Assembly: GCA_018060845.1 (NCBI GenBank)
Contig: JAGOVG010000002.1
Location: 23,581 to 87,580 of the forward strand
Length of the DNA stretch: 64,000 nt
Source: Candidatus Woesebacteria bacterium
GTDB taxonomy: Bacteria; Patescibacteriota; Microgenomatia; UBA1400; UBA12108
Reading direction: 5' to 3'
This document shows positions 1 to 64,000 of the stretch, piece after piece. The number at the start of each line of letters is the position of its first letter. The first letter of the stretch is position 1. Below the pieces are notes generated by a model, which had not been told where the DNA came from, made no database searches, and saw nothing but the letters and a program-made list of their open reading frames with translations. The translations under genes were made by a program, and so were the position numbers.

Positions 1-1
1 A

Positions 2-697
2 GTTTTTGATCTTATCAAAACTGACTATATCCTCTATCTCGATGGCGACGAGTCAGTCACACCATCGCTCATTAATAAGCTAGCCGAGCTGGCAGATGGT
101 GGGGTAGATTACGTAAAGATCCCGAGGCAAAATTACATTTTTAATTCTTGGGTTCAAGCTAGTCGGTGGTGGCCAGACTATCAGGTACGTTTTTTCAAAA
201 AAGGTATGGTAACCTTCCCAACCACGCTCCATAGTGAGCCAGTTGCGACTGGTCACGAGGTAGTGCTCCCAGCGACGCCCGATCTCTCAATCAAACATCT
301 CAACTATCAAAACCTAGACGAGTGGTTACAAAAGAATCAACGCTACGCTCGGGCAGATGCTCAGGATCGCATAAACAGCGGTGAGGAATTTAGTATTTTG
401 ACCGCCTGTCGACTCTCAGTCTCTGAGCTAGTGAGCCGCTTTTTTGCAGGATCTGGTTATGCCGATGGCATGCACGGGCTAGTGCTCAGCATCCTCCAGT
501 CTTTCTATTATTTCTTAGTCTATGCCTACTACTGGGAAGGTAAAAAATATGAGAGCAACCTCTCAATACAGGAGATCAAATCAGTGCCACGAAAATGGTT
601 TGGCCACGGCTTGTCTGAGATTATGTTTTGGGACAATCAGGACAATGGTTTGCTTAATAAGCTCAAGGGGAAACTCAAGCGAAAGTTACTAGCATGA
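2..697 (+). CDS. GT2 glycosyltransferase, WaaE/KdtX-like, C-terminal part (5' end lies outside the window)
   Basis: Frame 2 is open from the window edge to TGA 695-697. Translation VFDLIKTDYILYLDGDESVTP...IPRQNYIFNSWVQASRWWPDYQVRFFKKG parallels the DxDE ... RRNY.LG...HGG.YPD...RLF block of the paralogs at 2986-3774 and 10237-11046. Confidence 0.7.
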   Translation, partial: VFDLIKTDYILYLDGDESVTPSLINKLAELADGGVDYVKIPRQNYIFNSWVQASRWWPDYQVRFFKKGMVTFPTTLHSEPVATGHEVVLPATPDLSIKHLNYQNLDEWLQKNQRYARADAQDRINSGEEFSILTACRLSVSELVSRFFAGSGYADGMHGLVLSILQSFYYFLVYAYYWEGKKYESNLSIQEIKSVPRKWFGHGLSEIMFWDNQDNGLLNKLKGKLKRKLLA

Positions 698-1584
698 AAA
701 AGACAAAAAAAATCAAACACGCGGCAATATTGATCAACTATTCTGATGCAAAAACTACCGCTGACTGCGTTAACAGTATCAAGGCTTCCAAGGATGCTCC
801 GCACATAATCGTCGTCGATAATGGCAGTAGCGATGAGTGTATTGCAGAACTAAAGTCTCTCTGCCCTAATCTAGACCTAATCCAAGCCGGTAGCAATCTC
901 GGATACTCCGCTGGCAATAATATCGGAATCAAAAAAGCACTGAGGCTGGGCGCGCAGGTCGTCTATATTATCAACAACGATACACTAGTAGACCAGAACC
1001 TTTTCTTTAGAGCTTACCGCTATGTTGCCAACAAGACTCGTATTGCAGGCGCTAAGATTTACTACGCAAAAGGTCATGAATATCACGAGGAGTCTAAGGG
1101 GAAGGGGGATATCCTCTGGTATGCTGGCGGATATTTTGATTATGCAACAGCGACTGCTCGCCACTACGGGATCGATGAGCGCGATCAGTCTCAGTATGAC
1201 AAAATCAGACCTGTTGAGTTTGTAACTGGTTGTTTTATGGCAATTCCCCGAGTAGTGCTAAACAAAATCGGCAACTTTAGCGAGGAATATTTCCTCTATC
1301 TAGAAGATACGGACTATTGCTTGCGCGCACAACAGCGTGGGGTCGAGGTAATGTATAACCCTAATCTCGTGCTATATCATCTCAATGGCGGTAGTACCAA
1401 AGCCGGAAGCAAGTTAGTTGACTATTACATGACCAGAAATCGCTTTTTGATCGCTAAGAGGTACGGGAGCTGGAGACTCAGGTTTGCACTACTTAGGGAG
1501 GGGCTGCGTAACTGGTCCGACCCCACTCGAAGGCGCGCACTAATTGATTACCTGAGTAGTAAGTTGGGTAATCGCAGCCTATGA
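694..1584 (+). CDS. GT2 family glycosyltransferase (rhamnosyl/galactofuranosyl-transferase-like)
   Basis: ATG 694 overlaps the upstream TGA (ATGA). Motifs VVDNGSSDEC, YSAGNNIGIK and ED.DYCLRA are typical of GT2 (GT-A fold, DxD). Confidence 0.75.
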   Translation: MKKTKKIKHAAILINYSDAKTTADCVNSIKASKDAPHIIVVDNGSSDECIAELKSLCPNLDLIQAGSNLGYSAGNNIGIKKALRLGAQVVYIINNDTLVDQNLFFRAYRYVANKTRIAGAKIYYAKGHEYHEESKGKGDILWYAGGYFDYATATARHYGIDERDQSQYDKIRPVEFVTGCFMAIPRVVLNKIGNFSEEYFLYLEDTDYCLRAQQRGVEVMYNPNLVLYHLNGGSTKAGSKLVDYYMTRNRFLIAKRYGSWRLRFALLREGLRNWSDPTRRRALIDYLSSKLGNRSL

Positions 1585-3008
1585 TCAAACTAGATTCAAA
1601 TATTCTAAAAAAGATTACTCTGTTCTTCTTGGCAGTTACTACTATTCTGCTATACCACAACCTCGGGCGGGACTACCTCTATGACTGGGATGAGAGTATC
1701 TATGCTCAACTAGGTGTCGAACAGTCAATAAATACTTTGCTCACTCCTACCTGGAATGGTGAATTATGGTTAGAAAAACCACCACTTATCGCTCACCTGA
1801 CAGCGCTTGGGAATGTGGTTAGTAGTGATGGAGAGCTAGGTGCACGGCTATTTATCCCGATAGCCACACTAGTTACCTTGGTCTCAGTCTATGTGATTGG
1901 TGTTCACATCGGGGGAGCTGTTACTGGCTCGATTGGTACTATGATGCTCATGTATTTTGATCTCTTTATTGGTCGAAGTCGAAGTGTTAATACCGATATC
2001 TTCTTGCTCGCAGGGATAACCCTCGCAGTCGCCCTAATCCTCAAAAATGCCAAAACTTACTTAGTTGCACTCGCTCTCGCACTCGCCATCTTAGCCAAAG
2101 GTCCCGCCGGCATCCTCGCCATTTTTATCATGCTGCCGCTCTTGCTAAGCAAACCAAAAAAATACATTCTACTTTCTACTATCTACTTACTACTCTTCAC
2201 TCTCCCATGGCATCTCTACCAGCTATTCATAAATGGGGCAGATTTTTACACACCATATCTACTAGAGCAAGTGATCAGGCGCGCTACAGTCCCGATCGAG
2301 TTTCATATGGAGTCTCGCTGGTTTTATTTTGTGCACTTATATCGAGATCTGGGTGTTGGAGTGTTGCTTGCGTCAGTACTCGGACTGTTAGCATCACTCA
2401 AAAAAAAGAACTACTTACTAGTATGGTGGGTGGTTTTGCCACTCGCAATTTTTACTATTGCTAAGACTCGGCTATCTTGGTATATCCTGCCAGTATATCC
2501 CGCGATCGCTCTCTCAATCGGTTATATTTTTGAATATTTAACTAGTGGCGTAGCCAAAAAATATCGATGGGCTCTAGTCGGACTTGTATCACTAATTGCC
2601 TTGCAATCACTTTTGCATCTTGGTAAGACTACAGAGGTGAGTAGAGTAAATACCACCTATCCCGACCACATTAAGATCGCACTCACTCTATCCGACTATC
2701 TAGAGCCATCCATCGCGTTCTTGGTGAGCCAGAGCGAGCGAACCGCTGAGGCTATTCTGCCGGATAGTCAGCGGCTCAGCAGCAGCTTCCGCTACGGTGG
2801 TGCACCATCGGTAGTTTTTTATAGTGGTAAAAAAGTTGCGTATTATTACAACTATGATCTTTTTATCAAAGACTTAAACGAAGGTGTTCATGAGCTAGCG
2901 GTAGTCACGATAGGGGATATCGACAAAGTCCCAGACAATTACCGAGAAGTTGGGCGTGAGGGTGCATACTATGCCTACCAGAAAGATGTCTCATATGCTA
3001 AGCGTTAG
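1581..3008 (+). CDS. Polytopic membrane glycosyltransferase, GT-C fold (PMT/ArnT-like, GT39/GT83-type)
   Basis: 475 aa with about 11 predicted TM helices. The first extracytoplasmic loop carries YDWDESIYAQ (D-E motif of PMT/ArnT-type GT-C). ATGA overlap with the upstream gene. Confidence 0.65.
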   Translation: MIKLDSNILKKITLFFLAVTTILLYHNLGRDYLYDWDESIYAQLGVEQSINTLLTPTWNGELWLEKPPLIAHLTALGNVVSSDGELGARLFIPIATLVTLVSVYVIGVHIGGAVTGSIGTMMLMYFDLFIGRSRSVNTDIFLLAGITLAVALILKNAKTYLVALALALAILAKGPAGILAIFIMLPLLLSKPKKYILLSTIYLLLFTLPWHLYQLFINGADFYTPYLLEQVIRRATVPIEFHMESRWFYFVHLYRDLGVGVLLASVLGLLASLKKKNYLLVWWVVLPLAIFTIAKTRLSWYILPVYPAIALSIGYIFEYLTSGVAKKYRWALVGLVSLIALQSLLHLGKTTEVSRVNTTYPDHIKIALTLSDYLEPSIAFLVSQSERTAEAILPDSQRLSSSFRYGGAPSVVFYSGKKVAYYYNYDLFIKDLNEGVHELAVVTIGDIDKVPDNYREVGREGAYYAYQKDVSYAKR

Positions 3009-3774
3009 TACACAAATAGCAAAAGAAGATGATCTATCGGTTTTTGCACGCATGCTGGATAGTGTCCGCTCGGCCGATGAGGTAATTATCTTTAATATGG
3101 AGCGCAAGGATAGTGAAGCACAAAAACTTTTTGGCAAATATCATGCTCGGGTAATTAACATCAAAACCCCGAAAGTTGTCGAAGAGATCAGGGAGCGTCA
3201 GATCAAAGAGTCTAAATCTGATTGGATACTAGTTATGGACTACGACGAGGTAATAACAGCAGGTCTCGCCAAAGAGATTAAAAAAGTGGTAGGAAGTAGT
3301 AATCAAAAGTATGGTGCCTATTACATAACTCGCCGCAACTATTCGCTCGGCTATCCATTAAAGCACGGTGGTTTTGGTGACGATGTAGTTCCTCGCTTAT
3401 TCAATAGATCTGAGTTTATAAGCTGGCCTACAGAGATCCACGGTATGCCAAAAATAAAAGGTGAATTTGGTTATCTAACTAACCCAATGGAACATCACAA
3501 AGATGCGAGCCTCGCACAAATGGTCGCAAAGACCAATAGGTATACGGATGTTGAGGCACACCAGTTTTTTGAGGGCGGAGTAGCTGATGTTACCCAGATC
3601 ACTCTGCTTCGCAAAACTATCATGGAGTTTATCAGGCGTTTTGTCATTAAGGCAGGTTTTCTCGATGGCAAGATTGGCACCATCCAAGCTCTCTATCAGA
3701 GCTACGCCATCTATCTGCGCTACGCCAAACTTTACGAAATCCAAAACAATATGAAAATTGAGCACAACCGATAA
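2986..3774 (+). CDS. GT2 glycosyltransferase, WaaE/KdtX-like
   Basis: DYDEVI, YYITRRNYSLGYPLKHGGFGDDVVPRLFNR. The start is ambiguous: in-frame ATGs at 2971, 2986 and 2995, and the track ORF begins at TTG 2950. It overlaps the end of the upstream gene. Confidence 0.7.
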   Translation: MSHMLSVSTQIAKEDDLSVFARMLDSVRSADEVIIFNMERKDSEAQKLFGKYHARVINIKTPKVVEEIRERQIKESKSDWILVMDYDEVITAGLAKEIKKVVGSSNQKYGAYYITRRNYSLGYPLKHGGFGDDVVPRLFNRSEFISWPTEIHGMPKIKGEFGYLTNPMEHHKDASLAQMVAKTNRYTDVEAHQFFEGGVADVTQITLLRKTIMEFIRRFVIKAGFLDGKIGTIQALYQSYAIYLRYAKLYEIQNNMKIEHNR

Positions 3775-3775
3775 T

Positions 3776-4837
3776 ATGAATAATTCGAAATCCCGCAATG
3801 GCGGGAAGGCTCTTATCGTCTCTCCCTACTTAGACCACTTAGGCGGAGGGGAGCGCTATATGCTCACCTGCGCAAGCTCCCTTGAGTCACTCGGTTACGA
3901 AGTGAGTATTGGCTGGGATAACCTGGAGTCTATCAGTAACATCTGTCGCATGCTCGCCATTGATCTAAAAAATCCTGTCTTAGTCCCACATATTCGAGAG
4001 CTATACCACAGCCGCAATCCCCTCGCTATGTTTATGGCTACCCGCCCTTACGACGTTGTGGTCTACCTCTCTGACGGCTCTATCCCCCTGCTAGGTGGCC
4101 GGGTCAATCTGCTTCATATGCAGGTGCCATTTCACAATGTGAATGGATCTAACTGGAAGAACAAACTCAAACTAAAAACTATACATCGAGTTATAGTCAA
4201 TTCGAACTTTACGAAGAAAATAGTCGACTCAGAATATGGCATTGATTCATTTGTCCTCTACCCACCAGTCAGTAGCAATAATAAAGTAGGTGCCAAAGAA
4301 AAAATAATTCTCTCTGTCGGTCGCTTTGAACCTTCGCTCAACGTCAAAAAACAGGATGTCCTGATCAATGCCTTCAAAAAAATCTCATCAACTCTATCAG
4401 ATTGGAAGCTCATACTAGTCGGCGGGAGCACCGAAGATAGCTGGATCAAAGAGTTAAATGAACAGGCTGCCGGCTACAACATCGATATACTGCCAAACGT
4501 AGATAGTACTACTCTAGTAGATCTGTACGGTAAAGCTAGTATCTATTGGCACGCTGCCGGATACGGCGTAGACGAAGCTAGGAGTCCCGAGCTAGTAGAG
4601 CATTTTGGCATTAGTACAGTCGAGGCCATCGCCGCGCGTGTCCTCCCACTAGTCTACCGAGCCGGCGGGCAGACCGAGATAGTCAAGCACGATGATCTGC
4701 TCTGGGAGACTATTGATGAGTTAGTTAACAAAACAATTAACCTTACAAATAAAAACTTTAGTCACTACGAGAGCGTGCTCAAAATTGATAGCTTCTCCGA
4801 AGAGGCATTTAAGAACACTCTAAAAACCTTGTTATGA
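3776..4837 (+). CDS. GT4 family glycosyltransferase (GT-B fold)
   Basis: C-terminal E..G(I)STVEAIAARVLPLVYRAGGQTEIV block is typical of GT4. The first ATG is 3776, immediately after the upstream TAA; the track start at 3758 is a TTG. Confidence 0.7.
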   Translation: MNNSKSRNGGKALIVSPYLDHLGGGERYMLTCASSLESLGYEVSIGWDNLESISNICRMLAIDLKNPVLVPHIRELYHSRNPLAMFMATRPYDVVVYLSDGSIPLLGGRVNLLHMQVPFHNVNGSNWKNKLKLKTIHRVIVNSNFTKKIVDSEYGIDSFVLYPPVSSNNKVGAKEKIILSVGRFEPSLNVKKQDVLINAFKKISSTLSDWKLILVGGSTEDSWIKELNEQAAGYNIDILPNVDSTTLVDLYGKASIYWHAAGYGVDEARSPELVEHFGISTVEAIAARVLPLVYRAGGQTEIVKHDDLLWETIDELVNKTINLTNKNFSHYESVLKIDSFSEEAFKNTLKTLL

Positions 4838-6180
4838 AAATAATATTAAATTACGCCCTACCAATCGGCATCATCATCCTCGCGGCGTTTCTGCGCTTCA
4901 ATAACCTAAGCTACCGTGCACCCTTTGACTGGGATCAAAATCGCGACTACCAAGAAGTAGCAAAGATTGCTTCAGGCAAGCTAACTCTCATTGGTCCTGT
5001 TGCCCGCGGCGAGGGTGGGTTTTTTCTCGGCCCGCTTTATTACTACCTCCTCACTCCATCATTTGTCATAACGGGAGAGGATCCAATTGCACTCCCAGTT
5101 TCTAGCATCTTGTTAGATATTCTTGCAATTGGGCTCATTCTCTACTTAGGCAAGTATCTAGGTAATGCCAAATTTGGCTACCTTTTTTCACTCTTCTACG
5201 CTCTCTCGCCGAGCATGGTAGATGCATCTCTCGTCTCATGGAATGTTGCACTCTTGCCTCTCTGGGTCATCGCGATGCTACTCTTTTTGATCAAGCCAAA
5301 ATACAAAAGTATTGACCTCTTACTTGGTGGACTATTGCTCGGATCTAGCTGGCATATCCATGCGGCACTGATCCCGCTCGCACCTATCCTCCTCCTAGCT
5401 CGCTCCCGCTCTATCTCACTATTTTCTATTAAGTCCTTATGGTTGGTCACAGGCTACCTTCTCATGCTCTCGCCTCTCATCCTCTTTGATATCAGACACG
5501 TGGGGTTGCAGTCTAACTTAATCTCGAGCATGGTGACTGCTCAAGGTGAATCACGCGCTGCACTCCCTCTACTACTTGATTCTGTTTTGTCTCGCTTTGG
5601 CAAAAATCTCTCTAGTATGTTTGGAGGGCCAGGTGATCTTAATCTTTGGTTAGGTATCGTGGGATTATCTACATCTCTAGTTGCGGCCATCCGTGGTAAT
5701 GTGTTGTTGAGATTGTCAGCTCTCGCTGTTATTGCCAACATTACTCTTGTTATCCTCTTGGGATCGGTTGGCTTCCCAGAGTACTATCTCGCAACTGCGA
5801 CGATCGGCACACTACTAATCATTACTTACATCTTGTCTACTCACTGGCTAGGGATAGTCATAGCACTTTCTCTCTCACTTTTTTTACTCGCCACAAATAG
5901 CGCGACCGTTGGTCCATTCACGCTCGGTCACAAACTAGATCTTGTGTCTGTTGTTACAGAAGATAAGAGTCTTCATAAAGTCCTCTATGACCTTCCATAT
6001 GGGCGAGATAGCGGTCTGCCAGTTCTACTTAAACGTAGCGGTGCCCATACAAGTAGCGAGGGCAGAGTAATCTATATGATTAGCGACAAAACCGACCCCT
6101 CGCTATTTATAGAGGGTGAGATCGCGAGCGAGGTAGGCTGGTACGGCGGATTTCGATTAGTAAAGAGGGAGTTAAGATAG
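4834..6180 (+). CDS. Polytopic membrane protein, GT-C-like glycosyltransferase candidate
   Basis: 448 aa and highly hydrophobic. N-proximal loop FDWDQNRDYQEV resembles the PMT/ArnT loop-1 motif. ATGA overlap. Confidence 0.5.
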   Translation: MKIILNYALPIGIIILAAFLRFNNLSYRAPFDWDQNRDYQEVAKIASGKLTLIGPVARGEGGFFLGPLYYYLLTPSFVITGEDPIALPVSSILLDILAIGLILYLGKYLGNAKFGYLFSLFYALSPSMVDASLVSWNVALLPLWVIAMLLFLIKPKYKSIDLLLGGLLLGSSWHIHAALIPLAPILLLARSRSISLFSIKSLWLVTGYLLMLSPLILFDIRHVGLQSNLISSMVTAQGESRAALPLLLDSVLSRFGKNLSSMFGGPGDLNLWLGIVGLSTSLVAAIRGNVLLRLSALAVIANITLVILLGSVGFPEYYLATATIGTLLIITYILSTHWLGIVIALSLSLFLLATNSATVGPFTLGHKLDLVSVVTEDKSLHKVLYDLPYGRDSGLPVLLKRSGAHTSSEGRVIYMISDKTDPSLFIEGEIASEVGWYGGFRLVKRELR

Positions 6181-6184
6181 ATAT

Positions 6185-7096
6185 ATGAAGAAACAATTGA
6201 GTAAGTCCATCACTGTCGCCATTCCCTCTTGGAATAGTGCCAAACAACTAAAGAAAAATTTGCCTTCGGTTATCAACGCAGCCAAAAGGGTAAATGCCGA
6301 GATAATCATTGTCGATGATGCAAGCTCCGATGACTCAGTCGCTATAATCAAAGGAGACTGGGGTTATCCAATCAAGCTTGTACAAAATTCGACCAACCAG
6401 GGATACGGCGAGACCATTAATCGTGCGGTTGCTCTCGCCCAGTCAGAGCTTGTGGTGATCTTAAATACCGACGTCTCGCTAAGCGATGACTGTATCGAAA
6501 AATCACTTCCCTACTTTGTAGATCCATCGGTCTTTGCCTTAGGTTTAAACTCAGGCGAGGGGTATATGCGAGTCAAATGGGATCGCGGACTCTTTCATCA
6601 TTTTAAAGGGGTAACTGGGGTAGAAGATCCTGGCGTTACTCCAAGTAGTCTCTGGGCTTCAGGAGGTCAGAGTGTTGTCAGACGGTCTTATTGGCTAGAG
6701 CTCGGGGGAATGTGTCCACTCTACAAGCCATTTTACTGGGAAGATACAGACCTCGGCTACGCAGCCTGGAAGAGGGGATACACAATCCTCTGGGGTCGGG
6801 ATTGTCACTGTGTTCATGATCACGAATCTAGCGTAATCGCAGGGAGCTTTGGTAAAAAAGATGTGATGGATGTGGCTCAGCGTAATCAGTTCCTCTTTAT
6901 CTGGAAGAATATTAGTGACGTAGGTCTCTTGCTAACTCATCTACTCTATTTACCAATCTATCTGATTCGCTATCCGAGGACCGTCATATCTGCTCTACGC
7001 TATCTACCTACTGCACTTAAATATCGCAAACTTCAGTCACAGTACTGGACACGGCTTGATGAGGATATACTATCAATATGGCGAGACTCACAATGA
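6185..7096 (+). CDS. GT2 family glycosyltransferase
   Basis: VAIPSWNSAKQL, IIVDDASSDDS, YWEDTDLGYAAWKRG. Confidence 0.7.
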   Translation: MKKQLSKSITVAIPSWNSAKQLKKNLPSVINAAKRVNAEIIIVDDASSDDSVAIIKGDWGYPIKLVQNSTNQGYGETINRAVALAQSELVVILNTDVSLSDDCIEKSLPYFVDPSVFALGLNSGEGYMRVKWDRGLFHHFKGVTGVEDPGVTPSSLWASGGQSVVRRSYWLELGGMCPLYKPFYWEDTDLGYAAWKRGYTILWGRDCHCVHDHESSVIAGSFGKKDVMDVAQRNQFLFIWKNISDVGLLLTHLLYLPIYLIRYPRTVISALRYLPTALKYRKLQSQYWTRLDEDILSIWRDSQ

Positions 7097-8730
7097 TCAT
7101 TAGTTTTATCAAGAAACACTTCTTAATCCTGACCCTTGCTCTGGCACTACTCTTGCGTGTAGTCAACCTATCAACTAATCCTCCTGAGCTAAACTGGGAC
7201 GAGATCAGCATGGGCTACACTGCCTACTCACTACTAGAGACTGGTCGAGACGAATGGGGTGAGCCTTGGCCCATTCTCTTCCGCTCGTACGGCGAATGGA
7301 AATCACCTGTCTATATCTACCTCCTCATTCCGTTTATCAAAATTTTTGGCCTTACCGAGTGGGGCGTCAGGTTGCCGGCCGCTCTCTTTGGAGTACTCAC
7401 AGTTTATCTTACATATGTTCTAGCTATCAGGCTCTATTCGCGTCGGGTAGGCCTACTCGCAGCATTATTTCTTGCTGTCTCACCATGGCACCTCATGCTC
7501 TCTCGTCCTGCGTTTGAGGCAGGGGTCGCGCTCGCTCTCATCCTCGCCGGCCTGCTATTTTTCTTAAAAAGCATCGAAAAAAACCCTTTAACCTTTAACC
7601 TTTACGCTTTAATCTCAGCGACAGCGTTTGGTCTCTCACTCCACACCTACCATAGTGCCAAAATCGTGGTACCTCTCCTTATCCTCTACATAGGTTGGGT
7701 ATACAGAGCTCGCTTGAGTCTCAAATCACTCATTGCCCCAATCCTAGTTCTTTCTATTTTTGCATATCCAATAGCAAGCGACGTAGTAACCGGCAAGACT
7801 CAGGCACGCTACAATCAGGTAGGCATCACAACCGATGCCGAGCTGACCGAGCGCTTTTTCCGCTATAGAAACACCGCTCCATTTGGTGAGCTAGGCAACA
7901 AAATAGTTTTTAATAAATATACTTTTATCCTCTCTAAGGGGTTCTCTAACTGGACATCTTACCTCTCCCCACATTTTCTCCTGGGTTCTAGTAGTATCAG
8001 AGCGCAGCATAGTATCCCATTCCGCGGCGTACTATATTTTGTTGAGTTTGGGCTCGCAGTCTATGGATTATTTTTACTCAAAAAGTCCTCCTCGCCACTG
8101 CGATACCTCCCAATCGTGCTCATCCTGGTCGGTTTTATCCCACCAGCACTAACCAAAGATATTTATCATGTGCTCCGTAGCATCTTGACCCTGCCTTGGT
8201 GGCAAGTACTCGCGGCCTTAGGACTCAGCGAGCTATTATCCAATAAAAAGTATCAAAAACTTTCTACTTTTACTTTGCTACTTTTAGCTTGCGAAGTAGT
8301 AATCTTTGTCTTTATCTACTTCGCCTGGTACCCCAATGCCTTTGCCAGGGACTGGCAGTATGGACACAAAGCTATCGCCGCATGGGTTCAGGCTAACGAG
8401 AGTAAGTATAAGCAGGTCTATATGACCAAAGCATATGGAGAACCACAGCTCTTCCTCGCTTTTTACAACAAATGGGATCCTAACTGGTATCAAGAAGAGA
8501 ACAAAAAGTTAATCGAATACGAATCCCGTGGTTACCCGTGGCTAGATCAGCTACCAGAGTATAGTCTCGGCAAATACACTTTTAGAGATATCAACTGGCC
8601 CGTCGATAACGGGAAGAACGAAATGGTCTTTATTGGCAAAGGTGACGACTTTTGGCTCGATACCCCCCACCCACTAAGTATTAACTTCCCCGATGGGACT
8701 GCTGCATTTAGAGTTTCTGAGGGCAAATAG
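7078..8730 (+). CDS. Polytopic membrane glycosyltransferase, GT-C fold (PMT/ArnT-like)
   Basis: 550 aa and multi-TM. Loop-1 motif LNWDEISMGYTAYSL. Overlaps the upstream gene by 19 nt. Confidence 0.65.
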   Translation: MARLTMIISFIKKHFLILTLALALLLRVVNLSTNPPELNWDEISMGYTAYSLLETGRDEWGEPWPILFRSYGEWKSPVYIYLLIPFIKIFGLTEWGVRLPAALFGVLTVYLTYVLAIRLYSRRVGLLAALFLAVSPWHLMLSRPAFEAGVALALILAGLLFFLKSIEKNPLTFNLYALISATAFGLSLHTYHSAKIVVPLLILYIGWVYRARLSLKSLIAPILVLSIFAYPIASDVVTGKTQARYNQVGITTDAELTERFFRYRNTAPFGELGNKIVFNKYTFILSKGFSNWTSYLSPHFLLGSSSIRAQHSIPFRGVLYFVEFGLAVYGLFLLKKSSSPLRYLPIVLILVGFIPPALTKDIYHVLRSILTLPWWQVLAALGLSELLSNKKYQKLSTFTLLLLACEVVIFVFIYFAWYPNAFARDWQYGHKAIAAWVQANESKYKQVYMTKAYGEPQLFLAFYNKWDPNWYQEENKKLIEYESRGYPWLDQLPEYSLGKYTFRDINWPVDNGKNEMVFIGKGDDFWLDTPHPLSINFPDGTAAFRVSEGK

Positions 8731-8731
8731 C

Positions 8732-10222
8732 ATGAACTATTTCAGGCTATTCCTTGTAATACTTGCTCTAGGTATCTTCGCTATAACTCTCCCATACTAT
8801 CGTAGTCATATTTTTGCAGTACATTTCGTAGATGAGGATGACAATATCGTGATCGGCAATTACCTTCGCGAAGGTAAAAAGCTCTACACGGATATTTTCT
8901 CTCAGCATCAACCAAGTATGTTTGTGTTGTCTGCTGCTCTGCAGGATAGAGTCTTCGTAAATAATGTTCAGATGGTCGTTCAGCGTCACCGCGAACTGAT
9001 GATCGTTTGGAGTTTATTATGGGTAATCTTCTTGGTAGCTCGATTTGGTTTTCCACTACTACTAACCACAAGTGTAATCGAAATGTCGAAGATAGCCTTA
9101 TTAGGCAACCTCTTCTTAGCAGAAAGCATAGTGATCTACCCACTCATCTATGTATTAGCCCATTATTTTTTTGCTCCCTCAATCATCAAGACTAGTGAAA
9201 AAATAATCTTATCAATAGTGTTCTGGTTTTTATGGTATAGCTTAACCCCGCTCTGGCCATTATTAATCCTTATATTCTTGATCTTTGGCTATAAAAATCG
9301 TAGTGATATTTCGTTACTCAAAATTTACATCACAACCGCGGCTATATTTACTTTGTTGCTCTTAATAATAACCAATTTTCGCGACTATTTTATTAGTGCT
9401 CTATATATTAACTACAAATATTACATTCCGCTAACAACCCCATTCGGATTCGCAGAATCGATCTACAAATCACTTTTTGCGCCCATCCTGGCTATATTCT
9501 CGACCCACACAGGGGAACTACTCATGCTAATTCGTATACTCTCGGTAGCTTTGATAATAAACATTGCTTACCTCATAAAATCAAAAAAATATATGCAAGT
9601 GGTGATAACTGTAATTTTATTATGGCTTACTTCACTTAGGTATATCGACCCAGCAGGTATGCTATATGGCGTGTTTCATATGCTGCCATGGTTTGCAGTC
9701 TTGACGATACTTTCATTTATAAATGACGCCACCCCAAAACTCGTTAACATCATTATGATGATCATGGTTATACTAGCAGCGTGCGGGGTCGCGCGAACAA
9801 ATCTATTTGACAGTCGTATTCCAGAAAATGACTATTATATTAACTTTTCACCTAAGTCAGATATCAGGGAGGCGGTCAAGATTTTGTCCGTTTCTTCACC
9901 TCAGACAATCTGGGTCGAACCAGTAATGTATTACCCTCATTGGCGAACCAAAGCACGTCCTTACACCAAAATGGTCAACTATTACGGTTGGATGGATCAA
10001 ACCGAGCCAATGAAGAGTGATCTTGATCACAATCTAGAGATAAACTTACCTACAATTGTCTACGCAGAAACTAAGCTAGGAATAGGTACTTATTTAGAAA
10101 AATATATTCCGATTACTAGAGAGGGTAGGCCAAGCGGGCTTTATCTGCGAGCCGATCAAGTTGATGGGTTAAGCAAAGAGACTCGCGCGCACCTGCTATA
10201 TTATAGATTTGAAATTAACTAA
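8732..10222 (+). CDS. Polytopic membrane protein (GT-C candidate)
   Basis: About 497 aa and very hydrophobic. VHFVDEDDNIV acidic loop near the N-terminus. First ATG at 8732, just after the upstream TAG. Confidence 0.45.
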   Translation: MNYFRLFLVILALGIFAITLPYYRSHIFAVHFVDEDDNIVIGNYLREGKKLYTDIFSQHQPSMFVLSAALQDRVFVNNVQMVVQRHRELMIVWSLLWVIFLVARFGFPLLLTTSVIEMSKIALLGNLFLAESIVIYPLIYVLAHYFFAPSIIKTSEKIILSIVFWFLWYSLTPLWPLLILIFLIFGYKNRSDISLLKIYITTAAIFTLLLLIITNFRDYFISALYINYKYYIPLTTPFGFAESIYKSLFAPILAIFSTHTGELLMLIRILSVALIINIAYLIKSKKYMQVVITVILLWLTSLRYIDPAGMLYGVFHMLPWFAVLTILSFINDATPKLVNIIMMIMVILAACGVARTNLFDSRIPENDYYINFSPKSDIREAVKILSVSSPQTIWVEPVMYYPHWRTKARPYTKMVNYYGWMDQTEPMKSDLDHNLEINLPTIVYAETKLGIGTYLEKYIPITREGRPSGLYLRADQVDGLSKETRAHLLYYRFEIN

Positions 10223-10236
10223 GCTATACTAAATAT

Positions 10237-11046
10237 ATGAACAATACTATTAATGGGCTAAGCGTCGCCTTAGCTGTCTACAACGAAGAATCTAGTTTGG
10301 CTGAGTGCTTAGATAGTATCAAAGACTTGGCGCATGAAATAATAATAGTCGACGGTAACTCGAGCGACAATACAGTCCAAATCGCTGAAAGTTACGGCGC
10401 CAAGGTCATCCATGAGTCCAATCGCCAAAACTTTCACATTAACAAGCAGTTAGCAATTGACGCCTGTACTGGTGACTGGGTGCTACAGCTAGACGCCGAT
10501 GAACGTGTCAGCTCTATGCTAGCTAATGAAATTAAGCAGGTTATTAGGGACCCAGGTGCCAAAGATGCTTATTATCTAAAGCGGCGCAACTACTTTCTCG
10601 GTCGTTTCATGAATAAAGGAGGAATGTATCCTGATCCAGTCATCCGCTTATTCAAAAAGGGGAAGGCCAAGCTACCTCAAGCTAGCGTACACGAGTTAAT
10701 GGCGGTCGATGGTACTCTAGCCTGGCTTCACAACGACTTGATCCATATCGCGGACCCAACATTTACTCGTTATCTACTCCGTAGTAATAGGTACACCACC
10801 CTAACGTCTCTCGACTACGCGAGAGATAATATTGGTACGAGCACTGTCACTATCCTCAACTATATGCTCCTCAAACCATTTGTCCGTTTTGTAACCATTT
10901 ACTTCCGACACAAAGGTTTCCAGGATGGTTTTCCCGGCTTTGTCTTTGCACTATATTCAGGCCTACATATCGCGAGTTCGTATGTTAAATACTGGGAAAA
11001 AAAGACAACCAACCAATCAACCTCTATGAAACATGATTGGAATTAG
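10237..11046 (+). CDS. GT2 glycosyltransferase, WaaE/KdtX-like
   Basis: LSVALAVYNEESSL, IIIVDGNSSDNT, LQLDADE, YYLKRRNYFLGRFMNKGGMYPDPVIRLFKKG. Confidence 0.75.
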   Translation: MNNTINGLSVALAVYNEESSLAECLDSIKDLAHEIIIVDGNSSDNTVQIAESYGAKVIHESNRQNFHINKQLAIDACTGDWVLQLDADERVSSMLANEIKQVIRDPGAKDAYYLKRRNYFLGRFMNKGGMYPDPVIRLFKKGKAKLPQASVHELMAVDGTLAWLHNDLIHIADPTFTRYLLRSNRYTTLTSLDYARDNIGTSTVTILNYMLLKPFVRFVTIYFRHKGFQDGFPGFVFALYSGLHIASSYVKYWEKKTTNQSTSMKHDWN

Positions 11047-12697
11047 CATGAAAAGACTGCTGCAAAAATATTTTCCTATCCTACTTATTTTAATATCAGG
11101 TCTGTTTTTGACATCGAGCCTGCTTAAGTCAGGTTGGTACCTCTCTCACGATGGTATTTTTCACATCTACCGAACCGAAGAAGCACTCTCCATGCTCAAG
11201 CTTGGACACTTTCCGCTGCGTTGGGCAGGCAACTTTGATCAAGGATTTGGCATACCACTCTTTAGTTTTGTTTATCCACTCCCATACTATATTAGCGCCA
11301 CATTATCAGTAATCTTTGGGACCATGTGGTCACTAAAGATGCTGACTATACTCGCTTACCTCCTAGGCGGCACAGGGATGTATTATCTGCTCTCCGCTTA
11401 TGGCCGGAGTTTTGGTATCTTTGGCGCCCTAATCTTCCTATTAACCCCTTACCAGTTTCTAAATATCTTTGTCCGTGGCACAATCGGAGAGACTCTCGCC
11501 ATTGGTCTCATGCCCTGGGTTTTGTATACCTACCAGCATCTCAAAAAGTCTGGTAATACGCTCGCATGGTACCATCCCATCCCGCTCGCGCTCGTCCTCT
11601 TATCTCACAACTTCCTTGGTATTTTATTCTCAGCTTTCTTGTTGGGTTACATGTTGACTGACAGGTCTTCGATCAAGCGCTCGATTGCAAGTCTCCTATT
11701 ATCACTTAGTCTTAGTGCATTCTTTATCCTGCCAATGATCATTCAAAAAAATCTGCTTTACTCTTTTGAATACAAAGATTTGACTTTCCGTTTTGACCAA
11801 CACTTTGTTACGCTAAAACAGCTCTTATATAGCAAATGGGACTATTGGTATTCGATGCCCGGCGATAACGATGGGATGTCATTCCAGCTAGGGATCGCAC
11901 AGCTCGGGATCGCAGCCGTATCCATACTAGTCATCCTCTGGCGCAGTCGTAGTTTATCTAATATATATCTAGTGATCGCGTATATTGGCACGGTATTTCT
12001 GATGCACAGCAAGAGTTTCTTTATCTGGGACAGCTTACCACTTTTGCAGTCAGTCCAGTTCCCTTGGCGCTTCCTCTTTATGCCACTGATTCTAACCCCG
12101 ATCCTCAGTGTTTCACTACTTAAGCTAATCAAATCAAAGCAACTTCGCTACATTTTAATGTTAATTTTTATATCTGTGGCGTTTGTGAATATCCGCAACT
12201 ATCGCAACCCCCAACAATTCATGGACAACACCACTTACACAGACCTATATCGTTTGTACTACAACAAAACGAGCACTACTTTTAGAACCGAGATACTACC
12301 CAAATGGAGCGTGCCACACGAGAGGTACAAGACAGATGAAGTATTGATTAATTCTGGCAACATGACAATAGATAAGCTAAAGTATGACCCATTATCAATT
12401 ATCATGACTATCAACAACAAACCTGATAGTAGCGAGGGCAGGGTTACAATTCTACGCAACTATTACCCCGGTTGGACTGTGACCATGGATAATTCAAAGA
12501 AAATAAAGATCGAGGCAACTGTCGATGGTATGATAATGCTCAAACCAGAGCTAGGTATTCATGAATATGAGATAGTAATGAAGAGTACAGTCGTTGAGAT
12601 GATTAGCAACGCTCTATCAGGTCTCACTTTAATAACATTAGGATATTTATGGTACAAAAACAAAAAAGCACTGCATTCAAAGGCAAAGTCGAAATAA
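11033..12697 (+). CDS. Large polytopic membrane protein (YfhO/GT-C-like candidate)
   Basis: 554 aa with many TM helices. YLSHDGIFHIYRTEEA loop. Contains an internal QLGIAQLGIAA mini-repeat. Alternative start ATG 11048, just after the upstream stop. Confidence 0.45.
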   Translation: MIGISMKRLLQKYFPILLILISGLFLTSSLLKSGWYLSHDGIFHIYRTEEALSMLKLGHFPLRWAGNFDQGFGIPLFSFVYPLPYYISATLSVIFGTMWSLKMLTILAYLLGGTGMYYLLSAYGRSFGIFGALIFLLTPYQFLNIFVRGTIGETLAIGLMPWVLYTYQHLKKSGNTLAWYHPIPLALVLLSHNFLGILFSAFLLGYMLTDRSSIKRSIASLLLSLSLSAFFILPMIIQKNLLYSFEYKDLTFRFDQHFVTLKQLLYSKWDYWYSMPGDNDGMSFQLGIAQLGIAAVSILVILWRSRSLSNIYLVIAYIGTVFLMHSKSFFIWDSLPLLQSVQFPWRFLFMPLILTPILSVSLLKLIKSKQLRYILMLIFISVAFVNIRNYRNPQQFMDNTTYTDLYRLYYNKTSTTFRTEILPKWSVPHERYKTDEVLINSGNMTIDKLKYDPLSIIMTINNKPDSSEGRVTILRNYYPGWTVTMDNSKKIKIEATVDGMIMLKPELGIHEYEIVMKSTVVEMISNALSGLTLITLGYLWYKNKKALHSKAKSK

Positions 12698-13722
12698 TAG
12701 GCAAGAGTCCCTACGCAGGATCCGGCCCTCGTGGTATCGATGTCTATACGAGGCAGCTTAGTGAGCATCTATCTCGGGATCTCCCTCACGAGTCGCTGAT
12801 CGTGAGTCGTGAAGTAACTAGCAACCTCCCAGTTAACTTAGTACATTACACATTTTTTGACCCATTCTTTTTGACACTTTGGGGTAAGATCCCGAGGAGT
12901 GCTCCGTTTATAGTAACTGTCCACGATCTGATACCTCTACGTTTCCCTGAGCACTTCCCAAGTGGTGTACGCGGCAAAATTAAGTATCTGCTGCAAAAGA
13001 GCGCGCTCAAGCAGGCATCGGGGATCATCACTGACTCTGTTGCCTCAAAAGCCGATATAGTCAAATACGTAGGCTACCCTGAGTCTAGGGTTCATGTCGT
13101 ACCGCTCGCTGCCGGGAGTATTAGCGCTACAGTTGCACTTGGTCGGACTATTGCCAAAGAGTATGATCTGCCAGAACGTTACATATTGTACGTTGGTGAT
13201 ATCAACTGGAATAAGAACATTGTCGGGTTGATCAAAGCTTTTAGTAGTATCGTAGACGACAAAACTCAGCTAGTATTAGTAGGCAAAGCCTTTGCGTCAA
13301 AGTCAAATACTCCAGAATCTATCGCAATCAACGAGGCGATTTCGGCAAGTCCCAAAAAATCTTTGATAAAAATAGTAGGTTTCGTCCCGACTCATCACTT
13401 AAGCGCCATTTATCGCGGTGCCACACTCTATGTCCAGCCGTCTTGGTATGAGGGATTTGGTTTCCCAGTCATCGAAGCGCTGATTCAGGGTGCCCCGGTC
13501 CTTAGTAGTAATCAGGGTAGTCTCCCCGAAGTAGGAGGGGAGAATGTCCATTACTTTGATCCGAATGTCAGTAGCGATCTGTCAGACAAATTGAGCGTAC
13601 TCATCAAGAATGGCAATCTTCGTACCAAATACCGCGACGCGGGTATAAACTGGGCCAAGAAATTTACCTGGAAAAACGTCGCCCACGAGACTATGCTCAT
13701 CTATGAAAAATACTCACGCTAA
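12649..13722 (+). CDS. GT4 family glycosyltransferase
   Basis: EGFGFPVIEALIQGAPVLSSNQGSLPEVGG (GT4 E-x7-E region). ATG 12649 lies 49 nt inside the upstream gene. No ATG exists after the upstream stop, so the start is uncertain. Confidence 0.7.
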   Translation: MVQKQKSTAFKGKVEIIGKSPYAGSGPRGIDVYTRQLSEHLSRDLPHESLIVSREVTSNLPVNLVHYTFFDPFFLTLWGKIPRSAPFIVTVHDLIPLRFPEHFPSGVRGKIKYLLQKSALKQASGIITDSVASKADIVKYVGYPESRVHVVPLAAGSISATVALGRTIAKEYDLPERYILYVGDINWNKNIVGLIKAFSSIVDDKTQLVLVGKAFASKSNTPESIAINEAISASPKKSLIKIVGFVPTHHLSAIYRGATLYVQPSWYEGFGFPVIEALIQGAPVLSSNQGSLPEVGGENVHYFDPNVSSDLSDKLSVLIKNGNLRTKYRDAGINWAKKFTWKNVAHETMLIYEKYSR

Positions 13723-15475
13723 ACTTTCATACTTTCTGCTGTTTATATTCGCTTTGATACCAAGAATGTATGCGCTCGGGACTATTCCAACCGCGCTATC
13801 TCATGACGAAGTTGATGTAATCATACAAGCACATAGCATTAGACTAACCGGTAGAGACTTGTCAGGGAAGTGGTCTCCGTTTACTTTACTCCCCAATGAT
13901 GGTTTGATGGCTGAGCTATCTCCGATTATTAATCTCCCTGCGCTTACCCTCCTACCAAACACACTATTTACAGCACATTTCACGACTGCTCTGCTCGGGA
14001 GTCTATACCCAATACTAATCGTAATATTGCTAACGTCCTGGGGTCTGAACAAAAAAGCTTCCTGGATAAGCGGAGTCTTGCTCGCACTCTCACCTTGGCA
14101 TTTACTCTTTAGTCGGACTACTCTCGAGCAGCCTGCGAGTCTATTTTTCTATACTTTATCATGGATTATTCTCGCAAAAATATTTTCGACAAAAAATAAT
14201 CCAAAAGTGCTGCTACTTTCTACTTTCACCTTTATAACTTTTTACTCGTTAGGCTTCTATACTTACCATGGTTACAAGTTTTCACTCCCACTATTAACAA
14301 TCCTTATTGCTTTTTACAATTACATCAGGTCACTCCGTCATAATAAATTAATAATTCTTACAATTGTTCTGTCTGTTATCGGAGGTCTATATCTTCGCAC
14401 ATATGTAAACATGCGTAGCTACCTAGGGAGACAAAGTGAAATTGTATTTCTTGACCAGTCGCGTTTCTCAAACATCGTAAACCTTGATCGAAGTATAAGC
14501 GTCATGCCAGCAAAAATAAATGAATATTTAGTTAATAAACCACTTGCCATGGCACACCTAACTATTAATAAATACTTATCACTGCTATCGCCTCAACAAA
14601 TGTTTATGAATGGGGAGAAAAATGGCGTGTTCTCAACCGGTCGTACCGGCTACTTATACTTCTTTTTACTCCCATTTGTTTTAATCGGTGCTGTTTGTAT
14701 GGTTATGTCTGGCAAAAAAGAAGAAATATTCATCAGTATACTAATATTTCTTTCTCCAATAGCAACAATTATTCATAAAAACGATTCATTTGCATTTCGG
14801 TCTGGGATCTTTATTGCTTTACTCACCATCACTAGCGCTATTGGAATAGAGTATTTAAATCGGCGCTACCCAAAACTTAGGATTGACGCTGTCGCATTAG
14901 TACTAGCGATATTTAGTTTTACCCATTTTAGCTACACCTATTTTGGATTTTACCCTGTTGAGAGCTCACGTGCCTACTTTTTCGCAGACAGTACTCTCGC
15001 TACCTACTTATCTCACAGAGGTCAAGAAAGAATCTTAGTAATCGACCCACAACCAAGATACATCATGAGTTACCTAGTCTTAACAAATAAGAATGTTACT
15101 CTCGATGCAATTAATCCACTGATCGGGAGGTATAGCGTGAATGAAGAGCAAAACAGCTACGAGGTCGATAATCTAACGATCAGAAGAGATTGTCCATCTG
15201 ATAGTTCTATTGTTTACGATACAGTGATCGCAGATTTTACCCTATTAGACGGTCTGGGGAGTTGTATACCGCTCCACAAACTAAAATCTACTAAGATCCT
15301 CACTCGTAATATTGTAGATCCATTAGATGGAGGGGTGATTAAGAAAATTTATGGAGACCGCATTTGTGGCGACACAGCTGTCGCTAGATACCTCAGTCTA
15401 ACTGGGATTAACACTTTTGCAATTAACAAGATGTCTAAGGTACAATTCTGTTCTAGCTGGATTATTGAAAATTAA
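13703..15475 (+). CDS. Polytopic membrane glycosyltransferase, GT-C fold (PMT/ArnT-like)
   Basis: 590 aa. LSHDEVDVIIQAHSIR loop-1 motif. Multi-TM. Confidence 0.6.
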   Translation: MKNTHAKLSYFLLFIFALIPRMYALGTIPTALSHDEVDVIIQAHSIRLTGRDLSGKWSPFTLLPNDGLMAELSPIINLPALTLLPNTLFTAHFTTALLGSLYPILIVILLTSWGLNKKASWISGVLLALSPWHLLFSRTTLEQPASLFFYTLSWIILAKIFSTKNNPKVLLLSTFTFITFYSLGFYTYHGYKFSLPLLTILIAFYNYIRSLRHNKLIILTIVLSVIGGLYLRTYVNMRSYLGRQSEIVFLDQSRFSNIVNLDRSISVMPAKINEYLVNKPLAMAHLTINKYLSLLSPQQMFMNGEKNGVFSTGRTGYLYFFLLPFVLIGAVCMVMSGKKEEIFISILIFLSPIATIIHKNDSFAFRSGIFIALLTITSAIGIEYLNRRYPKLRIDAVALVLAIFSFTHFSYTYFGFYPVESSRAYFFADSTLATYLSHRGQERILVIDPQPRYIMSYLVLTNKNVTLDAINPLIGRYSVNEEQNSYEVDNLTIRRDCPSDSSIVYDTVIADFTLLDGLGSCIPLHKLKSTKILTRNIVDPLDGGVIKKIYGDRICGDTAVARYLSLTGINTFAINKMSKVQFCSSWIIEN

Positions 15476-15482
15476 TACTTCT

Positions 15483-17291
15483 ATGAATTTCATCAAAAAA
15501 CTAATTACGCCAGTATTCTTACTTTTGATCGCACTCATAATCATCTTTCCTCGTTTTTATCAGCTAGGTGACACTCCACACGGCCTACATATCGATGAGG
15601 TTAGTTTTGCTGCTGACGCCAAGTCACTAGCCGAAACTGGCAAAGATACATGGGGAGTGACTATGCCTAGGGTTTTCAAAGCTTTTGGCGAGTATAAGGC
15701 GCCCGGCCTCACCTATAGTATGGCATTTTGGGCCAAAGTAACTGGCGACATGAACAATTATGTTGCCCGTCTCCCATCAGCGTTCGCCGGTCTAACCATG
15801 ATTGTAATGCTAGTTTTAACACTCAAAACACTTGTTCCCTCTATTAGTCCGATTCTCTTAGCTACTGTTGCTTTCATGCTCGCATATAGTCCTTGGCATT
15901 TTGATATGTCTCGTATTTTTTATGAAGCTTTTAGTGCCACGGCCTGGCTCTCTATCTCTATTTACTTTGCTACTAGACTATTACTACCATCTAAAAAAAG
16001 CTCCAAATATGACTGGCTCCTTATGCTCTCGACTGCCTCTATAGCTGGTTACTATTACGCTTCACTTCGCTACGTCATTATTATTTATGCATTAATCGTA
16101 TCTTATCTGCTAGAGACTAGGTTTAAAGCTATTCTTAAGAGAAGTGTGATAGCACTATTAGTACTCACATTGGTCGGTGTCGGCTGGGTAGGCGACCTAT
16201 TCTCCGATGTTGGCTTAAATAGACTCTACTACTATCAACAAAAAGCCGATTTTGGATCTGCCTTAGAGATCGATGAGAAACGTCAGTTCTGCTATCTAGC
16301 ACTGGATCGTGATTCAGAAGCAACGAGAGGATGCTACTTACTTTGGAATAAGCCTGTCTCGCGGATCACTGGGATCATAGCTACCACCTTGACCTATCTT
16401 GGTACTGATTTTCTGTTTATAAAAGGCGTGAGCGAGTACGGTTTTGATAGCCAGTACGGAGCGTATTTACCTCCACTTGTGCTTATTTACTTGATAGGGC
16501 TGTATTATGCTCTAACGAGCTTTGTACGCTTCATGACATCTCGATTAAAGAAGGAAGATAATTTGCAAATTAATCGAGAAGATAGGGTATTTGTTCTATA
16601 TCTAGGTCTTACACTGCTTTCGCTAGTTCCTGCAGCTGTTGCAATGAATCTAAATATGCGAATGGCAATGGTTAGTTTATATATAATCTCTATTCTAATT
16701 GGATATGGCATATATCAGTTGAACGAATACCTTGTGCGTACAGTCAAACCAACTATTCAAATACTATCTTATTGCTTGCTCGGTGGAGCATTTCTATTTT
16801 ACGCATTTCAATCAACGATCCATTATTGGTTCGTATTTACCAAAAGCAACGACCTTCAATGGACATCAGATGCAGGATCAATATTTCATTATGTTAAGAG
16901 TGTCTCTAATAGTTATGACCGTATTGTCGACACCGAACTACATGGTCCGTTGGCCCCATATTTTTACGGAGATATTACAACAGCTGAGGTTCATCATGGG
17001 GAGTACAGCAAGCCAGATGCAATAGGTTTTACATACCTAATAATGGCAGGTAAATATGAACTTAACCATATCAATATCAAAGATCTTGCATGCGAAGTAG
17101 TTAGTAAAAATGATAAGCGGAGAACTCTCTTAATTACAAATCCATACCCAGAACTCGTTTCTATGCGAAAATATGAATCACGTTCTTGGAATGGAGCACT
17201 CCTGCTTCACGAAGTCTACGATCTTGCAGACGTTATCGCATATATGCAGCGATCCGAGCCAAACTTTATGAGTCGCTGCGGGCCAAAATAA
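15483..17291 (+). CDS. Polytopic membrane glycosyltransferase, GT-C fold (PMT/ArnT-like)
   Basis: About 602 aa from ATG 15483 (MNFIKKLITPVF...). LHIDEVSFAADAKSL motif. Paralog of its neighbours. Confidence 0.6.
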   Translation: MNFIKKLITPVFLLLIALIIIFPRFYQLGDTPHGLHIDEVSFAADAKSLAETGKDTWGVTMPRVFKAFGEYKAPGLTYSMAFWAKVTGDMNNYVARLPSAFAGLTMIVMLVLTLKTLVPSISPILLATVAFMLAYSPWHFDMSRIFYEAFSATAWLSISIYFATRLLLPSKKSSKYDWLLMLSTASIAGYYYASLRYVIIIYALIVSYLLETRFKAILKRSVIALLVLTLVGVGWVGDLFSDVGLNRLYYYQQKADFGSALEIDEKRQFCYLALDRDSEATRGCYLLWNKPVSRITGIIATTLTYLGTDFLFIKGVSEYGFDSQYGAYLPPLVLIYLIGLYYALTSFVRFMTSRLKKEDNLQINREDRVFVLYLGLTLLSLVPAAVAMNLNMRMAMVSLYIISILIGYGIYQLNEYLVRTVKPTIQILSYCLLGGAFLFYAFQSTIHYWFVFTKSNDLQWTSDAGSIFHYVKSVSNSYDRIVDTELHGPLAPYFYGDITTAEVHHGEYSKPDAIGFTYLIMAGKYELNHINIKDLACEVVSKNDKRRTLLITNPYPELVSMRKYESRSWNGALLLHEVYDLADVIAYMQRSEPNFMSRCGPK

Positions 17292-17293
17292 TT

Positions 17294-18919
17294 ATGAAAA
17301 AATATACTCTTGCTCTCATTATTGGTATTGCCGCTCTCTTGCGTTTACCATTCCTCAACTCTCACATGGACACTCTTTATGGCGACGAAGTGGCACTTGG
17401 CTACAACGCCTTTGCGATCCGTGAGACTCTCCGAGATGAGTTTGGGCGTTTTATGCCGCTCCAGTTTGAGTCTTGGGGGGATCAAAAAAATCCAGTGTAT
17501 ATTTATGCAACAGCACTGACTCAGCTAGTAACTGGTCCCACAATGGCGAGTGTTCGCATCCCCTCTGCTATTGTGGGAGTACTCGCAGTCTACCTAACTT
17601 ACCGGCTAGTTATACTCCTTAAGCTGGGTAGTAGCGTGGCATTATTCTCAGCACTCCTCCTCGCTGTGAGTCCGTGGCACATCCATATTAGCCGGGGTGG
17701 GTACGAGGCTAATGTGGCACTCACCTTAGGCCTCGGTAGTGTAGTCCTACTATTCTCCCGACGCTTTGCACTATCTGCACTCCTCCTCGCACTCTCCGCC
17801 TATACCTACTACACCACTAAGATGTTTGCGCCAATCCTCTTACTCTTTGCCTGGGTCTACATGATTGACTGGTCCAAGTACAAAAATAGTATCAAGCCAT
17901 TCGTCAAATACTGGCTACTGTCCTTATTTTTTGTGATCCCAATTATTTATCTCGCGCTCTTTAAAGGTGGGCAAATCCGTTTTCAGAGTATTAACATATT
18001 CGTTGATAAAACTGTAACACCTAGGGTTGAGCGTGCCCGCAACTTCTTTGATAACCCAGAGAGTCTGGGGGCAAAACTCAGCGAGAACAGGTTCACCTAT
18101 CATCTGAGTGACTTTGTCATGTACTACCTAGAGAACTTTTCTGGGCAATTCCTCTTTGTAGGCGGGGATAGTAATGTGCGTTACGGTCTCGCCGGCCATG
18201 GCATGCTCTATTTGCTAGATGCACCACTTATCTTAATGGGTCTGATACTTCTGTATCATAAGAATCGGCGTGTTTGGTACTTCCTCGTAGCCTGGCTGCT
18301 GCTCGCCCCACTCCCAACAGCCCTTGTTGGTCGAGCGTATGGCTTGCGTAGTCTCGCCATGCTTCCAATCCCCCAGATCCTGGCAGCCTACGCCCTCACG
18401 TCTTGGGTAACAAACATAAAAAAATCCAAATTTACATTGTTGCTTTTTTCATTGTTCGTTATTCTCTATACCTTCTCCGTAGTCAATTGGCTCCATCGTT
18501 ACGTCTATCAATATCCCGCCTACGGGCGATACTGGTACGATGCCCCTATGCAAGATGCAGTAACTTATGCCAAAGAACGAGAGGATAAATATGATCAGAT
18601 CATTATCAGTCAGAGCTACGGCGAGGTCTCGATGTATTATGCATTCCTAAACAAGGTTCATCCCGACGTCTATAGGGCAGCCAAAGCCAACAAAGTCACA
18701 GTCGACGGCGTACCAATGGTCAAGCTTGGCAAATACTACTTTGGCGACATCAGGCCACGTGGACCGATTGAGAAGATGGATATCCCATACAATACTCTGA
18801 TCCTAGTCCAGCCATATTTTGAATACGGCGAAGGCACAATTATAGCTCGTGATGACGGCCGCCCTATTTATCGAGTCTTTGAGTTTCCAACAGTCCACAT
18901 GAAAGCTAAAGACCAATGA
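17294..18919 (+). CDS. Polytopic membrane glycosyltransferase, GT-C fold (PMT/ArnT-like)
   Basis: ATG 17294 (MKKYTLALIIG...). GDEVALGYNAFAIRE motif. Multi-TM. Confidence 0.6.
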   Translation: MKKYTLALIIGIAALLRLPFLNSHMDTLYGDEVALGYNAFAIRETLRDEFGRFMPLQFESWGDQKNPVYIYATALTQLVTGPTMASVRIPSAIVGVLAVYLTYRLVILLKLGSSVALFSALLLAVSPWHIHISRGGYEANVALTLGLGSVVLLFSRRFALSALLLALSAYTYYTTKMFAPILLLFAWVYMIDWSKYKNSIKPFVKYWLLSLFFVIPIIYLALFKGGQIRFQSINIFVDKTVTPRVERARNFFDNPESLGAKLSENRFTYHLSDFVMYYLENFSGQFLFVGGDSNVRYGLAGHGMLYLLDAPLILMGLILLYHKNRRVWYFLVAWLLLAPLPTALVGRAYGLRSLAMLPIPQILAAYALTSWVTNIKKSKFTLLLFSLFVILYTFSVVNWLHRYVYQYPAYGRYWYDAPMQDAVTYAKEREDKYDQIIISQSYGEVSMYYAFLNKVHPDVYRAAKANKVTVDGVPMVKLGKYYFGDIRPRGPIEKMDIPYNTLILVQPYFEYGEGTIIARDDGRPIYRVFEFPTVHMKAKDQ

Positions 18920-19572
18920 AGCTATACGTTGTTGTGCCAGCATATAACGAATCAAGATTTATTGGCGCCTTCTTAGATAAATTATCCAAGAAAACTAAAA
19001 ACATTATTGTAGTAGACGACGGAAGTCGCGATCGCACAACTGACATCGTCAAATCTAAGGGGATCAAAGTGCTTACGCATATCACCAACCTGGGCAAGGG
19101 TGCTGCTTTAAAAACAGGTTGCGAGTACGCGTTTAATAGACTCGGCGCTGATGGAGTTATTATTATGGATGGAGATGATCAACACGACGTCTCAGATATC
19201 TCACAGTTTGCCAATGCACTAAGTAGAGGCGCACACATAGTTCTAGGAGTTAGAGCAATGGATAGCAGGATGCCGCTGACCCGGTTACTTGGCAACAGAT
19301 TTACTTCTGTTCTGATAAACGTTCTTTTCGGTCGCTATATCTCTGATGTCCCGAGCGGCTTCAAGGCTATGACAAAGAGTGCATACAAAAAGCTCTTATG
19401 GCACAGTAGTGGGTACGAGGTCGAGACCGAAATCGCAGTTAGGCTCGCAAAAAGTAAGATTAATTATGTAGAGATACCTATCAATACTATCTATCATGGC
19501 AAAGAGTACGGATTTAACTTGATCGACGCTGCCCGTATTATAATAAAGATACCTTACTGGATATGGAGCTAA
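18916..19572 (+). CDS. GT2 polyprenol-phosphate sugar synthase-like (Dpm1/GtrB-like) glycosyltransferase
   Basis: 218 aa. VVPAYNESRFI, VVDDGSRDRT, DGDDQHD. A short soluble GT2 typical of dolichyl/undecaprenyl-phosphate mannose/glucose synthases. ATGA overlap. Confidence 0.6.
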   Translation: MKLYVVVPAYNESRFIGAFLDKLSKKTKNIIVVDDGSRDRTTDIVKSKGIKVLTHITNLGKGAALKTGCEYAFNRLGADGVIIMDGDDQHDVSDISQFANALSRGAHIVLGVRAMDSRMPLTRLLGNRFTSVLINVLFGRYISDVPSGFKAMTKSAYKKLLWHSSGYEVETEIAVRLAKSKINYVEIPINTIYHGKEYGFNLIDAARIIIKIPYWIWS

Positions 19573-19898
19573 ACACTATGATTGGTATACAAATGTTCTC
19601 GATCGTATTTATCTTCATCATGTTATATGTCGTACGTATCCACTACAAAAAACAAGAATTGCCACGCGTAGAAGCTATGTTTTGGAGCATAGTCCTCCTA
19701 TCTCTAGCTACGATCGTAATAGTCCCTGGTAGTGCTGATGCAGTTAGAAACCTTTTTCAAGTATCGCGATTACTAGATGTAATCATGATAATAGCCTTTA
19801 TGGGAACATTTATATTCTTAATCGAGAATCGAATCCAGATAAGCAAACTCCGCTCCAAACTAGAGCTGTTGACTAGAGAGAAAGCCATGAAAGAGTAG
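19563..19898 (+). CDS. Small two-TM membrane protein with C-terminal coiled-coil tail (DUF2304-like), partner of the preceding GT2
   Basis: 111 aa, two hydrophobic helices, then charged KLRSKLELLTREKAMKE. This family commonly follows polyprenol-P GT2 genes. Alternative start ATG 19578, preceded by GGAG. Confidence 0.45.
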   Translation: MELNTMIGIQMFSIVFIFIMLYVVRIHYKKQELPRVEAMFWSIVLLSLATIVIVPGSADAVRNLFQVSRLLDVIMIIAFMGTFIFLIENRIQISKLRSKLELLTREKAMKE

Positions 19899-19899
19899 T

Positions 19900-20676
19900 A
19901 TGAAGTTGCCAAAAATTTCTATCGTTACTCCTAGCTACAATCAGGCTAAGTATATAAGAGCTACTATCGATAGTGTCCTTACCCAAGCCTACCCTAATCT
20001 CGAATATATCGTAATGGATGGAGGTAGTACGGACGGCACAGTTGAAATACTCAAAAGCTATGGCACTAAAATACGATGGGAGAGTAAAAAAGATAATGGT
20101 CAGACTCATGCAATTAACAAAGGGTTACGCCGAGCTACGGGACAGGTACTCGCATATCTCAACTCTGACGACATATATCTCCCTGGCACGCTTCAGACAG
20201 TAGGGGAGTATTACGCTCGGACCAAAGCCGATTGGATTACAGGGGATTGTATAGTAATAGATGAACACGGTAATCCTAGTCGTAGTAACTGGCTGATCTC
20301 AGGATATAAGCGTTTGCTTATGAAATTATATAGTCGTACTACACTTATGATCGCCGATTCGATGTTGCCGCAACCATCGACTTTCTGGTCCCGCAATGCA
20401 GCGAGTGTGGTAGGTGAGTTTAATGAAAAATATCACTACGTCATGGACTACGACTATTGGCTCAGATTATCTAAGCATTATCGTCCTCATGAACTCAAGG
20501 TTGCACTCTCTGGCTTTCGCGCCCAACCAGACAGTAAAAGCGAAACTAGTCGTCCAAAGTTAATGGCAGAAGGAGAATTGGCATTAGTGGCAAATGGAGC
20601 CAAACCCTGGCATCTCACTCTCCATCGAGCACATTCAGCAGTTGTTCGCCTAATCTACAACTTAATCAAGCAGTGA
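19900..20676 (+). CDS. GT2 family glycosyltransferase
   Basis: ISIVTPSYNQAKYIRATIDSVLTQAYPNLEYIVMDGGSTDGT. Confidence 0.75.
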   Translation: MKLPKISIVTPSYNQAKYIRATIDSVLTQAYPNLEYIVMDGGSTDGTVEILKSYGTKIRWESKKDNGQTHAINKGLRRATGQVLAYLNSDDIYLPGTLQTVGEYYARTKADWITGDCIVIDEHGNPSRSNWLISGYKRLLMKLYSRTTLMIADSMLPQPSTFWSRNAASVVGEFNEKYHYVMDYDYWLRLSKHYRPHELKVALSGFRAQPDSKSETSRPKLMAEGELALVANGAKPWHLTLHRAHSAVVRLIYNLIKQ

Positions 20677-20699
20677 ATACTTGATAGTAAATTAAATTA

Positions 20700-22079
20700 A
20701 TGAAATTAAATAAATTAACAATAATCGGAAGTGTCATTCTATGTATAGCTTTTGCATTATCAGGGACATTTGTTTCAGTACACCGATTCTATCAATTTGA
20801 TTCCTTTTACTATGATTTTGGTATTTTTGATCAAGCAATTTGGCGAGTCTCACAATTTAGTGCGCCAATAATAGATCATTATGTTGTTGGTGGATCATGG
20901 ATATTTGGCGATCATTTTAGCCCAGCTCTAATGTTGCTCGCCCCCATCTACTGGGCTACACACGCTCAAGAGGCCATATTCTTAGTTCAAGCTGCATTTG
21001 CAGCCTTAGCAGGGCTTGTCTTGTACAAGACAGCATATGCACTAACTAGTAATAATATTATCTCTCTCACAGTCCAAGTGGTTTTTTATCTATTTACTGG
21101 CCTACAAAACGCAGTGATTACAGATATCCATGAGTTAACATTCGCTACTCTCCCGATCTCAGTGGTTCTATATTCCCTCGTCACGCGTAATAAGCATATG
21201 TATATATTCTCATCACTATTTCTACTCCTCTTCAAAGAATCAACATTCCTCGTTATTTGTGGTATTCATTTCTATACTTGGTTAAAAGTAAAAGAATGGC
21301 GAAATACGGCTATTTTGCTCTCTATACTTAGTATTATTTATGCTTATTGCGTAATAACCTTTGTAATCCCAGCTTTTTCAAACTACTATCAATACAACTT
21401 TTTGTCTGGACACACCATTCGGAGTGCGATCAGCTCGCTCTATGACAACCCCATCAAGATAAAAACGGTGGTCGATAGTCTCACTAGCTTCTCATTTGCC
21501 GCGATATTTACACCAGCACTCTGGCCAACATACTTAGCTCATTACTGGGCACGATTTTTATCCACCGCTGGTTCGCGCTGGGAAATAGGACTTCACTACA
21601 ACGCTGAAATTGCACCTATATATGCTTTCTCATTGATGCTCATCTTACATAAAATAACTATTCACAAGAAGATGGCAACTCAGTTAGTGGTTGCTTTAGT
21701 TGTTGTAGCCATTGCACTCTATCAAAACTATGTTCGGCTGAAGATGCCCTTCTTAATGGCGACCAATCCCGCACTCTATCTTGCATCAGATCGAACAGTC
21801 GAAATACGAAAATATCTTAAACAAATGCCATCAGATCAAATAATTATGGCACCAAATCATCTAGCTGCCCATCTCACACATAAAAAAGTACTGCTCGCTC
21901 GCGATAAATATAAGGATTACGATCCAGAATACATAATATTTGATACTAATCCAGATCAAAGTGGTAATAACTGGTACGGTTTGAAAGATAAGGAGCAGTA
22001 TATTAAAAATGTGTCTGCAGATTTTGATTATATGCTGATACAATCAATCTCTAGTTACCAAATTTATAAGAAGAACTGA
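20700..22079 (+). CDS. Polytopic membrane protein, DUF2079-like (putative GT-C glycosyltransferase)
   Basis: 459 aa. [17 protein letters not shown] matches the conserved HF.P segment of the DUF2079 family. Confidence 0.45.
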
Positions 22080-22080
22080 T

Positions 22081-23025
22081 ATGTCTAATGACTCTTGGGC
22101 AAACAAGCGAGTAGTTGTAACCGGCGGTGCAGGGTTCCTGGGATCGAATGTAGTTAAACAACTAGAAGATTTAAGCGTTAAGGATATTGTAATTCCTCGC
22201 TCAAATACTAACGATCTAAGATCTCAAGAGGCTTGTGCCAAAGTGGTAGAAGGAGCAGATATAGTCATTCATTTAGCTGCCAACGTCGGTGGTATTGGAT
22301 ATAACCGCGACTTCCCTGGGACGCTCTTTTACGATAACCTCCTAATGGGTGTACATATGATGGAAGAGAGTAGGAAGGCAGGGGTTAAAAAATTTGTCGC
22401 TATCGGAACAATTTGCGCCTACCCAAAATTCGCCCCAATCCCTTTCAAAGAACAAGATCTTTGGGATGGTTACCCAGAGGAGACAAATGCTCCCTATGGT
22501 CTAGCCAAAAAGATGATGTTAGTCCAGAGTACTGCGTACAGGGATCAGTACAACTTTAATAGCATCTTTCTCCTACCAGTAAACTTATACGGTCCAGGTG
22601 ATAACTTTGAGCCGGGCAGTAGTCACGTGATACCTGCGCTTATAAAAAAATTTGTCGAAGCAAAACAAAATGGATCCAATAGCGTCGAAGTATGGGGAGA
22701 TGGCGCTGCTACTCGGGAATTTTGTTATGTTGATGATGCTGCAAAGGGCATTATTCTCGCAACTGAAAAGTATAATAAGAGTGAGCCTGTAAATATCGGT
22801 GCAGGCTTCGAAATATCGATACACGATCTCGCAAACAAAATTTCAGATTTGATAGGTTACACTGGTCAAATAATCTGGGACAAATCCAAACCGAATGGTC
22901 AGCCTAGACGAATGCTAGATGTGTCACGCGCAGCATCCGAATTTGGTTTTACTGCAAACACTACCTTTGACGTAGGATTATCAAAAACAGTGAGTTGGTA
23001 TATCAATAACGTCTCAAAAATATGA
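22081..23025 (+). CDS. NAD(P)-dependent epimerase/reductase, GDP-L-fucose synthase (Fcl/WcaG)-like
   Basis: [15 protein letters not shown] Rossmann motif. [34 protein letters not shown] parallels the Fcl catalytic Y-x3-K region. Confidence 0.65.
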
Positions 23026-23975
23026 ACTGGTATAGGCATTACATCGGGCTATATCTCAGCGTTTTCTCAGTGTTGATGGCTGCCATAGAAACCTACAAAT
23101 ATCCTGGATTTATATTCAAGCATTTCAATTTTTTGCCGATGATATTTTATGTTATTACTGGTATAGCAATAATTGCTATCAAGCTATACCCTCCGCCAAC
23201 TCCAGAAAAATCTCTCCTAGCCATAACATTTAGATTACTGGCAATTTATGCCATCATTTTGACAGGCGTGTTCTATATTATCGAAACAATAACTTATCCG
23301 AACTTCATTTTTACTTACCTCCATGTCCACCTAGATGGTTTGCAGATCCTAACGGGTATGCTTTTTGTATACTTTGCCTTATCAAACCTCATGCATAGAC
23401 ACTATGTCGCTATTCTAAACAGCACCTTTCTTCTGGCCATATCATCACTCTTAATAAACTATGCGATCATCAATACGATAGATGTAACAAAATTAGTGAA
23501 AAAAGAAGTCAAGGCCATGCAGATACCTGCAAAAAATGACGAAGAAAAAAACGAAGCAGGGTGGGGAACAATCTATCTATATGCACAAATGCTAAAACAA
23601 GCTACCCCTGAAGATGCGGTTATCGCAATGCCACCGGCTCAAAATCACTGGCTATACTCTGGCAACATAGTATTGATGCGTTACTTTTTGTACCCACGGA
23701 CTCTCGTTAACGTCAAAGAAACCGCCGACCCTTCAACACTCCTCGAACTACCCGATCAAGAGTATGGTTATGTCGCACTCGTTTGGGGTGAGTCAAATGA
23801 GCGTGATATGTCTCCCTATGGTTGGCCAAAGACTAGTATCAGCGCAGAATATATAGACTACTTTGACCTAAGTAGTAAGACCACTAAACGTGAGGTTAAT
23901 ACAGAATATCTACCCACTGTTTTAAATGAGTCTATATGGGGAGTAATTAAGGTTAAGCAAGAGGAGTCGCAATGA
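23022..23975 (+). CDS. Polytopic membrane protein, unknown function
   Basis: 317 aa, multiple TM helices, C-terminal soluble segment. ATGA overlap. Confidence 0.5.
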
Positions 23976-25267
23976 TGTTAATATTGATCACGCTACTCGT
24001 CATTATCGGTGGGTTCATCCTAGGTAGATATTTATACCCAGCCGCAAACACTCCTATCTCTATAAGTATTGGTATTCTCCTAGGAACAGGTCTCTATATT
24101 ATCTCGATGTATCTACTCGGATTGCTAGGAATTTCGTGGACTCAACTGAGTTTAACTCTGTTGGCATTAATCATATTTGTTGCCTCACTACCTCTCGTTA
24201 GGTTGATTACAAAACCAACCAATGCCCCTAACCAAACTCTAGGAATTGTTGTAGTTTTGCTTTTTACTAGTTTTTCGATGATAGTTAATTCGTATTGGCC
24301 AGTTCGAGACTGGGATGCGCTTACTCTCTATGATTTTAGAGCCAAAGTATTTTCTGAGAACCAAGAAATAGCTGGTATCTTTACTCCCGAGCTCAACTAC
24401 TATTTAGCCTACCCTTTCTTTACTTCTTTAGTTCATACAGTATCTTATGTCTTCGAATATGCGAGGCCTGCAATTTACTACAGTTTGGTATATGCAGTAC
24501 TCGGGTTATTTATCTTCGGCTTTTTGAGTCAAAAGGTGTCAAAAGTTCTTTCAATTATCTTTACCATCTTAGTGATGCTGAGTGGTGACATCTTTAACCA
24601 TTCATTCATTTCTTATACCAACCTCACTTATACTACATATTTTGTAGTCGGGATGCTTACCTTTTCCGAAGGGATAGCAACTAAAAAGATCAAGCTATTG
24701 ATCTTGGGTTCAACGTTGATAGGGGTTATGCAGCACGTTAGATATGATGACCCATTTTGGATCATACCAATGCTAATTTCTGGCTTATTATTTATTAAGA
24801 GTAAAAACTACAAGCCATTACTCATCTCTATTATAATAGTTTTACTATTTAGATTTCTCTGGTCAGGATACAAGAGCGCCATGATGCATGGGTATATGCC
24901 AGTTGGGTCACTAACTACACCTAATTTACTAGAAACATTGCTCTCTACCGATATATTACAACGAGTCGTTGATGTCTCGACATTTTTATATAAAACACTC
25001 TGGCTAAAATATGGAATCCTGATTTACATATTTATCTTTTCAGTTCTGATCTCATGGAGAAAAAAATCAGAACTTCTCCGCCTTAGCCAATTTACTACAT
25101 TTCTCATCCTTGCCATACTTTATTTTGGGACCATAGCAATGAGCTATTTATACGCAAAATGGAACGTAGTTGGAGGGTCCGTTGCACGAATGATGATGAT
25201 CCTAATCCCTACATCATTAGTCTCAGCTTGCCTCGCTCTCGGAGAATATTTTAATGAAAAAAAGTAG
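23972..25267 (+). CDS. Polytopic membrane protein (GT-C-like candidate)
   Basis: 431 aa with about 12 TM helices. WPVRDWDALTLYDFRAK loop. GAGGAG RBS at 23961-23966. ATGA overlap. Confidence 0.45.
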   Translation: MMLILITLLVIIGGFILGRYLYPAANTPISISIGILLGTGLYIISMYLLGLLGISWTQLSLTLLALIIFVASLPLVRLITKPTNAPNQTLGIVVVLLFTSFSMIVNSYWPVRDWDALTLYDFRAKVFSENQEIAGIFTPELNYYLAYPFFTSLVHTVSYVFEYARPAIYYSLVYAVLGLFIFGFLSQKVSKVLSIIFTILVMLSGDIFNHSFISYTNLTYTTYFVVGMLTFSEGIATKKIKLLILGSTLIGVMQHVRYDDPFWIIPMLISGLLFIKSKNYKPLLISIIIVLLFRFLWSGYKSAMMHGYMPVGSLTTPNLLETLLSTDILQRVVDVSTFLYKTLWLKYGILIYIFIFSVLISWRKKSELLRLSQFTTFLILAILYFGTIAMSYLYAKWNVVGGSVARMMMILIPTSLVSACLALGEYFNEKK

Positions 25268-26333
25268 AACTTTAATCTTGGGATATGGCTTAAATCCAGA
25301 TCGAACTGAGGCGATCGCTAAATCAGCAATCAAGCTACAACGTATTCATGGGAAAATTGGCCTAGCCTGCGACATCGTGTCGATCGACCAAATAGTAGGA
25401 ACTGAATCTCTCATAAAATGTATAGTTAACCATCGTAAAATTACAGAGAGATTAATCCAATTAATATCAAATAATCACTACACGCATATTGTGGATGTTT
25501 TTGCCTTACCTATCTCTTCACTCGTTTTTACCAAACCCATCTTGGCGAAATTTCCTGGCATAGTATTTATCAAGGAAATTCAAAATGATTATGGATCTTC
25601 TCGTCATTTAACCTACGAAACACTTATCAGGATAATCGGGAATAACAAAATAATATTTGACTATGTCCGTAAAGCAGCAAATATCTGTTTTAGTCGTAAT
25701 CTAAATCTATGCAACAAATACTCACTCCACTACCTACCAACCTCGATACCCACAAAGCCACTTATGGAAAGACGTTATAAGTCTACTCTGAGTGTTTGCT
25801 ACTTAGGGCACCCTTTAGCCAAAAAAGGCATATCGATATTTCCAGAGATCTTCAAAGACTCTGGGTTCGGCAATAAATCTATAAAATACAGCTTCGCTTT
25901 TAGCGACATTGGGCCTAGAGACGAAGTGATCAAAGAATTTACAGTCGTGGCAGAGGAAAATAATATAAAAATTAACATCGAAGGTAAAGTAGATCCGGCT
26001 ACTTTTTTCCGTAAGAATGATATCTATCTCTTGCCTATCCATGACCAGTTTGGTGCTGCCTCTACACCCAATACTGTGTTAGAAGCGATGGAGGCGGGGT
26101 GCGTCGTTATGACTACTCCTATAGAATCAGTGCAGGGAGTCTTAAATGATCAAAACTCAATCTTGCTAAAAACTATAGATACATCTACGATACATGAAGC
26201 ATTAGTTACTTGCCAGAAAGACATAAAGACCCTACTCAACAAATCAAAAACTGGCAGGAGGGTTATAATTAATAAATATTCTGAAAGTAATTATATTTTA
26301 CATTTAAGGAAATTATATGAAACGAAAAAATAA
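25254..26333 (+). CDS. GT4-like glycosyltransferase (GT-B)
   Basis: C-terminal FGAASTPNTVLEAMEAGCVVMTTP block. The N-terminal half is divergent. Confidence 0.5.
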   Translation: MKKSRTLILGYGLNPDRTEAIAKSAIKLQRIHGKIGLACDIVSIDQIVGTESLIKCIVNHRKITERLIQLISNNHYTHIVDVFALPISSLVFTKPILAKFPGIVFIKEIQNDYGSSRHLTYETLIRIIGNNKIIFDYVRKAANICFSRNLNLCNKYSLHYLPTSIPTKPLMERRYKSTLSVCYLGHPLAKKGISIFPEIFKDSGFGNKSIKYSFAFSDIGPRDEVIKEFTVVAEENNIKINIEGKVDPATFFRKNDIYLLPIHDQFGAASTPNTVLEAMEAGCVVMTTPIESVQGVLNDQNSILLKTIDTSTIHEALVTCQKDIKTLLNKSKTGRRVIINKYSESNYILHLRKLYETKK

Positions 26334-27051
26334 AAAAGAAATTCAGAAGTATTATCAGATCAACGATGTTGCATCTACCTATGACGATCGACGCTTTGTA
26401 GGTAAAGGTGGGGAATATATAAATAGTACCGAAGTCAAAACTACGCTAAACATCATGAAAAAATGTTTGCGCGTCGACTCTCCTAAGATTCTAGATTTAG
26501 GATCAGGTCGTGGCAGGCTCTCTATACCTCTAAAAAAAGCCGGTTATAACACATATTGCCTGGATTCAAGCGTTAGTATGTTATCATTTTTGACTAAAGA
26601 ATTTGGTCGAGAGCATATCTATATCCAATCGGTATTTGACAAACTAGCCTCTAATAACAAATTTGACGGAGTTACTTCTCTTCGTTTTTTTGATCACTTT
26701 GACGAGGCTGATCAGATTAAGATACTGATCAATGTCTCCAAATCATTAAAAAAAGATGGCAAGTTCTTTTTGAGCGGTCTAAGCAGTAGCTCGCTCGAGT
26801 ATCTGGTTTCATTTCTCTATCCTTACGGTAGATACAACTACTACCTACCACCTTCGGCCTACTCCAAAATATTCGCCAAAGCTGGCCTTCGGCTAACTAC
26901 TTACGATAGCGCGTTTTTTATACCACGCGGCGTATTTTTGCATACCAATAATTATCCTAAATTGCAGAGCATCTTAGTAGCTATAGACTCCTTTATGATC
27001 AGATTACTGCCATCACTAGGGGCTATGAAAATTTTTGCACTAGAAAAGTAA
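26317..27051 (+). CDS. Class I SAM-dependent methyltransferase
   Basis: ILDLGSGRGRLS (motif I, GxGxG) and downstream acidic motif II. Confidence 0.65.
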   Translation: MKRKNKKEIQKYYQINDVASTYDDRRFVGKGGEYINSTEVKTTLNIMKKCLRVDSPKILDLGSGRGRLSIPLKKAGYNTYCLDSSVSMLSFLTKEFGREHIYIQSVFDKLASNNKFDGVTSLRFFDHFDEADQIKILINVSKSLKKDGKFFLSGLSSSSLEYLVSFLYPYGRYNYYLPPSAYSKIFAKAGLRLTTYDSAFFIPRGVFLHTNNYPKLQSILVAIDSFMIRLLPSLGAMKIFALEK

Positions 27052-27055
27052 TACT

Positions 27056-28108
27056 ATGATCGCAGTTATCTACGGGACTCGACCAGAAATAATAAAGCTG
27101 AGTCCGATAATCAGATCGGCTATCGAGCAGGAACGTGATCTTGTTACCATTCATACTGGACAGCACTTTTCTCGTAACATGAATGATGTTTTTTTTGACA
27201 ACTTAGAGCTTCCGCGTCCCGATTACGAATTAAATGTAGGCTCCAAATCGCATGCTGAAATGGTCGCCGAGGCACTAGTTGGGATCGAAAAAATATTATT
27301 AAAACATAAGCCAACTATTGTTTTAGTCCAGGGTGACACTAACTCTGCTCTCGCAGGTGCTCTAGCCGCCGCAAAATTAGGGATCAAAGTCGGTCATATC
27401 GAGGCTGGACTTAGGAGCTTTGACCGCCGAATGCCAGAAGAACTAAATCGCGTCCTGATTGACCATATGTCTGATCTGCTTTTTGCACCTACCGATATAG
27501 CCTCTAACTTTTTGCTTAGCGAGGGGATAGATAAGGATAAGATAAAAGTAGTCGGTAATACGATAGCTGACGCTCTCAAATATGGTCTTAAAAAATCAAT
27601 CAATACACCACTACCACTCTCGCAAACTTCAAAACAATACTACCTAGCCACTCTCCATCGTCAAGAAAATGTCGATGATCCGATCATCCTCAAACAAATC
27701 ATAACTAACTTCAAAAGCATTACAAAAGATTTTTCAACCACGCTAGTATTGCCGCTTCATCCTCGAACTAAGCAGCTACTCAGCACGAACAACATCAATA
27801 CCACCGGGATTAGTGTAATCGAACCCCAGGATTACTTTAACTTCCTCTCTTTACTTAGTAACGCGAAATTGGTACTTACTGACTCCGGGGGTATCCAAGA
27901 GGAGGCATGTATCTTAGGGATTCCATGCATCACTCTACGTGACAATACCGAACGACCAGAGACAGTAGAGCTAAAGTCGAATATCCTCGTAGGCAGTGAT
28001 CTAACTCAAACAATTAACGCGATAAACTATTTCGAGTCTCACCAGGATGGCTGGAAGCAGCCATATGGCGAAGGTGATACAGCTGAGAGGATACTTTCGT
28101 CGCTATGA
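27056..28108 (+). CDS. wecB: UDP-N-acetylglucosamine 2-epimerase (non-hydrolysing)
   Basis: MIAVIYGTRPEIIKLSPII, HTGQH, GHIEAGLRSFD, DSGGIQEEA are hallmark WecB/MnaA motifs. Confidence 0.85.
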   Translation: MIAVIYGTRPEIIKLSPIIRSAIEQERDLVTIHTGQHFSRNMNDVFFDNLELPRPDYELNVGSKSHAEMVAEALVGIEKILLKHKPTIVLVQGDTNSALAGALAAAKLGIKVGHIEAGLRSFDRRMPEELNRVLIDHMSDLLFAPTDIASNFLLSEGIDKDKIKVVGNTIADALKYGLKKSINTPLPLSQTSKQYYLATLHRQENVDDPIILKQIITNFKSITKDFSTTLVLPLHPRTKQLLSTNNINTTGISVIEPQDYFNFLSLLSNAKLVLTDSGGIQEEACILGIPCITLRDNTERPETVELKSNILVGSDLTQTINAINYFESHQDGWKQPYGEGDTAERILSSL

Positions 28109-30342
28109 AAATCCTCTATATGGTCGACTACTATCAGCCGCAGATAGGGTACAACGAGTACTATCTCCCATCTGAGTGGTCGCGACTTGGCCATGATGTC
28201 ACAATCCTGACTTCTGATCACTACTATCCTTTTCCTAACTATGAGGAGACTGTAGGTAAACTGCTCGGTGCACGTCGTCAAAAACCAGGGATTTATAAGC
28301 AAGACAAGATCACGGTTATTAAAAAGCCCATGCAGTTTGAAGTCTTTACTAGAGCAGTATTCGGTGGTCATGAGTCAATAATTAACAAAATACGACCCGA
28401 CATTGTAATCGTAAATAAGTCATCTAGCTATAACTCATTCCAAGCAGCTAGGTTAAAAAAGAAATATCACTACAAATTAATCACATATGATGCCCATTTG
28501 ATGTCTGGGTACAACGCCGTCGGAAATGTTGCGTTCAAAGATTTTGTTTATTGGCTGTATCGCTTGACCATATCGAGATATATGAACAAGAGAGTAGACA
28601 AATACATCGCAGTGCAAGAAGGCACGGTTGATGTGATGATCAACTTGTATGGTCAAAAACCTGTAGAACACATACCGCTTGGTACCGATCCTGAGCGTTT
28701 TAGGTATGATATTGCAGCAAGGCGGGAAACAAGAAAAAAATATCAGATTCCGATCACTGCGAGCGTTGGGATATATACTGGCAAAATAATCCCTACTAAA
28801 GGCGTATCTATCTTATATGAGGCATTTGGTAGACTAGCCAAAAAAAATCCCAACCTACACCTCTTAATCGTTGGTTCAGGAGGTGCTGACTACATCAAAC
28901 AATGCGAAAGTCTAGTTGACTCAAAATATCTCAAGCGAATCCATCTAGTTGGATTTAAGGAAACCAAAGAGTTATACAAATTCTACTCAGCATCAGATTT
29001 TGGGATCTGGCCTCTAGAAGAATCTACTTCAATGAATGATGCTGCAGCGTGTGAAATACCCTTTATAGCTAACGACGAAGCCGGGGTGAAGCAAAGGTTC
29101 AAAAATGACAATGCGCTTAAATATCTGAGAGGTGATAGTAGAGACCTCTCAGTTAAAATGGAGTACCTAATTAACAACCCCAAGGAAGCTAAAAACATGG
29201 GAAAAAGGGGTAGAGAGTTAATTTTGAATGAGCTTAGTTGGAACAAGATCGCAAAGCAGTATTTATCTGTCATAAAGGGTGACGTAGAGCAAGACCTAAG
29301 TAAAACCCTTGATTGGCTAGAAGAAGCGCAGCGTGTAACTGGAGACGGAGGTGTGTCAGCATACCATATGATAATCAGAGGGTGGGCACCTTCTTTTATC
29401 GAAACGACTGGATATATTATATCGACGTTTCTAGATGCCGCTAAACATAAGAATAATAAAATATATCTTCGTCTCGCTATCAAGATGGGGGATTTCATTA
29501 TCAGCAATCAGCTAGGTAATGGTGGGTATCGAACTTATACCAAAGGGCATGTTGAATTATCTGAACCTACGATCTTTAACACAGCTCAAGACATTATTGG
29601 ATTAGTCGACCTATATCTTGTAACTAAAGACAAAAAGTATCTTAACTCAGCTCAGCTAGCCGGAGATTTTTTAGTTTCTTCTCAAAATCAGGATGGATCA
29701 TGGACTCAGTTTACCCATAATAGCGTGCCAAAAACATATCACTCACGAGTAGCTTATGCACTCCTAAAATTATATGAAATCAATCGCAAGTTAACATTTA
29801 AGAAAGCAGCGATAAAGCAGCTAGATTGGGTGCTATCAAGACAGCTAAAGAATGGTTTTGTCACTAATGCCGAGTTGCCAGTCGCTAAATATCCTTTTAC
29901 CATCACTCATACGATTGCGTATGTCGCCGAAGGATTGTTATACAGTGCAAAAATCTTAAAATCAAACAAATATCAAACAGCAGCTCTAAGAATTATTGAT
30001 AAAGTTCATCGGCACTATCTCTCATACAACGAACTCCCGTCATATTTTGATCAAAACTGGAAACCACAGGAGAAGTTTGGATGTCTGACTGGTGAAGCTC
30101 AGTTTGCGATCCTATTTATGGAGACGTACAAAATCAAGAACGATCAGTCTTATCTATCAAGCGCATACAACCTTATTAATAGAATAGGGGTAGACATGTC
30201 GGCTACGGGTGGTATCCCAGGTTCCAGACCAATATACGGAGATTTATTGCACAACCGGGGTTATTGTCGCTTATCTTATATCAACTGGGCAGCAAAGTTT
30301 ACCGCTGATGCCGAAATGTTATTCTTAAGTATATGGAAATAA
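28105..30342 (+). CDS. Bifunctional-looking protein: N-terminal GT4 glycosyltransferase fused to a C-terminal alpha/alpha-toroid (six-hairpin, QW-repeat-like) domain
   Basis: 745 aa. The GT4 region spans roughly residues 1-390. The C-terminal portion (about 350 aa) has repeated Q..(D/N)G(S/G)(W/Y) units (QNQDGSWTQ, NQLGNGGYRT, RQLKNGFVT) reminiscent of prenyltransferase/terpene-cyclase or AGE-type toroids. Confidence 0.55.
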   Translation: MKILYMVDYYQPQIGYNEYYLPSEWSRLGHDVTILTSDHYYPFPNYEETVGKLLGARRQKPGIYKQDKITVIKKPMQFEVFTRAVFGGHESIINKIRPDIVIVNKSSSYNSFQAARLKKKYHYKLITYDAHLMSGYNAVGNVAFKDFVYWLYRLTISRYMNKRVDKYIAVQEGTVDVMINLYGQKPVEHIPLGTDPERFRYDIAARRETRKKYQIPITASVGIYTGKIIPTKGVSILYEAFGRLAKKNPNLHLLIVGSGGADYIKQCESLVDSKYLKRIHLVGFKETKELYKFYSASDFGIWPLEESTSMNDAAACEIPFIANDEAGVKQRFKNDNALKYLRGDSRDLSVKMEYLINNPKEAKNMGKRGRELILNELSWNKIAKQYLSVIKGDVEQDLSKTLDWLEEAQRVTGDGGVSAYHMIIRGWAPSFIETTGYIISTFLDAAKHKNNKIYLRLAIKMGDFIISNQLGNGGYRTYTKGHVELSEPTIFNTAQDIIGLVDLYLVTKDKKYLNSAQLAGDFLVSSQNQDGSWTQFTHNSVPKTYHSRVAYALLKLYEINRKLTFKKAAIKQLDWVLSRQLKNGFVTNAELPVAKYPFTITHTIAYVAEGLLYSAKILKSNKYQTAALRIIDKVHRHYLSYNELPSYFDQNWKPQEKFGCLTGEAQFAILFMETYKIKNDQSYLSSAYNLINRIGVDMSATGGIPGSRPIYGDLLHNRGYCRLSYINWAAKFTADAEMLFLSIWK

Positions 30343-31205
30343 TAATAAAAGCGTTGATTCGCGTTTACTCGCACCCTAATAATCAAGGAAAAATATTCCT
30401 CACAACCTTACGACTAATCTGGTGGATGATAAACCGACACTTCCTTAAATTGAATGTAATTGTCGAAATGTTGCCAGGTGCAAAGCTAATCTGTGATCCT
30501 AAAAGCTCATATGGTAGTCTAGTTTTCTACAATTCCTTACCAGAGTACGCCGAACAAATGTTTATGTATCAATATGTGCAAGCAAATGACAAAGTAGTCG
30601 ACGTTGGCGCACATATCGGCAGTGAAACGGTCTTACTTGGCTCAAAGCTAACTGGAGGGCGTATGTACAGTTTTGAACCAACGCCTTCAGTTAAACCTCT
30701 CCTCGTCGCAAATATTGGCATCAACAATTTGCACGATCGGGTAGTGGTCGAAGATATGGCAGTGTCAGACCATGTTGGCTCAACCCAATTCTATCTATCG
30801 ACCGAGTCAGAGGTGAATAGTCTCCACAATCATGAGGGATCAAAAGCGATAAGCATCAAAACCACCACATTAGATATCTACGCCAAAAAACTTAAGATAG
30901 ACCATATACATTTACTCAAAATAGATGTCGAAGGTCATGAGCTCGCTGTAATCTCTGGTTCTAAATCTCTCTTATCTAAACACAACATTGATGTGATAGT
31001 ATTTGAAGTTAATGATCAATCAGGTAGCTGTTACCAGGATAACCTTAAGGCTCGAGAATTACTAACTCGCTCAGGATACAAGCTCTATTTAGTCTCGCAA
31101 GATGGTGTGTTATCTAACTATGTACACTGTCCCCAGGTGCATAATTGCATAGCTATCTCCCCAAAAATTAAACCATCACGGATGAAAAATCTCAGGTATG
31201 AATAA
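30333..31205 (+). CDS. FkbM-family methyltransferase
   Basis: VVDVGAHIGSETV, YSFEPTPS, IDHIHLLKIDVEGHE are FkbM-domain signatures. Confidence 0.7.
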   Translation: MEIIIKALIRVYSHPNNQGKIFLTTLRLIWWMINRHFLKLNVIVEMLPGAKLICDPKSSYGSLVFYNSLPEYAEQMFMYQYVQANDKVVDVGAHIGSETVLLGSKLTGGRMYSFEPTPSVKPLLVANIGINNLHDRVVVEDMAVSDHVGSTQFYLSTESEVNSLHNHEGSKAISIKTTTLDIYAKKLKIDHIHLLKIDVEGHELAVISGSKSLLSKHNIDVIVFEVNDQSGSCYQDNLKARELLTRSGYKLYLVSQDGVLSNYVHCPQVHNCIAISPKIKPSRMKNLRYE

Positions 31206-31920
31206 CGCGCTACTAATGCACCCAACTTATCTTTTTTGGAAAGGCATCTTAAACGATCGCTTTAAGCATGAGCAGATCAGTGTTCTTGATTATGGGTGTG
31301 GTAATGGGATACTGCTAGATCTGCTCGACGCGTCAAGTCTTAAAAAGTATCAGGGATACGACACTAGCTCCGATGCAGTTACTGTTGGTAGCACTAAATA
31401 CAAAGATAATAAAAACGTCAAATTAATAGCTATCAAGCCTAATTCGCGGCCAAATTTTGGTTTAGCAAGTTCATACGATTTAGTAATGCTAATCGGCGTG
31501 TTTCAATATTTAGAAAAAGGTGAAATCGATCATGTCATACACGATGCCAAACGGACGCTTAAAAAAGGCGGTTACCTTATGTTTAGCACTGTTCTGGATG
31601 ATGGTTTTTATAAGTTTATTAATCTATACCGATTTGTTTTTCCCAACCACTACGTTAATCGAAATAATATGGAGAATAGCCTGAAAAATGCTGGCTTTAA
31701 ACTAAGAGTCAGTAAAGCCAGGGGACTCATACTAGGTCCTCTAGTCTCTCACGGTCTGGTAATTCCGTTTGATGCGATTGACCACTATATTTTTGGGGTT
31801 AGGGGCAAAATAGGCATGCTCGGCAAGTTAGTTCGCTTGCTAGCCTTTCCGTTTATGTATCTCGAACTGCTAATACCGATTGACCGCGGATATACCTGGT
31901 ACGTCGTGGCCAAAAAATGA
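31198..31920 (+). CDS. Class I SAM-dependent methyltransferase
   Basis: VLDYGCGNGILLD motif I. Confidence 0.65.
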   Translation: MNNALLMHPTYLFWKGILNDRFKHEQISVLDYGCGNGILLDLLDASSLKKYQGYDTSSDAVTVGSTKYKDNKNVKLIAIKPNSRPNFGLASSYDLVMLIGVFQYLEKGEIDHVIHDAKRTLKKGGYLMFSTVLDDGFYKFINLYRFVFPNHYVNRNNMENSLKNAGFKLRVSKARGLILGPLVSHGLVIPFDAIDHYIFGVRGKIGMLGKLVRLLAFPFMYLELLIPIDRGYTWYVVAKK

Positions 31921-33476
31921 AAAAAATACTCTTTCTTTTAGCCACAGCTTTCATCTTAATCTTTTGGCAAGCACTACACTTGCCATTCGAAATACCTGAC
32001 GAGCAGTCGCACTTTGCGACAGTCAACTTTTTAGTCGACCAGGGGCGTATTCAAGGAGAAAAAGAGTATGACCTCTCTCGCGAGCAAGAGCAGGTAGAAT
32101 ACATCTTTGGCGTTATGACAGATGGAACGAATAAATATGCTCACAACCCTGGACATCGTATTGATTACTCCGAAGAAGCGAGTGCAAAAAATGAAGAACT
32201 TATTAAGTCGCTAAATACTCCTGATAATCGCTCGACTTACACACTACATCAAGGAGCTGTATATCCACCACTCTATTACTATCTAACAGGGCATTTTTAT
32301 CGCTTAAATTACGGATCAGATATCATTAGTCGGCTCTACACATCACGATTTTTTTCGACGTTCTTAGTCATAGCCACGATCTACGTTTACTTTCTGACTG
32401 GTAGGCTCATATGGTCATCAACTCAGATGGGATACTTTTTTGCGAGCCTAGCGCTTTTTTATCCGATGACAACGTACATCGGAGCAGGTGTAAATCCTGA
32501 CAATCTACACAATCTACTCTTTTCATTCTTCGTTTATGTCTGTATACGAGTAGTCAAGGGTGGTCTAACTTATATCGACACATTCAATTTAGCCGTACTC
32601 TTGGTCCTAGATCTACTTACCAAACCACAGGCGTACATCATGATCCCTCTAACTGTGGTTGCAATCTTGCTCTCTAACTCCAAGTTGAGTCTAAGAGTGG
32701 CACTCAGGAGCGGATTATTATATTTTGCAGTCCTTTTGATCGGAGCAGGGTGGCACGAAATCCCAAAATTTTATAGCGGTAACCCATACATTGCTGACTC
32801 GAGCGCCACCTCAATCTCTGGCATCTCGCTGCTTAGTTATCTCAAAATGATCTTCCACAAATTTACCAGCGAGTTAGTAGTCTGGTACTGGGGCGTGTTC
32901 AAATGGACTACAATCATTGTTCCAAGACTGTGGTGGTGGAGCGGGATACGGTTGATACTACTTTCTATCCTAGGATTAGTATATTTGTCTTATCGAGCTC
33001 TTAGATCAAAACACTTTGAATTTATTCATAAAGTAATAATCTTTGCGGTTGTTGCTAATAGTATTTATGTCGCAGCTCTTGTGTATTATGACTGGAACTA
33101 CTATCACCTATCAGGTAGATCGCTCGGTTTTCAAGCTCGATACTTTATGCCACTCTTATCCGCTCAGCTAATACTTATCGTGGAAGGCGTAAGAGCTTTC
33201 ACTACTAAGGTGCATCTTGGCAAGCTATTACTAGGGCTGATATTTACATATTTCTTCACACTTCAACTAGTCGCAGTATTTACCGTTGCCTCAAGCTACT
33301 ATAAAACCTCTAACATCACATCATTTATTGCTCAGGCGAGTAGGTATAAACCGCCATATTTCCAGTCTGACTTTTGGTATTTATGGCTAGGCCTATACTT
33401 AGTCAGCATGATTTATGTAGCAACATTAATCATTATTCAGATCTCAAGAGTCAAACTTAGCTCAAAAAAAGGATAA
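31917..33476 (+). CDS. Polytopic membrane protein (DUF2142-like / GT-C candidate)
   Basis: 519 aa. EIPDEQSHFATVNFL loop after TM1. Multi-TM. ATGA overlap. Confidence 0.45.
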   Translation: MKKILFLLATAFILIFWQALHLPFEIPDEQSHFATVNFLVDQGRIQGEKEYDLSREQEQVEYIFGVMTDGTNKYAHNPGHRIDYSEEASAKNEELIKSLNTPDNRSTYTLHQGAVYPPLYYYLTGHFYRLNYGSDIISRLYTSRFFSTFLVIATIYVYFLTGRLIWSSTQMGYFFASLALFYPMTTYIGAGVNPDNLHNLLFSFFVYVCIRVVKGGLTYIDTFNLAVLLVLDLLTKPQAYIMIPLTVVAILLSNSKLSLRVALRSGLLYFAVLLIGAGWHEIPKFYSGNPYIADSSATSISGISLLSYLKMIFHKFTSELVVWYWGVFKWTTIIVPRLWWWSGIRLILLSILGLVYLSYRALRSKHFEFIHKVIIFAVVANSIYVAALVYYDWNYYHLSGRSLGFQARYFMPLLSAQLILIVEGVRAFTTKVHLGKLLLGLIFTYFFTLQLVAVFTVASSYYKTSNITSFIAQASRYKPPYFQSDFWYLWLGLYLVSMIYVATLIIIQISRVKLSSKKG

Positions 33477-33489
33477 TCAACGAATCGAT

Positions 33490-34617
33490 ATGCGATATAT
33501 AATGCTGGCCGTAGTCATCTTCTTAAGTTCTGCAAATCTTGCTCGGTCTGCCGATTATAAGTACTCTCAGTACTGTTTGATTGAGTTTCGTAAACAGTTT
33601 TCCCTAGATACCCATTACCCAGAGTATAGTAGAAACTGTAGTGATGGTACCGAATTTCGTGGCAATATCGACGACCCCGAACTTTATGTTTTAGCTGGCC
33701 AACATTATATGCGAGGTGAGTCTCCAACAGCTATTAACTGGGAGCTGCAGCCGCTAATAAAGTACTTTTTTGGTATGTTCGCCCAAAATCCTTTGGTTGC
33801 ACAGTATCTCTATGCTCTAGGTGTATTTTACTTACTGTATAAGTTATCAAAACAAATACTGTTGCGCAGAAATGTTTTAGTCCATCTAATACCCGGTCTA
33901 CTTTTTCTAACAGACCACTTGACTATGGAGCAATTAAACAATCCGTATCTAGATCTAGGTCAAACTTTCTTTATCTTGTTATTTATCTATTATTTATGGC
34001 GCTATCTCGCTACAAATCATAGAGTCTCTTTCGTCGCACTGGTACTAGGACTAGTTGCACTCAGTAAATCATTCTCAATTGGTATTCTGCTTGGTTTATT
34101 CAGCATTATTTCCATCTATTTAATTGACAAAAAAAAGCTGGGAAAATATCTCAGAAGCCTATATATTTCGGTGGTTGTGTACCTTCTAGGTTATGCAGCT
34201 TTCTTTGTATACCATAAGCCTCAAGACTTTATAACCCTCCACATAGATATCTTGAGATACTACAAATCATACGTCCCTGAGTATCCTAAAGGTGAGATTT
34301 TTCGCATTATCTTTACTGGTCAGTGGCGGACTTGGTGGGATAACCACGACTTAATTAGTGTAAGCACTTGGAGTATCCTGTGGCCAATTTCCATACTTTC
34401 AACGCTAACAATAATCAACCAAAAGCTGCGTCAGAACCCACTTATATTTATGAGTTCGATCTGGATAGGATTATACTTACTATTTGTCTCTCTGAGATTA
34501 GTTTTTCCTCGGTATCTACTACCAATCTTACCGTTTGCTTACCTAAACTTAACTTACCTGATATTTAACGTTATCCCTGGGATAATTAAAACTAGGGAGT
34601 CTTCACGTTCTTCATGA
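33490..34617 (+). CDS. Membrane protein with N-terminal signal peptide and periplasmic domain, unknown function
   Basis: MRYIMLAVVIFLSSANLARSA signal-like N-terminus, Cys-containing soluble segment, then about 8 TM helices. Confidence 0.45.
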   Translation: MRYIMLAVVIFLSSANLARSADYKYSQYCLIEFRKQFSLDTHYPEYSRNCSDGTEFRGNIDDPELYVLAGQHYMRGESPTAINWELQPLIKYFFGMFAQNPLVAQYLYALGVFYLLYKLSKQILLRRNVLVHLIPGLLFLTDHLTMEQLNNPYLDLGQTFFILLFIYYLWRYLATNHRVSFVALVLGLVALSKSFSIGILLGLFSIISIYLIDKKKLGKYLRSLYISVVVYLLGYAAFFVYHKPQDFITLHIDILRYYKSYVPEYPKGEIFRIIFTGQWRTWWDNHDLISVSTWSILWPISILSTLTIINQKLRQNPLIFMSSIWIGLYLLFVSLRLVFPRYLLPILPFAYLNLTYLIFNVIPGIIKTRESSRSS

Positions 34618-34656
34618 CGAATAGGTTAATTTAACTATGCGTAGTAAAATAGCCGC

Positions 34657-35640
34657 ATGGGAAAAATCTTAGTGACAGGCGGGTGTGGGTATATTGGTAG
34701 TCATGTTGTTTTGACACTCTCAAATGCAGGTGAATCAGTTATAGTTTTTGATAATCTCACGCAAGGTAGTAAATCAGCATTAATTAACGGTGGAGTCTTA
34801 GTTGAGGGTGATATCCGAGATAAAAATGCCTTGGCTCAAGTCATGAATAATAATGACATAGAAATAGTGATACACCTTGCTGCGCTCGTCAATGCCGCAG
34901 AGAGTGTCTCCAAGGCAGAACTCTACAACGAAGTCAACTCTACTGGTTCTAGAAATGTCTGGGAGTGCGCAATCAACGCTCAGGTCAAACATATTATTTA
35001 CGCAAGTTCTGCTGCAGTATACGGGACACCTGTAAATGGCGATCCTATCAAAGAATCCGCCGTAACTATACCTACTAACCCATATGGTGAGAGTAAGCTT
35101 GCAGGAGAAAAATATCTGATCGAGCTATCACCAGAAAAGTACAACTACTTATCCTTTAGATTTTTTAACGTTGGCGGAGCAGAGAGTCAGGGTAGGTTAG
35201 GTCAAAGTCTAGAGAGTAGGGCGATTATGCAGCGCTTGTATGCGCACGCGCTAAAATTAGACGATAGCGTGACAATCAGCGGCAACGACTATGATACTAC
35301 AGATGGTACGGTAGTTCGTGACTTTGTGCATGTCCAAGATATTGCAGATGCAATCATAAAAGGCATCAAATATCTTAGAGTTGGCAATAACTCCGCTGTA
35401 ATCAATCTTGGTGGCGGAGTCGCTCACTCTATCAAAGAAGTGATTAGTATAGTACAAGATCTCGTTGACCACCCCTTAAATATTATCTACGGTCCACGAA
35501 ATCCTGGGGATATCAGTTATTCTCTCGCAGATATTTCATTAGGCGCAAAAACACTAGGTTGGAGACCGACTAAAACCATCTTTGATATCGTTAGAGACGG
35601 GTACCAGAGCTTCAAAAATAGACAATCCAATAAGGCATAA
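34657..35640 (+). CDS. galE: UDP-glucose 4-epimerase
   Basis: MGKILVTGGCGYIGSHVV, YGESKLAGEKY (Y-x3-K), FRFFNVGGA are classic GalE features. Confidence 0.8.
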   Translation: MGKILVTGGCGYIGSHVVLTLSNAGESVIVFDNLTQGSKSALINGGVLVEGDIRDKNALAQVMNNNDIEIVIHLAALVNAAESVSKAELYNEVNSTGSRNVWECAINAQVKHIIYASSAAVYGTPVNGDPIKESAVTIPTNPYGESKLAGEKYLIELSPEKYNYLSFRFFNVGGAESQGRLGQSLESRAIMQRLYAHALKLDDSVTISGNDYDTTDGTVVRDFVHVQDIADAIIKGIKYLRVGNNSAVINLGGGVAHSIKEVISIVQDLVDHPLNIIYGPRNPGDISYSLADISLGAKTLGWRPTKTIFDIVRDGYQSFKNRQSNKA

Positions 35641-35645
35641 TTACT

Positions 35646-36371
35646 ATGCCAGTTTCATTTTTATCCTTAAATATCGAAGCCGATAGGCATCTAGATAAAG
35701 TTGTTAGTTATCTAGCAGCTAACATGCCCGACGTCGTCTTTTTGCAAGAAGTCTACAAAATCCATGCCGAGGAACTAGCTGCACAGTTTGAATACCAATT
35801 ATCCTTTGCTCCTCACGTCGACTTTAATATCTCCGAACACATCTTTAAACCACTCGGAGAGTGGGGTATCGCAACGCTAACCAAAATTAAACCTGTTAAT
35901 GTACAGCTAGATTACTACTCAGAGCATCCTGTCGTGATCCCCCATGAGTTTATGAAGACATTAAAGCATCCTCGGGCACTACTAGTCTCCGAGATAGTGA
36001 TCGAGGGTAAGAGCTACTTTTTTGCTAACACTCACTTTACCTGGGCTCTCACGACCGATGCCGATGTGGTACAGCTCCCAGATTATCAAAGACTGCAAAA
36101 GTTGCTAGACAAAATGCCGAGCTTTGTCCTCGCTGGCGACCTCAACACTAACCGGGGATCGAGGGTTTATCAGGAGCTCGCTAGTCGCTATATCGACCAG
36201 CTCCCAAGTGATGTTAAGTCTACTCTCGACCCCATCTTGTTTCGCAAACCAGAGCTAAAACTAGTGGTAGATCACCTCTTCTCGACCCCTGACTATCATA
36301 TGGAAAATGTTCAGGTTATAAGTGGTTTATCTGATCATTGTGGGATATCTTGCCAAATAACCAGAGTCTAA
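35646..36371 (+). CDS. Endonuclease/exonuclease/phosphatase (EEP) family protein
   Basis: LNIEAD, FLQEV, NTHF and C-terminal SDHCGISC (catalytic His) form the EEP fold motif set. Confidence 0.6.
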   Translation: MPVSFLSLNIEADRHLDKVVSYLAANMPDVVFLQEVYKIHAEELAAQFEYQLSFAPHVDFNISEHIFKPLGEWGIATLTKIKPVNVQLDYYSEHPVVIPHEFMKTLKHPRALLVSEIVIEGKSYFFANTHFTWALTTDADVVQLPDYQRLQKLLDKMPSFVLAGDLNTNRGSRVYQELASRYIDQLPSDVKSTLDPILFRKPELKLVVDHLFSTPDYHMENVQVISGLSDHCGISCQITRV

Positions 36372-36388
36372 TGATAAACTAACTGCAT

Positions 36389-37501
36389 ATGGATCCAGAA
36401 ATCAAACCTCTCTTACCAAAAGAACCACCAACCACTCCTATCCTACAGGTGGTGGGTGAAGTGTCACCTAGCACTAGCGGGGTAGAGTCAGTTATCGCAA
36501 AAAAACCAATCGCCAAGAAAACTCTTTATCTCTATATTGGTCTCGGCATCTCCGTCATGTTAGTCATCGGCTTAGTAGCATCAGCGCAGGCCAAGTTTGC
36601 CCGCTACCAAAATAGCCAAAAAGTAGCTGTGGTCACGCCATCTCCTACTCCCGCCGCCACGCCTACCGCTACCCCCGAGCCCACCGAGGAACCAACTCCC
36701 TCACCCTCAGTTAAGCCCTCGCCATCACCTTCGCCAAAACTATCGCCATCCCCCAAGCCCTCACTCTCTCCCTCACCTAGTCCAACTCCAGTGGTCGTCG
36801 TCGACAATACTTTTACCTGTGGTACCTACAGTGGTGATAGCTATCCCGCACTCCCCGCCTACGGCAAGACTCCTCTATACGCCACCCTCTACCCATCCGG
36901 TGGTACCTCCGGCGGGATTAGTCTCGCTGGATTTGAATGGGATTTTGATGGCGATGGTGTCTGGGAGGGTGGAGTCGCCAATAGTAAGGTCGGCCGCACT
37001 TTTGATAAGTCAGGGACAGTCACGCCAAAGTTCCGCGCCAAAGGCAACAATGGTGCCGTTGGTCCTACCTGTACCTACCCGTACCAGGTGGTCGCTGGCG
37101 GTAGCACGGCATTCGAGAATGATATTTTGATGGTAGATAAACTAAGTCTCGAAACAACAGTTAGCAAATCCAAGAACAATCATACTTTCACCGGGTCTCT
37201 CACCAAATTTAACAATGACAATAGCACCATCTATGTCCCATTTATCATTATCAGTACCAAAAAAGATAATAGAACGATAGTGACCACCTATACCAACAAT
37301 ACGGCCGGCGGCAATTATGGCGCGACCACAGGCAACCCTTACATGGATGCAGGTACTGCCTACTACACCCAGCTCTGGATCAGTAAGACAATAGCCAATG
37401 GTACGTATGATGGGACCATGAAGATCCAGTACAAAGATGCTGCAGGTGTAGTAGTCTCGGATGCAACCAACGCGACCTACAAAATTACTGTCACAGATTA
37501 A
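36389..37501 (+). CDS. Membrane-anchored surface protein: N-terminal TM, Pro/Thr/Ser-rich linker, PKD-like domain, Asn/Thr-rich beta domain
   Basis: [21 protein letters not shown]. Linker [64 protein letters not shown] (PKD WDFGDG-like). C-terminal region dense in N-x-T/S. Confidence 0.6.
36640..36790 (+). repeat. Low-complexity coding repeat (PT/SP dipeptide-like iterations) inside the 36389-37501 CDS
   Basis: Degenerate CCn-TCn/ACn iterations encode the PT/SP-rich linker. Such a tract is a potential length-variable region. Confidence 0.6.
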
Positions 37502-37548
37502 AAAATCCCTCTACTTGCAGTCTTTTCTCAATTTGCTATTCTTTATTT

Positions 37549-38148
37549 ATGGTAGTTAATCTATCTGAACGTGCTAGTGAGACAAAAAGAAAGATCGGTA
37601 GGAGTGTCTCGGTTAACGGGGTGCACGCAGTCGACGTAGACTTGATCAAAGCCGAAAATCTAAATGACCCCTTGCTAGATCTTAACATCAAAGTGAACAA
37701 TCCCATCGGGCGTCTGTGGTTAGCACTCAAGCGGATGTGGAAGAGCCAAAATACCGTGGTCGCTCTGCGCTTTACAATCCCCCTGATCGTTTTGCCCATT
37801 GCTCTCTATGTCGGGTATCGTCTGTGGCAGGGCAGGGGAGTGAGTACTCCGATGAGCAAGCTGGGGATTATCCACGAGGTTATTGTGACAGGCTCACCTA
37901 AAGATGTGTTGGTCTTGCCAACCAGTGATGTGTATATGCTGTCGTATGACCTTAGCTTTAACACGGCTCACAGGGTCACCGAGAAGCCGGTCATCGTGGT
38001 CGGTAGCTACAACCACCTAAATAACGAGCTATCCGTCCAGGACATCATCGCCTACAAACCCCTAGATATCCCGTCTACTCCCGTTAATCCAGCAGCACCA
38101 AAAGAGACTTGGGAGACTATTCTCCAGTTTATTTCGCAGTTTCGCTAG
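37549..38148 (+). CDS. Hypothetical single-pass membrane protein
   Basis: 199 aa. Charged N-terminus, TM TIPLIVLPIALYVGY, extracytoplasmic C-terminal domain. No recognised motif. Confidence 0.45.
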   Translation: MVVNLSERASETKRKIGRSVSVNGVHAVDVDLIKAENLNDPLLDLNIKVNNPIGRLWLALKRMWKSQNTVVALRFTIPLIVLPIALYVGYRLWQGRGVSTPMSKLGIIHEVIVTGSPKDVLVLPTSDVYMLSYDLSFNTAHRVTEKPVIVVGSYNHLNNELSVQDIIAYKPLDIPSTPVNPAAPKETWETILQFISQFR

Positions 38149-38168
38149 AGGTGTGAGACAATAGAGAT

Positions 38169-39446
38169 ATGTTATCTACTGTCTTAAAATTAGGCAAATC
38201 TAAAGGGTTAAAATCTGCTATCCTCATGACTATTGGCAACGTTGGTTCAACTGGTGTTGCTGCCGTTGCCATGATTATTTTTTCTAGACAACTTGGTCCT
38301 GAGCAATTTGGCATTTTCTCTGTGCTCTTTTCGCTTATGCTAATAATCTCTCGAATAGGAGATATGGGTATTAACATCGCAGTCTCTCGGGCTATCGCCC
38401 AAAATCAAGAGAACAAAACCCAGAGCCTCTCTTATGCTCAAAACGGATCCTACTTAAAAGCCATCATTATGGCAGCTGTAATAATGATTGGTCTGCTCAC
38501 TACTCCATTTATCACCGAGACACTCCTGAGTCTAACTCCTGATTTTTTGCCGATGGTACGAGCCGTCATAATACTTTCTACATCTGTGGTTGTCTACGAA
38601 TACATCAACTCTCTCCTTCAGGCTAGACAGTTCTTTGGTCTCTCAGTCTTAACCAACACAGTTCAATCTTCACTCAAGCTACTCTTGGCGCTTGCGACAT
38701 TAGTCTTTGCAGGAATTAACTTAAACACTATCACCCTAGGATACATGATCTTGCCACTTATCGGAGCAAGTGTTGGCTTTATGGCAATAAATGTGCGCGA
38801 GCTCTTGCCTAGCTATAATCCAAAAATCACAAAATCGATACTAAATGTGGTTCGATGGACCAGTATCTCTATCCTAGCTAGTGCTGTCGCCGAGAATGTC
38901 GATGTTTTAATCGTCCAGAACTATCTCTCAGCTCATGAGACAGGACTTTATGCAGCCGCAACTAGGATTGCGACTGTTGCTTCGCTAATCGGTTGGTCGC
39001 TCGGTACGGTCCTAAACATGCGAGTTGCAAAATATAAAGACAAAGTAAACCTTGATCGCTACCTAAAAAAAGGCATCATGCTCGCTATCGTTTCGCTCCT
39101 TGCGACTATCGCTCTCTGTTTTATTTCGTACCCTATTGTTACATATACTATCGGGTCAGCCTACCTGAGCGTCATCCCAACCTTAAATATTCTATTAATA
39201 TCTACCGCCTTCTTAACAGCCACTACACCGTTTGTTGCTTTGTTTTATGTCTTTGATTACCCAAGATATTTTGCAGTCTCTGGGATTATCACGGCACTTA
39301 GCTTGCTCATCTCTGACATAATCTTGATACCTTCCTACGGGTTAATCGGTGCAGGGTGGGCGAGAGTGATCACTAGACTAGTAGTCGGTATCTATACTTT
39401 ATATATTGCTTACACCCTATACCAAAAGACCTATGGCAAAAAGTAA
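38169..39446 (+). CDS. Polysaccharide/oligosaccharide flippase, MOP superfamily (Wzx-like)
   Basis: 425 aa with about 12 TM helices. Organisation is typical of Wzx/RfbX flippases and it sits inside a GT cluster. Confidence 0.6.
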   Translation: MLSTVLKLGKSKGLKSAILMTIGNVGSTGVAAVAMIIFSRQLGPEQFGIFSVLFSLMLIISRIGDMGINIAVSRAIAQNQENKTQSLSYAQNGSYLKAIIMAAVIMIGLLTTPFITETLLSLTPDFLPMVRAVIILSTSVVVYEYINSLLQARQFFGLSVLTNTVQSSLKLLLALATLVFAGINLNTITLGYMILPLIGASVGFMAINVRELLPSYNPKITKSILNVVRWTSISILASAVAENVDVLIVQNYLSAHETGLYAAATRIATVASLIGWSLGTVLNMRVAKYKDKVNLDRYLKKGIMLAIVSLLATIALCFISYPIVTYTIGSAYLSVIPTLNILLISTAFLTATTPFVALFYVFDYPRYFAVSGIITALSLLISDIILIPSYGLIGAGWARVITRLVVGIYTLYIAYTLYQKTYGKK

Positions 39447-40239
39447 AATCACCGTTCACATGATGGTCAAAAACGAGGACCAATGGGTCAGATATAGCCT
39501 GCTCTCGATCCTCCCTTATGTTGATATAGTTCTCGTGACAGATACAGGTAGTACAGATCACACGATCGAAGCAATCAAGTCTATCGATTCCCCCAAAATC
39601 AAGTTAACAATCTCACGTGCCGCAACTTCTATGGACGTCACTCGCATCCGTGAGGATCAAATAAATAACACAAAATCAGATTGGTTTTGGGTAGTCGATG
39701 GGGACGAAGTCTATCCAGAAAAAACAGCACGCGAAGTAGTTGCTGCAATTAACACAAATAAATTTGAAGGGATCACTGTCCGACGCTATGACCTACTAGG
39801 TGATATTTATCATCGTCAAAACGAAAGTGTCGGTACCTACAAAATGTGGGGTACTAGTGGTCACCTAGTGCTCAGATCACTCAATAAAAGCAAACTCAAT
39901 GGGCTACATTTGCGTGGTGGTTACCCAAACGAAGGTTACTATGACAGTAGCGGAATCGCAATTATCGATCACGACCCTGCTCTGCACTATATCACTGACA
40001 ATTACCTCTACCATGCAATGTACCTGAAAAGAAGTAGTTTAGGCGGTAATCTGGATATGTTTAATCGTTCAAAAAACAAAATCGAACTAGGGATTCCACT
40101 GGACTCTAACCCGCCTAACGTTTTTGACTCTGCACCTCTTCCATGGGAAAAAGACCCAAAAAAAAGTAGGTCTCTCACTTATCTAATACTTGCATCTCTG
40201 ATTACTCCGATCAAGTATCTCAAACGTAAAATTATATGA
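39433..40239 (+). CDS. GT2-like glycosyltransferase
   Basis: ITVHMMVKNEDQWVRYSLLSILPYVDIVLVTDTGSTDHT and VVDGDEVY (DxD). First ATG is 39433; the track start 39406 is a TTG. Confidence 0.55.
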   Translation: MAKSKITVHMMVKNEDQWVRYSLLSILPYVDIVLVTDTGSTDHTIEAIKSIDSPKIKLTISRAATSMDVTRIREDQINNTKSDWFWVVDGDEVYPEKTAREVVAAINTNKFEGITVRRYDLLGDIYHRQNESVGTYKMWGTSGHLVLRSLNKSKLNGLHLRGGYPNEGYYDSSGIAIIDHDPALHYITDNYLYHAMYLKRSSLGGNLDMFNRSKNKIELGIPLDSNPPNVFDSAPLPWEKDPKKSRSLTYLILASLITPIKYLKRKII

Positions 40240-41300
40240 AGATACTCTTTCTCAATCTTACTCAGGGGTTGGTAGATCGAGGTCTCGAGCGTGTTGTTGA
40301 TCTATATGCCCATGCACTCTCAAAAAATAATCAAGTGACGGTAGTTCAAGCAGGTCCTGTTAAACCAGAAAAAACATATCAAACTATTCGTAGCCTGAAG
40401 CTGGAGTCTGCTCCTCAGGCCGCTCCCTATAATATCTTCGAAAAACTATTATTTAGACTTGAGTGCGACCCAGCTAGTGTCGCTGCTCTCAACTTTACCA
40501 AAGCATCACTTAGATCAATCAAGACAGTTAACCCAGACATTGTAATCGCATGTAACGGCGCACCTCAAATAAAAATACTAAAGAGAGAGTTGTCTTCTCC
40601 GAAAATAGTGGCATTTGGTCAAGCAGGTATGGGTCACCATGATCTCAAGACTTTGCTTACAAAACCAGATCTCTTTATTGCTTTAACCGATGCACAAGCT
40701 ATCTGGTGCAAAAAATACGCAAGACCATCGACTAAGCTAGTAGTTATCCCTAATCCAGTCGACATTTCTAAAGTTTCAAAAAAGATCGATCTCAAACTGC
40801 CTCGCCCAGTAGTCCTAACTGTCGGCGCACTCTCCCACTACAAAAACATCACCAGAATTGCCAAAACTCTAAAATCGCTCCCTCTCACTCATATAATTAT
40901 TGGTGATGGTGAGGAGCGCAGTGTATTACAAGACATACTATCTGAGCGCAGATATGACTTTCGCTGGATAAAACATGTCAGCCCAGATGAGATTTCTGCC
41001 TACTACCGCTATAGTGATGTGTTTTGCTTTACTCCAGACCCAAGAGAAGCTTTTGGGAATGTCTATATCGAGGCTATGGCAGCAGGACTGCCCATTATCG
41101 CAACAGACGATCCCATTAGACGTGAGATCATAGGCAGTTTAGGATATTACGTAGACCACAACGATGATCAAAGTATCCGTTCAGCAGTCATAAAAGCCGC
41201 CGAAGCTGGTAGGGTTGACTATTCCTCACAGCTAAGCAGATACAATATTAAGGTAGTCTCTAAGCTATTAGAAAAAGAACTCTATGACCTCATCAAGTAA
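40236..41300 (+). CDS. GT4 family glycosyltransferase
   Basis: EAFGNVYIEAMAAGLPIIATDD GT4 block. ATGA overlap. Confidence 0.65.
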   Translation: MKILFLNLTQGLVDRGLERVVDLYAHALSKNNQVTVVQAGPVKPEKTYQTIRSLKLESAPQAAPYNIFEKLLFRLECDPASVAALNFTKASLRSIKTVNPDIVIACNGAPQIKILKRELSSPKIVAFGQAGMGHHDLKTLLTKPDLFIALTDAQAIWCKKYARPSTKLVVIPNPVDISKVSKKIDLKLPRPVVLTVGALSHYKNITRIAKTLKSLPLTHIIIGDGEERSVLQDILSERRYDFRWIKHVSPDEISAYYRYSDVFCFTPDPREAFGNVYIEAMAAGLPIIATDDPIRREIIGSLGYYVDHNDDQSIRSAVIKAAEAGRVDYSSQLSRYNIKVVSKLLEKELYDLIK

Positions 41301-42174
41301 GTTGAACACCAACAACAAATCTAATAGCGTGAAATCCCGACGCACGTCGGGACCAGTCGCCTCAGCCATCCTCGCTGCCTACAATTGTGACAAGAGTATA
41401 GTCCCAGCTATCTCCTCCCTCCTGACACAAACTATGGAGATCGAGATTATAGTAGTGGACGATGGTAGTACCGATAAGACCAGTGAGATACTCAAGCAGT
41501 TCCCAAGCTTAATCTGTCTCAATCAGTCGCACCAGGGACCAGCTAAGGCTCGCAACCTAGGGGCAGCGCATACGAACTCCGAGATTCTGCTCTTTGTTGA
41601 TGCCGATATGACCTTCGCTCCAGACTACGTCGAGACATTGATCAAGCCAATATTAAATAATGAAGCTAAGGGTACATACTCAGTCAAAGAGCTGGTCGCC
41701 AACTGGGAGAGTCCGCTTGCTCGTTGCTGGAATATTCAAGAAGGCTGGGCAGACACACTTCGCTTCCCCCCCAATCCTCCAAAATATGGCACAGACTATC
41801 GTGCGATCCTCAAATCCGAGTTTGATAGGGTAGGTGGGTTTGACAACATTGGATACACCGATACTTGGAGTCTGTTTAACAAGTTAGGAGTCAGACCTCT
41901 ATCAACCCAGGCAGTTTGCTACCACAAAAACCCAGATAGTATGGCCGCAGTCTATCGTCAAGCTCGTTGGGCAGCTAAGCGTCCCTACAAACATGGATAC
42001 CTAGGGTTCCTCTATGCACTTATTCGCACTTCATTGCCAGTTTCGGTCTGTATTGGCTTGTACAAATCAATCAGGCATCAAAACCTTCACTTCTTTTTTT
42101 TCAAAATAGTATATGACTTCGGTCGTTTTGTTGGTATCCTCGAGATGCTCTCTACTGGTAAACTAAGTAAATAG
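41284..42174 (+). CDS. GT2 family glycosyltransferase
   Basis: IIVVDDGSTDKTSEIL, FVDADM (DxD). Confidence 0.7.
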   Translation: MTSSSKLNTNNKSNSVKSRRTSGPVASAILAAYNCDKSIVPAISSLLTQTMEIEIIVVDDGSTDKTSEILKQFPSLICLNQSHQGPAKARNLGAAHTNSEILLFVDADMTFAPDYVETLIKPILNNEAKGTYSVKELVANWESPLARCWNIQEGWADTLRFPPNPPKYGTDYRAILKSEFDRVGGFDNIGYTDTWSLFNKLGVRPLSTQAVCYHKNPDSMAAVYRQARWAAKRPYKHGYLGFLYALIRTSLPVSVCIGLYKSIRHQNLHFFFFKIVYDFGRFVGILEMLSTGKLSK

Positions 42175-42175
42175 T

Positions 42176-43522
42176 ATGGTTTACATCCTAGGGCTCGCAC
42201 TTATTCTAAGACTAGTGTTAATCAACCAATCACTTTGGTTAGACGAGGCGATCGAGGCACTCGCCCTGATGGGGCGCATGGGGCCGCTGCTTACATATGC
42301 CCTCGCAGACTTTCAGCCGCCCTTCTACCATCTCATTGGTTGGCTCTGGACTAGTATGGCTGGCTACAGCGAATTAGCCCTCCGCACACCATCGCTCCTA
42401 GCTGGTCTAGGTATCGTCTACTTTGCTGCCAGACTAGGTAAAGAGTTTGGAGGCAAAAAGATAATGTATCTAGCTGGACTACTAACAGCCACCAACCCGC
42501 TCCTTATTTATTACTCTCAAGAGGGTAGGACATATGGTCTAACCACTTTTTTTGTTACTGCCGCTATCTACTATTTCTACAAGGTACTTACCAATCCCAA
42601 AAACAAACTATTTACTATTTACTATGTACTATTCACCGTCGCGTTCCTCTGGACCTCCTACCTCTCCTGGTTCCTCCATCTTGCACTCTTTGTCTATGCG
42701 CTATTCCTCAGGCGCCGTGACCTAATAATATCTCAGATTCTAGCTGGTCTAACACTTATTTTTTGGTTACCATCACTCATCAGTTCGCTCGGTATAGGGC
42801 TCAGCACGGTCGCAAGTAGTCCAGAGTGGGGGAGCATTGTGGGTGGGATATCGCTCAAGGCTCTAGCTCTCACCTGGGTCAAAGCCAATATTGGCAGGAT
42901 AAGCATAGAAAGCGATCTCTTATATGGCACAGTTGCAGTCTCCCTACTCTCACTTCATATATTTGTCTTGTCCAGGGTCAAACTCAAGTCGTATCTCTCA
43001 AACAAAAACTACCAACTCCTCTTGGTCTGGCTCTCGGCCGTCCCAATCGCTGCGGCCGCCTCCCTCATTCTCCCTGTCTATAGCTACACTCGTATCATGT
43101 TTGTAGTCCCAGCATATTTACTAGTATTAGCACTAGCTCTATCACACACTAGGCTCCGATATGCTGCACTCATTATTTCACTTCAGCTACTCTCACTCGG
43201 CTACTTTTGGGTCAATCCTGAGTTTCATCGAGAGGGCTGGCGAGAAGTTGTTAGAGATCACGGCCGAGGTGCTACCTATGCGCTCCCTAGTCGTGCGCAG
43301 AACGCGCCTTTACTATACTATGGTGTGCCACGTTCCCAGATTATCGAACCAAAAACAAATGTAGAACTAAAGTCAAAGAGCATTATTTATATAAAATATG
43401 CCGAAGAAGTTTTTGACTCGTCGCATGTAGGGGGGAATAACCTAATCGAGGCAGGCTATACGCTCGGGAGTCAAAAAGTGTATCCTGGATTACAGTTAGA
43501 TTTATATGAAAATAACAATTGA
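42176..43522 (+). CDS. Polytopic membrane glycosyltransferase, GT-C fold (PMT/ArnT-like)
   Basis: 448 aa. LWLDEAIEALAL loop-1 motif. Multi-TM. Confidence 0.6.
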   Translation: MVYILGLALILRLVLINQSLWLDEAIEALALMGRMGPLLTYALADFQPPFYHLIGWLWTSMAGYSELALRTPSLLAGLGIVYFAARLGKEFGGKKIMYLAGLLTATNPLLIYYSQEGRTYGLTTFFVTAAIYYFYKVLTNPKNKLFTIYYVLFTVAFLWTSYLSWFLHLALFVYALFLRRRDLIISQILAGLTLIFWLPSLISSLGIGLSTVASSPEWGSIVGGISLKALALTWVKANIGRISIESDLLYGTVAVSLLSLHIFVLSRVKLKSYLSNKNYQLLLVWLSAVPIAAAASLILPVYSYTRIMFVVPAYLLVLALALSHTRLRYAALIISLQLLSLGYFWVNPEFHREGWREVVRDHGRGATYALPSRAQNAPLLYYGVPRSQIIEPKTNVELKSKSIIYIKYAEEVFDSSHVGGNNLIEAGYTLGSQKVYPGLQLDLYENNN

Positions 43523-44594
43523 CGTCTCTCAGATGGCTTATTCGGGTACTGGCGTAGGTCGCTATACCTTTGAGCTAGTCAAAGCTCTACTAAGTTTACC
43601 CTCTAGGCACGAGTTCATCCTCTGGGCTGGGGTGCGCAAACAGCGCTTTTATTTTGAGGCACTCCAAAAAACTGCGCCTTGGAATAAAGCGACCTGGGTC
43701 TATTCTCACCTTTCACCTAAGCTAGCGGGAGTGCTCTTTAATTATTCTCCACTGCATCTAGAGTATCTTAGCGGTGAGACAGATCTCATCCATCTCTCAG
43801 ACTGGACTGCTCCTGTTACTCGTGTACCAACAGTCACGACCATTCATGACCTGGCTTACGCCAAATATCCAGAGACTGTTCATCCTCTTATTAGACACAC
43901 TCAATCACTTAGACTCTCTCGGATCGTCAAACACGGCAACCATATTATTGCAGACTCACTGAGTACAAAAAATGATCTCATCGAAAAATATCAACTACTA
44001 GACTCACAAATAGACGTTGTTTATCCAGGTCTAAGTCAGGAATATTTCCCTCAATCAGAGTTAGAAATTGAACGAGTGAAAACTAAATATAACTTGCCTA
44101 ATAAATTTGTCCTTAGCCTTGGTACTCAGGAACCACGCAAAAATCTAGAACGTCTTATCCAAGCTACAGCTGGTCTGTCGATCCCTCTCGTCATCGCTGG
44201 TAAATACGGTTGGGGCAAAAAGATCGAAAACCCGTCACATGTAACTGTGCTCGGTTTTGTAGACGAAGCTGATCTACCTGCACTCTATAGTAGTGCGACG
44301 GTTTTTTGCTACCCATCACTATATGAAGGGTTTGGTTTCCCCGTGCTCGAAGCTATGGCCTGCGGCACCCCGGTCGTGACCAGTAATATTAGCTCACTCC
44401 CCGAGGTGACGGGTGAGGCAGCTGTCTTAGTAGACCCATTAAATATAGAGTCTATTAGGTCTGGTATTGAGCAAGTAATAGATTCAAGTGAAAACATGAC
44501 CACAAAAGGTATTCGACATGCCAAAATGTTTAGTTGGGAAGTAACTGCTAGACAAGTTATGACAATCTATGAAAAGCTAGGTAATAAGAAATAG
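43506..44594 (+). CDS. GT4 family glycosyltransferase
   Basis: MKITIDVSQ..GVGRYT N-terminus. EGFGFPVLEAMACGTPVVTSNISSLPEV. Confidence 0.8.
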   Translation: MKITIDVSQMAYSGTGVGRYTFELVKALLSLPSRHEFILWAGVRKQRFYFEALQKTAPWNKATWVYSHLSPKLAGVLFNYSPLHLEYLSGETDLIHLSDWTAPVTRVPTVTTIHDLAYAKYPETVHPLIRHTQSLRLSRIVKHGNHIIADSLSTKNDLIEKYQLLDSQIDVVYPGLSQEYFPQSELEIERVKTKYNLPNKFVLSLGTQEPRKNLERLIQATAGLSIPLVIAGKYGWGKKIENPSHVTVLGFVDEADLPALYSSATVFCYPSLYEGFGFPVLEAMACGTPVVTSNISSLPEVTGEAAVLVDPLNIESIRSGIEQVIDSSENMTTKGIRHAKMFSWEVTARQVMTIYEKLGNKK

Positions 44595-44601
44595 GTACTT
44601 T

Positions 44602-45711
44602 ATGACTCAAAAAATTGGTATCGATGTTAACGAGGCAAACGTTGGTAGTAGGGTAGGTACTGGACAATATACTTATCATATCCTCAAGAGATTAAAAGAC
44701 ATTTCACCTCAGACTGATTTTCATCTTTACCACCGTGATCGACTGGTCTCGGATATGCCCACAGAGGGTTCCAACTGGCATTACCATCATGTTGGCCCAG
44801 CACGTGTATGGCTCAGGCTAGGTCTCCCACTAAATCTCTTTATCACCCGCGCCCACTATGACTCGTTCTGGTCACCCGCCCACAATGCTCCATACTATGT
44901 TGGTAGTCCGTCGGTAGTCACGATTCATGACCTCGCGTATGAGTACTTTCCTGATTTATTTCTTAAGAGCGATCTCTACAAACTAAAAAACTGGACTCGT
45001 ACAGCAGTCAAGGCTGCGGCTCGTGTGATCGCAGTTTCTCAGGCCACCAAAGACGATCTGGTTAAGCTGTATGGTACCGACCCCAACAAAATCACAGTCA
45101 TTCACAATGGCTACGACTCAGATATTTTTAATACTAAAACAAAAATCAAATCTTCACATCTAGATAACTTTAACCTTGTCCCTTTCAACTATCTTCTCTT
45201 CCTCGGTACCATCCAGCCTCGCAAAAACGCTATCAAGCTAGTTCAAGCTTTTCGACTCCTCAAAGAAAAGGGGTACAAAGGCAAGTTGGTTTTGGCCGGC
45301 AAAATAGGATGGATGTCAGAAGAGTCGCTGCAGGTTATTAAAAACTCGCAGGATGCCAAAGATATTGTCATGACAGACTACGTTAGCGACGAGACGCGCC
45401 TCGCACTATATCGTGGCGCCGACGTCTATGTCCTACCGTCTCTTTACGAAGGGTTTGGAGTGCCAGCAATCGAAGCAATGGGTTGCGGAGCACCGGTTGC
45501 AGTCTCAAACAATAGCAGTCTCCCCGAAGTAGTTGGAGATGCTGGGGTATTGTTTGACGAGCGCGACCCAGCAGATATCTCAAGGGCAATTATGGAGCTC
45601 AAAAAAGACCGTGATACCTGGTCCAAAAAATCTCTAAATCGAGCCAAACAATTCTCCTGGGACAAATGTGCCAAGGAAACTCTCGATGTATTACTAGGAA
45701 AACAAATATGA
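44602..45711 (+). CDS. GT4 family glycosyltransferase
   Basis: EGFGVPAIEAMGCGAPVAVSNNSSLPEV. Paralog of the 43506 gene. Confidence 0.8.
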   Translation: MTQKIGIDVNEANVGSRVGTGQYTYHILKRLKDISPQTDFHLYHRDRLVSDMPTEGSNWHYHHVGPARVWLRLGLPLNLFITRAHYDSFWSPAHNAPYYVGSPSVVTIHDLAYEYFPDLFLKSDLYKLKNWTRTAVKAAARVIAVSQATKDDLVKLYGTDPNKITVIHNGYDSDIFNTKTKIKSSHLDNFNLVPFNYLLFLGTIQPRKNAIKLVQAFRLLKEKGYKGKLVLAGKIGWMSEESLQVIKNSQDAKDIVMTDYVSDETRLALYRGADVYVLPSLYEGFGVPAIEAMGCGAPVAVSNNSSLPEVVGDAGVLFDERDPADISRAIMELKKDRDTWSKKSLNRAKQFSWDKCAKETLDVLLGKQI

Positions 45712-46214
45712 TTAACTGCACATTTGAAAACGGCAACGTTGCACTCCCAGGTATTAGGCACGTCACTACCTCTAACATTATTTTGAATGATAAGAATCAG
45801 GTAATAATGTGTTTGCGAGGTTCAAAAAATGGCATACCAATACTAGAGAGCGGAAAATGGGGACTACTAGGTGGCTTTGTAGATCGTGACGAAACTGTCT
45901 CTGAATCAGTTAGACGTGAGGTAATGGAAGAATCTGGCTGGACGATTGATGATGTATCCTTATTCTGCATTAACGATAACCCCAACCGTCCCAAAGAAGA
46001 TCGCCAGAATATCGATTTTGTCTATATTGCCCGGGTAGTTAGTCAAAAAGAAGTTATCGACGAAGAAGTCAGAGAACTCCGCTGGTTTGATCTAGACAAG
46101 TTGCCGCCCGATGACCAGATCGCCTTTGACCACTCACTCGCACTAAAGCTATACAAAAAGCATCTAAAAAATCCTCTCGTCCTACCCATCTTTGGGTATG
46201 GTGCGCTAGAATAG
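45708..46214 (+). CDS. NUDIX hydrolase (nucleotide-sugar/GDP-mannose hydrolase-like)
   Basis: GGFVDRDETVSESVRREVMEESG is a Nudix box (G-x5-E-x7-REuxEExGu). ATG 45708 forms ATGA with the upstream stop. The track start at 45666 lies inside the upstream gene. Confidence 0.7.
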   Translation: MINCTFENGNVALPGIRHVTTSNIILNDKNQVIMCLRGSKNGIPILESGKWGLLGGFVDRDETVSESVRREVMEESGWTIDDVSLFCINDNPNRPKEDRQNIDFVYIARVVSQKEVIDEEVRELRWFDLDKLPPDDQIAFDHSLALKLYKKHLKNPLVLPIFGYGALE

Positions 46215-46218
46215 ACAT

Positions 46219-46827
46219 ATGAACTTCCCCCTCAAAGACAAACACGGCAAGAGTTATACCTGGAGCGAGGCCTTTTTTGGCAAGGCAATCCCGAGACTCG
46301 AGTCGTATCTCCTCGACTTTACACTCATGTGCTTGGATGTAACTACTCACATCCCCAGCCATACTCTCCGTAACTTTATCTGGCGCAGTGTCGGGATTAA
46401 GATGGGTGCTAACTCCACACTCCATACAGGCGTCAGGGTATACGACCCTCGCAATATCAAGATCGGGGAGGGGACTATCATCGGCCGCGGTGTCTTTATC
46501 GATGGCAGAGATATGGTAACTATCGGCAGTCACACCAGCATCGCGAGCGAGGTCATGATCTATAGCAGTGAACATGATCTAGCTGCTACTGATTTTCGCG
46601 CAGTTAGTGAGCCAGTCAAAATCGGCGACTACGTCTTTATCGGCCCACGAGCGATCATCCTCCCAGGTGTCAGTATCGCTGATCGCGCTGTTGTTGGAGC
46701 TGGAGCAGTCGTCACCAAAGATGTCATGGAGGGCGAGATAGTAGGTGGTGTCCCTGCAAAACTAATTGGAGAGCGCAAACTAAAGAAAGCCAACTATCGC
46801 CTAGGTCGCTTTAAACTATTCCAATGA
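46219..46827 (+). CDS. Sugar O-acetyltransferase, left-handed beta-helix (hexapeptide-repeat) family (WbbJ/WcaF/LacA-like)
   Basis: Repeating [LIV]-G-x-x-x-x hexapeptides (IGEGTIIGRGVFIDG, IGDYVFIGPRAIILPGVSIADRAVVGAGAVV). Confidence 0.75.
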   Translation: MNFPLKDKHGKSYTWSEAFFGKAIPRLESYLLDFTLMCLDVTTHIPSHTLRNFIWRSVGIKMGANSTLHTGVRVYDPRNIKIGEGTIIGRGVFIDGRDMVTIGSHTSIASEVMIYSSEHDLAATDFRAVSEPVKIGDYVFIGPRAIILPGVSIADRAVVGAGAVVTKDVMEGEIVGGVPAKLIGERKLKKANYRLGRFKLFQ

Positions 46828-47756
46828 ACAAATTAGTCTCAATCATTATTGTCTCCTACAACACAGCTAATCTGACTCAAAAATGCGTAAAACATGCACT
46901 TGCGAGCTCGGGAATAGATGCAGGCCAGCTCGAAATAATCGTCGTCGATAATAATAGTAGCGACAATACCATCCAGCTTCTCAAAAAATCTTATCCAGAT
47001 ATAAAAATAATTAGTAGCCCCAAAAATCTCGGCTTTGGTGGCGGCAACAACCTCGGTGCTAAACATGCTACAGGGGAGTATGTTCTCCTCCTCAATACCG
47101 ACGCCTTCCTCAATCCGGGTTCACTCTCCGAACTCGTAACCGTGTTGGACAAAAACAAATCTATCCTAGCTGTCGCCCCCAAATTGACGTACGAAGATGG
47201 TCAAATACAGCAGTCAGTCGGTTACTTTCCAACACTTGCTAGGGTTGTGGGCTGGATGTGGGGACTAGACAAGTTACCAGGGATCAAGCTCCTATTCCCG
47301 ACTCCATACCACTTTTATGACGTATCCAAATATAACAAAGATCTCTCCCCAGATTGGCTAATGGGTGCCTGTGTCCTTGTGCGTAAAGACGCATATCTCA
47401 GTGTGGCTGGGTTCGATGAGAAAATCTTTATGTACGGCGAAGAAGTCGAGCTATTTTACCGCTTAAAAAAGAAGCATCCTGATCAATTTGTGCGTCTTGT
47501 CACGTCTGTATCTGTTACCCACCTAGGCTCATATAGCTCAAATGCCGCAAATACTTCTAGACTATTGTCAGAGCTCGACGGTATTATCACTTTTTATAAT
47601 CTGCATTTCCCGAGCCTTACATGGGTGATTAAATGGGTCATTAATCTCGGGGTAATCATGCGGATTATTATCTTTAGTCTAATCCCAGCAAAGCGGAGTA
47701 GTGCAGGGCAATACCTTAGCTATCTTGGACAAGCCAAGCAGAGCCGGGTACAATAA
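46824..47756 (+). CDS. GT2 family glycosyltransferase
   Basis: VSIIIVSYNTANL, IIVVDNNSSDNT, FGGGNNLGAK, LLNTDAF. Confidence 0.75.
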   Translation: MNKLVSIIIVSYNTANLTQKCVKHALASSGIDAGQLEIIVVDNNSSDNTIQLLKKSYPDIKIISSPKNLGFGGGNNLGAKHATGEYVLLLNTDAFLNPGSLSELVTVLDKNKSILAVAPKLTYEDGQIQQSVGYFPTLARVVGWMWGLDKLPGIKLLFPTPYHFYDVSKYNKDLSPDWLMGACVLVRKDAYLSVAGFDEKIFMYGEEVELFYRLKKKHPDQFVRLVTSVSVTHLGSYSSNAANTSRLLSELDGIITFYNLHFPSLTWVIKWVINLGVIMRIIIFSLIPAKRSSAGQYLSYLGQAKQSRVQ

Positions 47757-47761
47757 ACGCT

Positions 47762-49426
47762 ATGCGGCGCATCTTAGCCTGGTTAGACAACAATCTCCTT
47801 ACACTCCTGACTGGTTTTTTGATTGTTTTTATTCCACTATATCCAAAGATCCCGATGGCCGAGCTCATCCAGGGTTATATCGTGCGCATGCGACTCGAAG
47901 ATTTAGTAGTTATGGCAACGAGTATACTCTGGCTTGTCCAGCTCCTGAGGCGCCGGGTAAGTTTGCCTAAAAATTACCTCACCGTCACGATCCTCGCGTA
48001 TCTTGGTTTTGCGCTCTTATCTGTCCTCTCGTCCCTCTTTATTACCGAATCAACTCCTCTAGAGAAAGCGCATGTTCTCAAGCTAATCCTCCATTACTTT
48101 AGGCGTATCGAGTATTTTGCTCTATTCTTTATTACCTATAGCGCGATCAGGACCAAAAAAGATCTAAATCTATTCTTAAAAGTCGCTCTTATCACAACTG
48201 TTGGTATCGTGCTCTACGGGATCGGTCAAAAATACTTTTACTTTCCCGCATTCTCTACCATGAACAGGGAGTTTAGCAAAGGTGTGAGACTTTATCTCCA
48301 GCCCAATACTCGGCTCTTTAGTACCTTTGGTGGTCACTATGACCTAGCTGGGTACTTAACCATCGCCTTGAGTTTCGTCCTCCCCGCCGCTTATTTGGCC
48401 AAGCAAAAACTCGCGAAGTTTGGCTTCTATACTCTCTCTGTGATCGCCTACTGGTGTTTGGTCTTAACTACCTCACGTACCTCATTCATTGGCTATCTTG
48501 TAGGCACCACTATTATTTGTTATCTATTAGTCAAATATCGTGGCTGGTGGTGGAGCATACGGCACTACATCCTCACTATGTTTATGAGTCTGCTAATCAT
48601 GTTTAGCTTTAGTACGCTCCTTGAGCGCTTTACCCAGGTTATTCCTGACCAAAAAACCCGTGATACTATCCTCACTCTCCAAAAAATAATCAATCAGCCA
48701 TTTGTCAGTGAGCCTCAAGGTAAAGATACAGTTGCAGAATTGCCTAGTCTCTTCGCGTTTATTTTTAACAACAAACAACTCAAAACCATTGATCTAACCG
48801 ATGCCGAAAAAACTCAGCTCGATATAGTCGCCTCTAGTTCCGATATGCCACCAAGTCCAGTCAAGCCTACACCGACCCCTCGCTCTGATCTCCCGACCGA
48901 TGTAAGCGATGAGTCTGAGGCTATTAGAGTCCAAACCGCAGAAGATGAGGGGCGGGAGTATACAGGACCACAATATAGCGCCAACGCCCTCAAATACGGA
49001 CTATCCATGGGTATTAGACTAGACGTTCTCTGGCCTAACGCCATCCGAGGTTTTATGACCAACCCACTCCTCGGTACCGGGTATGCGACACTGGTTAAGA
49101 GCAATGTAGGTGAGTTTACTTATGCCGAGAGTACAGACAATGACTATCTACGAATGCTGGGGGAGACTGGGATACTAGGTACTATCGCCTTCCTCTCAAC
49201 TATCTATCTAGTAATCAAATATAGCTACCAAATACTCAAAACAAATAATGACAAGGTAGACCTCCTGGCGCTCGGCGCAATCGGGGCCACTGTCGCACTC
49301 CTAGTGACCGCTACCTACATCGACATTTTTGAGAGCAGCAAAGTAGCCTATACGTACTGGATGCTAGCCGGCATGGTAGCTTACCGCTACGACAACTTAG
49401 CGAGTGTTAAGGATAAAAAGAAATGA
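47762..49426 (+). CDS. O-antigen ligase/polymerase-like (Wzy_C domain) membrane protein with Pro-rich periplasmic insert
   Basis: 554 aa, multi-TM. LTTSRTSFIGYLVG resembles the Wzy_C core. Insert DMPPSPVKPTPTPRSDLPTD. Confidence 0.5.
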   Translation: MRRILAWLDNNLLTLLTGFLIVFIPLYPKIPMAELIQGYIVRMRLEDLVVMATSILWLVQLLRRRVSLPKNYLTVTILAYLGFALLSVLSSLFITESTPLEKAHVLKLILHYFRRIEYFALFFITYSAIRTKKDLNLFLKVALITTVGIVLYGIGQKYFYFPAFSTMNREFSKGVRLYLQPNTRLFSTFGGHYDLAGYLTIALSFVLPAAYLAKQKLAKFGFYTLSVIAYWCLVLTTSRTSFIGYLVGTTIICYLLVKYRGWWWSIRHYILTMFMSLLIMFSFSTLLERFTQVIPDQKTRDTILTLQKIINQPFVSEPQGKDTVAELPSLFAFIFNNKQLKTIDLTDAEKTQLDIVASSSDMPPSPVKPTPTPRSDLPTDVSDESEAIRVQTAEDEGREYTGPQYSANALKYGLSMGIRLDVLWPNAIRGFMTNPLLGTGYATLVKSNVGEFTYAESTDNDYLRMLGETGILGTIAFLSTIYLVIKYSYQILKTNNDKVDLLALGAIGATVALLVTATYIDIFESSKVAYTYWMLAGMVAYRYDNLASVKDKKK

Positions 49427-50841
49427 AAAAATTTAACTTAATTATAATCTTCGTCATCATGGCACTCGGGGCTGCACTCCGACTATACCGACTAGACGCC
49501 CCTCTAGCCGACTGGCATAGTTGGCGACAGACTGATACAGCTAGCGTCGCCCGGGAATATGTAAAAAATGGTATAGACCTAATGCACCCCACTTACCATG
49601 ATCTTAGTAGCATCCCATCGGGGTTAGATAATCCAAATGGCTACCGCTTTGTTGAGTTCCCGATCATAAGTGCTCTCCATGCTACACTCGCCAAAAACTA
49701 TCCTGCACTCAGTCTTGTAGAGTGGGGTAGATTTCTCTCAGTGATAGCTTCTTCGATCTCAATAGGCTTGATCTATCTAATCATGAAGACCGTTAGTGGC
49801 AACTTAGCTGCCATGGTTGCAGCCCTGGTCTATGCCACACTCCCTTACAATATTTTTTATGGTCGTGTCATCCTACCCGAGCCACATCTTGTCTTATTTA
49901 TGCTTACTGCCCTGTATGCCTTTATTCGCTATTACGAAACGGGCAAAATAATCTCTCTCATTTTCTACACTATCACCATGACCCTAGCGGTACTTATGAA
50001 ACCGACAGCACTAGTAGTAGCGATCCCAATCGCGCTTTATGGACTATTTGGAACTAAAGTTAATTTGAAGAGGTTGGGAGTAGTTGCCTTAGTGAGTGCT
50101 CTTTCAGTCTTGCCTTATGCATGGTGGCGCAGCTACGTGGCTAGCTATCCCGCTGGTATCCCCGCTAACGCTTGGCTATTTAATGGTAATGGGATTAGGT
50201 TCAAAGGAGCCTGGCTCCGCTGGCTCTTTGGCGATCGCATCGGTCGCCTAATCATGGGCTACTGGGGTATGATCCCGCTTGGTTTTGGGCTGTTGGCCAT
50301 AGGTCAAAAAAAGTCTGAGACCACGATTGTTGGCGGCCTCGCACTCGCTAGTCTCATATATATGACTGTTATCGCAACTGGCAATGTTCAGCACGATTAC
50401 TATCAGATCCAGATCATCCCGAGCTTGGCCATGCTGATCGGGGTCGGTGTTAGCTACGTCTATACTCTTCGCAAAACATTATTATCAAAGATAACTTTAA
50501 CCTTTTTACTTGTCCCTTGTTACTTAATTGCTCTCGCTCTCGGTTGGTACGAAGTCAGGGGTTACTTTAATATCAATAACCCAGCCATCGTGGCTGCAGG
50601 AGAGCGGATCGATGCAATCACAAATGCCGATGCCAAAGTCATCGCTCCTTACATGGGCGATACAGCATTTCTTTTTCAGACAAACCGGACTGGCTGGCCG
50701 ATCGGTGGGGATATAGATCTAAAGATAAAATCAGGTGCTAGTTATTATGTAACCACGACTCGGGACGCCGAATACCAGGAGCTAAAAAAGAAATACACTT
50801 TAGTCGAAGAAACCGATCAGTACAGCATAATTAAGCTATGA
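49423..50841 (+). CDS. Polytopic membrane glycosyltransferase, GT-C fold (ArnT-like, GT83/GT39-type)
   Basis: 472 aa. DWHSWRQTDTASVAREY loop. About 11 TM helices. ATGA overlap. Confidence 0.6.
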   Translation: MKKFNLIIIFVIMALGAALRLYRLDAPLADWHSWRQTDTASVAREYVKNGIDLMHPTYHDLSSIPSGLDNPNGYRFVEFPIISALHATLAKNYPALSLVEWGRFLSVIASSISIGLIYLIMKTVSGNLAAMVAALVYATLPYNIFYGRVILPEPHLVLFMLTALYAFIRYYETGKIISLIFYTITMTLAVLMKPTALVVAIPIALYGLFGTKVNLKRLGVVALVSALSVLPYAWWRSYVASYPAGIPANAWLFNGNGIRFKGAWLRWLFGDRIGRLIMGYWGMIPLGFGLLAIGQKKSETTIVGGLALASLIYMTVIATGNVQHDYYQIQIIPSLAMLIGVGVSYVYTLRKTLLSKITLTFLLVPCYLIALALGWYEVRGYFNINNPAIVAAGERIDAITNADAKVIAPYMGDTAFLFQTNRTGWPIGGDIDLKIKSGASYYVTTTRDAEYQELKKKYTLVEETDQYSIIKL

Positions 50842-52043
50842 AAATCCTGATGCTCACCCCTTATCTCCCGTACCCACTGGTCTCCGGGGGACAGATCAGG
50901 ACTTACAATCTTCTTAAGGCTCTCAGTACCAAACACGAGATCACACTATTCGCTCTGATCAAAGAAGATTCAGAACGGGAGCACCTTGCTGAGCTCAAAA
51001 AATACTGTAGCAAAATAATCTTATTCAAAAGAACGCGTCATCCATTTGTGTTGCGCAATATCCTCCTCGCTGGCTTTACCGCTTACCCCTTTGTTGTGAC
51101 TCGCAATCTCCCGCTAGGAATGGCTACAGCTATTGAGAAAGAACTCTCAACCACAGCTTATGACCTGATCCACGCTGAGACTTTTTACATGATGCCTAAC
51201 ATCCCAGATACCAAGATCCCGATCATCTTAGCTGAGCAAACAATTGAGTACCTGGGTTACCAAGATTACATGAAAAAAGCTAATCCGCTCCTGCGTCCCA
51301 TCCTCGCGATCGATGTCGCCAAGATCAAATATTGGGAGCGACACTACTGGAAAAAGGCTGACAAGCTAATCACGATGTCTGAAGAGGATAAACAGTTTAT
51401 CGAAAAAGAGCTGGGAACAACGACTAATACTAGTGTCGTTGCTAACGGGGTAGACCTAGCCTATTTTTCAGCTCTCAAAAAAAAGCTCCCCAAAGACCCC
51501 ACTGTCCTCTTTGTCGGAACATTTAAGTGGCTACCCAACAAAGAAGCTGTCGAAGAAATAGTGACAAAGATCTGGCCGCTAATCAAAGCCAAGTTGCCGA
51601 CTGCCAAGCTTAAGATAGTTGGTTTTTCACCTACTCCACGCATCCAGTCTTTTGCCTCAGATCCATCAATCGAAGTACTCGGGGCTATCAAAGATATCCG
51701 TGATGCTTTTGCGACCAGCCACATGCTCCTGGCACCGATTAGGAGTGGTAAGGGGACTAGGTATAAAGTGCTCGAAGCCATGATTACAGGCACTCCAGTG
51801 GTCGCGACTAGCTTAGCTGCGGAGGGGATTGAGCTCACAGACGGCCAAAATGTCTTGATCGCCGATACAGTTGCCGATTTGGCTGAGAGTACCGTCCGCT
51901 TGCTCAAAGACAATGCGCTCCAAACTAAGCTCGGTGCAGCTGGTCAAAGCGTGGTTAAGCGCTCCTACAGCTGGGATGGTATAGCTCGCCAGCTAGATGC
52001 AGTCTACCAAGAATTCAAAAATTCAAAGTATAAAAAGAGTTAA
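50838..52043 (+). CDS. GT4 family glycosyltransferase
   Basis: MKILMLTPYLPYPLVSGGQIRTYNL N-terminus. GTRYKVLEAMITGTPVVATS. Confidence 0.75.
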   Translation: MKILMLTPYLPYPLVSGGQIRTYNLLKALSTKHEITLFALIKEDSEREHLAELKKYCSKIILFKRTRHPFVLRNILLAGFTAYPFVVTRNLPLGMATAIEKELSTTAYDLIHAETFYMMPNIPDTKIPIILAEQTIEYLGYQDYMKKANPLLRPILAIDVAKIKYWERHYWKKADKLITMSEEDKQFIEKELGTTTNTSVVANGVDLAYFSALKKKLPKDPTVLFVGTFKWLPNKEAVEEIVTKIWPLIKAKLPTAKLKIVGFSPTPRIQSFASDPSIEVLGAIKDIRDAFATSHMLLAPIRSGKGTRYKVLEAMITGTPVVATSLAAEGIELTDGQNVLIADTVADLAESTVRLLKDNALQTKLGAAGQSVVKRSYSWDGIARQLDAVYQEFKNSKYKKS

Positions 52044-52049
52044 GATGAT

Positions 52050-52952
52050 ATGAAAAATAAACTTGATTTATCAATCATTATTGTCTCACACAACAGTCAC
52101 AGTTTTTTGCGCCAAACACTCAACTCACTAGCTACTCAACAAAATATTTCATACGAGATCATCGTCGTAGATAACTTAAGCACTGACAAGACTCGTGAGA
52201 TGCTAAAGAGTGAATTCCCCGGGGTTACTTTGATCAAAAGAGATACTTCTGTAGGCTTTGCCGCTGCCAACAATGTAGGGATCAAGCAAGCTACTGCGGG
52301 GACTCTGCTCTTCCTCAATCCCGATATTAGTTTTAATACTCCGACTGACCTCGCTCGCTGCTATGAACACTTGAACATTGATAACAAGATCTCCTGTCTC
52401 GGTCCCAAGGTGACTCTCGCCCTAACAGGTGAGATCGACGCTACCTCGCACCGCGGCTTCCCGACCCCTTTTGCGAGCTTTACTCACTTTAGCGGACTCT
52501 CTAGATTGTTCCCGAATGTTGCCATGCTTAATCAATACACCAAGAGTTATCTTGGCTACGATCACGAACACGAGATCGATGCGATCGGTGGTATGTTTAT
52601 GATGCTCAAGCGAGAGGCGGGGGAGAGCATCGGATGGTGGGACGAAGAATATGATTTTTATGGTGAGGATCTAGACTTATGTTATCGATTGTGGCAACAC
52701 AATCTGCGGATTCTTTACTACCCAACAGTAACTATCAAGCACTATAAGGGTGCGACCACCGGCATGAGCCGAGCTAGTCGCTCAGTCACTACTGCGTCAG
52801 TCGAAAAAACGCGCCAGGTCCGCCGCTGGTCTATACAGGCGATGGAGATTTTTTACCGTAAGCATTATCAAAAAAAGTATCCATTCTTGATCAACTGGAT
52901 TGTCTTCCTCGGTATTCGCCTTATGAAGTTCCGTCGTGTCACCCTAGCATAA
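52050..52952 (+). CDS. GT2 family glycosyltransferase
   Basis: LSIIIVSHNSHSFL, IIVVDNLSTDKT, FAAANNVGIK, EDLDLCYR. This is the last gene of the long co-directional array. Confidence 0.75.
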   Translation: MKNKLDLSIIIVSHNSHSFLRQTLNSLATQQNISYEIIVVDNLSTDKTREMLKSEFPGVTLIKRDTSVGFAAANNVGIKQATAGTLLFLNPDISFNTPTDLARCYEHLNIDNKISCLGPKVTLALTGEIDATSHRGFPTPFASFTHFSGLSRLFPNVAMLNQYTKSYLGYDHEHEIDAIGGMFMMLKREAGESIGWWDEEYDFYGEDLDLCYRLWQHNLRILYYPTVTIKHYKGATTGMSRASRSVTTASVEKTRQVRRWSIQAMEIFYRKHYQKKYPFLINWIVFLGIRLMKFRRVTLA

Positions 52953-52953
52953 A

Positions 52954-53478
52954 CTAACTTGGCCATTTCTCGTATACTATTCCAAGGCTAAGCATTTCTA
53001 AGCTGTAATTCAATACATTGCTAAAAAACGCCTCTCCAACCTCCTTATGTAAATCATGAAACTCGAGTAATACTGGCAACAAATCCGCGACAGCATAACT
53101 CGGAATCTTAGGCTTTCCGCTTATATACCTCAAACCATTGATTGAAAGTTGAAATAGCATATTTAGACCAGGTCCCTCCTTGTAGGTCGCCAGCTGACAA
53201 AATGGTCGTACTACGGTTTTCATATCTGGGCTAATAATCGTCCCTTCAAGACTTCTGTTAGTGTCACACCTAATCGCTAGATATGAAACGTGTGGATTCT
53301 CCTTCTTTATAGCAATCACCTCAGTTCCCATATTTTTCAGAGTTACAATCTGTAATGCCTGACGACGTTTGAAACTATCCGACATGTTTTGCAAGGTCAT
53401 CATTTCCGCAAACGCGCACCCCGGATGATTAAATATGAGCTGTGATAGGTCGTATTGAGTAGGGGAAATTTCTGTCAT
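52954..53478 (-). CDS. Hypothetical protein (about 174 aa), the only antisense gene inside the glycosylation locus
   Basis: Clean 525-nt ORF with no competing sense-strand ORF. Its TAG stop (52954-52956) lies 1 nt from the TAA of the convergent GT2 gene. The likely start is ATG 53476-53478 (the track start 53479-53481 is TTG). No recognisable motif. Confidence 0.5.
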   Translation of the reverse strand: MTEISPTQYDLSQLIFNHPGCAFAEMMTLQNMSDSFKRRQALQIVTLKNMGTEVIAIKKENPHVSYLAIRCDTNRSLEGTIISPDMKTVVRPFCQLATYKEGPGLNMLFQLSINGLRYISGKPKIPSYAVADLLPVLLEFHDLHKEVGEAFFSNVLNYSLEMLSLGIVYEKWPS

Positions 53479-53481
53479 CAA

Positions 53482-53538
53482 TGCATTATACCCTATAATA
53501 TAATAGATAGCAGGTGGCTAATCAGCTATAATCATCAC
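53482..53538. promoter_or_regulatory. Divergent intergenic promoter region between the antisense gene and the downstream GT4 gene
   Basis: 57-nt AT-rich spacer contains TATAATATAATAGATAG and CAGCTATAATCATCAC (-10-like hexamers on both strands). Confidence 0.35.
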
Positions 53539-54642
53539 ATGGTCAGAATCGCAATTGATGCACGCTTTTATGGGACAGAGCACACAGGGCTAGGTCGCTA
53601 TACCACTAACGTTCTTAGTTACCTCCCAAGCCACCTCAAAGATCATCAGTTATTTGTCCTCTTGCGCCGTAAATACTTTGAGACTTTAACATTGCCAGCT
53701 AACTGTACCAAGGTACTCTTTGACGTGCCACACTATACATTTGCAGAGCAAATTTTTTACCCTCTCAAGCTTGCTTCTTTAAATATCGACCTGCTCTACA
53801 CACTCCACTTTAATACGCCTATTCTGATTAGAGTGCCGACAGTGGTAACTCTGCACGACCTCATCAAAACCTACTTTACTGGTCGAGAGACGACTACTCG
53901 CGCTCCCTGGCTCTACCATATCAAGCGAGCCGGGTACAATCTAGACGTCCGCCACAGCCTGGTCAACGCTAGTGCAGTGATTGTCCCGACTAATACAGTC
54001 AAAAACCAGATTCTGGCCAACTTCCCCCTGGTCAAACCAGAGCACATCCACCCCATCCCCGAAGCACCCGACCCCATGTTCAAAAGTAGTCCAAAATTGG
54101 ACACAGGACATTCGTCACTAGACATTCCCTCCAAATACATTTTATTTGTCGGTAACGCATATCCACACAAAAACCTCCCTGTTCTGTTAGAAGCCTTCAA
54201 AAAACTAAAAGACCCAGCCCTAAACCTGGTAATAGTTAGTAAGCTATCGCCATTCCTCTCCCGTACGCTAGCCCCATACGAACCCAAAAATATTCATATT
54301 ATGAGTGAGTTAACGGATCAAGAGTTGCACTTGGTCTATCAAAGCGCGTCTGCATTGGTTACTCCATCACTTATGGAGGGCTATGGTCTAGTAGGACTCG
54401 AGGCGATGATGCTCGGCGTGCCAGTGATCGCGAGCAACATCCCAGTCTATCGCGAGGTCTATGGTGACTTGGTTACCTATTTTGATCCAACCAATTCTGA
54501 CCAGTTATCTACAGCTATAAAATCAGTGCTAGCTGACCCTGCACCTGTTCCTCTCAATTTTACTCGCACCTGGGATAACGTCTCACAATCTATCGCGGAG
54601 GTGATTAATGCGAGTTGCGCTCGTTTACGACCGGCTAAATAA
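53539..54642 (+). CDS. GT4 family glycosyltransferase
   Basis: MVRIAIDARFYGTEHTGLGRYT N-terminus is typical of GT4. EGYGLVGLEAMMLGVPVIASNIPVYREV. Confidence 0.8.
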   Translation: MVRIAIDARFYGTEHTGLGRYTTNVLSYLPSHLKDHQLFVLLRRKYFETLTLPANCTKVLFDVPHYTFAEQIFYPLKLASLNIDLLYTLHFNTPILIRVPTVVTLHDLIKTYFTGRETTTRAPWLYHIKRAGYNLDVRHSLVNASAVIVPTNTVKNQILANFPLVKPEHIHPIPEAPDPMFKSSPKLDTGHSSLDIPSKYILFVGNAYPHKNLPVLLEAFKKLKDPALNLVIVSKLSPFLSRTLAPYEPKNIHIMSELTDQELHLVYQSASALVTPSLMEGYGLVGLEAMMLGVPVIASNIPVYREVYGDLVTYFDPTNSDQLSTAIKSVLADPAPVPLNFTRTWDNVSQSIAEVINASCARLRPAK

Positions 54643-55702
54643 AACAGGAGGAGCCGAGCGAGTCCTCGTAGCTTTTCACGAACTGTTTCCAGATGCCCAT
54701 TGGTATACCAGCATCTGGGATCCGAGTGGTGCTTCCTTTAGCCGTGATTGGCATGTAACCTCTAGTTTTGTCAGCAAAATCCCATATCTGCGAAGGCGTC
54801 ACGAGATATTACCTCTACTCATGCCATTTATTTTCGAATCCTTTGACTTTTCTCAATATGACCTCGTAATCAGTATCGGTAGTGCCGAGTCTAAGGGGAT
54901 TATTACAAAGCCAGGTACTCTCCACATTAACTATTGTCTTACGCCTACTCGTTACCTCTACTCGCATAGTGAGGAATATTTAAATAACAAGCTATACAAA
55001 TTCCTCTCAAATCCGCTGCGAGCTTGGGATCAGGTAGCAGCTAGACGCCCAGATAGAATGATAGCAATAAGTACTCAAGTGAAAAAAAGAATCAAGCAGT
55101 ATTACAACCGGGATAGCGAGGTCATCTTTCCCCCCGTCGATACGAAAAAATTCTCGAATCTAGATACACTTGATTCACTTGTTTTACCTGATTTCCCATC
55201 TTTCTATTTCCTCGTGGTCTCCCGCTTGGTGCCGTACAAAAAAATCGACACACTCATACATGCCTTTAATCAGCTCCCCGATCACAACTTAGTAATAGCC
55301 GGTACAGGGAGCGAGATGAGCAAGCTCAAAAAGATGGCAGGGGATAATGTCACCTTTTTGGGAAGTGTTGCTGACTCTGACTTACCTAGTCTCTACCAAC
55401 ATGCGACATCATTTTTACAAGCTAACGAAGAAGATTTTGGCATTAGTATGGTCGAAGCTCAGGCGGCCGGGGTTCCGGTTATTGCATATAATCAAGGTGG
55501 AGCGAGCGATATTGTCAAAGACGGTCTAACTGGTATACTTCTCAGGTCTAACTCTGTAGAGAGTTTTGTTCAAGCGATTGACAATTTTGACGCTAAGCGT
55601 TTTGATAGGGTGGACTGCCAAAGAAATGCTAAGCGTTTTGAAACCGCTAAATGGATGCAAAAAATAATGGAAAGGATAGGTGGATATGTCGACACTCACT
55701 AA
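54608..55702 (+). CDS. GT4 family glycosyltransferase
   Basis: MRVALVYDRLNKTGGAERV. EDFGISMVEAQAAGVPVIAYNQGGASDIV. Confidence 0.75.
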   Translation: MRVALVYDRLNKTGGAERVLVAFHELFPDAHWYTSIWDPSGASFSRDWHVTSSFVSKIPYLRRRHEILPLLMPFIFESFDFSQYDLVISIGSAESKGIITKPGTLHINYCLTPTRYLYSHSEEYLNNKLYKFLSNPLRAWDQVAARRPDRMIAISTQVKKRIKQYYNRDSEVIFPPVDTKKFSNLDTLDSLVLPDFPSFYFLVVSRLVPYKKIDTLIHAFNQLPDHNLVIAGTGSEMSKLKKMAGDNVTFLGSVADSDLPSLYQHATSFLQANEEDFGISMVEAQAAGVPVIAYNQGGASDIVKDGLTGILLRSNSVESFVQAIDNFDAKRFDRVDCQRNAKRFETAKWMQKIMERIGGYVDTH

Positions 55703-56786
55703 TATGCGCATCGTCATCTTTGCAGGAGGAGTAGGTACTCGGATGTGGCCACTCTCGCGTAAGTCTACCCCCAAGCAGTTTGAAAAGATCGTCGGTGACA
55801 AGTCCACTCTGCAGCTTGCTGTTGATCGTGTACGACCTGAGGTAGATTATACAAACATCTATATCTCAACCGGCGCGCAGTATGTCGAAACAGTCAGAGC
55901 CCAGCTACCAGAGCTCCCACCAGAAAATGTGATAGGTGAGCCAGAGATGCGTGATGTTGGTCCTGCTGTTGGATACCTTATGTCTATCCTCGCCAAAAAA
56001 GACCCATGGGGTCCTGTCGCCATCCTTTGGAGTGATCATTTAGTCGAACATGTAGATCGCTTTAAATCTGCGATTGCTGCTGGTTCAGAATATATTAACC
56101 AAAACAAAGAAAACTTTGTTTTTATCGGGCAACATGCTCGCTTTGCTAACCAAAACTTGGGTTGGATCGAGCATGGAGAGAAAATCGCTGAGATTAATGG
56201 GATCGAGCTTCACAAATTTGTCTCATGGCATTATCGACCAGACCAAGAGACTGCCGAAAAATACTATCAGAGCGATAATTACTCATGGAACCCTGGGTAC
56301 TTTATCCTCGCGCCCCAGTTTGTCCTAGATCAGTACAAAAAACACGCGAGTGTTATGTATGACGGATTGCTCAAACTCCAAGAGAGCTACGGCACTCCTG
56401 TTCATGAAAAGTTGCTAAGCGAGATCTATCCAACACTCGAAAAGATTTCTTTTGACGATGCCGTAGTTACCAAGACCGAGCCACAAAAAGCAGTAGTTCT
56501 GACAGTCGATCTAGGCTGGAGCGATATCGGGACCTGGGAAGCACTCAAAGAAGCTCTCCAAAAAACACCAGCAGAAAACTTGATAAAAGGTAACGTAGCT
56601 ACCTACGAGACGACCAATACCGTTGTATATAACTTTACAGATCAGTTAGTCTCGACTATTGGTCTCGATGGCATGGTGGTTGTGGCAACAACAGATGTAA
56701 TCATGGTTGCACCGCAATCACGGATTCCTATGATCAAAAAACTCTTAGAGACATTTGCAGGGACTCCTAACGAAAAATATGCCTAA
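55686..56786 (+). CDS. manC: Mannose-1-phosphate guanylyltransferase / sugar nucleotidyltransferase
   Basis: RIVIFAGGVGTRMWPLSRKSTPKQF is the nucleotidyltransferase G-G-x-G-T-R motif. First ATG is 55686 (the track start 55680 is GTG). Alternative ATG at 55704. Confidence 0.7.
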   Translation: MSTLTNMRIVIFAGGVGTRMWPLSRKSTPKQFEKIVGDKSTLQLAVDRVRPEVDYTNIYISTGAQYVETVRAQLPELPPENVIGEPEMRDVGPAVGYLMSILAKKDPWGPVAILWSDHLVEHVDRFKSAIAAGSEYINQNKENFVFIGQHARFANQNLGWIEHGEKIAEINGIELHKFVSWHYRPDQETAEKYYQSDNYSWNPGYFILAPQFVLDQYKKHASVMYDGLLKLQESYGTPVHEKLLSEIYPTLEKISFDDAVVTKTEPQKAVVLTVDLGWSDIGTWEALKEALQKTPAENLIKGNVATYETTNTVVYNFTDQLVSTIGLDGMVVVATTDVIMVAPQSRIPMIKKLLETFAGTPNEKYA

Positions 56787-57414
56787 TAATTCATACGAGT
56801 TAGTCAAGCGCACTCTCGACGTCTCTGTGGCTCTTATCCTCATCCTTGTTTTCCTGCCTTTTTGGCTGATTGTCCCGACCTTAATTGTCCTAACTAGTCC
56901 AGGGCCAATCATTTATAGACACAAAAGAGTGGGTAGGGGTGGCAAGCAGTTCTTTATGTATAAGTTTCGCTCTATGGTGACTGATGCGGACTTTATCCTG
57001 CACCACAAAAATAAGGAGTTGCTAAAAAAATTCAAAGCAGGGGATTGGAAACTAGAGGCCAAGGATGATCCACGCATTACACCGCTCGGCCGGATCCTGC
57101 GCGCACTCACAATCGACGAGTTCCCACAGATCTACAATGTTTTGACAGGTGATATGAGCATGGTCGGCCCACGCGCTTATTTGGAGCGCGAGTTAACAGA
57201 ACAAGTCAAAAAATATCCAAAAGCCAAAGCGTTCATCCCAACCGTGTTATCGGTCAAACCAGGGATCACTGGGTTGTGGCAGGTCTCGGGGAGAAATGAG
57301 GTTACGTTTGACAAACGTGCCGAACTTGACGCACAATACGTTAAAAGGATGAGTTTATGGACGGATCTATCAATACTCTTAAAGACACCCCAAGCAATGA
57401 TCTCGAAATGGTAA
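56779..57414 (+). CDS. Monotopic phosphoglycosyl transferase (PglC/WbaP-C-terminal type bacterial sugar transferase), priming enzyme
   Basis: KRTLDVSVALILILVFLPFWL re-entrant helix, PIIYRHKRVGRGGKQFFMYKFRSM, IDEFPQ. About 211 aa. ATG 56779 (the track start 56755 is TTG). Confidence 0.8.
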   Translation: MPNNSYELVKRTLDVSVALILILVFLPFWLIVPTLIVLTSPGPIIYRHKRVGRGGKQFFMYKFRSMVTDADFILHHKNKELLKKFKAGDWKLEAKDDPRITPLGRILRALTIDEFPQIYNVLTGDMSMVGPRAYLERELTEQVKKYPKAKAFIPTVLSVKPGITGLWQVSGRNEVTFDKRAELDAQYVKRMSLWTDLSILLKTPQAMISKW

Positions 57415-59372
57415 ATGGGTCGAGTGCTGCGACTGAACCTCAGTTTGACAAGTTTAAAAAAGATGAGCCGGTTAGTCTGGTCGAGCCAAAAAAATCTTCT
57501 AAGAAGCCACTCTACAAACGCCCCTGGTTCATAATTCTTTTAACTTTTATCTTGGTACTTTCGACTCTCTTTGGTTACCTCGGTTATATTGCCTTTAACA
57601 CTTACTCAAAAATAGGTGCAGTCGAGTCGCATGGTCGCGGTGCTGCAGCAGCTTTTCAGGCACGTGATCTCCAAACCGCAAAGACCGAAATCGAAAATAC
57701 CAAAAATGCTCTCGCCGAGGCCAACCAGACTTATCAATCAGTGAGACCATTCATGGCTATCCCCGTGCTCGGCGCCTATCTCAAAGACGGTGATAGGGTC
57801 TTTACTGCCAGCACACAGGGTGTAGAGGTAGCAGAACTCGTAGTTCGTGCAATTGAGCCTTACGCTGAACTCATGGGCTTTACCGGTGCCATCTCCTCTG
57901 ACCCAGCGCTAGCTACTGCCGAAGACAGGATCATTTTCGTCGCCGAGACAGTCGAAAAATTGGCACCCGAAATGGACAACATCAGTGCCAAGCTAAAACA
58001 GGTCGATGAGGCCATCTCCCAGATTGACGAGAACCGCTACCCCAAAACCATCAATGGCATGAATGTGAGAGAGAATATTACTCAGGCCAAGGCTACTGTC
58101 TCTGGTCTCGCTAGCTCGCTCAGCAATTTTCAACCAATAGTCAAACTATTGCCTGATCTCCTAGGTAACCCCGATCCTCGCAAGTACTTGCTCCTTTTCC
58201 AAAACGATGCGGAGCTGCGTGCAACTGGTGGCTTCTTAACTGCTTATGCAACTCTCACTATCACCAAAGGCAAGATAGAGCCCGGTATCTCCGAAGATAT
58301 CTATACTCTCGATAATGGTTTTAAGAAAAAAGTCCCAGCCCCAGATCCTATCAAAAAATACCTACCACTAGTCTATAACTGGAATCTTAGAGACATGAAT
58401 CTCTCTCCAGATTTTAAAGTGAGTATGGATACCTTTACCACCTACATGCGCGAGAGCTCAGTGGCTCCCGAATACGACGCCATTATCGCGATCGACACCG
58501 AGGTGCCAGTTCGCATACTTAAAGTCTTGGGTCCTATTGGAGTGTCTGGTTACGGTGGCAAGTTTAGTGCAGAAAACGATCCACGCTGCGACTGTCCTCA
58601 GGTCATCTACGAACTAGAGAATATTATTACCAAGCCAACCTACGAGATTAGGGAGGGTCGAAAGAGTATCCTAGGGCCCTTGATGAACAGTATGCTAGCC
58701 AACATGATGGGTAGTCCTAAGGCCAAATGGGCAGAGTTCTTTAATATCTTTACCGAGAGTATCGAGCAAAAACATCTCCTTATGTACTTTAAGGACGAGA
58801 ACAAACAGTTAGCCGCCGAGGCACTCGGTGCGGCCGGCAGACTAACTTCTTATACCGAGGGTGACTACCTCCACATCAACGACAGCAACTTTGCAGGAGC
58901 CAAGAGTAATCTGTTTGTCGAATCCGAGGTGACCCAAGAGATCTCGTTAAATGAAGATGGAAGTGCAACCAAAAAACTGACTCTAACTTACAAAAATCCC
59001 AGGAAAGGTGACAACTGTAATCTCGAAGCAGGTCAGCTCTGTCTCAATGGACTCTTGCGTAGCTGGACCCGGATCTATGTCCCCAAAGGCAGTGTGCTCA
59101 AGGGTGGACGAGGCTTTGAGGCAGACATGGAGACCAACGAGGATCTAGGCTATACCGTACTCGAAGGGTTCTTTACCTTAGCTCCCCAATCTGTCAAAAA
59201 ACTAGAGGTCGAATATACCATCCCCGCTGGCACCATTAAGGGGAATGATTACAAGATGTTAATCCAGAACCAGCCAGGTACTGACCCCGTCAAACACACG
59301 ATCACGGTAAGCGGTACCAAAGCCAAGGTAGTGACTATTGATTCTGATCAAGAGATTACGATAAGTAGATAA
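57408..59372 (+). CDS. DUF4012-like secreted/membrane-anchored protein
   Basis: N-terminal TM (WFIILLTFILVLSTLFGYLGYIAF). LLLFQNDAELRATGGFLTAYATL matches the N.ELR.TGG hallmark of DUF4012. ATG 57408 overlaps the upstream stop. Confidence 0.55.
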   Translation: MVNGSSAATEPQFDKFKKDEPVSLVEPKKSSKKPLYKRPWFIILLTFILVLSTLFGYLGYIAFNTYSKIGAVESHGRGAAAAFQARDLQTAKTEIENTKNALAEANQTYQSVRPFMAIPVLGAYLKDGDRVFTASTQGVEVAELVVRAIEPYAELMGFTGAISSDPALATAEDRIIFVAETVEKLAPEMDNISAKLKQVDEAISQIDENRYPKTINGMNVRENITQAKATVSGLASSLSNFQPIVKLLPDLLGNPDPRKYLLLFQNDAELRATGGFLTAYATLTITKGKIEPGISEDIYTLDNGFKKKVPAPDPIKKYLPLVYNWNLRDMNLSPDFKVSMDTFTTYMRESSVAPEYDAIIAIDTEVPVRILKVLGPIGVSGYGGKFSAENDPRCDCPQVIYELENIITKPTYEIREGRKSILGPLMNSMLANMMGSPKAKWAEFFNIFTESIEQKHLLMYFKDENKQLAAEALGAAGRLTSYTEGDYLHINDSNFAGAKSNLFVESEVTQEISLNEDGSATKKLTLTYKNPRKGDNCNLEAGQLCLNGLLRSWTRIYVPKGSVLKGGRGFEADMETNEDLGYTVLEGFFTLAPQSVKKLEVEYTIPAGTIKGNDYKMLIQNQPGTDPVKHTITVSGTKAKVVTIDSDQEITISR

Positions 59373-59403
59373 TTTGTGAAGATTTGAGAATTTGAGATTT
59401 GTG
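59371..59403. promoter_or_regulatory. Four tandem ATTTG(T/A)G units upstream of recO (candidate operator/promoter element)
   Basis: AATTTGTGAA-GATTTGAGA-ATTTGAGA-TTTGTG with about 9-nt periodicity in the 45-nt intergenic space. The GGAG RBS follows at 59413-59416. Confidence 0.3.
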
Positions 59404-59417
59404 TAGATTATAGGAGT

Positions 59418-59930
59418 ATGAAGTATCACAAATATCACGCCATAGTCATCAATCGTCGAAATATTAAAGATGCAGATCGGTTTTTGACGCTTTATACTCT
59501 AGAGTCAGGCAAGGTAGATGTATATGCGAGGAGTGTGCGGAGCCTCAAATCTAAGCGCCTAGCGAGCCTAGATCTCTTTACCCACATCTCATGCGAGGCT
59601 ATCGAGAAGAATGATCGTCTCACCCTCACTCACGTTGACTTATTGCATACCCACCAAGATAGTAAGACCAGTCTCGCCAACATTTCGCGCCTATTCCAGA
59701 TAGGGGAATTAGTCGACAAACTGACGCCTGATGGTGATCCACATCCCGAGGTCTACAATCTACTATTAACAGCCCTAACCCACCTCCACCGCTTTGACAC
59801 CCCCGAATACTTAACCAGATTCAAAAAGAAGCTCCTGACTGAGCTAGGCTTTGATCCAGATCCTGCCGATCTCGACGCATACATCGAGAGTTTACTCTCT
59901 CGCCCGCTCCGCACTAGACATATATTGTAG
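59418..59930 (+). CDS. recO: DNA repair protein RecO (short form)
   Basis: YHAIVINRRNIKDADRFLTLYTLESGKVDVYARSVRSLKSKRLASLDLFTHI matches the RecO N-terminal OB-fold consensus pattern. Confidence 0.6.
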   Translation: MKYHKYHAIVINRRNIKDADRFLTLYTLESGKVDVYARSVRSLKSKRLASLDLFTHISCEAIEKNDRLTLTHVDLLHTHQDSKTSLANISRLFQIGELVDKLTPDGDPHPEVYNLLLTALTHLHRFDTPEYLTRFKKKLLTELGFDPDPADLDAYIESLLSRPLRTRHIL

Positions 59931-59964
59931 AATTATATAACTGTCCAATAATTTAAGGAGCAAT

Positions 59965-60171
59965 ATGTTTGTGCAATATCCAACACCAGATATGAATTAT
60001 GGTCAGGCTAATATGATTGTCAGTGAATGGGAGAGAGCTGGGAGACCAGAGCCGATGACATCAGAACAAGCATTGGCATATGCGATGATGTCACCGATTC
60101 CTAAAGAAATAGATCTGACACCATTAGTCGCAGCTATCGGTGATGGGCCAATTCCTGAAGGTACTCCATAA
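59965..60171 (+). CDS. Small hypothetical protein (68 aa) between recO and glyS
   Basis: AAGGAG RBS at 59955-59960, 4 nt before the ATG. This position parallels the small ORF found between recO and glyQ in Firmicutes. Confidence 0.45.
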   Translation: MFVQYPTPDMNYGQANMIVSEWERAGRPEPMTSEQALAYAMMSPIPKEIDLTPLVAAIGDGPIPEGTP

Positions 60172-60204
60172 GAACAGGTTAGTTTGTTGTGCTAAACTAT
60201 TCAC

Positions 60205-61590
60205 ATGACAGTAACTCTAAACGACATCGTTAGTCTCGCCAAGCGCCGCGGCTTTTTCTACCCAGGGTCCGACATTTATGGCGGCCTTGCCAACACCTGG
60301 GACTATGGCCCATTAGGCGCGGAGCTTAAGAAAAAAATCAAGGATCTCTGGTGGGAGACATTTATTACTCACCGCTCCGACATGGTCGGACTAGATTCAG
60401 CCGTAATTAGTAGTAGCAAAGTCTGGGAGGCTTCCGGGCATGTTGCCAGTTTTGCTGACGCCATGGTCGATTGTAAGACATGCCACAGTAGAACTCGTGC
60501 AGATCATCTAATCGAGGGTCATTTTGAGAAAAAGGGGAGCGAGATCAAGGTTGAGGGCAAGAGTATGGACGAGCTCTCAAAGCTGATCAAAGACAACAAG
60601 ATCAAATGTCCAACCTGTGGTGGATTAGAATTAACCGACGCCCGCAGCTTTAACCTACTATTCCCAGTCCATCTAGGAATCCTAGCCGAGACCGCCGACC
60701 TAGCTTATTTACGTGGCGAGACCGCGCAGGGGATATTCACTAACTTTAAAAATATTACCGACTCTACTCGTGTCAGACTACCTTTTGGGGTAGGGCAAAT
60801 GGGCAAGAGTTTTCGCAACGAGATCACCAAGGGTCAGGCTATTTTCCGTACCGTCGAGTTTGAGCAGGGTGAGATCGAATACTTCTTTAACCCTGAGAGT
60901 AGCAACTGGGAAGAACTCTTTGAAACCTGGCTTACTTCCATGAAGAATTTTGTGACAGACACGCTCGGGATCAATAGCGAAAACCTAAGAACCAGAGAAC
61001 ACGACGACAAAGAGCGAAGCTTCTATAGCAAGCGAACCGTCGACTTAGAGTACAACTATCCTTTTGGCTTTAAAGAACTCTGGGGACTCGCATACAGGAC
61101 TGACTATGATCTCAATCAACACGTCAAGCATAGTGGCAAAGATTTAAGCTATTTAGATCCAGCAACCAATACCAAGTTGGTCCCTCACGTCATCGAGCCA
61201 GCAGTAGGTATCGATCGCCTCGTCCTCATGGTCCTGTGCGACGCCTACTGGAACGATACGGCTAACAATCGCGTAGTGCTCAAGCTAGCGCCCAAGCTGG
61301 CTCCTTACTCAGTCGCAGTATTCCCACTCGTTAAGAACAATGAGGAAGTAGTTGCAAAGGCTCGCGGTGTCTTTGACACTCTGGCCACCAAGTTTAGGGT
61401 CGCCTGGGATGATCGGGGCAATATCGGCAAGCGCTACTACTACCAGGACGAGATGGGTACCCCATATTGTGTAACGGTCGATTACCAGACCTTAGAAGAC
61501 GGGACAGTTACTGTGAGAGATCGTGACACAACTGAACAAGTTCGCTTGCCAATCGAATCATTATCTGCCCACCTGGAGAAGTATTTATGA
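60205..61590 (+). CDS. glyS: Glycine--tRNA ligase, single-chain alpha2 type
   Basis: FYPGSDIYGGLANTWDYGPLGAELKKKIKDLWW is the class II motif 1 region of alpha2-type GlyRS. 461 aa. Confidence 0.85.
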   Translation: MTVTLNDIVSLAKRRGFFYPGSDIYGGLANTWDYGPLGAELKKKIKDLWWETFITHRSDMVGLDSAVISSSKVWEASGHVASFADAMVDCKTCHSRTRADHLIEGHFEKKGSEIKVEGKSMDELSKLIKDNKIKCPTCGGLELTDARSFNLLFPVHLGILAETADLAYLRGETAQGIFTNFKNITDSTRVRLPFGVGQMGKSFRNEITKGQAIFRTVEFEQGEIEYFFNPESSNWEELFETWLTSMKNFVTDTLGINSENLRTREHDDKERSFYSKRTVDLEYNYPFGFKELWGLAYRTDYDLNQHVKHSGKDLSYLDPATNTKLVPHVIEPAVGIDRLVLMVLCDAYWNDTANNRVVLKLAPKLAPYSVAVFPLVKNNEEVVAKARGVFDTLATKFRVAWDDRGNIGKRYYYQDEMGTPYCVTVDYQTLEDGTVTVRDRDTTEQVRLPIESLSAHLEKYL

Positions 61591-62387
61591 ACAAACCACT
61601 AGTCGCGACCATCGTCGGTCTCATACTCGCCATTATTACTGGCTTCTTAGTCTTTAATAAAAAGGACAAGGCTCCAACCGAACAGGTAGACGAAGAAGAG
61701 CTCGATCTCCCGATCAATACCATCCCCCAGTCTGAGCGTCCATTTATTACCCTCTCACCCGATGAGAGTGGGCGTAGTCTCGACCTGTATGTCGCAGGTG
61801 CCCCGACCGAGGGAGAGCTAGAGTACGAGCTGGTCTATCAGACAGTCGAAGTCCAAGAAGGGGTCTTTGGTCGACTAGATCTAGAGAACGAAAAACAGCC
61901 TGTGATTAAAAGCCTGTTGCTAGGTAGCAAATCTGCTGGTGGCAAGGTGACCTATCACGAGGGAGTATCCGGTGGCACAGTGACAGTGACCTATGGCACT
62001 ACGAGACTCAAAGAGAACTTTAGTTACCTCAAGTTTGATCCGGCAGACCCAACCCTCCTTTCGACCGACGGCAGGTTCGTCGTGACTTTACCAAAGACAG
62101 CTCTCAAAGCTGACACCAGAGTCTTAACAATGAAAACTTTTGGCTATCCGAAGGCTGGCCTGCCCGCCGAAACTGCGAAGCTGTTGGCGGGGCCATACTC
62201 TGCTGCTTATTCAGTCGAGCCAAAGAGTGTAACCTCAGTTGAGATCAAGCTCCCCGCTGGTGAACACACCAATCCAGCAATCTATGGCTGGGATGGCAAG
62301 ACTTGGACAAAGTTACCAACTAAGCTAGGTAAAGACAGTGTACTTACGACTTCGGCTCTAGAAAGCTATGTAGTTATAACTGACTAA
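61587..62387 (+). CDS. Hypothetical membrane-anchored extracytoplasmic protein
   Basis: N-terminal TM LVATIVGLILAIITGFLVF, then a soluble domain of about 235 aa. ATGA overlap with glyS. Confidence 0.5.
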   Translation: MNKPLVATIVGLILAIITGFLVFNKKDKAPTEQVDEEELDLPINTIPQSERPFITLSPDESGRSLDLYVAGAPTEGELEYELVYQTVEVQEGVFGRLDLENEKQPVIKSLLLGSKSAGGKVTYHEGVSGGTVTVTYGTTRLKENFSYLKFDPADPTLLSTDGRFVVTLPKTALKADTRVLTMKTFGYPKAGLPAETAKLLAGPYSAAYSVEPKSVTSVEIKLPAGEHTNPAIYGWDGKTWTKLPTKLGKDSVLTTSALESYVVITD

Positions 62388-62724
62388 CTACTATATTTTT
62401 GACCGCTACCCTTAATCTCTGAGCTAAATCCACTCTACCACTTTGTTCGAGAGAGTCAGCTTTTAAGTTAGTTAACGCAGCAAGATCGCTATTATGTATA
62501 TCTCCGCCGTTAATTCGGTCGGGATCAACGGTATTCCAAATGAGTTCGTACAATATTGTAGTATTCTCAGAAATCTTACTGGGATCACCGTCACTGAAAA
62601 ACTCGATAGAAGCACACCATCCGAATAGAGTACCCAGATCAAATGGAGTGGGGAGACGTTTCACATCTCTTCCAAAAATCGGCTTTAATTCAACTGGTAT
62701 TTCTGGCAAATTACTACTAATCAT
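62374..62724 (-). CDS. Small hypothetical protein (116 aa), convergent with and overlapping the 3' end of the upstream gene
   Basis: Minus-strand ATG 62722-62724 is preceded by AGGAG with a 5-nt spacer (ctaactAGGAGtcgttATG). Overlaps the plus-strand gene by 14 nt. No motif recognised. Confidence 0.45.
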   Translation of the reverse strand: MISSNLPEIPVELKPIFGRDVKRLPTPFDLGTLFGWCASIEFFSDGDPSKISENTTILYELIWNTVDPDRINGGDIHNSDLAALTNLKADSLEQSGRVDLAQRLRVAVKNIVVSQL

Positions 62725-62896
62725 AACGACTCCTAGTTAGATTATAAACTACTATAAGTCTATTATTATAACCTATAAGTCAATACGTCACAACACGCAG
62801 TAAGTTACGAAGAATTACCAAACAAACATCTTATAATATCTAATTCGGGTACTGTTCGGTTTTTATATCAAACCACTATTTCCTAGTGCTAAATAG

Positions 62897-62925
62897 TTGA
62901 CAACTATATCAATATGTTCTTTAAT
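62897..62925 (+). promoter_or_regulatory. Sigma70-like promoter of mraZ (dcw cluster Pmra-like)
   Basis: TTGACA (62897-62902), 17-nt spacer, TTTAAT (62920-62925). Confidence 0.5.
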
Positions 62926-62932
62926 AAACGAA

Positions 62933-62947
62933 GTGGGACAAAGTGGG
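62933..62947 (+). promoter_or_regulatory. MraZ-box direct repeats (GTGGG-N5-GTGGG)
   Basis: GTGGGACAAAGTGGG lies immediately downstream of the -10 and upstream of the mraZ ATG (62960). This matches the known MraZ operator architecture of direct GTGGG repeats with 10-bp periodicity. Confidence 0.6.
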
Positions 62948-62959
62948 AGATAGTCTTAT

Positions 62960-63391
62960 ATGTTTATCGGCACACATTATCATTCACTCGACGATAAAAA
63001 GCGTGTTGCCGTCCCCAAATCATTTCGTAGTCAGTTAGAGTCCGGTGCAGTTACAACTTACGGACTAGATGGCTGTCTATTTATCTTTACCGCCGATAGT
63101 TGGGCCAAGCTAGCTGACAAACTCCAAGCCTTACCACTAACCAACAAAGCCGCCAGAGATTTCTTACGCCTACTTACTTTCAACGCATCACCCTTAGAGT
63201 TAGATGCTCACGGTCGTATGCTACTTCCTGACAACTTAAAAACCCTCGCAGGCCTCAAAAAAGATGTCGTCTTTGCCGGAGCCCTAACCAGAGTCGAAAT
63301 CTGGGACAAAGACCGCTACCACACATACGTCGATGGCTTAACCTCACAAACTGGCGAACTAGAAAATACTTTATCTGAGCTAGGGATCTAA
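62960..63391 (+). CDS. mraZ: Transcriptional regulator MraZ
   Basis: MFIGTHYHSLDDKKRVAVPKSFR and the second DxxxR half (LDAHGRMLLPDNL). 143 aa. Confidence 0.9.
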   Translation: MFIGTHYHSLDDKKRVAVPKSFRSQLESGAVTTYGLDGCLFIFTADSWAKLADKLQALPLTNKAARDFLRLLTFNASPLELDAHGRMLLPDNLKTLAGLKKDVVFAGALTRVEIWDKDRYHTYVDGLTSQTGELENTLSELGI

Positions 63392-63393
63392 TT

Positions 63394-64000
63394 ATGGACA
63401 ACAAACTCCTCCACACCCCAGTATTACTCAAAGAAGTAACGCAGATCTTAAGTCCTGAGGCGGGTAGGTCCTACATCGATGCTACCCTCGGCTTTGGTGG
63501 TCACACCCTAGAGCTCTTAAAAGCTGGTGCCGCGGTAGTTGGAATCGATCAAGATGCTGACATTCTCGAAAAAGCCATGGAGCGGATTACCGAGTCAGGC
63601 TTATCAGCCAACTTTACCGGCATCCACAGCTCATTCGCCAGTGCACTCGGTAGTGACAGGCTCGAAGATGGTCTCTATAACGGAGTCCTAATGGATCTGG
63701 GAGTTAGCTCTTACCAGCTCGATACACCTGAGCGAGGTTTTTCTTTCCGCCACGATGCACCTCTTGATATGCGCATGAACAAAGACTTGGCGGTTACCGC
63801 AAAAGATCTAATTAATGGTCTAGGCAAAAACGAACTAGTCGCACTTTTCTCAACATTAGGCGAAGAGCATGCCGCCAAAAAAATAGTCGCCGCAATAGTC
63901 GATGCCCGCAAAACCAAACCAATTGAATCAACTGCCGAGCTCGCAGCCCTGGTTGCTCGTAACGTTACTCGTAGCAAAAGTCATCTCCACCCCGCCACCA
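63394..64000 (+). CDS. rsmH: 16S rRNA (cytosine1402-N4)-methyltransferase RsmH, N-terminal part (3' end outside window)
   Basis: Frame 1 is open from ATG 63394 to the window end. LLHTPVLLKEV...YIDATLGFGGHT...DLGVSSYQLD...GFSFRHDAPLDMRM are RsmH/MraW motifs. Confidence 0.85.
   Translation, partial: MDNKLLHTPVLLKEVTQILSPEAGRSYIDATLGFGGHTLELLKAGAAVVGIDQDADILEKAMERITESGLSANFTGIHSSFASALGSDRLEDGLYNGVLMDLGVSSYQLDTPERGFSFRHDAPLDMRMNKDLAVTAKDLINGLGKNELVALFSTLGEEHAAKKIVAAIVDARKTKPIESTAELAALVARNVTRSKSHLHPAT

Follow-up and report, generated by a model that had tools for sequence, protein, structure and literature searches.

The GT-C step of the pathway proposed below shares its logic with the side chains of Gram-positive rhamnose polysaccharides and with mycobacterial LM/LAM and arabinogalactan. 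A further likeness is found in the EPS locus of B. longum, where DUF4012 adjoins the priming glycosyltransferase as g53 adjoins g52 here. In CPR bacteria, pilin glycosylation is suspected, yet unexplored (PMC11623550). The window analysed here, a stretch of 64,000 nucleotides from a Candidatus Woesebacteria contig (JAGOVG010000002.1), probably (about 75%) contains the greater part of a Microgenomates supercluster for a cell-envelope glycopolymer, passed on by vertical inheritance. On the best reading of the sequence, this supercluster would join Wzx/Wzy-type lipid-linked assembly to extensive extracytoplasmic elaboration by GT-C enzymes. All of its parts are of known kinds; what is new is that a genome of some 1 Mb holds a locus of this scale, GT-C richness and conservation.

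The plus strand carries 48 ORFs of 100 amino acids or more between positions 2 and 52952, no credible minus-strand gene was seen among them, and 99.6% of the sequence is coding, in agreement with the preliminary description of some 48 genes on one strand. When each gene is started at the ATG closest to its upstream stop, 26 of the 47 junctions are overlaps, and 14 of the 47 are 4-nt ATGA overlaps (694, 1581, 4834, 7093, 18916, 23022, 23972, 28105, 31917, 40236, 45708, 46824, 49423 and 50838). All 13 ATGA junctions listed earlier are present and the one at 7093 is additional; that at 45708 depends on the second in-frame ATG rather than on the longest ORF. The gaps, previously put at about 160 nt, total about 220 nt on recounting (about 211 nt with longest-ORF starts), the widest being 47 nt. 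After 52952 there is one minus-strand insert of 174 amino acids, followed by five further glycan genes up to 59372 (two GT4, a ManC-like enzyme, a priming phosphoglycosyltransferase and DUF4012), while on the left the array is cut by the window edge. It therefore totals 53 co-oriented, nearly gap-free genes over at least 59.4 kb in the window: the array first described as about 53 kb is real, but the unit is larger. The genes are as follows (TM, transmembrane segments; hhalign probabilities are against the g03 family; L numbers denote loci of relatives).

g01, 2..697 (+): GT2 (Pfam GT2, E 1.9e-4), 5′ end outside the window; paralog of g04 and g10; 87% ortholog in L083
g02, 694..1584 (+): GT2 (Pfam GT2, 49 bits); sub-threshold match to a rhamnosyltransferase family
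g03, 1581..3008 (+): ArnT-like GT-C (PMT_2; NCBI name GT39)
g04, 2995..3774 (+): GT2-like (31% identity to g10, E 3e-30; weak Pfam GT2 match)
g05, 3776..4837 (+): GT4 (Glycos_transf_1, 76 bits)
g06, 4834..6180 (+): GT-C (weak PMT_2; hhalign 80%; 7 TM)
g07, 6185..7096 (+): GT2 (Pfam GT2, 75 bits)
g08, 7093..8730 (+): GT-C, PMT/PMT_2 (Pfam PMT_2, 52 bits, and PMT; hhalign 97.8%)
g09, 8732..10222 (+): 9-TM membrane protein by TM profile, no Pfam match; 74% ortholog in L083
g10, 10237..11046 (+): GT2 (Pfam GT2, 83 bits)
g11, 11033..12697 (+): 9-TM membrane protein, PTPS_related by its ortholog (73%, in L085, carrying PF10131)
g12, 12649..13722 (+): GT4 (Glycos_transf_1, 88 bits)
g13, 13703..15475 (+): GT-C paralog (BLASTP to g08, E 4e-18; weak PMT); GC3 0.36
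g14, 15483..17291 (+): GT-C paralog of low GC3 (BLASTP to g08, E 4e-18, and to g15)
g15, 17294..18919 (+): GT-C (Pfam PMT_2/PMT; 33% identity to g08 over 511 aa)
g16, 18916..19572 (+): GT2 of the polyprenyl-phosphate-sugar synthase type, GacI/PpgS/AglJ-like (Pfam GT2, 89 bits)
g17, 19563..19898 (+): small 3-TM DUF2304 partner, GacJ/Rv3632 family (Pfam DUF2304, 58 bits)
g18, 19900..20676 (+): GT2 (Pfam GT2, 108 bits)
g19, 20700..22079 (+): polytopic membrane protein (Pfam DUF2079, 148 bits); missing from L081
g20, 22081..23025 (+): SDR, GDP-L-fucose synthase-like (Pfam Epimerase; NCBIfam Fcl 287 bits, under the cut-off of 500)
g21, 23022..23975 (+): 3-TM protein, no Pfam or PHROG match; kept in L081 and L082
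g22, 23972..25267 (+): 10-TM protein by TM profile, no Pfam match; inferred candidate Wzy-type polymerase
g23, 25254..26333 (+): GT4-like (Glyco_trans_1_4, 37 bits)
g24, 26317..27051 (+): SAM methyltransferase (Methyltransf_23/11/25)
g25, 27056..28108 (+): WecB, non-hydrolysing UDP-GlcNAc 2-epimerase (TIGR00236, 384 bits, above the cut-off of 210)
g26, 28105..30342 (+): GT4 with a C-terminal alpha/alpha-toroid domain, a rare fusion (Pfam)
g27, 30333..31205 (+): FkbM-type methyltransferase (Methyltransf_21, 84 bits)
g28, 31198..31920 (+): SAM methyltransferase (Methyltransf_23)
g29, 31917..33476 (+): GT-C of DUF2142 type (hhalign 82%)
g30, 33490..34617 (+): 7-TM protein, no Pfam match (hhalign just 7%)
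g31, 34657..35640 (+): GalE, UDP-glucose 4-epimerase (TIGR01179, 286 bits, above the cut-off of 262)
g32, 35646..36371 (+): endonuclease/exonuclease/phosphatase-fold enzyme (Pfam Exo_endo_phos, 53 bits)
g33, 36389..37501 (+): protein with a membrane anchor, an extended Pro/Ser/Thr linker and a domain rich in beta structure (WDFDGDG); GC 0.50
g34, 37549..38148 (+): 1-TM protein, no Pfam (default E-value 0.001) or PHROG match; kept in L081 and L082
g35, 38169..39446 (+): Wzx/MOP flippase (Polysacc_synt, 83 bits; weak NCBIfam MOP flippase match)
g36, 39433..40239 (+): GT2 (Pfam GT2, 40 bits)
g37, 40236..41300 (+): GT4 (Glycos_transf_1, 90 bits)
g38, 41284..42174 (+): GT2 (Pfam GT2, 97 bits)
g39, 42176..43522 (+): GT-C (PMT_2, 49 bits; hhalign 84%)
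g40, 43506..44594 (+): GT4 (Glycos_transf_1, 109 bits)
g41, 44602..45711 (+): GT4 (Glycos_transf_1, 104 bits)
g42, 45708..46214 (+): NUDIX hydrolase (Pfam NUDIX, 65 bits)
g43, 46219..46827 (+): hexapeptide O-acetyltransferase, WcaF-like (Pfam Hexapep; NCBIfam WcaF 98 bits, under cut-off)
g44, 46824..47756 (+): GT2 (Pfam GT2, 95 bits)
g45, 47762..49426 (+): Wzy_C membrane protein, O-antigen ligase/polymerase-like (Pfam Wzy_C, 51 bits); kept in L089 and L091
g46, 49423..50841 (+): GT-C (PMT_2, 50 bits, and PMT; hhalign 97%)
g47, 50838..52043 (+): GT4 (Glyco_trans_1_4, 83 bits); syntenic in more than 40 relatives
g48, 52050..52952 (+): GT2 (Pfam GT2, 77 bits)
Orphan ORF of 174 aa, 52954..53478 (−): in the variable slot between g48 and g49
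Two overlapping sigma-70-like promoter matches, 53472..53532 (+): 10/12, matches to the consensus only, directly 5′ of g49
g49, 53539..54642 (+): GT4 (Glycos_transf_1, 98 bits); start ATG at 53539, MVRIAIDARFYG, chosen from ORF data and ortholog lengths
g50, 54608..55702 (+): GT4 (Glycos_transf_1, 116 bits)
g51, 55704..56786 (+): mannose-1-phosphate guanylyltransferase-like, ManC (NTP_transferase and ManC beta-helix; TIGR01479 220 bits, under cut-off)
g52, 56779..57414 (+): small priming polyprenyl-phosphate glycosylphosphotransferase (Pfam Bac_transf, 205 bits), matching the WbaP/EPS_sugtrans C-terminal region
g53, 57408..59372 (+): DUF4012 envelope protein (Pfam DUF4012, 77 bits)

Through Pfam, NCBIfam or paralogy, 41 of the 48 ORFs (46 of 53 overall) fall in glycan-related families, which bears out the glycan-assembly content first proposed from the sequence. 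The glycosyltransferases make up 30 of the 53 genes (11 GT2 of the GT-A fold, 10 GT4 of the GT-B fold and 9 GT-C), so the length and paralog richness are indeed exceptional. The remainder include the Wzx flippase, the Wzy_C protein, WecB, GalE, the Fcl-like and ManC-like enzymes, the priming phosphoglycosyltransferase, methyl- and acetyltransferases and the DUF2304 partner in a GacI/GacJ-type (PpgS/Rv3632) GT2 and DUF2304 pair. Sugar identities are tentative because most NCBIfam matches lie under equivalog cut-offs. Pfam detected no Wzz/PCP chain-length regulator, tyrosine kinase or LCP ligase anywhere in the window. The g03 family profile matches the ArnT structure 5EZM (E 1e-52), with Asp37, Glu38 and Lys66 invariant in the family, and g06, g08, g15, g29, g39 and g46 align to it with probabilities of 80–98%; g09, g11, g19, g22 and g30 show no significant similarity by hhalign. 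For g29, which has 1482 representative homologs, DUF2142 was found in 31 of 41 sampled family members and PMT_2 in 13 of 41. The families scoring highest with g16 are AglJ (108 bits), PpgS (105 bits) and PgfS, the first two under their cut-offs, and the gene that follows, g17, belongs to the DUF2304 family whose role has been described for GacJ/Rv3632 (bioRxiv 10.1101/180810). Full-length homologs of g26 number only about nine; its AF2 model has a pLDDT of 87.6 and the N-terminal half resembles MshA, PimB′ and BshA. DUF4012 is CPR-enriched, with more than 3312 homologs of g53, which is laid out as a TM anchor, a long helical bundle, an alpha/beta core and beta-sandwiches (AF2 pLDDT 75.9).

Assigning every step by homology, we propose that ManC, the Fcl-like enzyme, WecB and GalE would supply GDP-Man or a GDP-6-deoxyhexose, UDP-ManNAc and UDP-Gal/Glc. 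Undecaprenyl phosphate would be primed by g52 at the cytoplasmic face, and a lipid-linked oligosaccharide assembled on it by the soluble GT2 and GT4 enzymes, then O-methylated and O-acetylated. Wzx (g35) would flip this across the membrane, where the Wzy_C protein g45, perhaps with g22, may polymerise or ligate it. In a parallel branch g16 and g17, and possibly other GT2s, would make polyprenyl-phosphate monosaccharides, with which at least nine GT-C enzymes may lengthen or decorate the polymer on the outer side of the membrane. DUF4012 (g53), which always adjoins the priming enzyme, presumably serves a late envelope step.

The host belongs to the Microgenomates (CPR/Patescibacteria) and has a genome of about 1 Mb: its GlyRS is 92–96% identical to those of Microgenomates/Woesebacteria MAGs and the contigs of relatives are 0.78–0.96 Mb, as expected from the small genome initially suggested. 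Comparison with relatives indicates that the array is a conserved Microgenomates lineage trait and not peculiar to this genome. Genes g01–g12, g15–g38 and g46–g57 are colinear in at least five independent assemblies at about 65–97% amino-acid identity. On Logan contig SRR22388156_2003, 68.4 kb separate the g03 ortholog from DUF4012 and at least 10 kb more of array lies beyond g03, giving at least 80 kb in total; in CAZZNJ010000001.1 g03 to GlyRS spans about 70 kb, and in JACCDN010123187.1 the same-strand run begins 12 kb left of g03. The array takes up at least 59 kb in this genome and some 80 kb in relatives, so that roughly 6–10% of the DNA of this tiny-genome CPR bacterium is given over to a complex surface glycan. 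The glycan array stands, but not as a uniform unit: as judged from gene order and composition, it is modular, with conserved left (GT-C/GT2) and right (g46–g53) frames around a low-GC3, strain-variable cassette (g13–g14 and g19–g31), and with an insertion slot.

That the whole block is a single polycistronic, translationally coupled operon making a single glycoconjugate seems unlikely to us. The co-stranded genes, frequent overlaps and small gaps speak for it, and the array sequence is compatible with co-transcription and translational coupling. Neither promoter-like sites (the two at the insert aside) nor terminator-like sites exceed their frequency in shuffled sequence, though scans of this consensus kind carry little weight in a CPR organism, and the scarcity of SD-like motifs (13 of 56 starts) would favour re-initiation at overlaps. 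Gaps between array genes have a median of −4 nt, and 92% of them are no wider than 20 nt. The comparison set, 10 kb of right flank from each of 31 relatives, is itself mostly a co-oriented dcw operon and gives a same-strand adjacency of 0.81, a median gap of +9 nt and 59% of gaps ≤20 nt; at that adjacency a run of this length has a chance of 0.81^47, or about 5e-5. Operon organisation and genome streamlining in CPR bacteria are probably both behind the tight packing. The run is split at 52954–53539, however, by the opposite-strand insert and the two promoter-like sites. Because 12 of 36 relatives have different inserts at this junction, transcription must be able to resume at this point. Minus-strand genes within the cassette of L081 and L090 likewise point to several units or products, and there may be several glycan products, since relatives carry a second flippase immediately left of the region equivalent to the window.

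It is doubtful, although somewhat less so, that the locus serves mainly general protein O-glycosylation, with the GT-C and Wzy_C proteins as oligosaccharyltransferases for Ser/Thr/Pro-rich surface proteins, pilins or S-layer. Nine GT-C enzymes are of the PMT_2/GT39-like family, AglJ and PgfS, to which g16 is nearest, serve protein glycosylation, and Wzy_C is also a domain of the PglL/PilO O-oligosaccharyltransferases. With its linker of about 60 residues, g33 is a candidate glycosylated surface protein encoded in the array itself. Yet no ortholog (≥40% identity over ≥80% of length) was found among 87 loci, and L082 has no gene of its size at the corresponding position; being genome-specific, g33 cannot be a conserved substrate. 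Moreover, the g03 profile fits ArnT, a lipid-acceptor enzyme, rather than a PMT, the window has no pilin or S-layer gene, and the priming enzyme, Wzx, many GT2/GT4 and DUF4012 form a polysaccharide-locus architecture. A horizontally acquired, hypervariable O-antigen/capsule-type island, similar to the glycosylation islands of SAR11 or Prochlorococcus, is very improbable. The low GC3 of the cassette, its differing genes in L081, L082 and L090, the rarity of g26 and the greater divergence of glycosyltransferases (74–87%) than of GlyRS (95%) against GCA_964610445.1 would fit, but this replaceable behaviour is limited to the middle cassette. Frame gene order is kept down to about 60% GlyRS identity, with g46/47–g53–RecO–GlyRS retained in 44 of 55 species-level relatives and g01–g12 on five contigs, and the window yielded no integrase, transposase, tRNA or flanking repeat. 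That the contig is chimeric, through faulty assembly or binning, is barely credible: the source is uncultured and taxon names are wrong in many related MAG records, but nothing specific points to it and the same gene order recurs in independent NCBI, JGI, ENA and Logan assemblies.

The junction between g48 and g49 is a recurrent insertion slot within the vertically inherited supercluster that we favour. The orphan ORF that occupies it here has no Pfam, PHROG or phage match, and no test marks it as a glycan gene. It is missing from most relatives; L005 has a weak homolog in the same place and on the same strand.

Between positions 2 and 52952 of the window there are 48 plus-strand ORFs of at least 100 amino acids (g01 to g48, numbered from left to right), the first of which is cut by the left edge. 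All minus-strand ORFs overlapping this interval lie inside plus-strand genes and none was kept by a greedy non-overlapping gene call. An in-frame start is found at every junction, from -59 to +47 nt relative to the upstream stop, and when the ATG nearest each upstream stop is taken as the start, 26 of the 47 junctions overlap. Fourteen of the overlaps are 4-nt ATGA overlaps, including all 13 listed in the preliminary description of the sequence, with the one at 45708 being formed by the second in-frame ATG and not by the longest ORF. The positive gaps total ~220 nt, rather than the ~160 nt estimated previously, the longest being 47 nt, and 99.6% of 2-52952 is coding. The background for these statistics came from the 10-kb flanks on the right of 31 related loci. 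Same-strand adjacency there is 0.81, and the gaps have a median of +9 nt, with 59% of them no longer than 20 nt. The corresponding figures for the array are a median of -4 nt and 92% of gaps within this limit; at p = 0.81 a same-strand run of 48 genes has a probability of ~5e-5. The array is therefore tighter than a genome that is itself compact and co-oriented. As the background flank is largely the dcw operon, the contrast with the genome-wide average is probably stronger.

The array was originally thought to end at 52952, where it meets a minus-strand ORF. The glycan genes, however, resume at 53539 and run to 59372.

Features of the window referred to in the text
13703-17291, plus strand: g13 and g14, low GC3
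20700-35640, plus strand: g19 to g31, low GC3
28105-30342, plus strand: g26, GT4 domain with a C-terminal toroid domain
36389-37501, plus strand: g33, membrane-anchored protein
52954-53478, minus strand: 174-aa ORF between g48 and g49 (the insert)
53539-59372, plus strand: g49 to g53, encoding GT4, GT4, a ManC-like enzyme, a small Bac_transf priming phosphoglycosyltransferase (g52) and a DUF4012 protein (g53)
right of 59372, plus strand: RecO, class II GlyRS, a gene without a named family and MraZ
59931-60204: 274 nt, non-coding, upstream of GlyRS
62374-62724, minus strand: 116-aa ORF
62388-62959: 572 nt, non-coding, upstream of mraZ

The two non-coding stretches listed are the only long ones in the window. 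No Rfam or tRNA match was found anywhere in it, nor a T-box upstream of GlyRS. Syntenic relatives have nothing that corresponds to the 116-aa ORF, which is probably a spurious one.

In related genomes the same-strand run also reaches ~12 kb to the left of g03. The order there is a 571-aa membrane protein, GT2, PMT_2, GT2, an MptA_B-family protein, PMT_2, PTPS_related, a second Wzx/MurJ-like flippase and then the two GT2 genes orthologous to g01 and g02. The run ends on the left at two conserved minus-strand genes of 558 and 384 aa (4732-7559 in locus L087 and 766-1920 in L086, two of the fetched loci of related genomes), neither of which has a Pfam match, and beyond this pair lie Gmd, another SDR and a GT2-GtrA fusion. 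On the 90.3-kb Logan contig SRR22388156_2003 the distance from the g03 ortholog to DUF4012 is 68.4 kb and the array continues for at least 10 kb past g03, giving at least 80 kb on one contig. The distance from g03 to GlyRS is ~70 kb in CAZZNJ010000001.1, compared with 58.6 kb in the window, and, judging by locus tags, 45 genes separate the two anchor genes in the Fur0011 MAG.

Promoter-like and terminator-like sites within the array are at or below the shuffled expectation in consensus scans, a weak form of evidence, and SD-like motifs are present ahead of only 13 of 56 starts, the figure for control positions being 12.5%. The paucity of such sites and motifs is consistent with long polycistronic transcripts on which translation restarts at the overlaps. 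Co-orientation without long gaps or intrinsic terminators holds for 2-52952 and is broken at 52954-53539 by the opposite-strand ORF and by promoter-like sites, the 60-nt spacer after the insert containing two sigma-70-like matches of 10/12 each. Because of this interruption, and because there are minus-strand genes in relatives, a single transcript of 53-59 kb for the locus is possible only. The GC skew is negative almost throughout 1-64000 (cumulative -1.94) though nearly all the genes are on the plus strand, the reverse of the usual link between leading strand and coding strand.

To compare gene order, tblastn was carried out with all window proteins against the fetched loci. Strict colinearity was seen for g01-g12 in L083, L084 and L085, for g15-g38 in L082 and for g46-g57 in L002, L009 and many others. 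Of the 55 species-level relatives whose flank is long enough, 44 retain the order g46/47-g48-g49-g50-ManC-PGT-DUF4012-RecO-GlyRS, and this holds down to ~60% GlyRS identity; among the 11 loci that lack it are those titled Saccharibacteria and Patescibacteria group. The middle part of the array is different. GC3 is 0.34-0.42 in g13-g14 and g19-g31, compared with 0.44-0.55 elsewhere in the window, which marks these genes as a cassette that is compositionally distinct and was probably exchanged. L081 lacks g13-g15 and g19 and has other genes instead, while the middle region of L090 contains a DegT aminotransferase, an Acyl_transf_3 protein and a minus-strand gene. In the comparison with the closest genome, GCA_964610445.1, identity is 74-87% for the glycosyltransferases and 95% for GlyRS. 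The picture that emerges is of a conserved frame, made up of the left and right modules, around an exchangeable cassette.

The junction between g48 and g49 is a recurrent insertion slot. The gap is no more than 60 nt in about two thirds of relatives, so that the minus-strand ORF of the window can be seen as an insertion, and is 300-1850 nt in 12 of 36, with unrelated contents. The slot is filled in L005, L021, L023, L056, L059, L060, L063, L068, L074, L078 and L091. In L005 it contains, at the same site and on the same strand, a weak homolog of the window insert (27% over 109 aa). Apart from this weak match, the window insert has no convincing homolog and no Pfam, PHROG or phage match. L063 has a 527-aa minus-strand ORF and other loci have two families of small plus-strand ORFs, while in JBPOIG010000011.1 the slot holds an AAA_15/AAA_21 ATPase and a 185-aa protein, a pair that looks defence-like.

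That the array is rich in glycosyltransferases, as was proposed from the sequence alone, is borne out by the family assignments.

Glycosyltransferase classes in the array, assigned by Pfam, NCBIfam, paralogy and profile comparisons
GT2 (n = 11): g01, g02, g04, g07, g10, g16, g18, g36, g38, g44, g48
GT4 (n = 10): g05, g12, g23, g26, g37, g40, g41, g47, g49, g50
GT-C (n = 9): g03, g06, g08, g13, g14, g15, g29, g39, g46

The same searches gave no family for g09, g21, g22, g30, g33, g34 or the insert. Of the GT-C proteins, g03, g06, g08, g15, g39 and g46 match Pfam PMT_2/PMT, g13 and g14 are placed by paralogy, and g29, whose own sequence has no Pfam match, is placed through its family (DUF2142/PMT_2). 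The strongest call is that of g03, the one protein for which GT-C status was tested against solved structures and the acidic motif of the first outer loop: a profile of its 48-sequence family matches ArnT (5EZM) with an E value of 1e-52 over 343 positions, and in this family the DEGxYA motif is invariant, as are D37, E38 and K66. By analogy, a polyprenyl-phosphate-linked sugar would be the donor for the GT-C enzymes of the array. No PDB matches were obtained for g08, g46 or g19 in single-sequence phmmer searches, or for the g29 family profile. As the ortholog alignments of the polytopic proteins are too shallow (Neff ~1.2), hhalign comparisons were made with the deeper g03 alignment, and these gave no significant similarity for g09, g11, g19, g22 or g30. 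Of these, g11 has an ortholog with PTPS_related and g19 is a DUF2079 polytopic protein. The array is an unusually dense natural set of diverged GT-C enzymes.

Among the nucleotide-sugar genes, WecB and GalE both exceed their NCBIfam cut-offs and are accompanied by an Fcl-like SDR and a ManC-like enzyme, while the tailoring genes comprise three methyltransferases, a WcaF-like acetyltransferase, a NUDIX enzyme and an EEP-fold enzyme. The priming enzyme g52 (Bac_transf, 205 bits) aligns with the catalytic C-terminal region of WbaP/EPS_sugtrans, and g35 is a MOP-family Wzx flippase (Polysacc_synt, 83 bits; 9 TM segments). The polytopic g45 has a Wzy_C domain (51 bits), which is common to ligases and O-oligosaccharyltransferases as well as polymerases; g22, with 10 TM segments, has no family match. 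Pfam gave no Wzz, GNVR or CpsD-type match among the 58 window proteins, though such a gene could sit outside the window, and no LytR_cpsA_psr domain; nor was an OPX gene, Wza or tyrosine kinase detected within the window. The best NCBIfam matches of g16 are AglJ (108 bits) and PpgS (105 bits), followed by PgfS, scores that would fit the DPM1/AglJ/PpgS subfamily of GT2 and are far under the equivalog cut-offs of 325 for AglJ and 370 for PpgS. The following gene, g17 (DUF2304, 58 bits), overlaps the g16 stop by 10 nt and the pair is kept in L081, L082 and L090. In GacI/GacJ of the group A carbohydrate and in PpgS/Rv3632 of M. tuberculosis the small protein boosts production of a polyprenyl-phosphate sugar, and this sugar then serves a GT-C enzyme on the outer side of the membrane (bioRxiv 10.1101/180810).

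DUF4012, a CPR-enriched family (PMC6744442), adjoins the priming enzyme here and in all syntenic relatives, and the two are also directly adjacent in the EPS locus of Bifidobacterium longum 105-A (PMC5412050). The AF2 model of g53 (pLDDT 75.9) has a TM anchor, a helical bundle of ~200 residues, an alpha/beta core and C-terminal beta-sandwiches. In the core, Arg, Asp and Asn are invariant at many positions, such as those in FQNDAELRxTGGF and NLRDMNLSPDF, and Foldseek gave weak matches that include several LytR-Cps2A-Psr structures. It may be that g53 is an enzyme not recognised as such so far, and not an ‘auxiliary’ protein. In g26 a retaining GT4 domain is fused to a C-terminal alpha/alpha-toroid domain, a rare combination, as a search of 5.8 billion proteins gave only ~9 full-length homologs. 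The toroid has weak Pfam matches to C5-epimerase, GH127, pectate lyase and LanC-like families and the AF2 model is confident (pLDDT 87.6), with a Foldseek list that was filled with GT4 matches, none of which placed the toroid. The g33 protein has a Pro/Ser/Thr-rich linker of ~60 residues and a beta-rich domain with WDFDGDG and many N-x-S/T sites, and the GC content of its gene is 0.50, compared with ~0.40 in its left-hand neighbours. It is plausible that g33 is a glycosylation substrate encoded inside the array. The protein hints at protein glycosylation, but its gene is specific to the genome of the window.

Homology supports a hybrid pathway in which Wzx/Wzy assembly would be combined with elaboration by GT-C enzymes. 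On the cytoplasmic side g52 would prime polyprenyl phosphate and the GT2 and GT4 enzymes would lengthen the chain, which would be flipped by Wzx and polymerised or ligated by the Wzy_C protein. On the outer side there would be the unusually large GT-C set, supplied by polyprenyl-phosphate-sugar synthesis of the GacI/J type. The glycan is predicted to be built from Man or a GDP-derived 6-deoxyhexose together with ManNAc and Gal/Glc, and to carry O-methyl and O-acetyl groups; its final acceptor could be peptidoglycan, lipid or protein.

The components of the array are all of known kinds, found in Wzx/Wzy loci, Gtr/GacIJL-type decoration and mycobacterial GT-C assembly. With Wzx/Wzy loci (O-antigen, capsule and EPS, such as E. 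coli colanic acid wca and the B. longum locus) it shares the Bac_transf PGT, GT2, GT4, MOP/Wzx and Wzy_C proteins, the ManC, Fcl-like, GalE and WecB genes, the WcaF-like acetyltransferase and the NUDIX enzyme. It is, however, 2-4 times longer (at least 59 kb here and at least 80 kb in relatives), has at least 9 GT-C enzymes and, within the window, no detected Wzz/PCP, tyrosine kinase, Wza or LCP; its frame is kept across the whole CPR class, whereas Wzx/Wzy loci vary by serotype. The g16-g17 pair would correspond to that of GacI/GacJ and PpgS/Rv3632, and by comparison with GacI-GacJ-GacL, GtrA/B/V, CsbB/YfhO and PpgS-Rv3632-Rv3779 (M. tuberculosis) the ArnT/PMT-like GT-C proteins would be the extracytoplasmic transferases. 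Those systems have one GT-C each, adding a single side-chain sugar, while the array has at least 9 GT-C paralogs in one block, and there is no GtrA-type flippase in the window, the GT2-GtrA fusion being in the left flank of a relative. In the assembly of LM/LAM and arabinogalactan in mycobacteria and corynebacteria (MptA/B, Emb, Aft, PimE, Ppm1) many GT-C enzymes extend an envelope heteropolysaccharide outside the membrane from polyprenyl-phosphate sugars, as those of the array would; an MptA_B-family gene is present in the array of relatives and the pathway appears to be a conserved core function, not an accessory one. There are, on the other hand, no signs of arabinofuranose or galactofuranose in the array, the paralogs are ArnT/DUF2142-like and not Emb/Aft-like, and the mycobacterial genes are spread over several loci, rather than being in one locus of a CPR host with a ~1 Mb genome. 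SAR11 HVR2 and Prochlorococcus island 4 also devote a large share of a small genome to surface-glycan genes in one region. These islands are hypervariable between strains, whereas the array varies only in the middle cassette and at one junction, with the frame being syntenic across species. What is new and notable is the scale, the GT-C density, the class-wide synteny and the share of the genome.

Among other explanations, recent tandem duplication is ruled out because the array paralogs are old, being no more than 34% identical. A mobile island is unlikely, with no integrase, transposase, tRNA or flanking repeat seen in the window, and an assembly artefact is ruled out by the agreement of independent assemblies. 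One joint reading, to which we would give a probability of roughly one in four, is that the locus makes an essential, lineage-defining secondary cell-wall heteropolysaccharide or lipoglycan of the Microgenomates, a group credited with hardly any biosynthetic capacity. This would be built outside the membrane along mycobacteria-like lines by ~10-15 GT-C enzymes from one co-oriented supercluster of ~80 kb (8-10% of the genome). DUF4012 would be a new late-step component, an LCP-like ligase or a co-polymerase, and the cassette would give each strain its own surface chemistry with which to attach to a host or escape phage.

The metabolism of CPR/Patescibacteria has been portrayed as minimal. The near-complete contigs of relatives are 0.78-0.96 Mb, so the locus would occupy roughly 6-10% of a 0.8-1 Mb genome, and this huge glycan-assembly block is kept by a whole CPR class. 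Such an investment argues that the product is central to the envelope; it probably has a role in the epibiotic lifestyle, host recognition or phage resistance. In the literature searched we found nothing specific on a glycosyltransferase or GT-C array in CPR/Microgenomates. Glycan biosynthesis besides peptidoglycan and LPS has been reported as almost missing from Patescibacteria (PMC7137472) and CPR/saccharibacterial glycosylation has been called unexplored (PMC11623550). In Southlakia, an EPS locus has been reported to be essential (PMC10633639). Though its single parts are ordinary, the array is of moderate to high interest for CPR and glycobiology specialists and offers concrete targets in the GacI/J-like pair, the ArnT-like GT-C set, DUF4012 and the variable cassette.

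The GlyRS of the window is 92-96% identical to those of MAGs named Candidatus Microgenomates or Woesebacteria, and the better matches with a plausible taxon name are all Microgenomates-group CPR. Many TPA MAG records with the same Microgenomates synteny are titled ‘uncultured Pseudomonadales’ or ‘Gammaproteobacteria’ (e.g. L001, L003, L004, L006, L008 and L011) and a few Eisenbacteria, Limnocylindrales or Sulfotelmatobacter; these look like taxonomic mislabels.

Follow-up and report, generated by a model that had tools for sequence, protein, structure and literature searches.

Three glycosyltransferases (A1, A2 and A3) encoded in a conserved operon of a Candidatus Woesebacteria bacterium are assigned to the WaaE/KdtX/LgtF type of the GT2 family and represent anciently diverged paralogs. 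The best explanation as a whole, to which we give modest preference on the basis of sequence comparison, is that this ancient trio would carry out serial cytoplasmic addition of sugars to a lipid-linked glycan. The window analyzed is the whole stretch of 64,000 nt from assembly GCA_018060845.1 (contig JAGOVG010000002.1, positions 23,581–87,580, forward strand), and its proteins have homologs in Candidatus Microgenomates, Woesebacteria, Pacebacteria and similar groups. It contains a glycan-biosynthesis supercluster of ~57 kb, all on one (+) strand, of which the initial ~20 kb form the conserved operon. Genes for a Wzx-like flippase, a Wzy_C protein, a Bac_transf initiating transferase, epimerases and methyltransferases are found elsewhere in the window. 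The ultra-small CPR bacteria are not known to possess an LPS pathway.

A trio of WaaE/KdtX-type paralogs

A1 (2–697) has lost its 5′ end at the window edge and comprises the C-terminal 231 of ~300 residues, as judged by its full-length ortholog in a relative (L002:1089–1991, 82% identical). A2 (2986–3774) is a divergent member, recognized by BLASTP matches to A3 and KdtX, and A3 (10237–11046) is a canonical member, better conserved than any other gene in the locus. BLASTP within the window gives identities of 30.6% between A2 and A3 (252 residues, E = 2e-30), 25.5% between A1 and A2 (E = 5e-14), and 25.4% between A1 and A3 (E = 1e-13). No transmembrane (TM) segments are predicted in any of the three, as in WaaE/KdtX.

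The WaaE/KdtX-type assignment made in a preliminary description of this DNA holds, as all three are full-length homologs of Serratia marcescens KdtX (P0126), with identities of 33% over 252 residues for A3 (E = 3e-42), 25% over 256 residues for A2 (E = 7e-21) and 25% for the full-length ortholog of A1 (E = 4e-22). This subfamily combines a GT-A fold containing a DxD motif with a ~90-residue C-terminal helical domain containing GF(x)DG, and the end-to-end alignment of A1, A2 and A3 with KdtX takes in this domain (GF(L/Q)DG). The architecture and length (~257–300 residues) are the same as in WaaE/KdtX of Serratia, Klebsiella, Proteus and Yersinia and in the LgtF-type (heptosyl)LPS β-1,4-glucosyltransferases, all of family GT2. 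When the trio is aligned, 24 columns are invariant, among them D-x-D-E, R-x-N-Y, D...R-x-F, H, R-Y and G..DG..G. A3 and WaaE/KdtX have in common NE, DxGSxD, DADE, RRN-FLG, G-YPD, RL(F/Y), VHE, RY and GF-DG-G. The core motif quoted previously, DxDE...RRNY(F/S)LG...HGG.YPD...RLF, is a composite: variants of it are present in A3 (LDADE...RRNYFLG...KGGMYPD...RLF) and A2 (MDYDE...RRNYSLG...HGGFGDD...RLF), and A1 fits it loosely (LDGDE...PRQNYIF...RWWPDYQVRFF). Similarly, the Pfam GT2 model PF00535 identifies A3 (E = 2.6e-23) but scores below threshold for A1 (21.9 bits), because its N-terminus is missing, and for A2, which has no above-threshold Pfam match (best 15 bits, E = 0.022).

The remaining GT2s of the window match A1–A3 over the N-terminal ~90–130 residues only (E = 1e-5 to 1e-8), and the match of the gene at 39406–40239 is confined to residues ~12–164. 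Since these matches are limited to the N-terminal part, A1–A3 constitute a distinct full-length subfamily, with the trio as its sole members in the window. The paralog groups are deep in the tree. Because the distances between them are similar to their distances from proteobacterial KdtX, which falls among them, the duplications that gave rise to A1–A3 are ancient, rather than part of an ongoing, cassette-like process.

Gene content and conservation of the operon

A1 is followed by a cytoplasmic GT2 of a different subfamily (694–1584; Glyco_tranf_2_3 type by Pfam, no TM segments), which has 1:1 orthologs at the same position in relatives, and by C3 (1581–3008), a PMT_2/ArnT-like GT-C membrane glycosyltransferase with seven predicted TM helices (PF13231, E = 1.3e-9; NCBIfam ArnT, E = 1.6e-8). 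Downstream of A2 are a cytoplasmic GT4 of GT-B fold (3758–4837; PF00534, E = 4e-21), a GT-C-like polytopic membrane protein with eight TM helices (C6, 4834–6180; sub-threshold PMT_2 match, E = 3.7e-4; hhalign 96% to the C8 family), a non-WaaE-type GT2 (6185–7096; PF00535, E = 8e-21), and C8 (7078–8730), a GT-C by Pfam (PMT/PMT_2) and the founder of the C8/C13/C14/C15 paralog family (BLASTP to 17186–18919, E = 2e-61). M9 (8693–10222), a polytopic membrane protein with eight TM helices and no Pfam or NCBIfam match, precedes A3 and is variable among relatives (present in L007, L008, L011, L017 and L025; absent from L002, L009 and L010).

C11 (11033–12697), immediately after A3, is a GT-C-fold membrane protein with nine TM helices. 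It has no Pfam match of its own in the scan; its homologs bear PF10131 (PTPS_related/YfhO-like), and a few bear YfhO or PMT_2. The top Foldseek matches of its AF2 model (pLDDT 93) are AftD, STT3, ArnT, AftA and EmbB, and Asp40 in the first loop is invariant. Next are a second GT4 (g4b, 12649–13722; PF00534, E = 5e-25), three consecutive GT-C paralogs (13703–15475, 15417–17291 and 17186–18919; PMT/PMT_2 by Pfam, partly weak, with paralogy to C8 by BLASTP and hhalign), a DPMS/GtrB/ArnC-type GT2 (18916–19572; PF00535 over the whole profile, E = 4.5e-25) and, coupled to it, a small DUF2304 membrane protein (19563–19898; PF10066, E = 1.2e-15). The best PDB matches of the DPMS-like GT2 are the P. 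furiosus dolichol-P-mannose synthase (5mlz, E = 2e-10), ArnC and GtrB; it is likely a polyprenyl-phosphate sugar synthase supplying the GT-C enzymes, and its pairing with DUF2304 recurs in L002 and L006. The same operon continues with a further GT2 (19900–20676) and a DUF2079 membrane protein (20700–22079), both identified by Pfam.

The relatives L002, L004 and L006–L010 have 1:1 orthologs with conserved gene order. A3 orthologs (42–88% identical) occur in 80 listed GTDB species, which belong to the Woese-, Ames-, Pace-, Shapiro- and Levybacteria, with a median of 5 and up to 10 GT-C genes per locus. The gene preceding A3 is GT-C-like in 71 of these species, and the gene directly after it is a GT4 in 49 and a YfhO/PTPS-like GT-C in 23. 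In seven distant species (L039, L049, L069, L071, L079, L080 and L085), the cytoplasmic transferases are arranged in one block, A1-GT2-A2-GT4-GT2-(GT-C)-A3-GT4, with at most one GT-C inside, and a divergently transcribed pair of a DPMS-like GT2 and a YfhO/PTPS-like GT-C is located upstream. The seven cytoplasmic transferases keep one order in these distant lineages. Overlaps of 14 nt between A3 and C11 and of 23 nt between C3 and A2, together with the GT-C array that precedes A3 almost universally, could also reflect a direct functional link of A-type with GT-C enzymes.

Alternative readings of the trio and its partners

The preliminary description proposed that a unit of a WaaE-like GT2, a second glycosyltransferase and a GT-C had been iteratively duplicated, each copy adding one sugar. 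The order of the genes (A1-GT2-GT-C, A2-GT4-GT-C and A3-GT-C-GT4-GT-C) and the true paralogy of the A components are consistent with this idea, and a GT-C membrane protein does follow each A gene, within one or two genes (1581–3008, 4834–6180 and 11033–12697) where one to three had been stated. However, this adjacency is at chance level and uninformative, because about half of the genes here (~9 of the first 19) are GT-C-like; for any of the first 18 genes, at least one of the three that follow is GT-C-like. Paralogy is confined to the GT2 component. In the middle position, the genes differ in fold (GT-A for 694–1584, GT-B for 3758–4837), and the two GT4s do not match each other in BLAST. The hhalign probabilities among C3, C6 and C11 are 0.4%, 3.6% and 11%, compared to 98–100% among the true GT-C paralogs C8, C13, C14 and C15, which indicates that these three partners are unrelated beyond the fold level. 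Moreover, the A groups are mutually as distant as from KdtX, and distant lineages keep A1, A2 and A3 without interleaved GT-Cs, such that the module is not supported as a conserved unit in relatives. On the present data, duplication of such a unit is essentially refuted. A different link to the GT-Cs, that each A-type GT2 is a polyprenyl-phosphate sugar synthase for its neighbor, as in the CsbB/YfhO, GtrB/GtrC and ArnC/ArnT pairs, draws on the overlapping reading frames, the GT-C fold of C11 and the GT-C-like genes flanking A3. The locus resembles these systems in its DPMS/GtrB-like GT2 with a small membrane protein, its many GT-Cs, including the YfhO/PTPS-related 11033–12697, and the divergent pair of distant lineages. 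Nevertheless, the A proteins have no TM helices and are full-length homologs of KdtX, a sugar-acceptor enzyme, the GT4 after A3 in many species does not fit such pairs, and the operon already has a genuine DPMS-type GT2 with DUF2304, the type that pairs with the YfhO-like GT-C in distant lineages. The best PDB matches, GmaR, SunS and TarS for A3 as opposed to DPMS, ArnC and GtrB for 18916–19572, support split roles. The trio is not a GtrB-type component, the number of GT-Cs is far above that of a simple two-component system, and we consider a synthase role unlikely.

The matches of A3 also suggest cytoplasmic protein or peptide glycosyltransferases, such as GmaR (flagellin O-GlcNAc) and SunS/ThuS (glycocin S-glycosylation), which modify proteins or peptides; possible targets would include pilins, S-layer proteins or secreted peptides. 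The AF2 model of A3 (pLDDT 88) consists of a GT-A domain and three long C-terminal helices, a catalytic domain followed by a helical region as in these enzymes. SunS/ThuS are the best Foldseek matches (E ~1e-13), followed by TarS; the PDB sequence search ranks GmaR (E = 1.8e-13) before SunS, and NCBIfam gives a weak SunS match. The nearest solved structures are those of protein/peptide glycosyltransferases, not lipid-glycan enzymes, but this ranking may just reflect the absence of a WaaE/LgtF structure among the PDB matches of A3. Identity is only 17–19% to SunS, with TM-scores of ~0.5–0.6 (Foldseek), and 16–19% over SunS/ThuS and GmaR, against 33% to full-length KdtX. SunS and GmaR carry an extra substrate-recognition domain (TPR or helical), for which the A proteins (260–300 residues) have no room, and the context is a polysaccharide-type cluster with a flippase, a polymerase/ligase-like protein and an initiating phosphoglycosyltransferase. 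Protein glycosylation is thus rather improbable. The last alternative concerns catalysis. A2 retains DxDE, but its DxGSxD motif for nucleotide binding has degenerated to FNMERKD and HE is changed to HG; in the Woesebacteria-like clade, none of its orthologs has DxGSxD (FNMERxD instead) or the glutamate of the HE dyad, which is also missing in A1. In contrast, KNEE, DxGSTD, DADER and IHES are all present in the gene that occupies the A2 position in distant lineages. A1 and/or A2 may therefore have altered chemistry or be non-catalytic. In the extreme case, A2 of this clade, which also fails the Pfam GT2 model, and possibly A1 would be inactive pseudo-glycosyltransferases kept as scaffold or acceptor-binding subunits, leaving only A3 active. 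This is doubtful, as all 16 A2 orthologs share the DxDE metal/diphosphate motif along with RRNY and the C-terminal motifs, and the A2 clade (100% bootstrap support, members 47–91% identical) is consistent with purifying selection on a functional enzyme that perhaps uses another donor. This reading is compatible with serial sugar addition as far as A3 is concerned.

Proposed pathway and acceptor

A1–A3 are most likely peripheral, inverting GT-A enzymes, each adding one sugar at the cytoplasmic face. A hydrophobic-moment scan for membrane association of the C-terminal domain showed the last 90 residues to be only aromatic-rich and net basic. Whereas the family, fold, paralogy and synteny of the trio, the GT-C fold of its partner and the absence of co-duplication are shown, for the donor, the acceptor and the order of action we infer that each enzyme, soluble or peripheral, would take a single sugar from a nucleotide sugar and attach it to a lipid-linked glycan intermediate anchored in the membrane. 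Two further GT2s and two GT4s would act in the same series. Once the glycan has been exported, the numerous GT-Cs would extend or decorate it on the outer side of the membrane, with polyprenyl-phosphate sugars supplied by a separate enzyme, the DPMS-like GT2 (18916–19572), together with DUF2304. By analogy only, this resembles lipomannan/LAM/arabinogalactan assembly in Corynebacterineae, where cytoplasmic GT-A and GT-B steps are followed by multiple GT-C steps fed by polyprenyl-P-sugars: the locus has several cytoplasmic transferases, a polyprenyl-P-sugar synthase and a paralogous GT-C array, and the structures closest to the C11 model are AftD, AftA and EmbB, in addition to ArnT and STT3. Unlike that system, it encodes no orthologs of Pim, Mpt, Emb or Aft proteins; the resemblance stops at the fold level.

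The LPS-core β-glycosyltransferase role suggested previously is unlikely, because the window derives from a Microgenomates/Woesebacteria-like CPR bacterium and is without LPS genes: Pfam scans of window ORFs of at least 150 residues revealed no waaA, lpx or GT9 heptosyltransferase gene. In contrast to WaaE/KdtX, whose neighbors are waaA/coaD, the trio is surrounded by GT-C, GT4 and DPMS-like genes and is present as three divergent copies per locus, with the nucleotide motif lost in A2. One paper places the CPR within Terrabacteria and describes monoderm and atypical-monoderm lineages there. Rather than an LPS-core heptose, the acceptor is more likely to be a lineage-specific envelope glycoconjugate, which may be a lipoglycan, a wall polysaccharide or an S-layer glycan precursor.

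Gene content of the glycan cluster

Over its first ~57 kb, the window carries plus-strand genes in an almost continuous row, many of them overlapping at stop and start codons. The order of the first 22 kb was assigned from Pfam, NCBIfam and a hydropathy scan. The series opens, all on the plus strand, with the WaaE-like GT2 gene A1 (<2–697), followed by the GT2 gene g2 (694–1584), the PMT_2/ArnT-like GT-C gene C3 (1581–3008), the second WaaE-like GT2 gene A2 (2986–3774), the GT4 gene g4a (3758–4837), the GT-C-like gene C6 (4834–6180), the GT2 gene g7 (6185–7096) and the GT-C gene C8 (7078–8730). M9 (8693–10222), encoding an 8-TM protein without a family match, precedes the third WaaE-like GT2 gene, A3 (10237–11046), which is followed by C11 (11033–12697), encoding a 9-TM protein, the GT4 gene g4b (12649–13722), three GT-C genes, C13–C15 (13703–18919), the DPMS-like GT2 gene dpm (18916–19572), a DUF2304 gene (19563–19898), the GT2 gene g17 (19900–20676) and a DUF2079 gene (20700–22079).

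Downstream of the first 22 kb lie epimerase and methyltransferase genes, further GT4, GT2 and GT-C genes, a DUF4012 gene, and genes for a Wzx-type flippase (38169–39446), a Wzy_C protein (47762–49426) and a Bac_transf initiating phosphoglycosyltransferase (56755–57414). The glycan genes are followed by RecO and a class II aminoacyl-tRNA synthetase; positions 1–57414 constitute a single plus-strand glycan supercluster reaching up to RecO. Its inventory comprises ~12–15 GT-C-like or other polytopic membrane proteins, at least nine GT4 and at least 11 GT2 genes, three SAM methyltransferases, an FkbM methyltransferase, a UDP-GlcNAc 2-epimerase, two SDR epimerases/dehydratases, a NUDIX protein, a hexapeptide acyltransferase and a sugar-1-P nucleotidyltransferase, in addition to the Wzx, Wzy_C, Bac_transf and DUF4012 proteins.

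Several other features of the supercluster were recorded. The gene at 28105–30342 encodes a 745-residue fusion of a GT4 (residues ~23–390) and a C-terminal domain that has weak matches to the glucuronyl C5-epimerase C-terminus, pectate lyase, GH127 and LanC-like proteins, and looks like an alpha/alpha-toroid. Conserved proteins without a Pfam family are encoded at 23022–25267, 31917–34617 and 36389–38148 (317 aa with 3 TM, 431 aa with 11 TM, 519 aa with 9 TM, 375 aa with 5 TM, 370 aa and 199 aa); orthologs of the 317- and 431-residue proteins, 59–81% identical, occupy the same position in the related locus L006. M9 (509 aa, locally lower GC of 0.41) is present in five close relatives (L007, L008, L011, L017 and L025) and absent from three others (L002, L009 and L010), and is a variable insertion between C8 and A3. 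The sole sizeable minus-strand ORF overlapping plus-strand ORFs by at most a few bases (52954–53481, 175 aa, TTG start) lies in a ~500-bp gap between plus-strand genes and has no Pfam match; it may be spurious, and the gap an internal promoter region.

Paralogy, family and motifs of A1, A2 and A3

The alignment of A1, A2 and A3 contains 24 invariant columns, including D-x-D-E, R-x-N-Y, D...R-x-F, two histidines, R-Y and G..DG..G. BLASTP within the window aligned A2 with A3 at 30.6% identity over 252 residues (E 2e-30), A1 with A2 at 25.5% (E 5e-14) and A1 with A3 at 25.4% (E 1e-13). Judged from sequence, the three proteins form a real and distinct full-length subfamily, because they match each other over their full length, while the remaining GT2 proteins of the window resemble them in BLASTP only in the N-terminal nucleotide-binding half. 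The protein encoded at 39406–40239 was considered as a fourth member and rejected, its match being limited to the N-terminal ~150 residues (~12–164). A1 itself is cut at its 5' end by the window edge; its ortholog in the related locus L002 has 300 residues and is 82% identical. The A1-position genes in L004 (1–548) and L006 (1–40), which run off the ends of their loci, are annotated as 542–548 aa with two PF00535 GT2 matches, a two-domain fusion.

A Serratia marcescens protein named KdtX by NCBI (P0126) was retrieved with a KdtX-like bait sequence, the bait itself being no evidence; the same search returned many Serratia proteins named "(heptosyl)LPS beta-1,4-glucosyltransferase" by JGI. The alignment of A3 with P0126 runs over residues 3–253 (33% identity over 252 residues, E 3e-42, 132 bits); A2 aligns at 25% identity over 256 residues (E 7e-21) and the full-length A1 ortholog at 25% over 253 residues (E 4e-22). 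All three alignments cover the C-terminal GF(L/Q)DG helical region, and A3 reaches a better score with KdtX than with either paralog (A2, 106 bits; A1, about 60–86 bits). The AF2 model of A3 (pLDDT 88) has a GT-A domain and three long C-terminal helices, and its closest solved structures by Foldseek are SunS/ThuS, then TarS. The predicted family label is therefore correct, and the trio belongs to the WaaE/KdtX/LgtF-type GT2 subfamily. The preliminary description, which had called the three genes WaaE/KdtX-like paralogs with a shared conserved block, is borne out on these points; the motif that it quoted is a good match to A2 and A3 and a loose one to A1, and DxDE is present in all three.

Profile searches were less specific. 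The gathering threshold of PF00535 (Glycos_transf_2) is 23.3 bits; A3 exceeds it with 83.2 bits, the A1 fragment falls just under it with 21.9 bits (its full-length orthologs carry PF00535), and A2 remains below it with 15.1 bits (E 0.022). Pfam and NCBIfam contain no WaaE model and gave no subfamily-level assignment for the trio; A2, M9 and C11 had no significant match in either scan. 

A3 retains all of the KdtX motifs (NE, DxGSxD, DADE, RRN, G-YPD and VHE). A1 keeps most of them, with a modified DxGSxD (DLGSTED) and HS or HQ in place of HE. In A2 of the Woesebacteria-like clade, FNMERxD (FNMERKD in the window) replaces DxGSxD and HS/HG replaces HE, and A2 therefore fails PF00535. A2-position genes of distant lineages retain the canonical motifs.

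Gene neighbours, synteny and duplication history

The three genes had also been proposed to belong to duplicated modules of a GT2 followed by a GT and a GT-C gene, each adding one sugar. Adjacency to GT-C genes turned out to be uninformative in this respect, because GT-C-like genes account for about nine of the first 19 and follow every gene at a distance of three genes or fewer. The middle genes of the supposed modules differ in fold, 694–1584 being GT-A and 3758–4837 GT-B, and g4a and g4b gave no mutual match in BLASTP within the window. In hhalign profile-profile comparisons of ortholog alignments, the GT-C partners had probabilities of 0.4% (C3–C6), 3.6% (C3–C11) and 11% (C6–C11); among C8, C13, C14 and C15, which are not partners of the A genes, probabilities were 98–100%. 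Only the A component is paralogous across the supposed modules, and duplication of a whole cassette is thus not supported.

C11 had no match in the Pfam scan or in a PDB profile search. Its homologs carry PF10131 (PTPS_related), with a few YfhO or PMT_2 matches and one protein named "YfhO family protein". The AF2 model of C11 (9 TM, pLDDT 93) has GT-C proteins as all of its top Foldseek matches (AftD, STT3, ArnT, AftA and EmbA/B), and there is an invariant aspartate, D40, in the first loop. On these features C11 belongs to the GT-C superfamily, its fold being read from the AF2 model and Foldseek.

Synteny led to the same view of the modules. Woesebacteria-like relatives have the exact gene order of the window, with 1:1 orthologs. 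In seven distant species (L039, L049, L069, L071, L079, L080 and L085), the order is A1-g2-A2-g4a-(g7)-(C8)-A3-g4b, so that the cytoplasmic transferases form one block with at most one GT-C gene inside. What is conserved is therefore the run of cytoplasmic transferases; their interleaving with GT-C genes is clade-specific. Upstream of the A1 orthologs in the same seven species is a divergent pair of a DPMS-like GT2 and a YfhO/PTPS-related GT-C, which resembles the two-component CsbB/YfhO arrangement. In loci from Pace-, Ames-, Shapiro- and Levybacteria (among L029–L086), the A3 ortholog is immediately preceded by three to five tandem C8-like GT-C paralogs. Unlike the A genes, the GT-C array arose by repeated tandem duplication.

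A Kimura-distance neighbour-joining tree (68 sequences, 261 columns, 100 bootstraps) recovered A3 across all lineages as a clade with 100% support, as well as an A2 clade of the Woesebacteria-like group (100%) and a separate clade of A2-position genes of distant lineages (100%). The A1 sequences form deep groups, and KdtX falls among the A groups, nearest A3, with weak support (45–71%). Given this support at the deep nodes, the claim is limited to the groups being deep and KdtX not being an outgroup to a tight trio. The tree thereby suggests that the duplications giving rise to the trio are at least as old as the split from proteobacterial KdtX, with deep nodes at 45–71%.

Host lineage and proposed role

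A3 has homologs of 66–99% identity in Candidatus Microgenomates. Among GTDB species representatives, 80 A3 loci with 42–88% identity were retained; they belong to Woese-, Ames-, Pace-, Shapiro- and Levybacteria or to unclassified Patescibacteria. Many of the Patescibacteria-like MAG contigs bear the title "uncultured Pseudomonadales bacterium", "Gammaproteobacteria", "cyanobacterium" or "Vitreimonas sp."; judged from gene content, these titles are probably taxonomic mislabels in bulk submissions.

A role in the LPS core, as first suggested, is not supported in this context. CPR bacteria are not known to have an LPS pathway, and Pfam and NCBIfam scans of window ORFs of at least 150 residues found no GT9, WaaA or Lpx family. 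In contrast to the LPS inner-core enzymes WaaE and KdtX, the trio is thus without waaA, GT9 heptosyltransferase or lpx genes in the window, and its neighbours are GT-C, GT4, GT2 and DPMS-like genes. Glucosylation of heptosyl-LPS is not credible here, because of the CPR host and the lack of LPS genes in the window. One paper puts the CPR inside the Terrabacteria, which it describes as monoderm and atypical-monoderm lineages.

The trio consists of cytoplasmic, GT-A-fold, WaaE-type proteins in a conserved operon. WaaE acts on the lipid A-core and provides a model for the transfer. In the mechanism regarded as most likely, each A enzyme would by analogy add one sugar, with inversion, from an NDP-sugar to a membrane-anchored, lipid-linked glycan, and g2, g7, g4a and g4b would act in the same series. 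Export of the product would follow; a Polysacc_synt/MurJ-type flippase is encoded directly upstream in L002, and the window has the Wzx-type gene. The GT-C array would then elaborate the exported glycan outside the membrane. That the seven cytoplasmic transferases, including the trio, and the GT-C array build an undescribed, Microgenomates-wide envelope glycoconjugate is a tentative proposal, possible rather than probable.

The frequency of GT-C neighbours could also be explained if the A-type enzymes were polyprenyl-P-sugar synthases supplying them. The hydropathy scan found no TM segment in A1, A2 or A3, which differ in this respect from the DPMS/GtrB/ArnC/CsbB type, and the PDB sequence search with A3 found GmaR nearest, and also SunS. 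It is dpm that fits that type instead: it matches Pyrococcus furiosus dolichol-P-mannose synthase (5mlz, E 2e-10), ArnC and GtrB in the PDB. Because of these matches and the DUF2304 gene directly after it, the GT-C enzymes most plausibly draw their polyprenyl-P-sugar donors from dpm and not from the trio, and we regard a synthase role for the latter as unlikely. A GmaR/SunS-like protein glycosyltransferase activity seems slightly less likely still. Beyond the GT-A domain, enzymes of this type carry a further domain, TPR or helical, that recognises the substrate. They head the structural matches of A3 (identity 16–19%), yet in the A3 model the A proteins stop after a ~90-residue helical domain, with no extra recognition domain. 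As for A2, its altered motifs may indicate a different donor or a non-catalytic protein, and it may be a pseudo-enzyme; its good conservation across 16 orthologs implies that it is under selection.

No account of this cluster in CPR came up in literature searches, and those on WaaE/KdtX yielded solely papers about the LPS of Gram-negative bacteria. Paralogous GT2 genes within a glycan cluster are ordinary glycobiology, and the useful result is the correction of the function and of the duplication history. If the proposal of a Microgenomates-wide envelope glycoconjugate is true, WaaE-type enzymes would, in bacteria that have no LPS, build a lipid-anchored "core oligosaccharide", a CPR counterpart of LPS core or mycobacterial lipoglycan assembly; A3, which keeps 42–88% identity across classes, would be responsible for an invariant step of the core. 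An operon of three WaaE-like GT2, two further GT2, two GT4, a DPMS-like GT2 with DUF2304 and 5–10 GT-C enzymes is common to Woese-, Ames-, Pace-, Shapiro- and Levybacteria, several candidate phyla of the Microgenomates. WaaE-type enzymes are thus not restricted to LPS cores, and the shared operon is a concrete target for what episymbiont-like CPR bacteria display on their surface.

Follow-up and report, generated by a model that had tools for sequence, protein, structure and literature searches.

What does an uncultured bacterium build with a long series of GT-C membrane glycosyltransferases encoded in a single locus? The question is raised by a 64,000-nucleotide stretch of Candidatus Woesebacteria DNA (the window), in which a co-directional plus-strand array of 57.4 kb contains 13 GT-C genes, summing to 19.8 kb or 34% of the array. 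All genes share the same strand and 49 of 52 gene junctions are overlapping or no longer than 25 nt, in an operon-like packing. According to Pfam and NCBIfam assignments, the array also encodes 10 GT2 and 10 GT4 enzymes, a phosphoglycosyl transferase, a Wzx flippase and a Wzy_C protein, together with sugar-nucleotide enzymes, methyltransferases and one PpgS/GacI-like synthase with a DUF2304 partner. We assign a probability of about 0.6 to the reading that the window covers the greater part of a conserved gene supercluster, at least 57 kb long, for a cell-envelope glycan of Microgenomates/Woesebacteria (Patescibacteria, CPR). The density of predicted GT-C enzymes in this locus is unusually high (13, from at least 8 distinct families), suggesting that much of the surface glycan of this ultra-small bacterium is built outside the cell membrane. 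To our knowledge, the lineage has no cultured organism and its glycan chemistry is not known.

A preliminary description of the window had listed at least 11 PMT/ArnT-like GT-C paralogs, many with a D-E motif in loop-1, the first loop on the extracytoplasmic side. All 11 open-reading frames (ORFs) are present on the plus strand with matching ends, and the quoted motifs occur verbatim 20-65 residues from the N-terminus, right after the first hydrophobic or transmembrane helix. The ORF listing gives longer upstream starts for three GT-C ORFs (8693, 15417 and 17186); starts 8732 and 17294 match the gene calls of a syntenic relative exactly (496 and 541 aa), and start 15483 lies within 2 aa (602 here, 600 there). 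For every one of the 11, GT-C identity is backed by Pfam, by links to paralogs or profiles, by close homologs or by a structure model, outlining polytopic proteins with acidic loop-1 residues conserved in orthologs. The count was low, since 11033-12697 and 23972-25267, both absent from the original list, bring the total to 13. The acidic motifs are kept in every ortholog set checked, at identities down to 25-45%, making catalysis plausible.

In the Pfam searches that the preliminary description had proposed, PMT_2 and/or PMT scored above the gathering cut-off for five proteins (1581, 7078, 17294, 42176 and 49423), and not for the others. The first of these, 1581-3008, scores 38.9 bits with PMT_2 (cut-off 26.1); the WDE core of its (D/N)WDE motif (YDWDESIY in the window protein) is invariant in seven orthologs, and the Asn that replaces the first Asp in the most distant one is the sole loop-1 variation noted. 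The hub of the only recognizable paralog group is 7078-8730 (PMT_2 52.4 bits, PMT 40.9 bits), whose NWDE motif is invariant in nine orthologs and which forms with 17294-18919 (PMT_2 28.6 bits, PMT 25.3 bits; YGDE motif invariant in orthologs) the closest GT-C pair, at 33% identity (BLASTP E 9e-62). BLASTP and/or hhalign (95-99.7% probability) place three further proteins in the 7078 family: its distant member 4834-6180 (PMT_2 21.2 bits, below cut-off; hhalign 95.1%), with DWDQNRDY invariant in seven orthologs; 13703-15475 (18.4 bits, below cut-off; BLASTP E 4e-17, hhalign 99.7%), with an HDE motif (LSHDEVDV) conserved in eight orthologs; and 15483-17291 (no Pfam match; BLASTP E 5e-17, hhalign 99.7%), with LHIDEVSF invariant in its orthologs. 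The PMT_2 protein encoded by 42176-43522 (48.9 bits; LWLDE conserved among orthologs) is weakly linked to this group by the same two methods. The last GT-C gene, 49423-50841 (PMT_2 49.8 bits, PMT 30.1 bits), encodes the loop-1 motif DWHSWRQxDTASVA, without a D-E pair, in which D30 and D38 do not vary across 22 sequences (21 orthologs plus the window protein).

The remaining GT-C genes belong to other lineages, and two of the GT-C families in the locus have no Pfam model. The product of 20700-22079 matches DUF2079, which we take to be a member of the GT-C clan, over its full length (147.7 bits); thin-profile hhalign and a sequence search of the PDB both left it unconnected to the other GT-C families, and its gene is present in only some relatives (L003 and L004, and not L002, L006, L007 or L009). 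The DUF2142-like 31917-33476 has no direct match itself, whereas homologs at 44-46% identity carry PF09913 and/or PF13231 (DUF2142 at 92 bits in P0060, PMT_2 at 38 bits in P0061); its PFExPDEQxH motif retains F24, E25, P27, D28, E29 and H32 invariantly, and hhalign relates it to the 7078 family with 83% probability (E 9e-6). Of the two added genes, 23972-25267 encodes a membrane-only protein in which a conserved YWPVxDWDA motif follows an N-terminal extension of about three extra helices, and 11033-12697 encodes a PTPS_related/YfhO-like protein with eight predicted transmembrane helices in GT-C-like spacing. Many homologs of the latter, at 60-85% identity, carry PF10131, as illustrated by P0188 (62% identical; PTPS_related 38.4 bits against a cut-off of 26.4), and PTPS_related is a member of the GT-C clan CL0111 (PMC7801869).

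Structure models predict the GT-C fold for two proteins, with GT-Cs as their only top structural matches. Among these, the orphan encoded by 8732-10222, with loop-1 motif FVDE(D/E)DN, is without sequence matches in Pfam, NCBIfam and the PDB, and its family comprises 52 clusters only, none with a Pfam domain; D34 is invariant and E35 nearly so. Its AlphaFold model has a pLDDT of 93.6 and its top 23 Foldseek PDB matches are all GT-C, including STT3, ALG9, AftA and ArnT (TMq 0.55).

The GT-C part of the original label thus stands, and its PMT/ArnT part is too narrow: PMT_4TMC, the domain that marks true GT39 PMTs, was found in no window protein by Pfam scan, and none comes near the NCBIfam ArnT equivalog cut-off. 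Nor do the genes form a recent in-locus expansion of paralogs: just five or six are detectably inter-related (4834, 7078, 13703, 15483 and 17294, with 42176 weakly so), at no more than 33% identity, the others falling into deep families of their own (DUF2079, DUF2142-like, PTPS_related-like, other PMT_2 lineages and the orphan family). Phylogeny had been proposed as a test of in-locus duplication: each paralog is monophyletic with its positional orthologs in other genomes (26-87% identity), so that the duplications are ancient, not in-locus. Numerous genomes of Microgenomates/Woesebacteria, and metagenome contigs as well, contain these positional orthologs with gene order kept, the left block (694-20676) being colinear in at least eight genomes, including a 964,590-bp contig, the middle block with L002, and the right block (42176-60205) in at least 20 metagenome contigs.

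The proposal that these enzymes draw on lipid-linked donors fits a two-gene module within the left block. The soluble GT2 encoded by 18916-19572 resembles polyprenyl-phosphate-sugar synthases (PpgS, GacI, AglJ, DPMS); in the PDB it matches dolichol-P-mannose synthase 5mlz best (E 2e-10, residues 1-189) and ArnC and GtrB next, and in NCBIfam it matches AglJ (108 bits) and PpgS (104.8 bits) over its full length, both under the equivalog cut-offs. It is probably the donor-making enzyme. The adjoining 19563-19898 encodes a small membrane protein with a DUF2304 domain (58.1 bits against a cut-off of 25.5), a synthase partner of the GacJ/Rv3632 type. The DUF2304 proteins GacJ and Rv3632 stimulate GacI and PpgS, respectively, and both pairings are documented, with the GT-C enzyme GacL being fed by such a pair (10.1101/180810). 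The window contains one clear synthase-like GT2 of this kind against 13 GT-Cs, and most GT-C donors have no matching synthase in the window.

The setting of the GT-C genes is, as had been proposed, that of a glycan-biosynthesis locus, all of it on the plus strand. The frame at 1-697, open from base 2 and cut by the left edge of the window, encodes the C-terminal part of a GT2 with a DGDE motif, and the locus therefore extends upstream; the orthologs of this GT2 in L001 and L014 are 300 aa long and preceded by a Wzx-type flippase. The left block further encodes a rhamnosyltransferase-like GT2 (694-1584; Glycos_transf_2 49 bits, TIGR01556 75.9 bits, below cut-off), three other GT2s (6185-7096, 75.1 bits, with a single hydrophobic helix towards its C-terminus, near residue 243, and generic GT2 enzymes as PDB matches; 10237-11046, 83.2 bits; 19900-20676, 108.4 bits; all Glycos_transf_2) and two GT4s (3758-4837, 75.6 bits; 12649-13722, 88.5 bits; both Glycos_transf_1). 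The accessory genes of 22081-47756, colinear with L002 and with metagenome contigs, include by Pfam NAD epimerase/dehydratases (starts 22081 and 34657), a UDP-GlcNAc 2-epimerase (27056), three methyltransferases (26317, 30333 and 31198), GT4s (25254, 28105, a fusion, 40236, 43506 and 44602), GT2s (39406, 41284 and 46824), an EEP phosphatase (35646), a NUDIX protein (45666) and a hexapeptide acyltransferase (46219), along with unassigned membrane proteins (23022 and 33490). A Wzx-type (MOP) flippase is encoded at 38169-39446 (Polysacc_synt 83.2 bits), and a Wzy_C-domain protein of the O-antigen polymerase/ligase family at 47762-49426 (51.3 bits against a cut-off of 31.7), conserved in 18 contigs at 59-96% identity. 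To its right, Pfam and synteny define a conserved block (50838-55702) with GT4s at 50838, 53455 and 54608 and a GT2 at 52050, followed by a mannose-1-phosphate guanylyltransferase-like enzyme (55680-56786; NTP_transferase 84.4 bits plus ManC_GMP_beta-helix), with a putative role in sugar-nucleotide supply, and by a small polyprenyl-phosphate phosphoglycosyl transferase (56755-57414; Bac_transf 205 bits, EPS_sugtrans 263.8 bits), the predicted initiating enzyme. No Wzz/PCP chain-length regulator was detected in Pfam scans of the window.

Under the supercluster reading, this phosphoglycosyl transferase would initiate a glycan, linked to polyprenyl phosphate, on the cytoplasmic side of the membrane, and the roughly 20 soluble GT2 and GT4 enzymes would lengthen it from nucleotide sugars, supplied or modified by the ManC-like enzyme, the UDP-GlcNAc 2-epimerase, the epimerase/dehydratases, the acyltransferase and the three methyltransferases. 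The Wzx flippase would then export the lipid-linked unit, to be polymerized or ligated by the Wzy_C protein. In parallel, 18916 and its DUF2304 partner would produce a polyprenyl-monophosphate sugar that, once flipped and possibly joined by donors made elsewhere in the genome, would be used by the 13 GT-Cs, each from one of at least eight divergent families and adding a particular residue or linkage on the external face of the membrane. We infer the order of these steps, the donors, the acceptor, which may be a wall polysaccharide, a lipoglycan and/or a glycoprotein, and the number of products, which may be one or several. Matches to characterized equivalogs (ArnT, PpgS, AglJ, Agl23) all fall far under their cut-offs, too low to assign any specificity.

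The GT-Cs might instead be mainly protein glycosyltransferases (PMT-like O-glycosylating and some OST-like) decorating surface proteins such as an S-layer, pilins or anchored adhesins, as suggested by the PMT and PMT_2 matches of several of them and by STT3, AglB, PglB and Pmt proteins among the top structural neighbors; ArnT, Aft, Emb and ALG enzymes, whose acceptors are lipids or glycans, match just as strongly in structure, however, and neither PMT_4TMC nor the STT3/AglB C-terminal domain is found on any window protein. The locus does contain a candidate acceptor: 36389-37501 encodes a protein anchored in the membrane, with a linker of some 60 aa rich in Pro, Ser and Thr and with six N-x-S/T sequons in its C-terminal domain (2.6 per 100 aa, against a window average of 0.59), but its gene was not found in L002, whereas the GT-Cs are conserved. 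Since the phosphoglycosyl transferase, Wzx, Wzy_C and some 20 soluble glycosyltransferases indicate a large glycan, we regard predominant protein glycosylation as unlikely.

The conservation of the array also bears on whether its GT-Cs could be alternative, strain-variable decorating enzymes akin to Gtr serotype-converting systems, few of them active per cell, that diversify an antigen against phage or host recognition. Some variability is apparent in the lack of the 8732 gene in L005 and L006 and of the DUF2079 gene in the four relatives named above, in an extra 369-aa gene in L014, in a Wzx that shares just 36% identity with the L002 gene occupying its position, and in a GC content that dips to 0.37-0.41 at about 14-36 kb, against 0.44-0.49 elsewhere. 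Position and order are nevertheless fixed for most GT-Cs across genomes, with orthologs 26-87% identical; the window has no homopolymer tracts of at least 8-9 nt or significant tandem repeats to drive phase variation, and no Pfam scan of it detected mobile-element or phage genes, making this explanation distinctly improbable. That many of these proteins are instead polymerases, ligases, flippase-associated factors or scaffolds of Wzx/Wzy-type pathways is very improbable: 7078, 42176 and 49423 weakly match the NCBIfam flippase activity-associated protein Agl23, non-catalytic PIG-U/GAB1 also has the GT-C fold and donor synthases are few in the locus, yet the Agl23 scores of 24-41 bits fall well short of the 126-bit cut-off, and conserved acidic residues coincide with GT-C catalytic positions in every family examined.

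Known systems share elements of the proposed supercluster and differ from it in organization. Resemblance to ArnT (GT83) and bacterial GT39-like PMT_2 proteins is limited, the weak ArnT match of 1581 (33.6 bits) lying far below the equivalog threshold of 567; ArnA, ArnB and ArnD of the Ara4N pathway were absent from window Pfam and NCBIfam scans, and no lipid A genes occur in the window. Gram-positive transmembrane glycosylation (GacI/GacJ/GacL of the group A carbohydrate, CsbB/GtcA/YfhO, and lactococcal and streptococcal Rha-CWPS side chains with DUF2142) shares its logic with this locus, DUF2142-like and YfhO/PTPS_related-like members included, and uses one to few GT-Cs per polymer, against 13 here with a single recognizable synthase and no GtrA/GtcA-type small flippase found in the locus. 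This logic comprises a GT2 polyprenyl-P-sugar synthase, with or without a DUF2304 activator, a flippase and a GT-C that transfers the sugar to a wall polymer (10.1101/180810; PMC8035078, PMC11127046), and rgp loci contain DUF2142 genes (PMC9746298).

The eukaryotic and archaeal lumenal LLO pathway (ALG3, 9, 12, 6, 8 and 10 plus STT3/AglB) likewise employs distinct GT-Cs, which use polyprenyl-P-sugars in sequence on the outside face once the cytoplasmic steps and flipping are complete. ALG3, ALG6, ALG9, ALG12, STT3 and AglB are top structural matches of the locus GT-Cs, although the likeness is at the level of the fold only (8-14% identity), the host is a bacterium, and neither an OST-type C-terminal domain nor any sign of transfer to Asn was detected in window proteins. 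Mycobacterial and corynebacterial arabinogalactan/lipoarabinomannan synthesis (EmbA/B/C, AftA-D, MptA-C, PimE, Rv3779) also devotes many GT-Cs, acting outside the membrane, to building or decorating one envelope heteropolymer with polyprenyl-phosphate sugars, and its PpgS and DUF2304 (Rv3632) donor pair has a counterpart here. The structural neighbors of the locus GT-Cs include AftA, AftB, AftD, Emb and PimE, whereas no window protein has a Pfam match denoting sequence-level Emb, Aft or GT87 membership. The mycobacterial GT-C genes are dispersed across a 4.4-Mb genome; here, in a lineage where one relative's contig measures about 0.96 Mb, 13 GT-Cs lie in a single co-directional 57-kb array, interspersed with GT2 and GT4 genes and joined to Wzx and Wzy_C.

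Nearly all genes of the window lie on the plus strand, and between base 1 and position 57414 they form a glycan array of 53 tightly packed genes, in which 49 of the 52 gene junctions are overlaps or spacings of at most 25 nt. The sole large gap measures 502 nt (52952-53455), and a search of it for promoters and terminators returned the same counts as shuffled sequence. It is filled by a 175-aa minus-strand ORF with a TTG start and no Pfam match (52954-53481), the only sizeable minus-strand ORF sitting in a gap, which is probably not a gene. The locus exceeds 57 kb, since its first ORF is open at the left end of the window and relatives carry another GT2 gene and a Wzx flippase gene upstream of the counterpart of that ORF. 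Thirteen genes for GT-C-type membrane glycosyltransferases, named here by their start coordinates in the window, take up 19.8 kb, or 34%, of the array.

Eleven of these genes had been named in a preliminary description of the locus; all are present in the window, and the addition of 11033-12697 and 23972-25267 raises the confirmed count to 13. For 8732, 15483 and 17294, the ORF listing gives longer ORFs, and the start codons given there agree with those called in a syntenic relative (8732 and 17294 have the same length in both, and 15483 encodes 602 aa vs 600 aa in the relative). A crude hydropathy scan yields 5-10 hydrophobic segments per protein for all 13 and two AlphaFold models contain about 11-14 helices, in keeping with the polytopic N-terminal membrane domain of about 8-13 TM helices that characterizes GT-C enzymes; the predicted models also display the GT-C three-dimensional fold. 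In Pfam scans, 1581, 7078, 17294, 42176 and 49423 exceed the gathering threshold for PMT_2 and/or PMT, 4834 and 13703 fall under it, and 8732, 15483 and 31917 yield no match. Matches to PF02366 (PMT) over the gathering score were obtained for 7078 (40.9 bits), 49423 (30.1 bits) and 17294 (25.3 bits), with 13703 sub-threshold at 18.4 bits and no match in the remaining GT-Cs scanned. As had been proposed, 20700-22079 matches DUF2079 (PF09852) over its full length (147.7 bits vs 28.2; profile positions 2-444 of 459).

Several of the remaining proteins are recognizable through their homologues. The protein encoded at 31917-33476 does not itself match DUF2142 even at E ≤ 10, and it has at least 155 homologues, of which those at 40-46% identity bear DUF2142 (PF09913) and/or PMT_2; the 44%-identical P0060 matches DUF2142 over its full length with 92 bits and another homologue, P0061, matches PMT_2 with 38 bits. 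A 35-sequence profile of this family aligns with the PMT_2 core of the 7078 family at 83% hhalign probability. Likewise, 11033-12697 matches neither PF10131 (PTPS_related) nor PF09586 (YfhO) itself, and many of its homologues at 60-85% identity bear PF10131, a member of GT-C clan CL0111 (PMC7801869), including the 62%-identical P0188 (38.4 bits vs 26.4); one distant homologue bears the name YfhO, and the protein has eight TM segments with GT-C-like spacing. The 23972-25267 family comprises 494 representative clusters with an invariant DWD in its motif, and PMT_2 is matched by 22 of 56 members. The 8732-10222 family is small, its 52 clusters all lacking Pfam domains, and even with deeper profiles no sequence link connects it to other GT-C families or to PDB chains. 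For the confident AlphaFold model of the 8732-10222 protein (pLDDT 93.6), the top 23 Foldseek matches in the PDB are all GT-C enzymes, among them STT3, ALG9, AftA, ArnT (TMq 0.55), PglB, AftB, AftD, Emb and Pmt. When the PDB was searched by sequence with 7078, with 20700 and with profiles A1 and A3, no GT-C was matched, and only fold comparison succeeded. The 8732 and 23972 types are GT-C families that current family libraries miss.

The interpretation first placed on these genes, an expansion of PMT/ArnT-like enzymes possibly derived by duplication within the locus, is supported in part. PMT_4TMC and MIR are not matched at E ≤ 0.01 in the ten proteins scanned, and since PMT_4TMC is missing the GT-Cs are not to be classed as PMTs proper (GT39). 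The best score against the ArnT (GT83) equivalog, that of 1581, is 33.6 bits vs an NCBIfam cut-off of 567, and family scans of the window contain no ArnA, ArnB or ArnD of the arn pathway. All-against-all BLASTP and hhalign comparisons reveal one recognizable paralogue group, formed by 7078, 13703, 15483 and 17294, to which 4834 and 42176 belong marginally; 13703 and 15483 align with 7078 at BLASTP E values of about 1e-17 and hhalign probabilities of 99.7%, and 4834 joins the group at 95%. With thin profiles, hhalign links across families are confined to this group, 4834 and 42176, and deeper profiles link 31917 and 23972 as well (72-83% probability). The GT-Cs outside the 7078 group and its edge are separate deep families. 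The tightest pair of paralogues is 33% identical and a neighbor-joining tree places each paralogue in a monophyletic group with its positional orthologues of other genomes, so that the duplications are older than the split of these genomes and recent duplication within the locus is rejected.

The genes surrounding the GT-Cs include parts of a lipid-linked glycan assembly pathway. The array encodes ten GT2 glycosyltransferases, with one further weak candidate, and ten GT4 enzymes, together with a ManC-like enzyme, a UDP-GlcNAc 2-epimerase, two NAD epimerase/dehydratases, three methyltransferases, a hexapeptide acyltransferase, a NUDIX protein and an EEP phosphatase. The Wzx/Wzy core set is complete, consisting of a phosphoglycosyl transferase of the small type (Bac_transf, 205 bits), a Wzx flippase (Polysacc_synt, 83.2 bits) and a Wzy-type Wzy_C protein (51.3 bits); no ORF scanned matches the chain-length regulators Wzz or GNVR. 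Among the GT2s, 18916-19572 is the only one resembling polyprenyl-phosphate-sugar synthases. Its best PDB match is DPMS (5mlz, E 2e-10), with ArnC and GtrB next, and its NCBIfam scores for AglJ (108 bits, cut-off 325) and PpgS (104.8 bits, cut-off 370) both lie below equivalog level. The other GT2s match generically, and we reject the idea of a separate adjacent synthase for each GT-C. The next ORF after 18916, at 19563-19898, encodes a DUF2304 protein (58.1 bits). The DUF2304 proteins GacJ and Rv3632 are binding partners that stimulate GacI and PpgS, both of them synthases, and the GT-C enzyme GacL uses what GacI produces (10.1101/180810). As has been proposed for GacK in the GacI/J/K/L system, a Wzx is present in this locus, and no intergenic space of the window holds a GtrA-like ORF. 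By this context, the pairing of the PpgS/GacI-like 18916 with a DUF2304 gene, the GT-Cs may use polyprenyl-phosphate- or -diphosphate-linked sugars as donors.

From the families, folds, motifs and synteny observed we infer a two-phase scheme, and with it an order of steps, donors, acceptors and a number of products. In a cytoplasmic, lipid-linked phase, the phosphoglycosyl transferase would act first and the GT2 and GT4 enzymes next; in an extracytoplasmic phase, following flipping by Wzx and the action of the Wzy_C protein, the 13 GT-Cs would add residues from polyprenyl-phosphate sugars. Three results weaken this model: a single recognizable donor synthase stands against 13 GT-Cs, no GtrA-type flippase was found and neither was a Wzz. 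We put forward tentatively, at a probability of about 0.3, the reading that in this lineage of ultra-small CPR bacteria the main envelope glycopolymer is assembled for the most part outside the membrane, by means of a 13-step GT-C line that would be a bacterial counterpart of the mycobacterial arabinogalactan pathway or of the ER lumenal ALG pathway. This line would be encoded in one conserved operon-like array, with at least two of its GT-C families (the 8732 and 23972 types) lacking a model of their own. The nearest parallels to the logic of the locus are the mycobacterial AG/LAM machinery and Gram-positive multi-component glycosylation systems, and the likeness of the locus to the ER lumenal ALG series lies at the level of the fold.

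To our knowledge, almost nothing is known about the cell envelope of Microgenomates and other CPR bacteria, uncultured organisms with genomes of about 1 Mb and a presumed life in attachment to other cells. In the literature searched we found no description of a GT-C-rich locus, or of an expansion of GT-Cs or glycosyltransferases, in CPR/Patescibacteria, an absence that is no proof of novelty. At 57 kb or more, the array corresponds to about 6% of the 0.96-Mb contig of a relative, with GT-C genes making up one third of it; this size and this share argue for a central place, in the biology of the lineage, of an elaborate surface glycan whose synthesis is completed outside the membrane, whether it serves attachment, protection or phage recognition. 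The locus offers 13 syntenic, well-conserved GT-Cs and one donor-synthase pair for biochemistry, adds two GT-C families that family libraries do not recognize, and lends itself naturally to testing how many glycosylation steps a minimal bacterium can sustain outside its cytoplasm.

The GT-Cs might instead constitute a protein glycosylation machinery, and the locus does encode a candidate substrate. The 370-aa protein at 36389-37501 (plus strand) lacks a family match and consists of an N-terminal TM anchor, a Pro/Ser/Thr-rich linker of about 60 aa (containing SPSPSPTP) and a C-terminal domain with six N-x-S/T sequons (2.6 per 100 aa vs a window mean of 0.59), features that make it a candidate acceptor glycoprotein of the cell surface, encoded within the glycan locus itself. 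Against such a role for the GT-Cs, no counterpart of this protein was found in L002, a syntenic 160-kb JGI contig, and assembly of a cell-envelope glycan remains our preferred reading.

The close homologues and syntenic loci belong to records named Candidatus Woesebacteria, Candidatus Microgenomates, Patescibacteria group or ACD 'uncultured bacterium'. Several syntenic MAG records, TPA entries among them (L003, L006, L007 and L010), are titled 'uncultured Pseudomonadales bacterium' and have the gene content of Woesebacteria/Microgenomates records; these titles are probably mislabelled or placeholders. The segment 694-20676 is colinear in L003, L004, L005, L006, L007, L009 and L014 (a 964,590-bp JGI contig), with orthologue identities of about 40-90%, and partially so in L011 and L012, where identities are lower; 22081-43522 is colinear with L002, and 42176-60205 is colinear in at least 20 metagenome contigs. 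Contigs at 97-99% identity (P0001, P0053 and P0173) derive from groundwater or wastewater. This mostly fixed gene order, together with a search for phase-variation repeats that found none, speaks against the GT-C array being a set of alternative serotype-type decorators, even though gene content varies to some extent (8732 is absent from L005 and L006, the DUF2079 gene is absent from several relatives and L014 has one extra gene) and the middle of the locus is low in GC (0.37-0.41 at 14000-36000 vs 0.44-0.49 in the flanks). The low GC and the divergence of the Wzx at 38169, which shares only 36% identity with its positional counterpart in L002, suggest cassette exchange in mid-locus.

The peptide motifs quoted in the preliminary description occur verbatim, just past the first hydrophobic helix, and would lie in the first extracytoplasmic loop. 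Acidic residues at this position are conserved among orthologues or homologues in all 11 GT-Cs examined (1581, 4834, 7078, 8732, 13703, 15483, 17294, 23972, 31917, 42176 and 49423). The motifs are conserved throughout the loci compared, with the WDE core kept and the first Asp varying in the 1581 family, PFExPDEQxH invariant in the 31917 family, and D34 invariant and E35 nearly so in the 8732 family; the motif of 49423, DWHSWRQxDTASVA, is of a non-DE kind with two invariant Asp. Such conservation argues against non-catalytic or flippase-associated roles of the GT-Cs, to which weak Agl23 matches could otherwise point.

A 375-aa membrane protein at 33490-34617 (plus strand), without family match and 83% identical to its L002 counterpart, carries a loop with 'GNIDDPELY' after TM1, followed by about six TM helices; it may be a 14th, small GT-C. 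The 317-aa product of 23022-23975 (plus strand), also without family match, has at least three N-terminal TM helices, and its C-terminal domain (about 150 aa) is soluble. Its counterpart in L002 is 81% identical, and L007 has a distant one (27%). At 28105-30342 (plus strand), a GT4 enzyme is fused to a C-terminal (alpha/alpha)6-barrel-like domain in a 745-aa protein; this domain matches weakly the C5-epimerase C-terminus, pectate lyase and GH127, and the fusion is kept in L002 at 76% identity. Downstream of the array, plus-strand genes (57357-59372, 59418-59930, 60205-61590 and 62960-64000) encode, in fixed order, a DUF4012 membrane protein (57357-59372) after the phosphoglycosyl transferase, an unusually short RecO (170 aa), a ProRS-like class II aaRS, an anchored 266-aa protein without family match, and MraZ and RsmH, with which a dcw-type cluster begins. 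Many metagenome contigs share the DUF4012-RecO-aaRS order.
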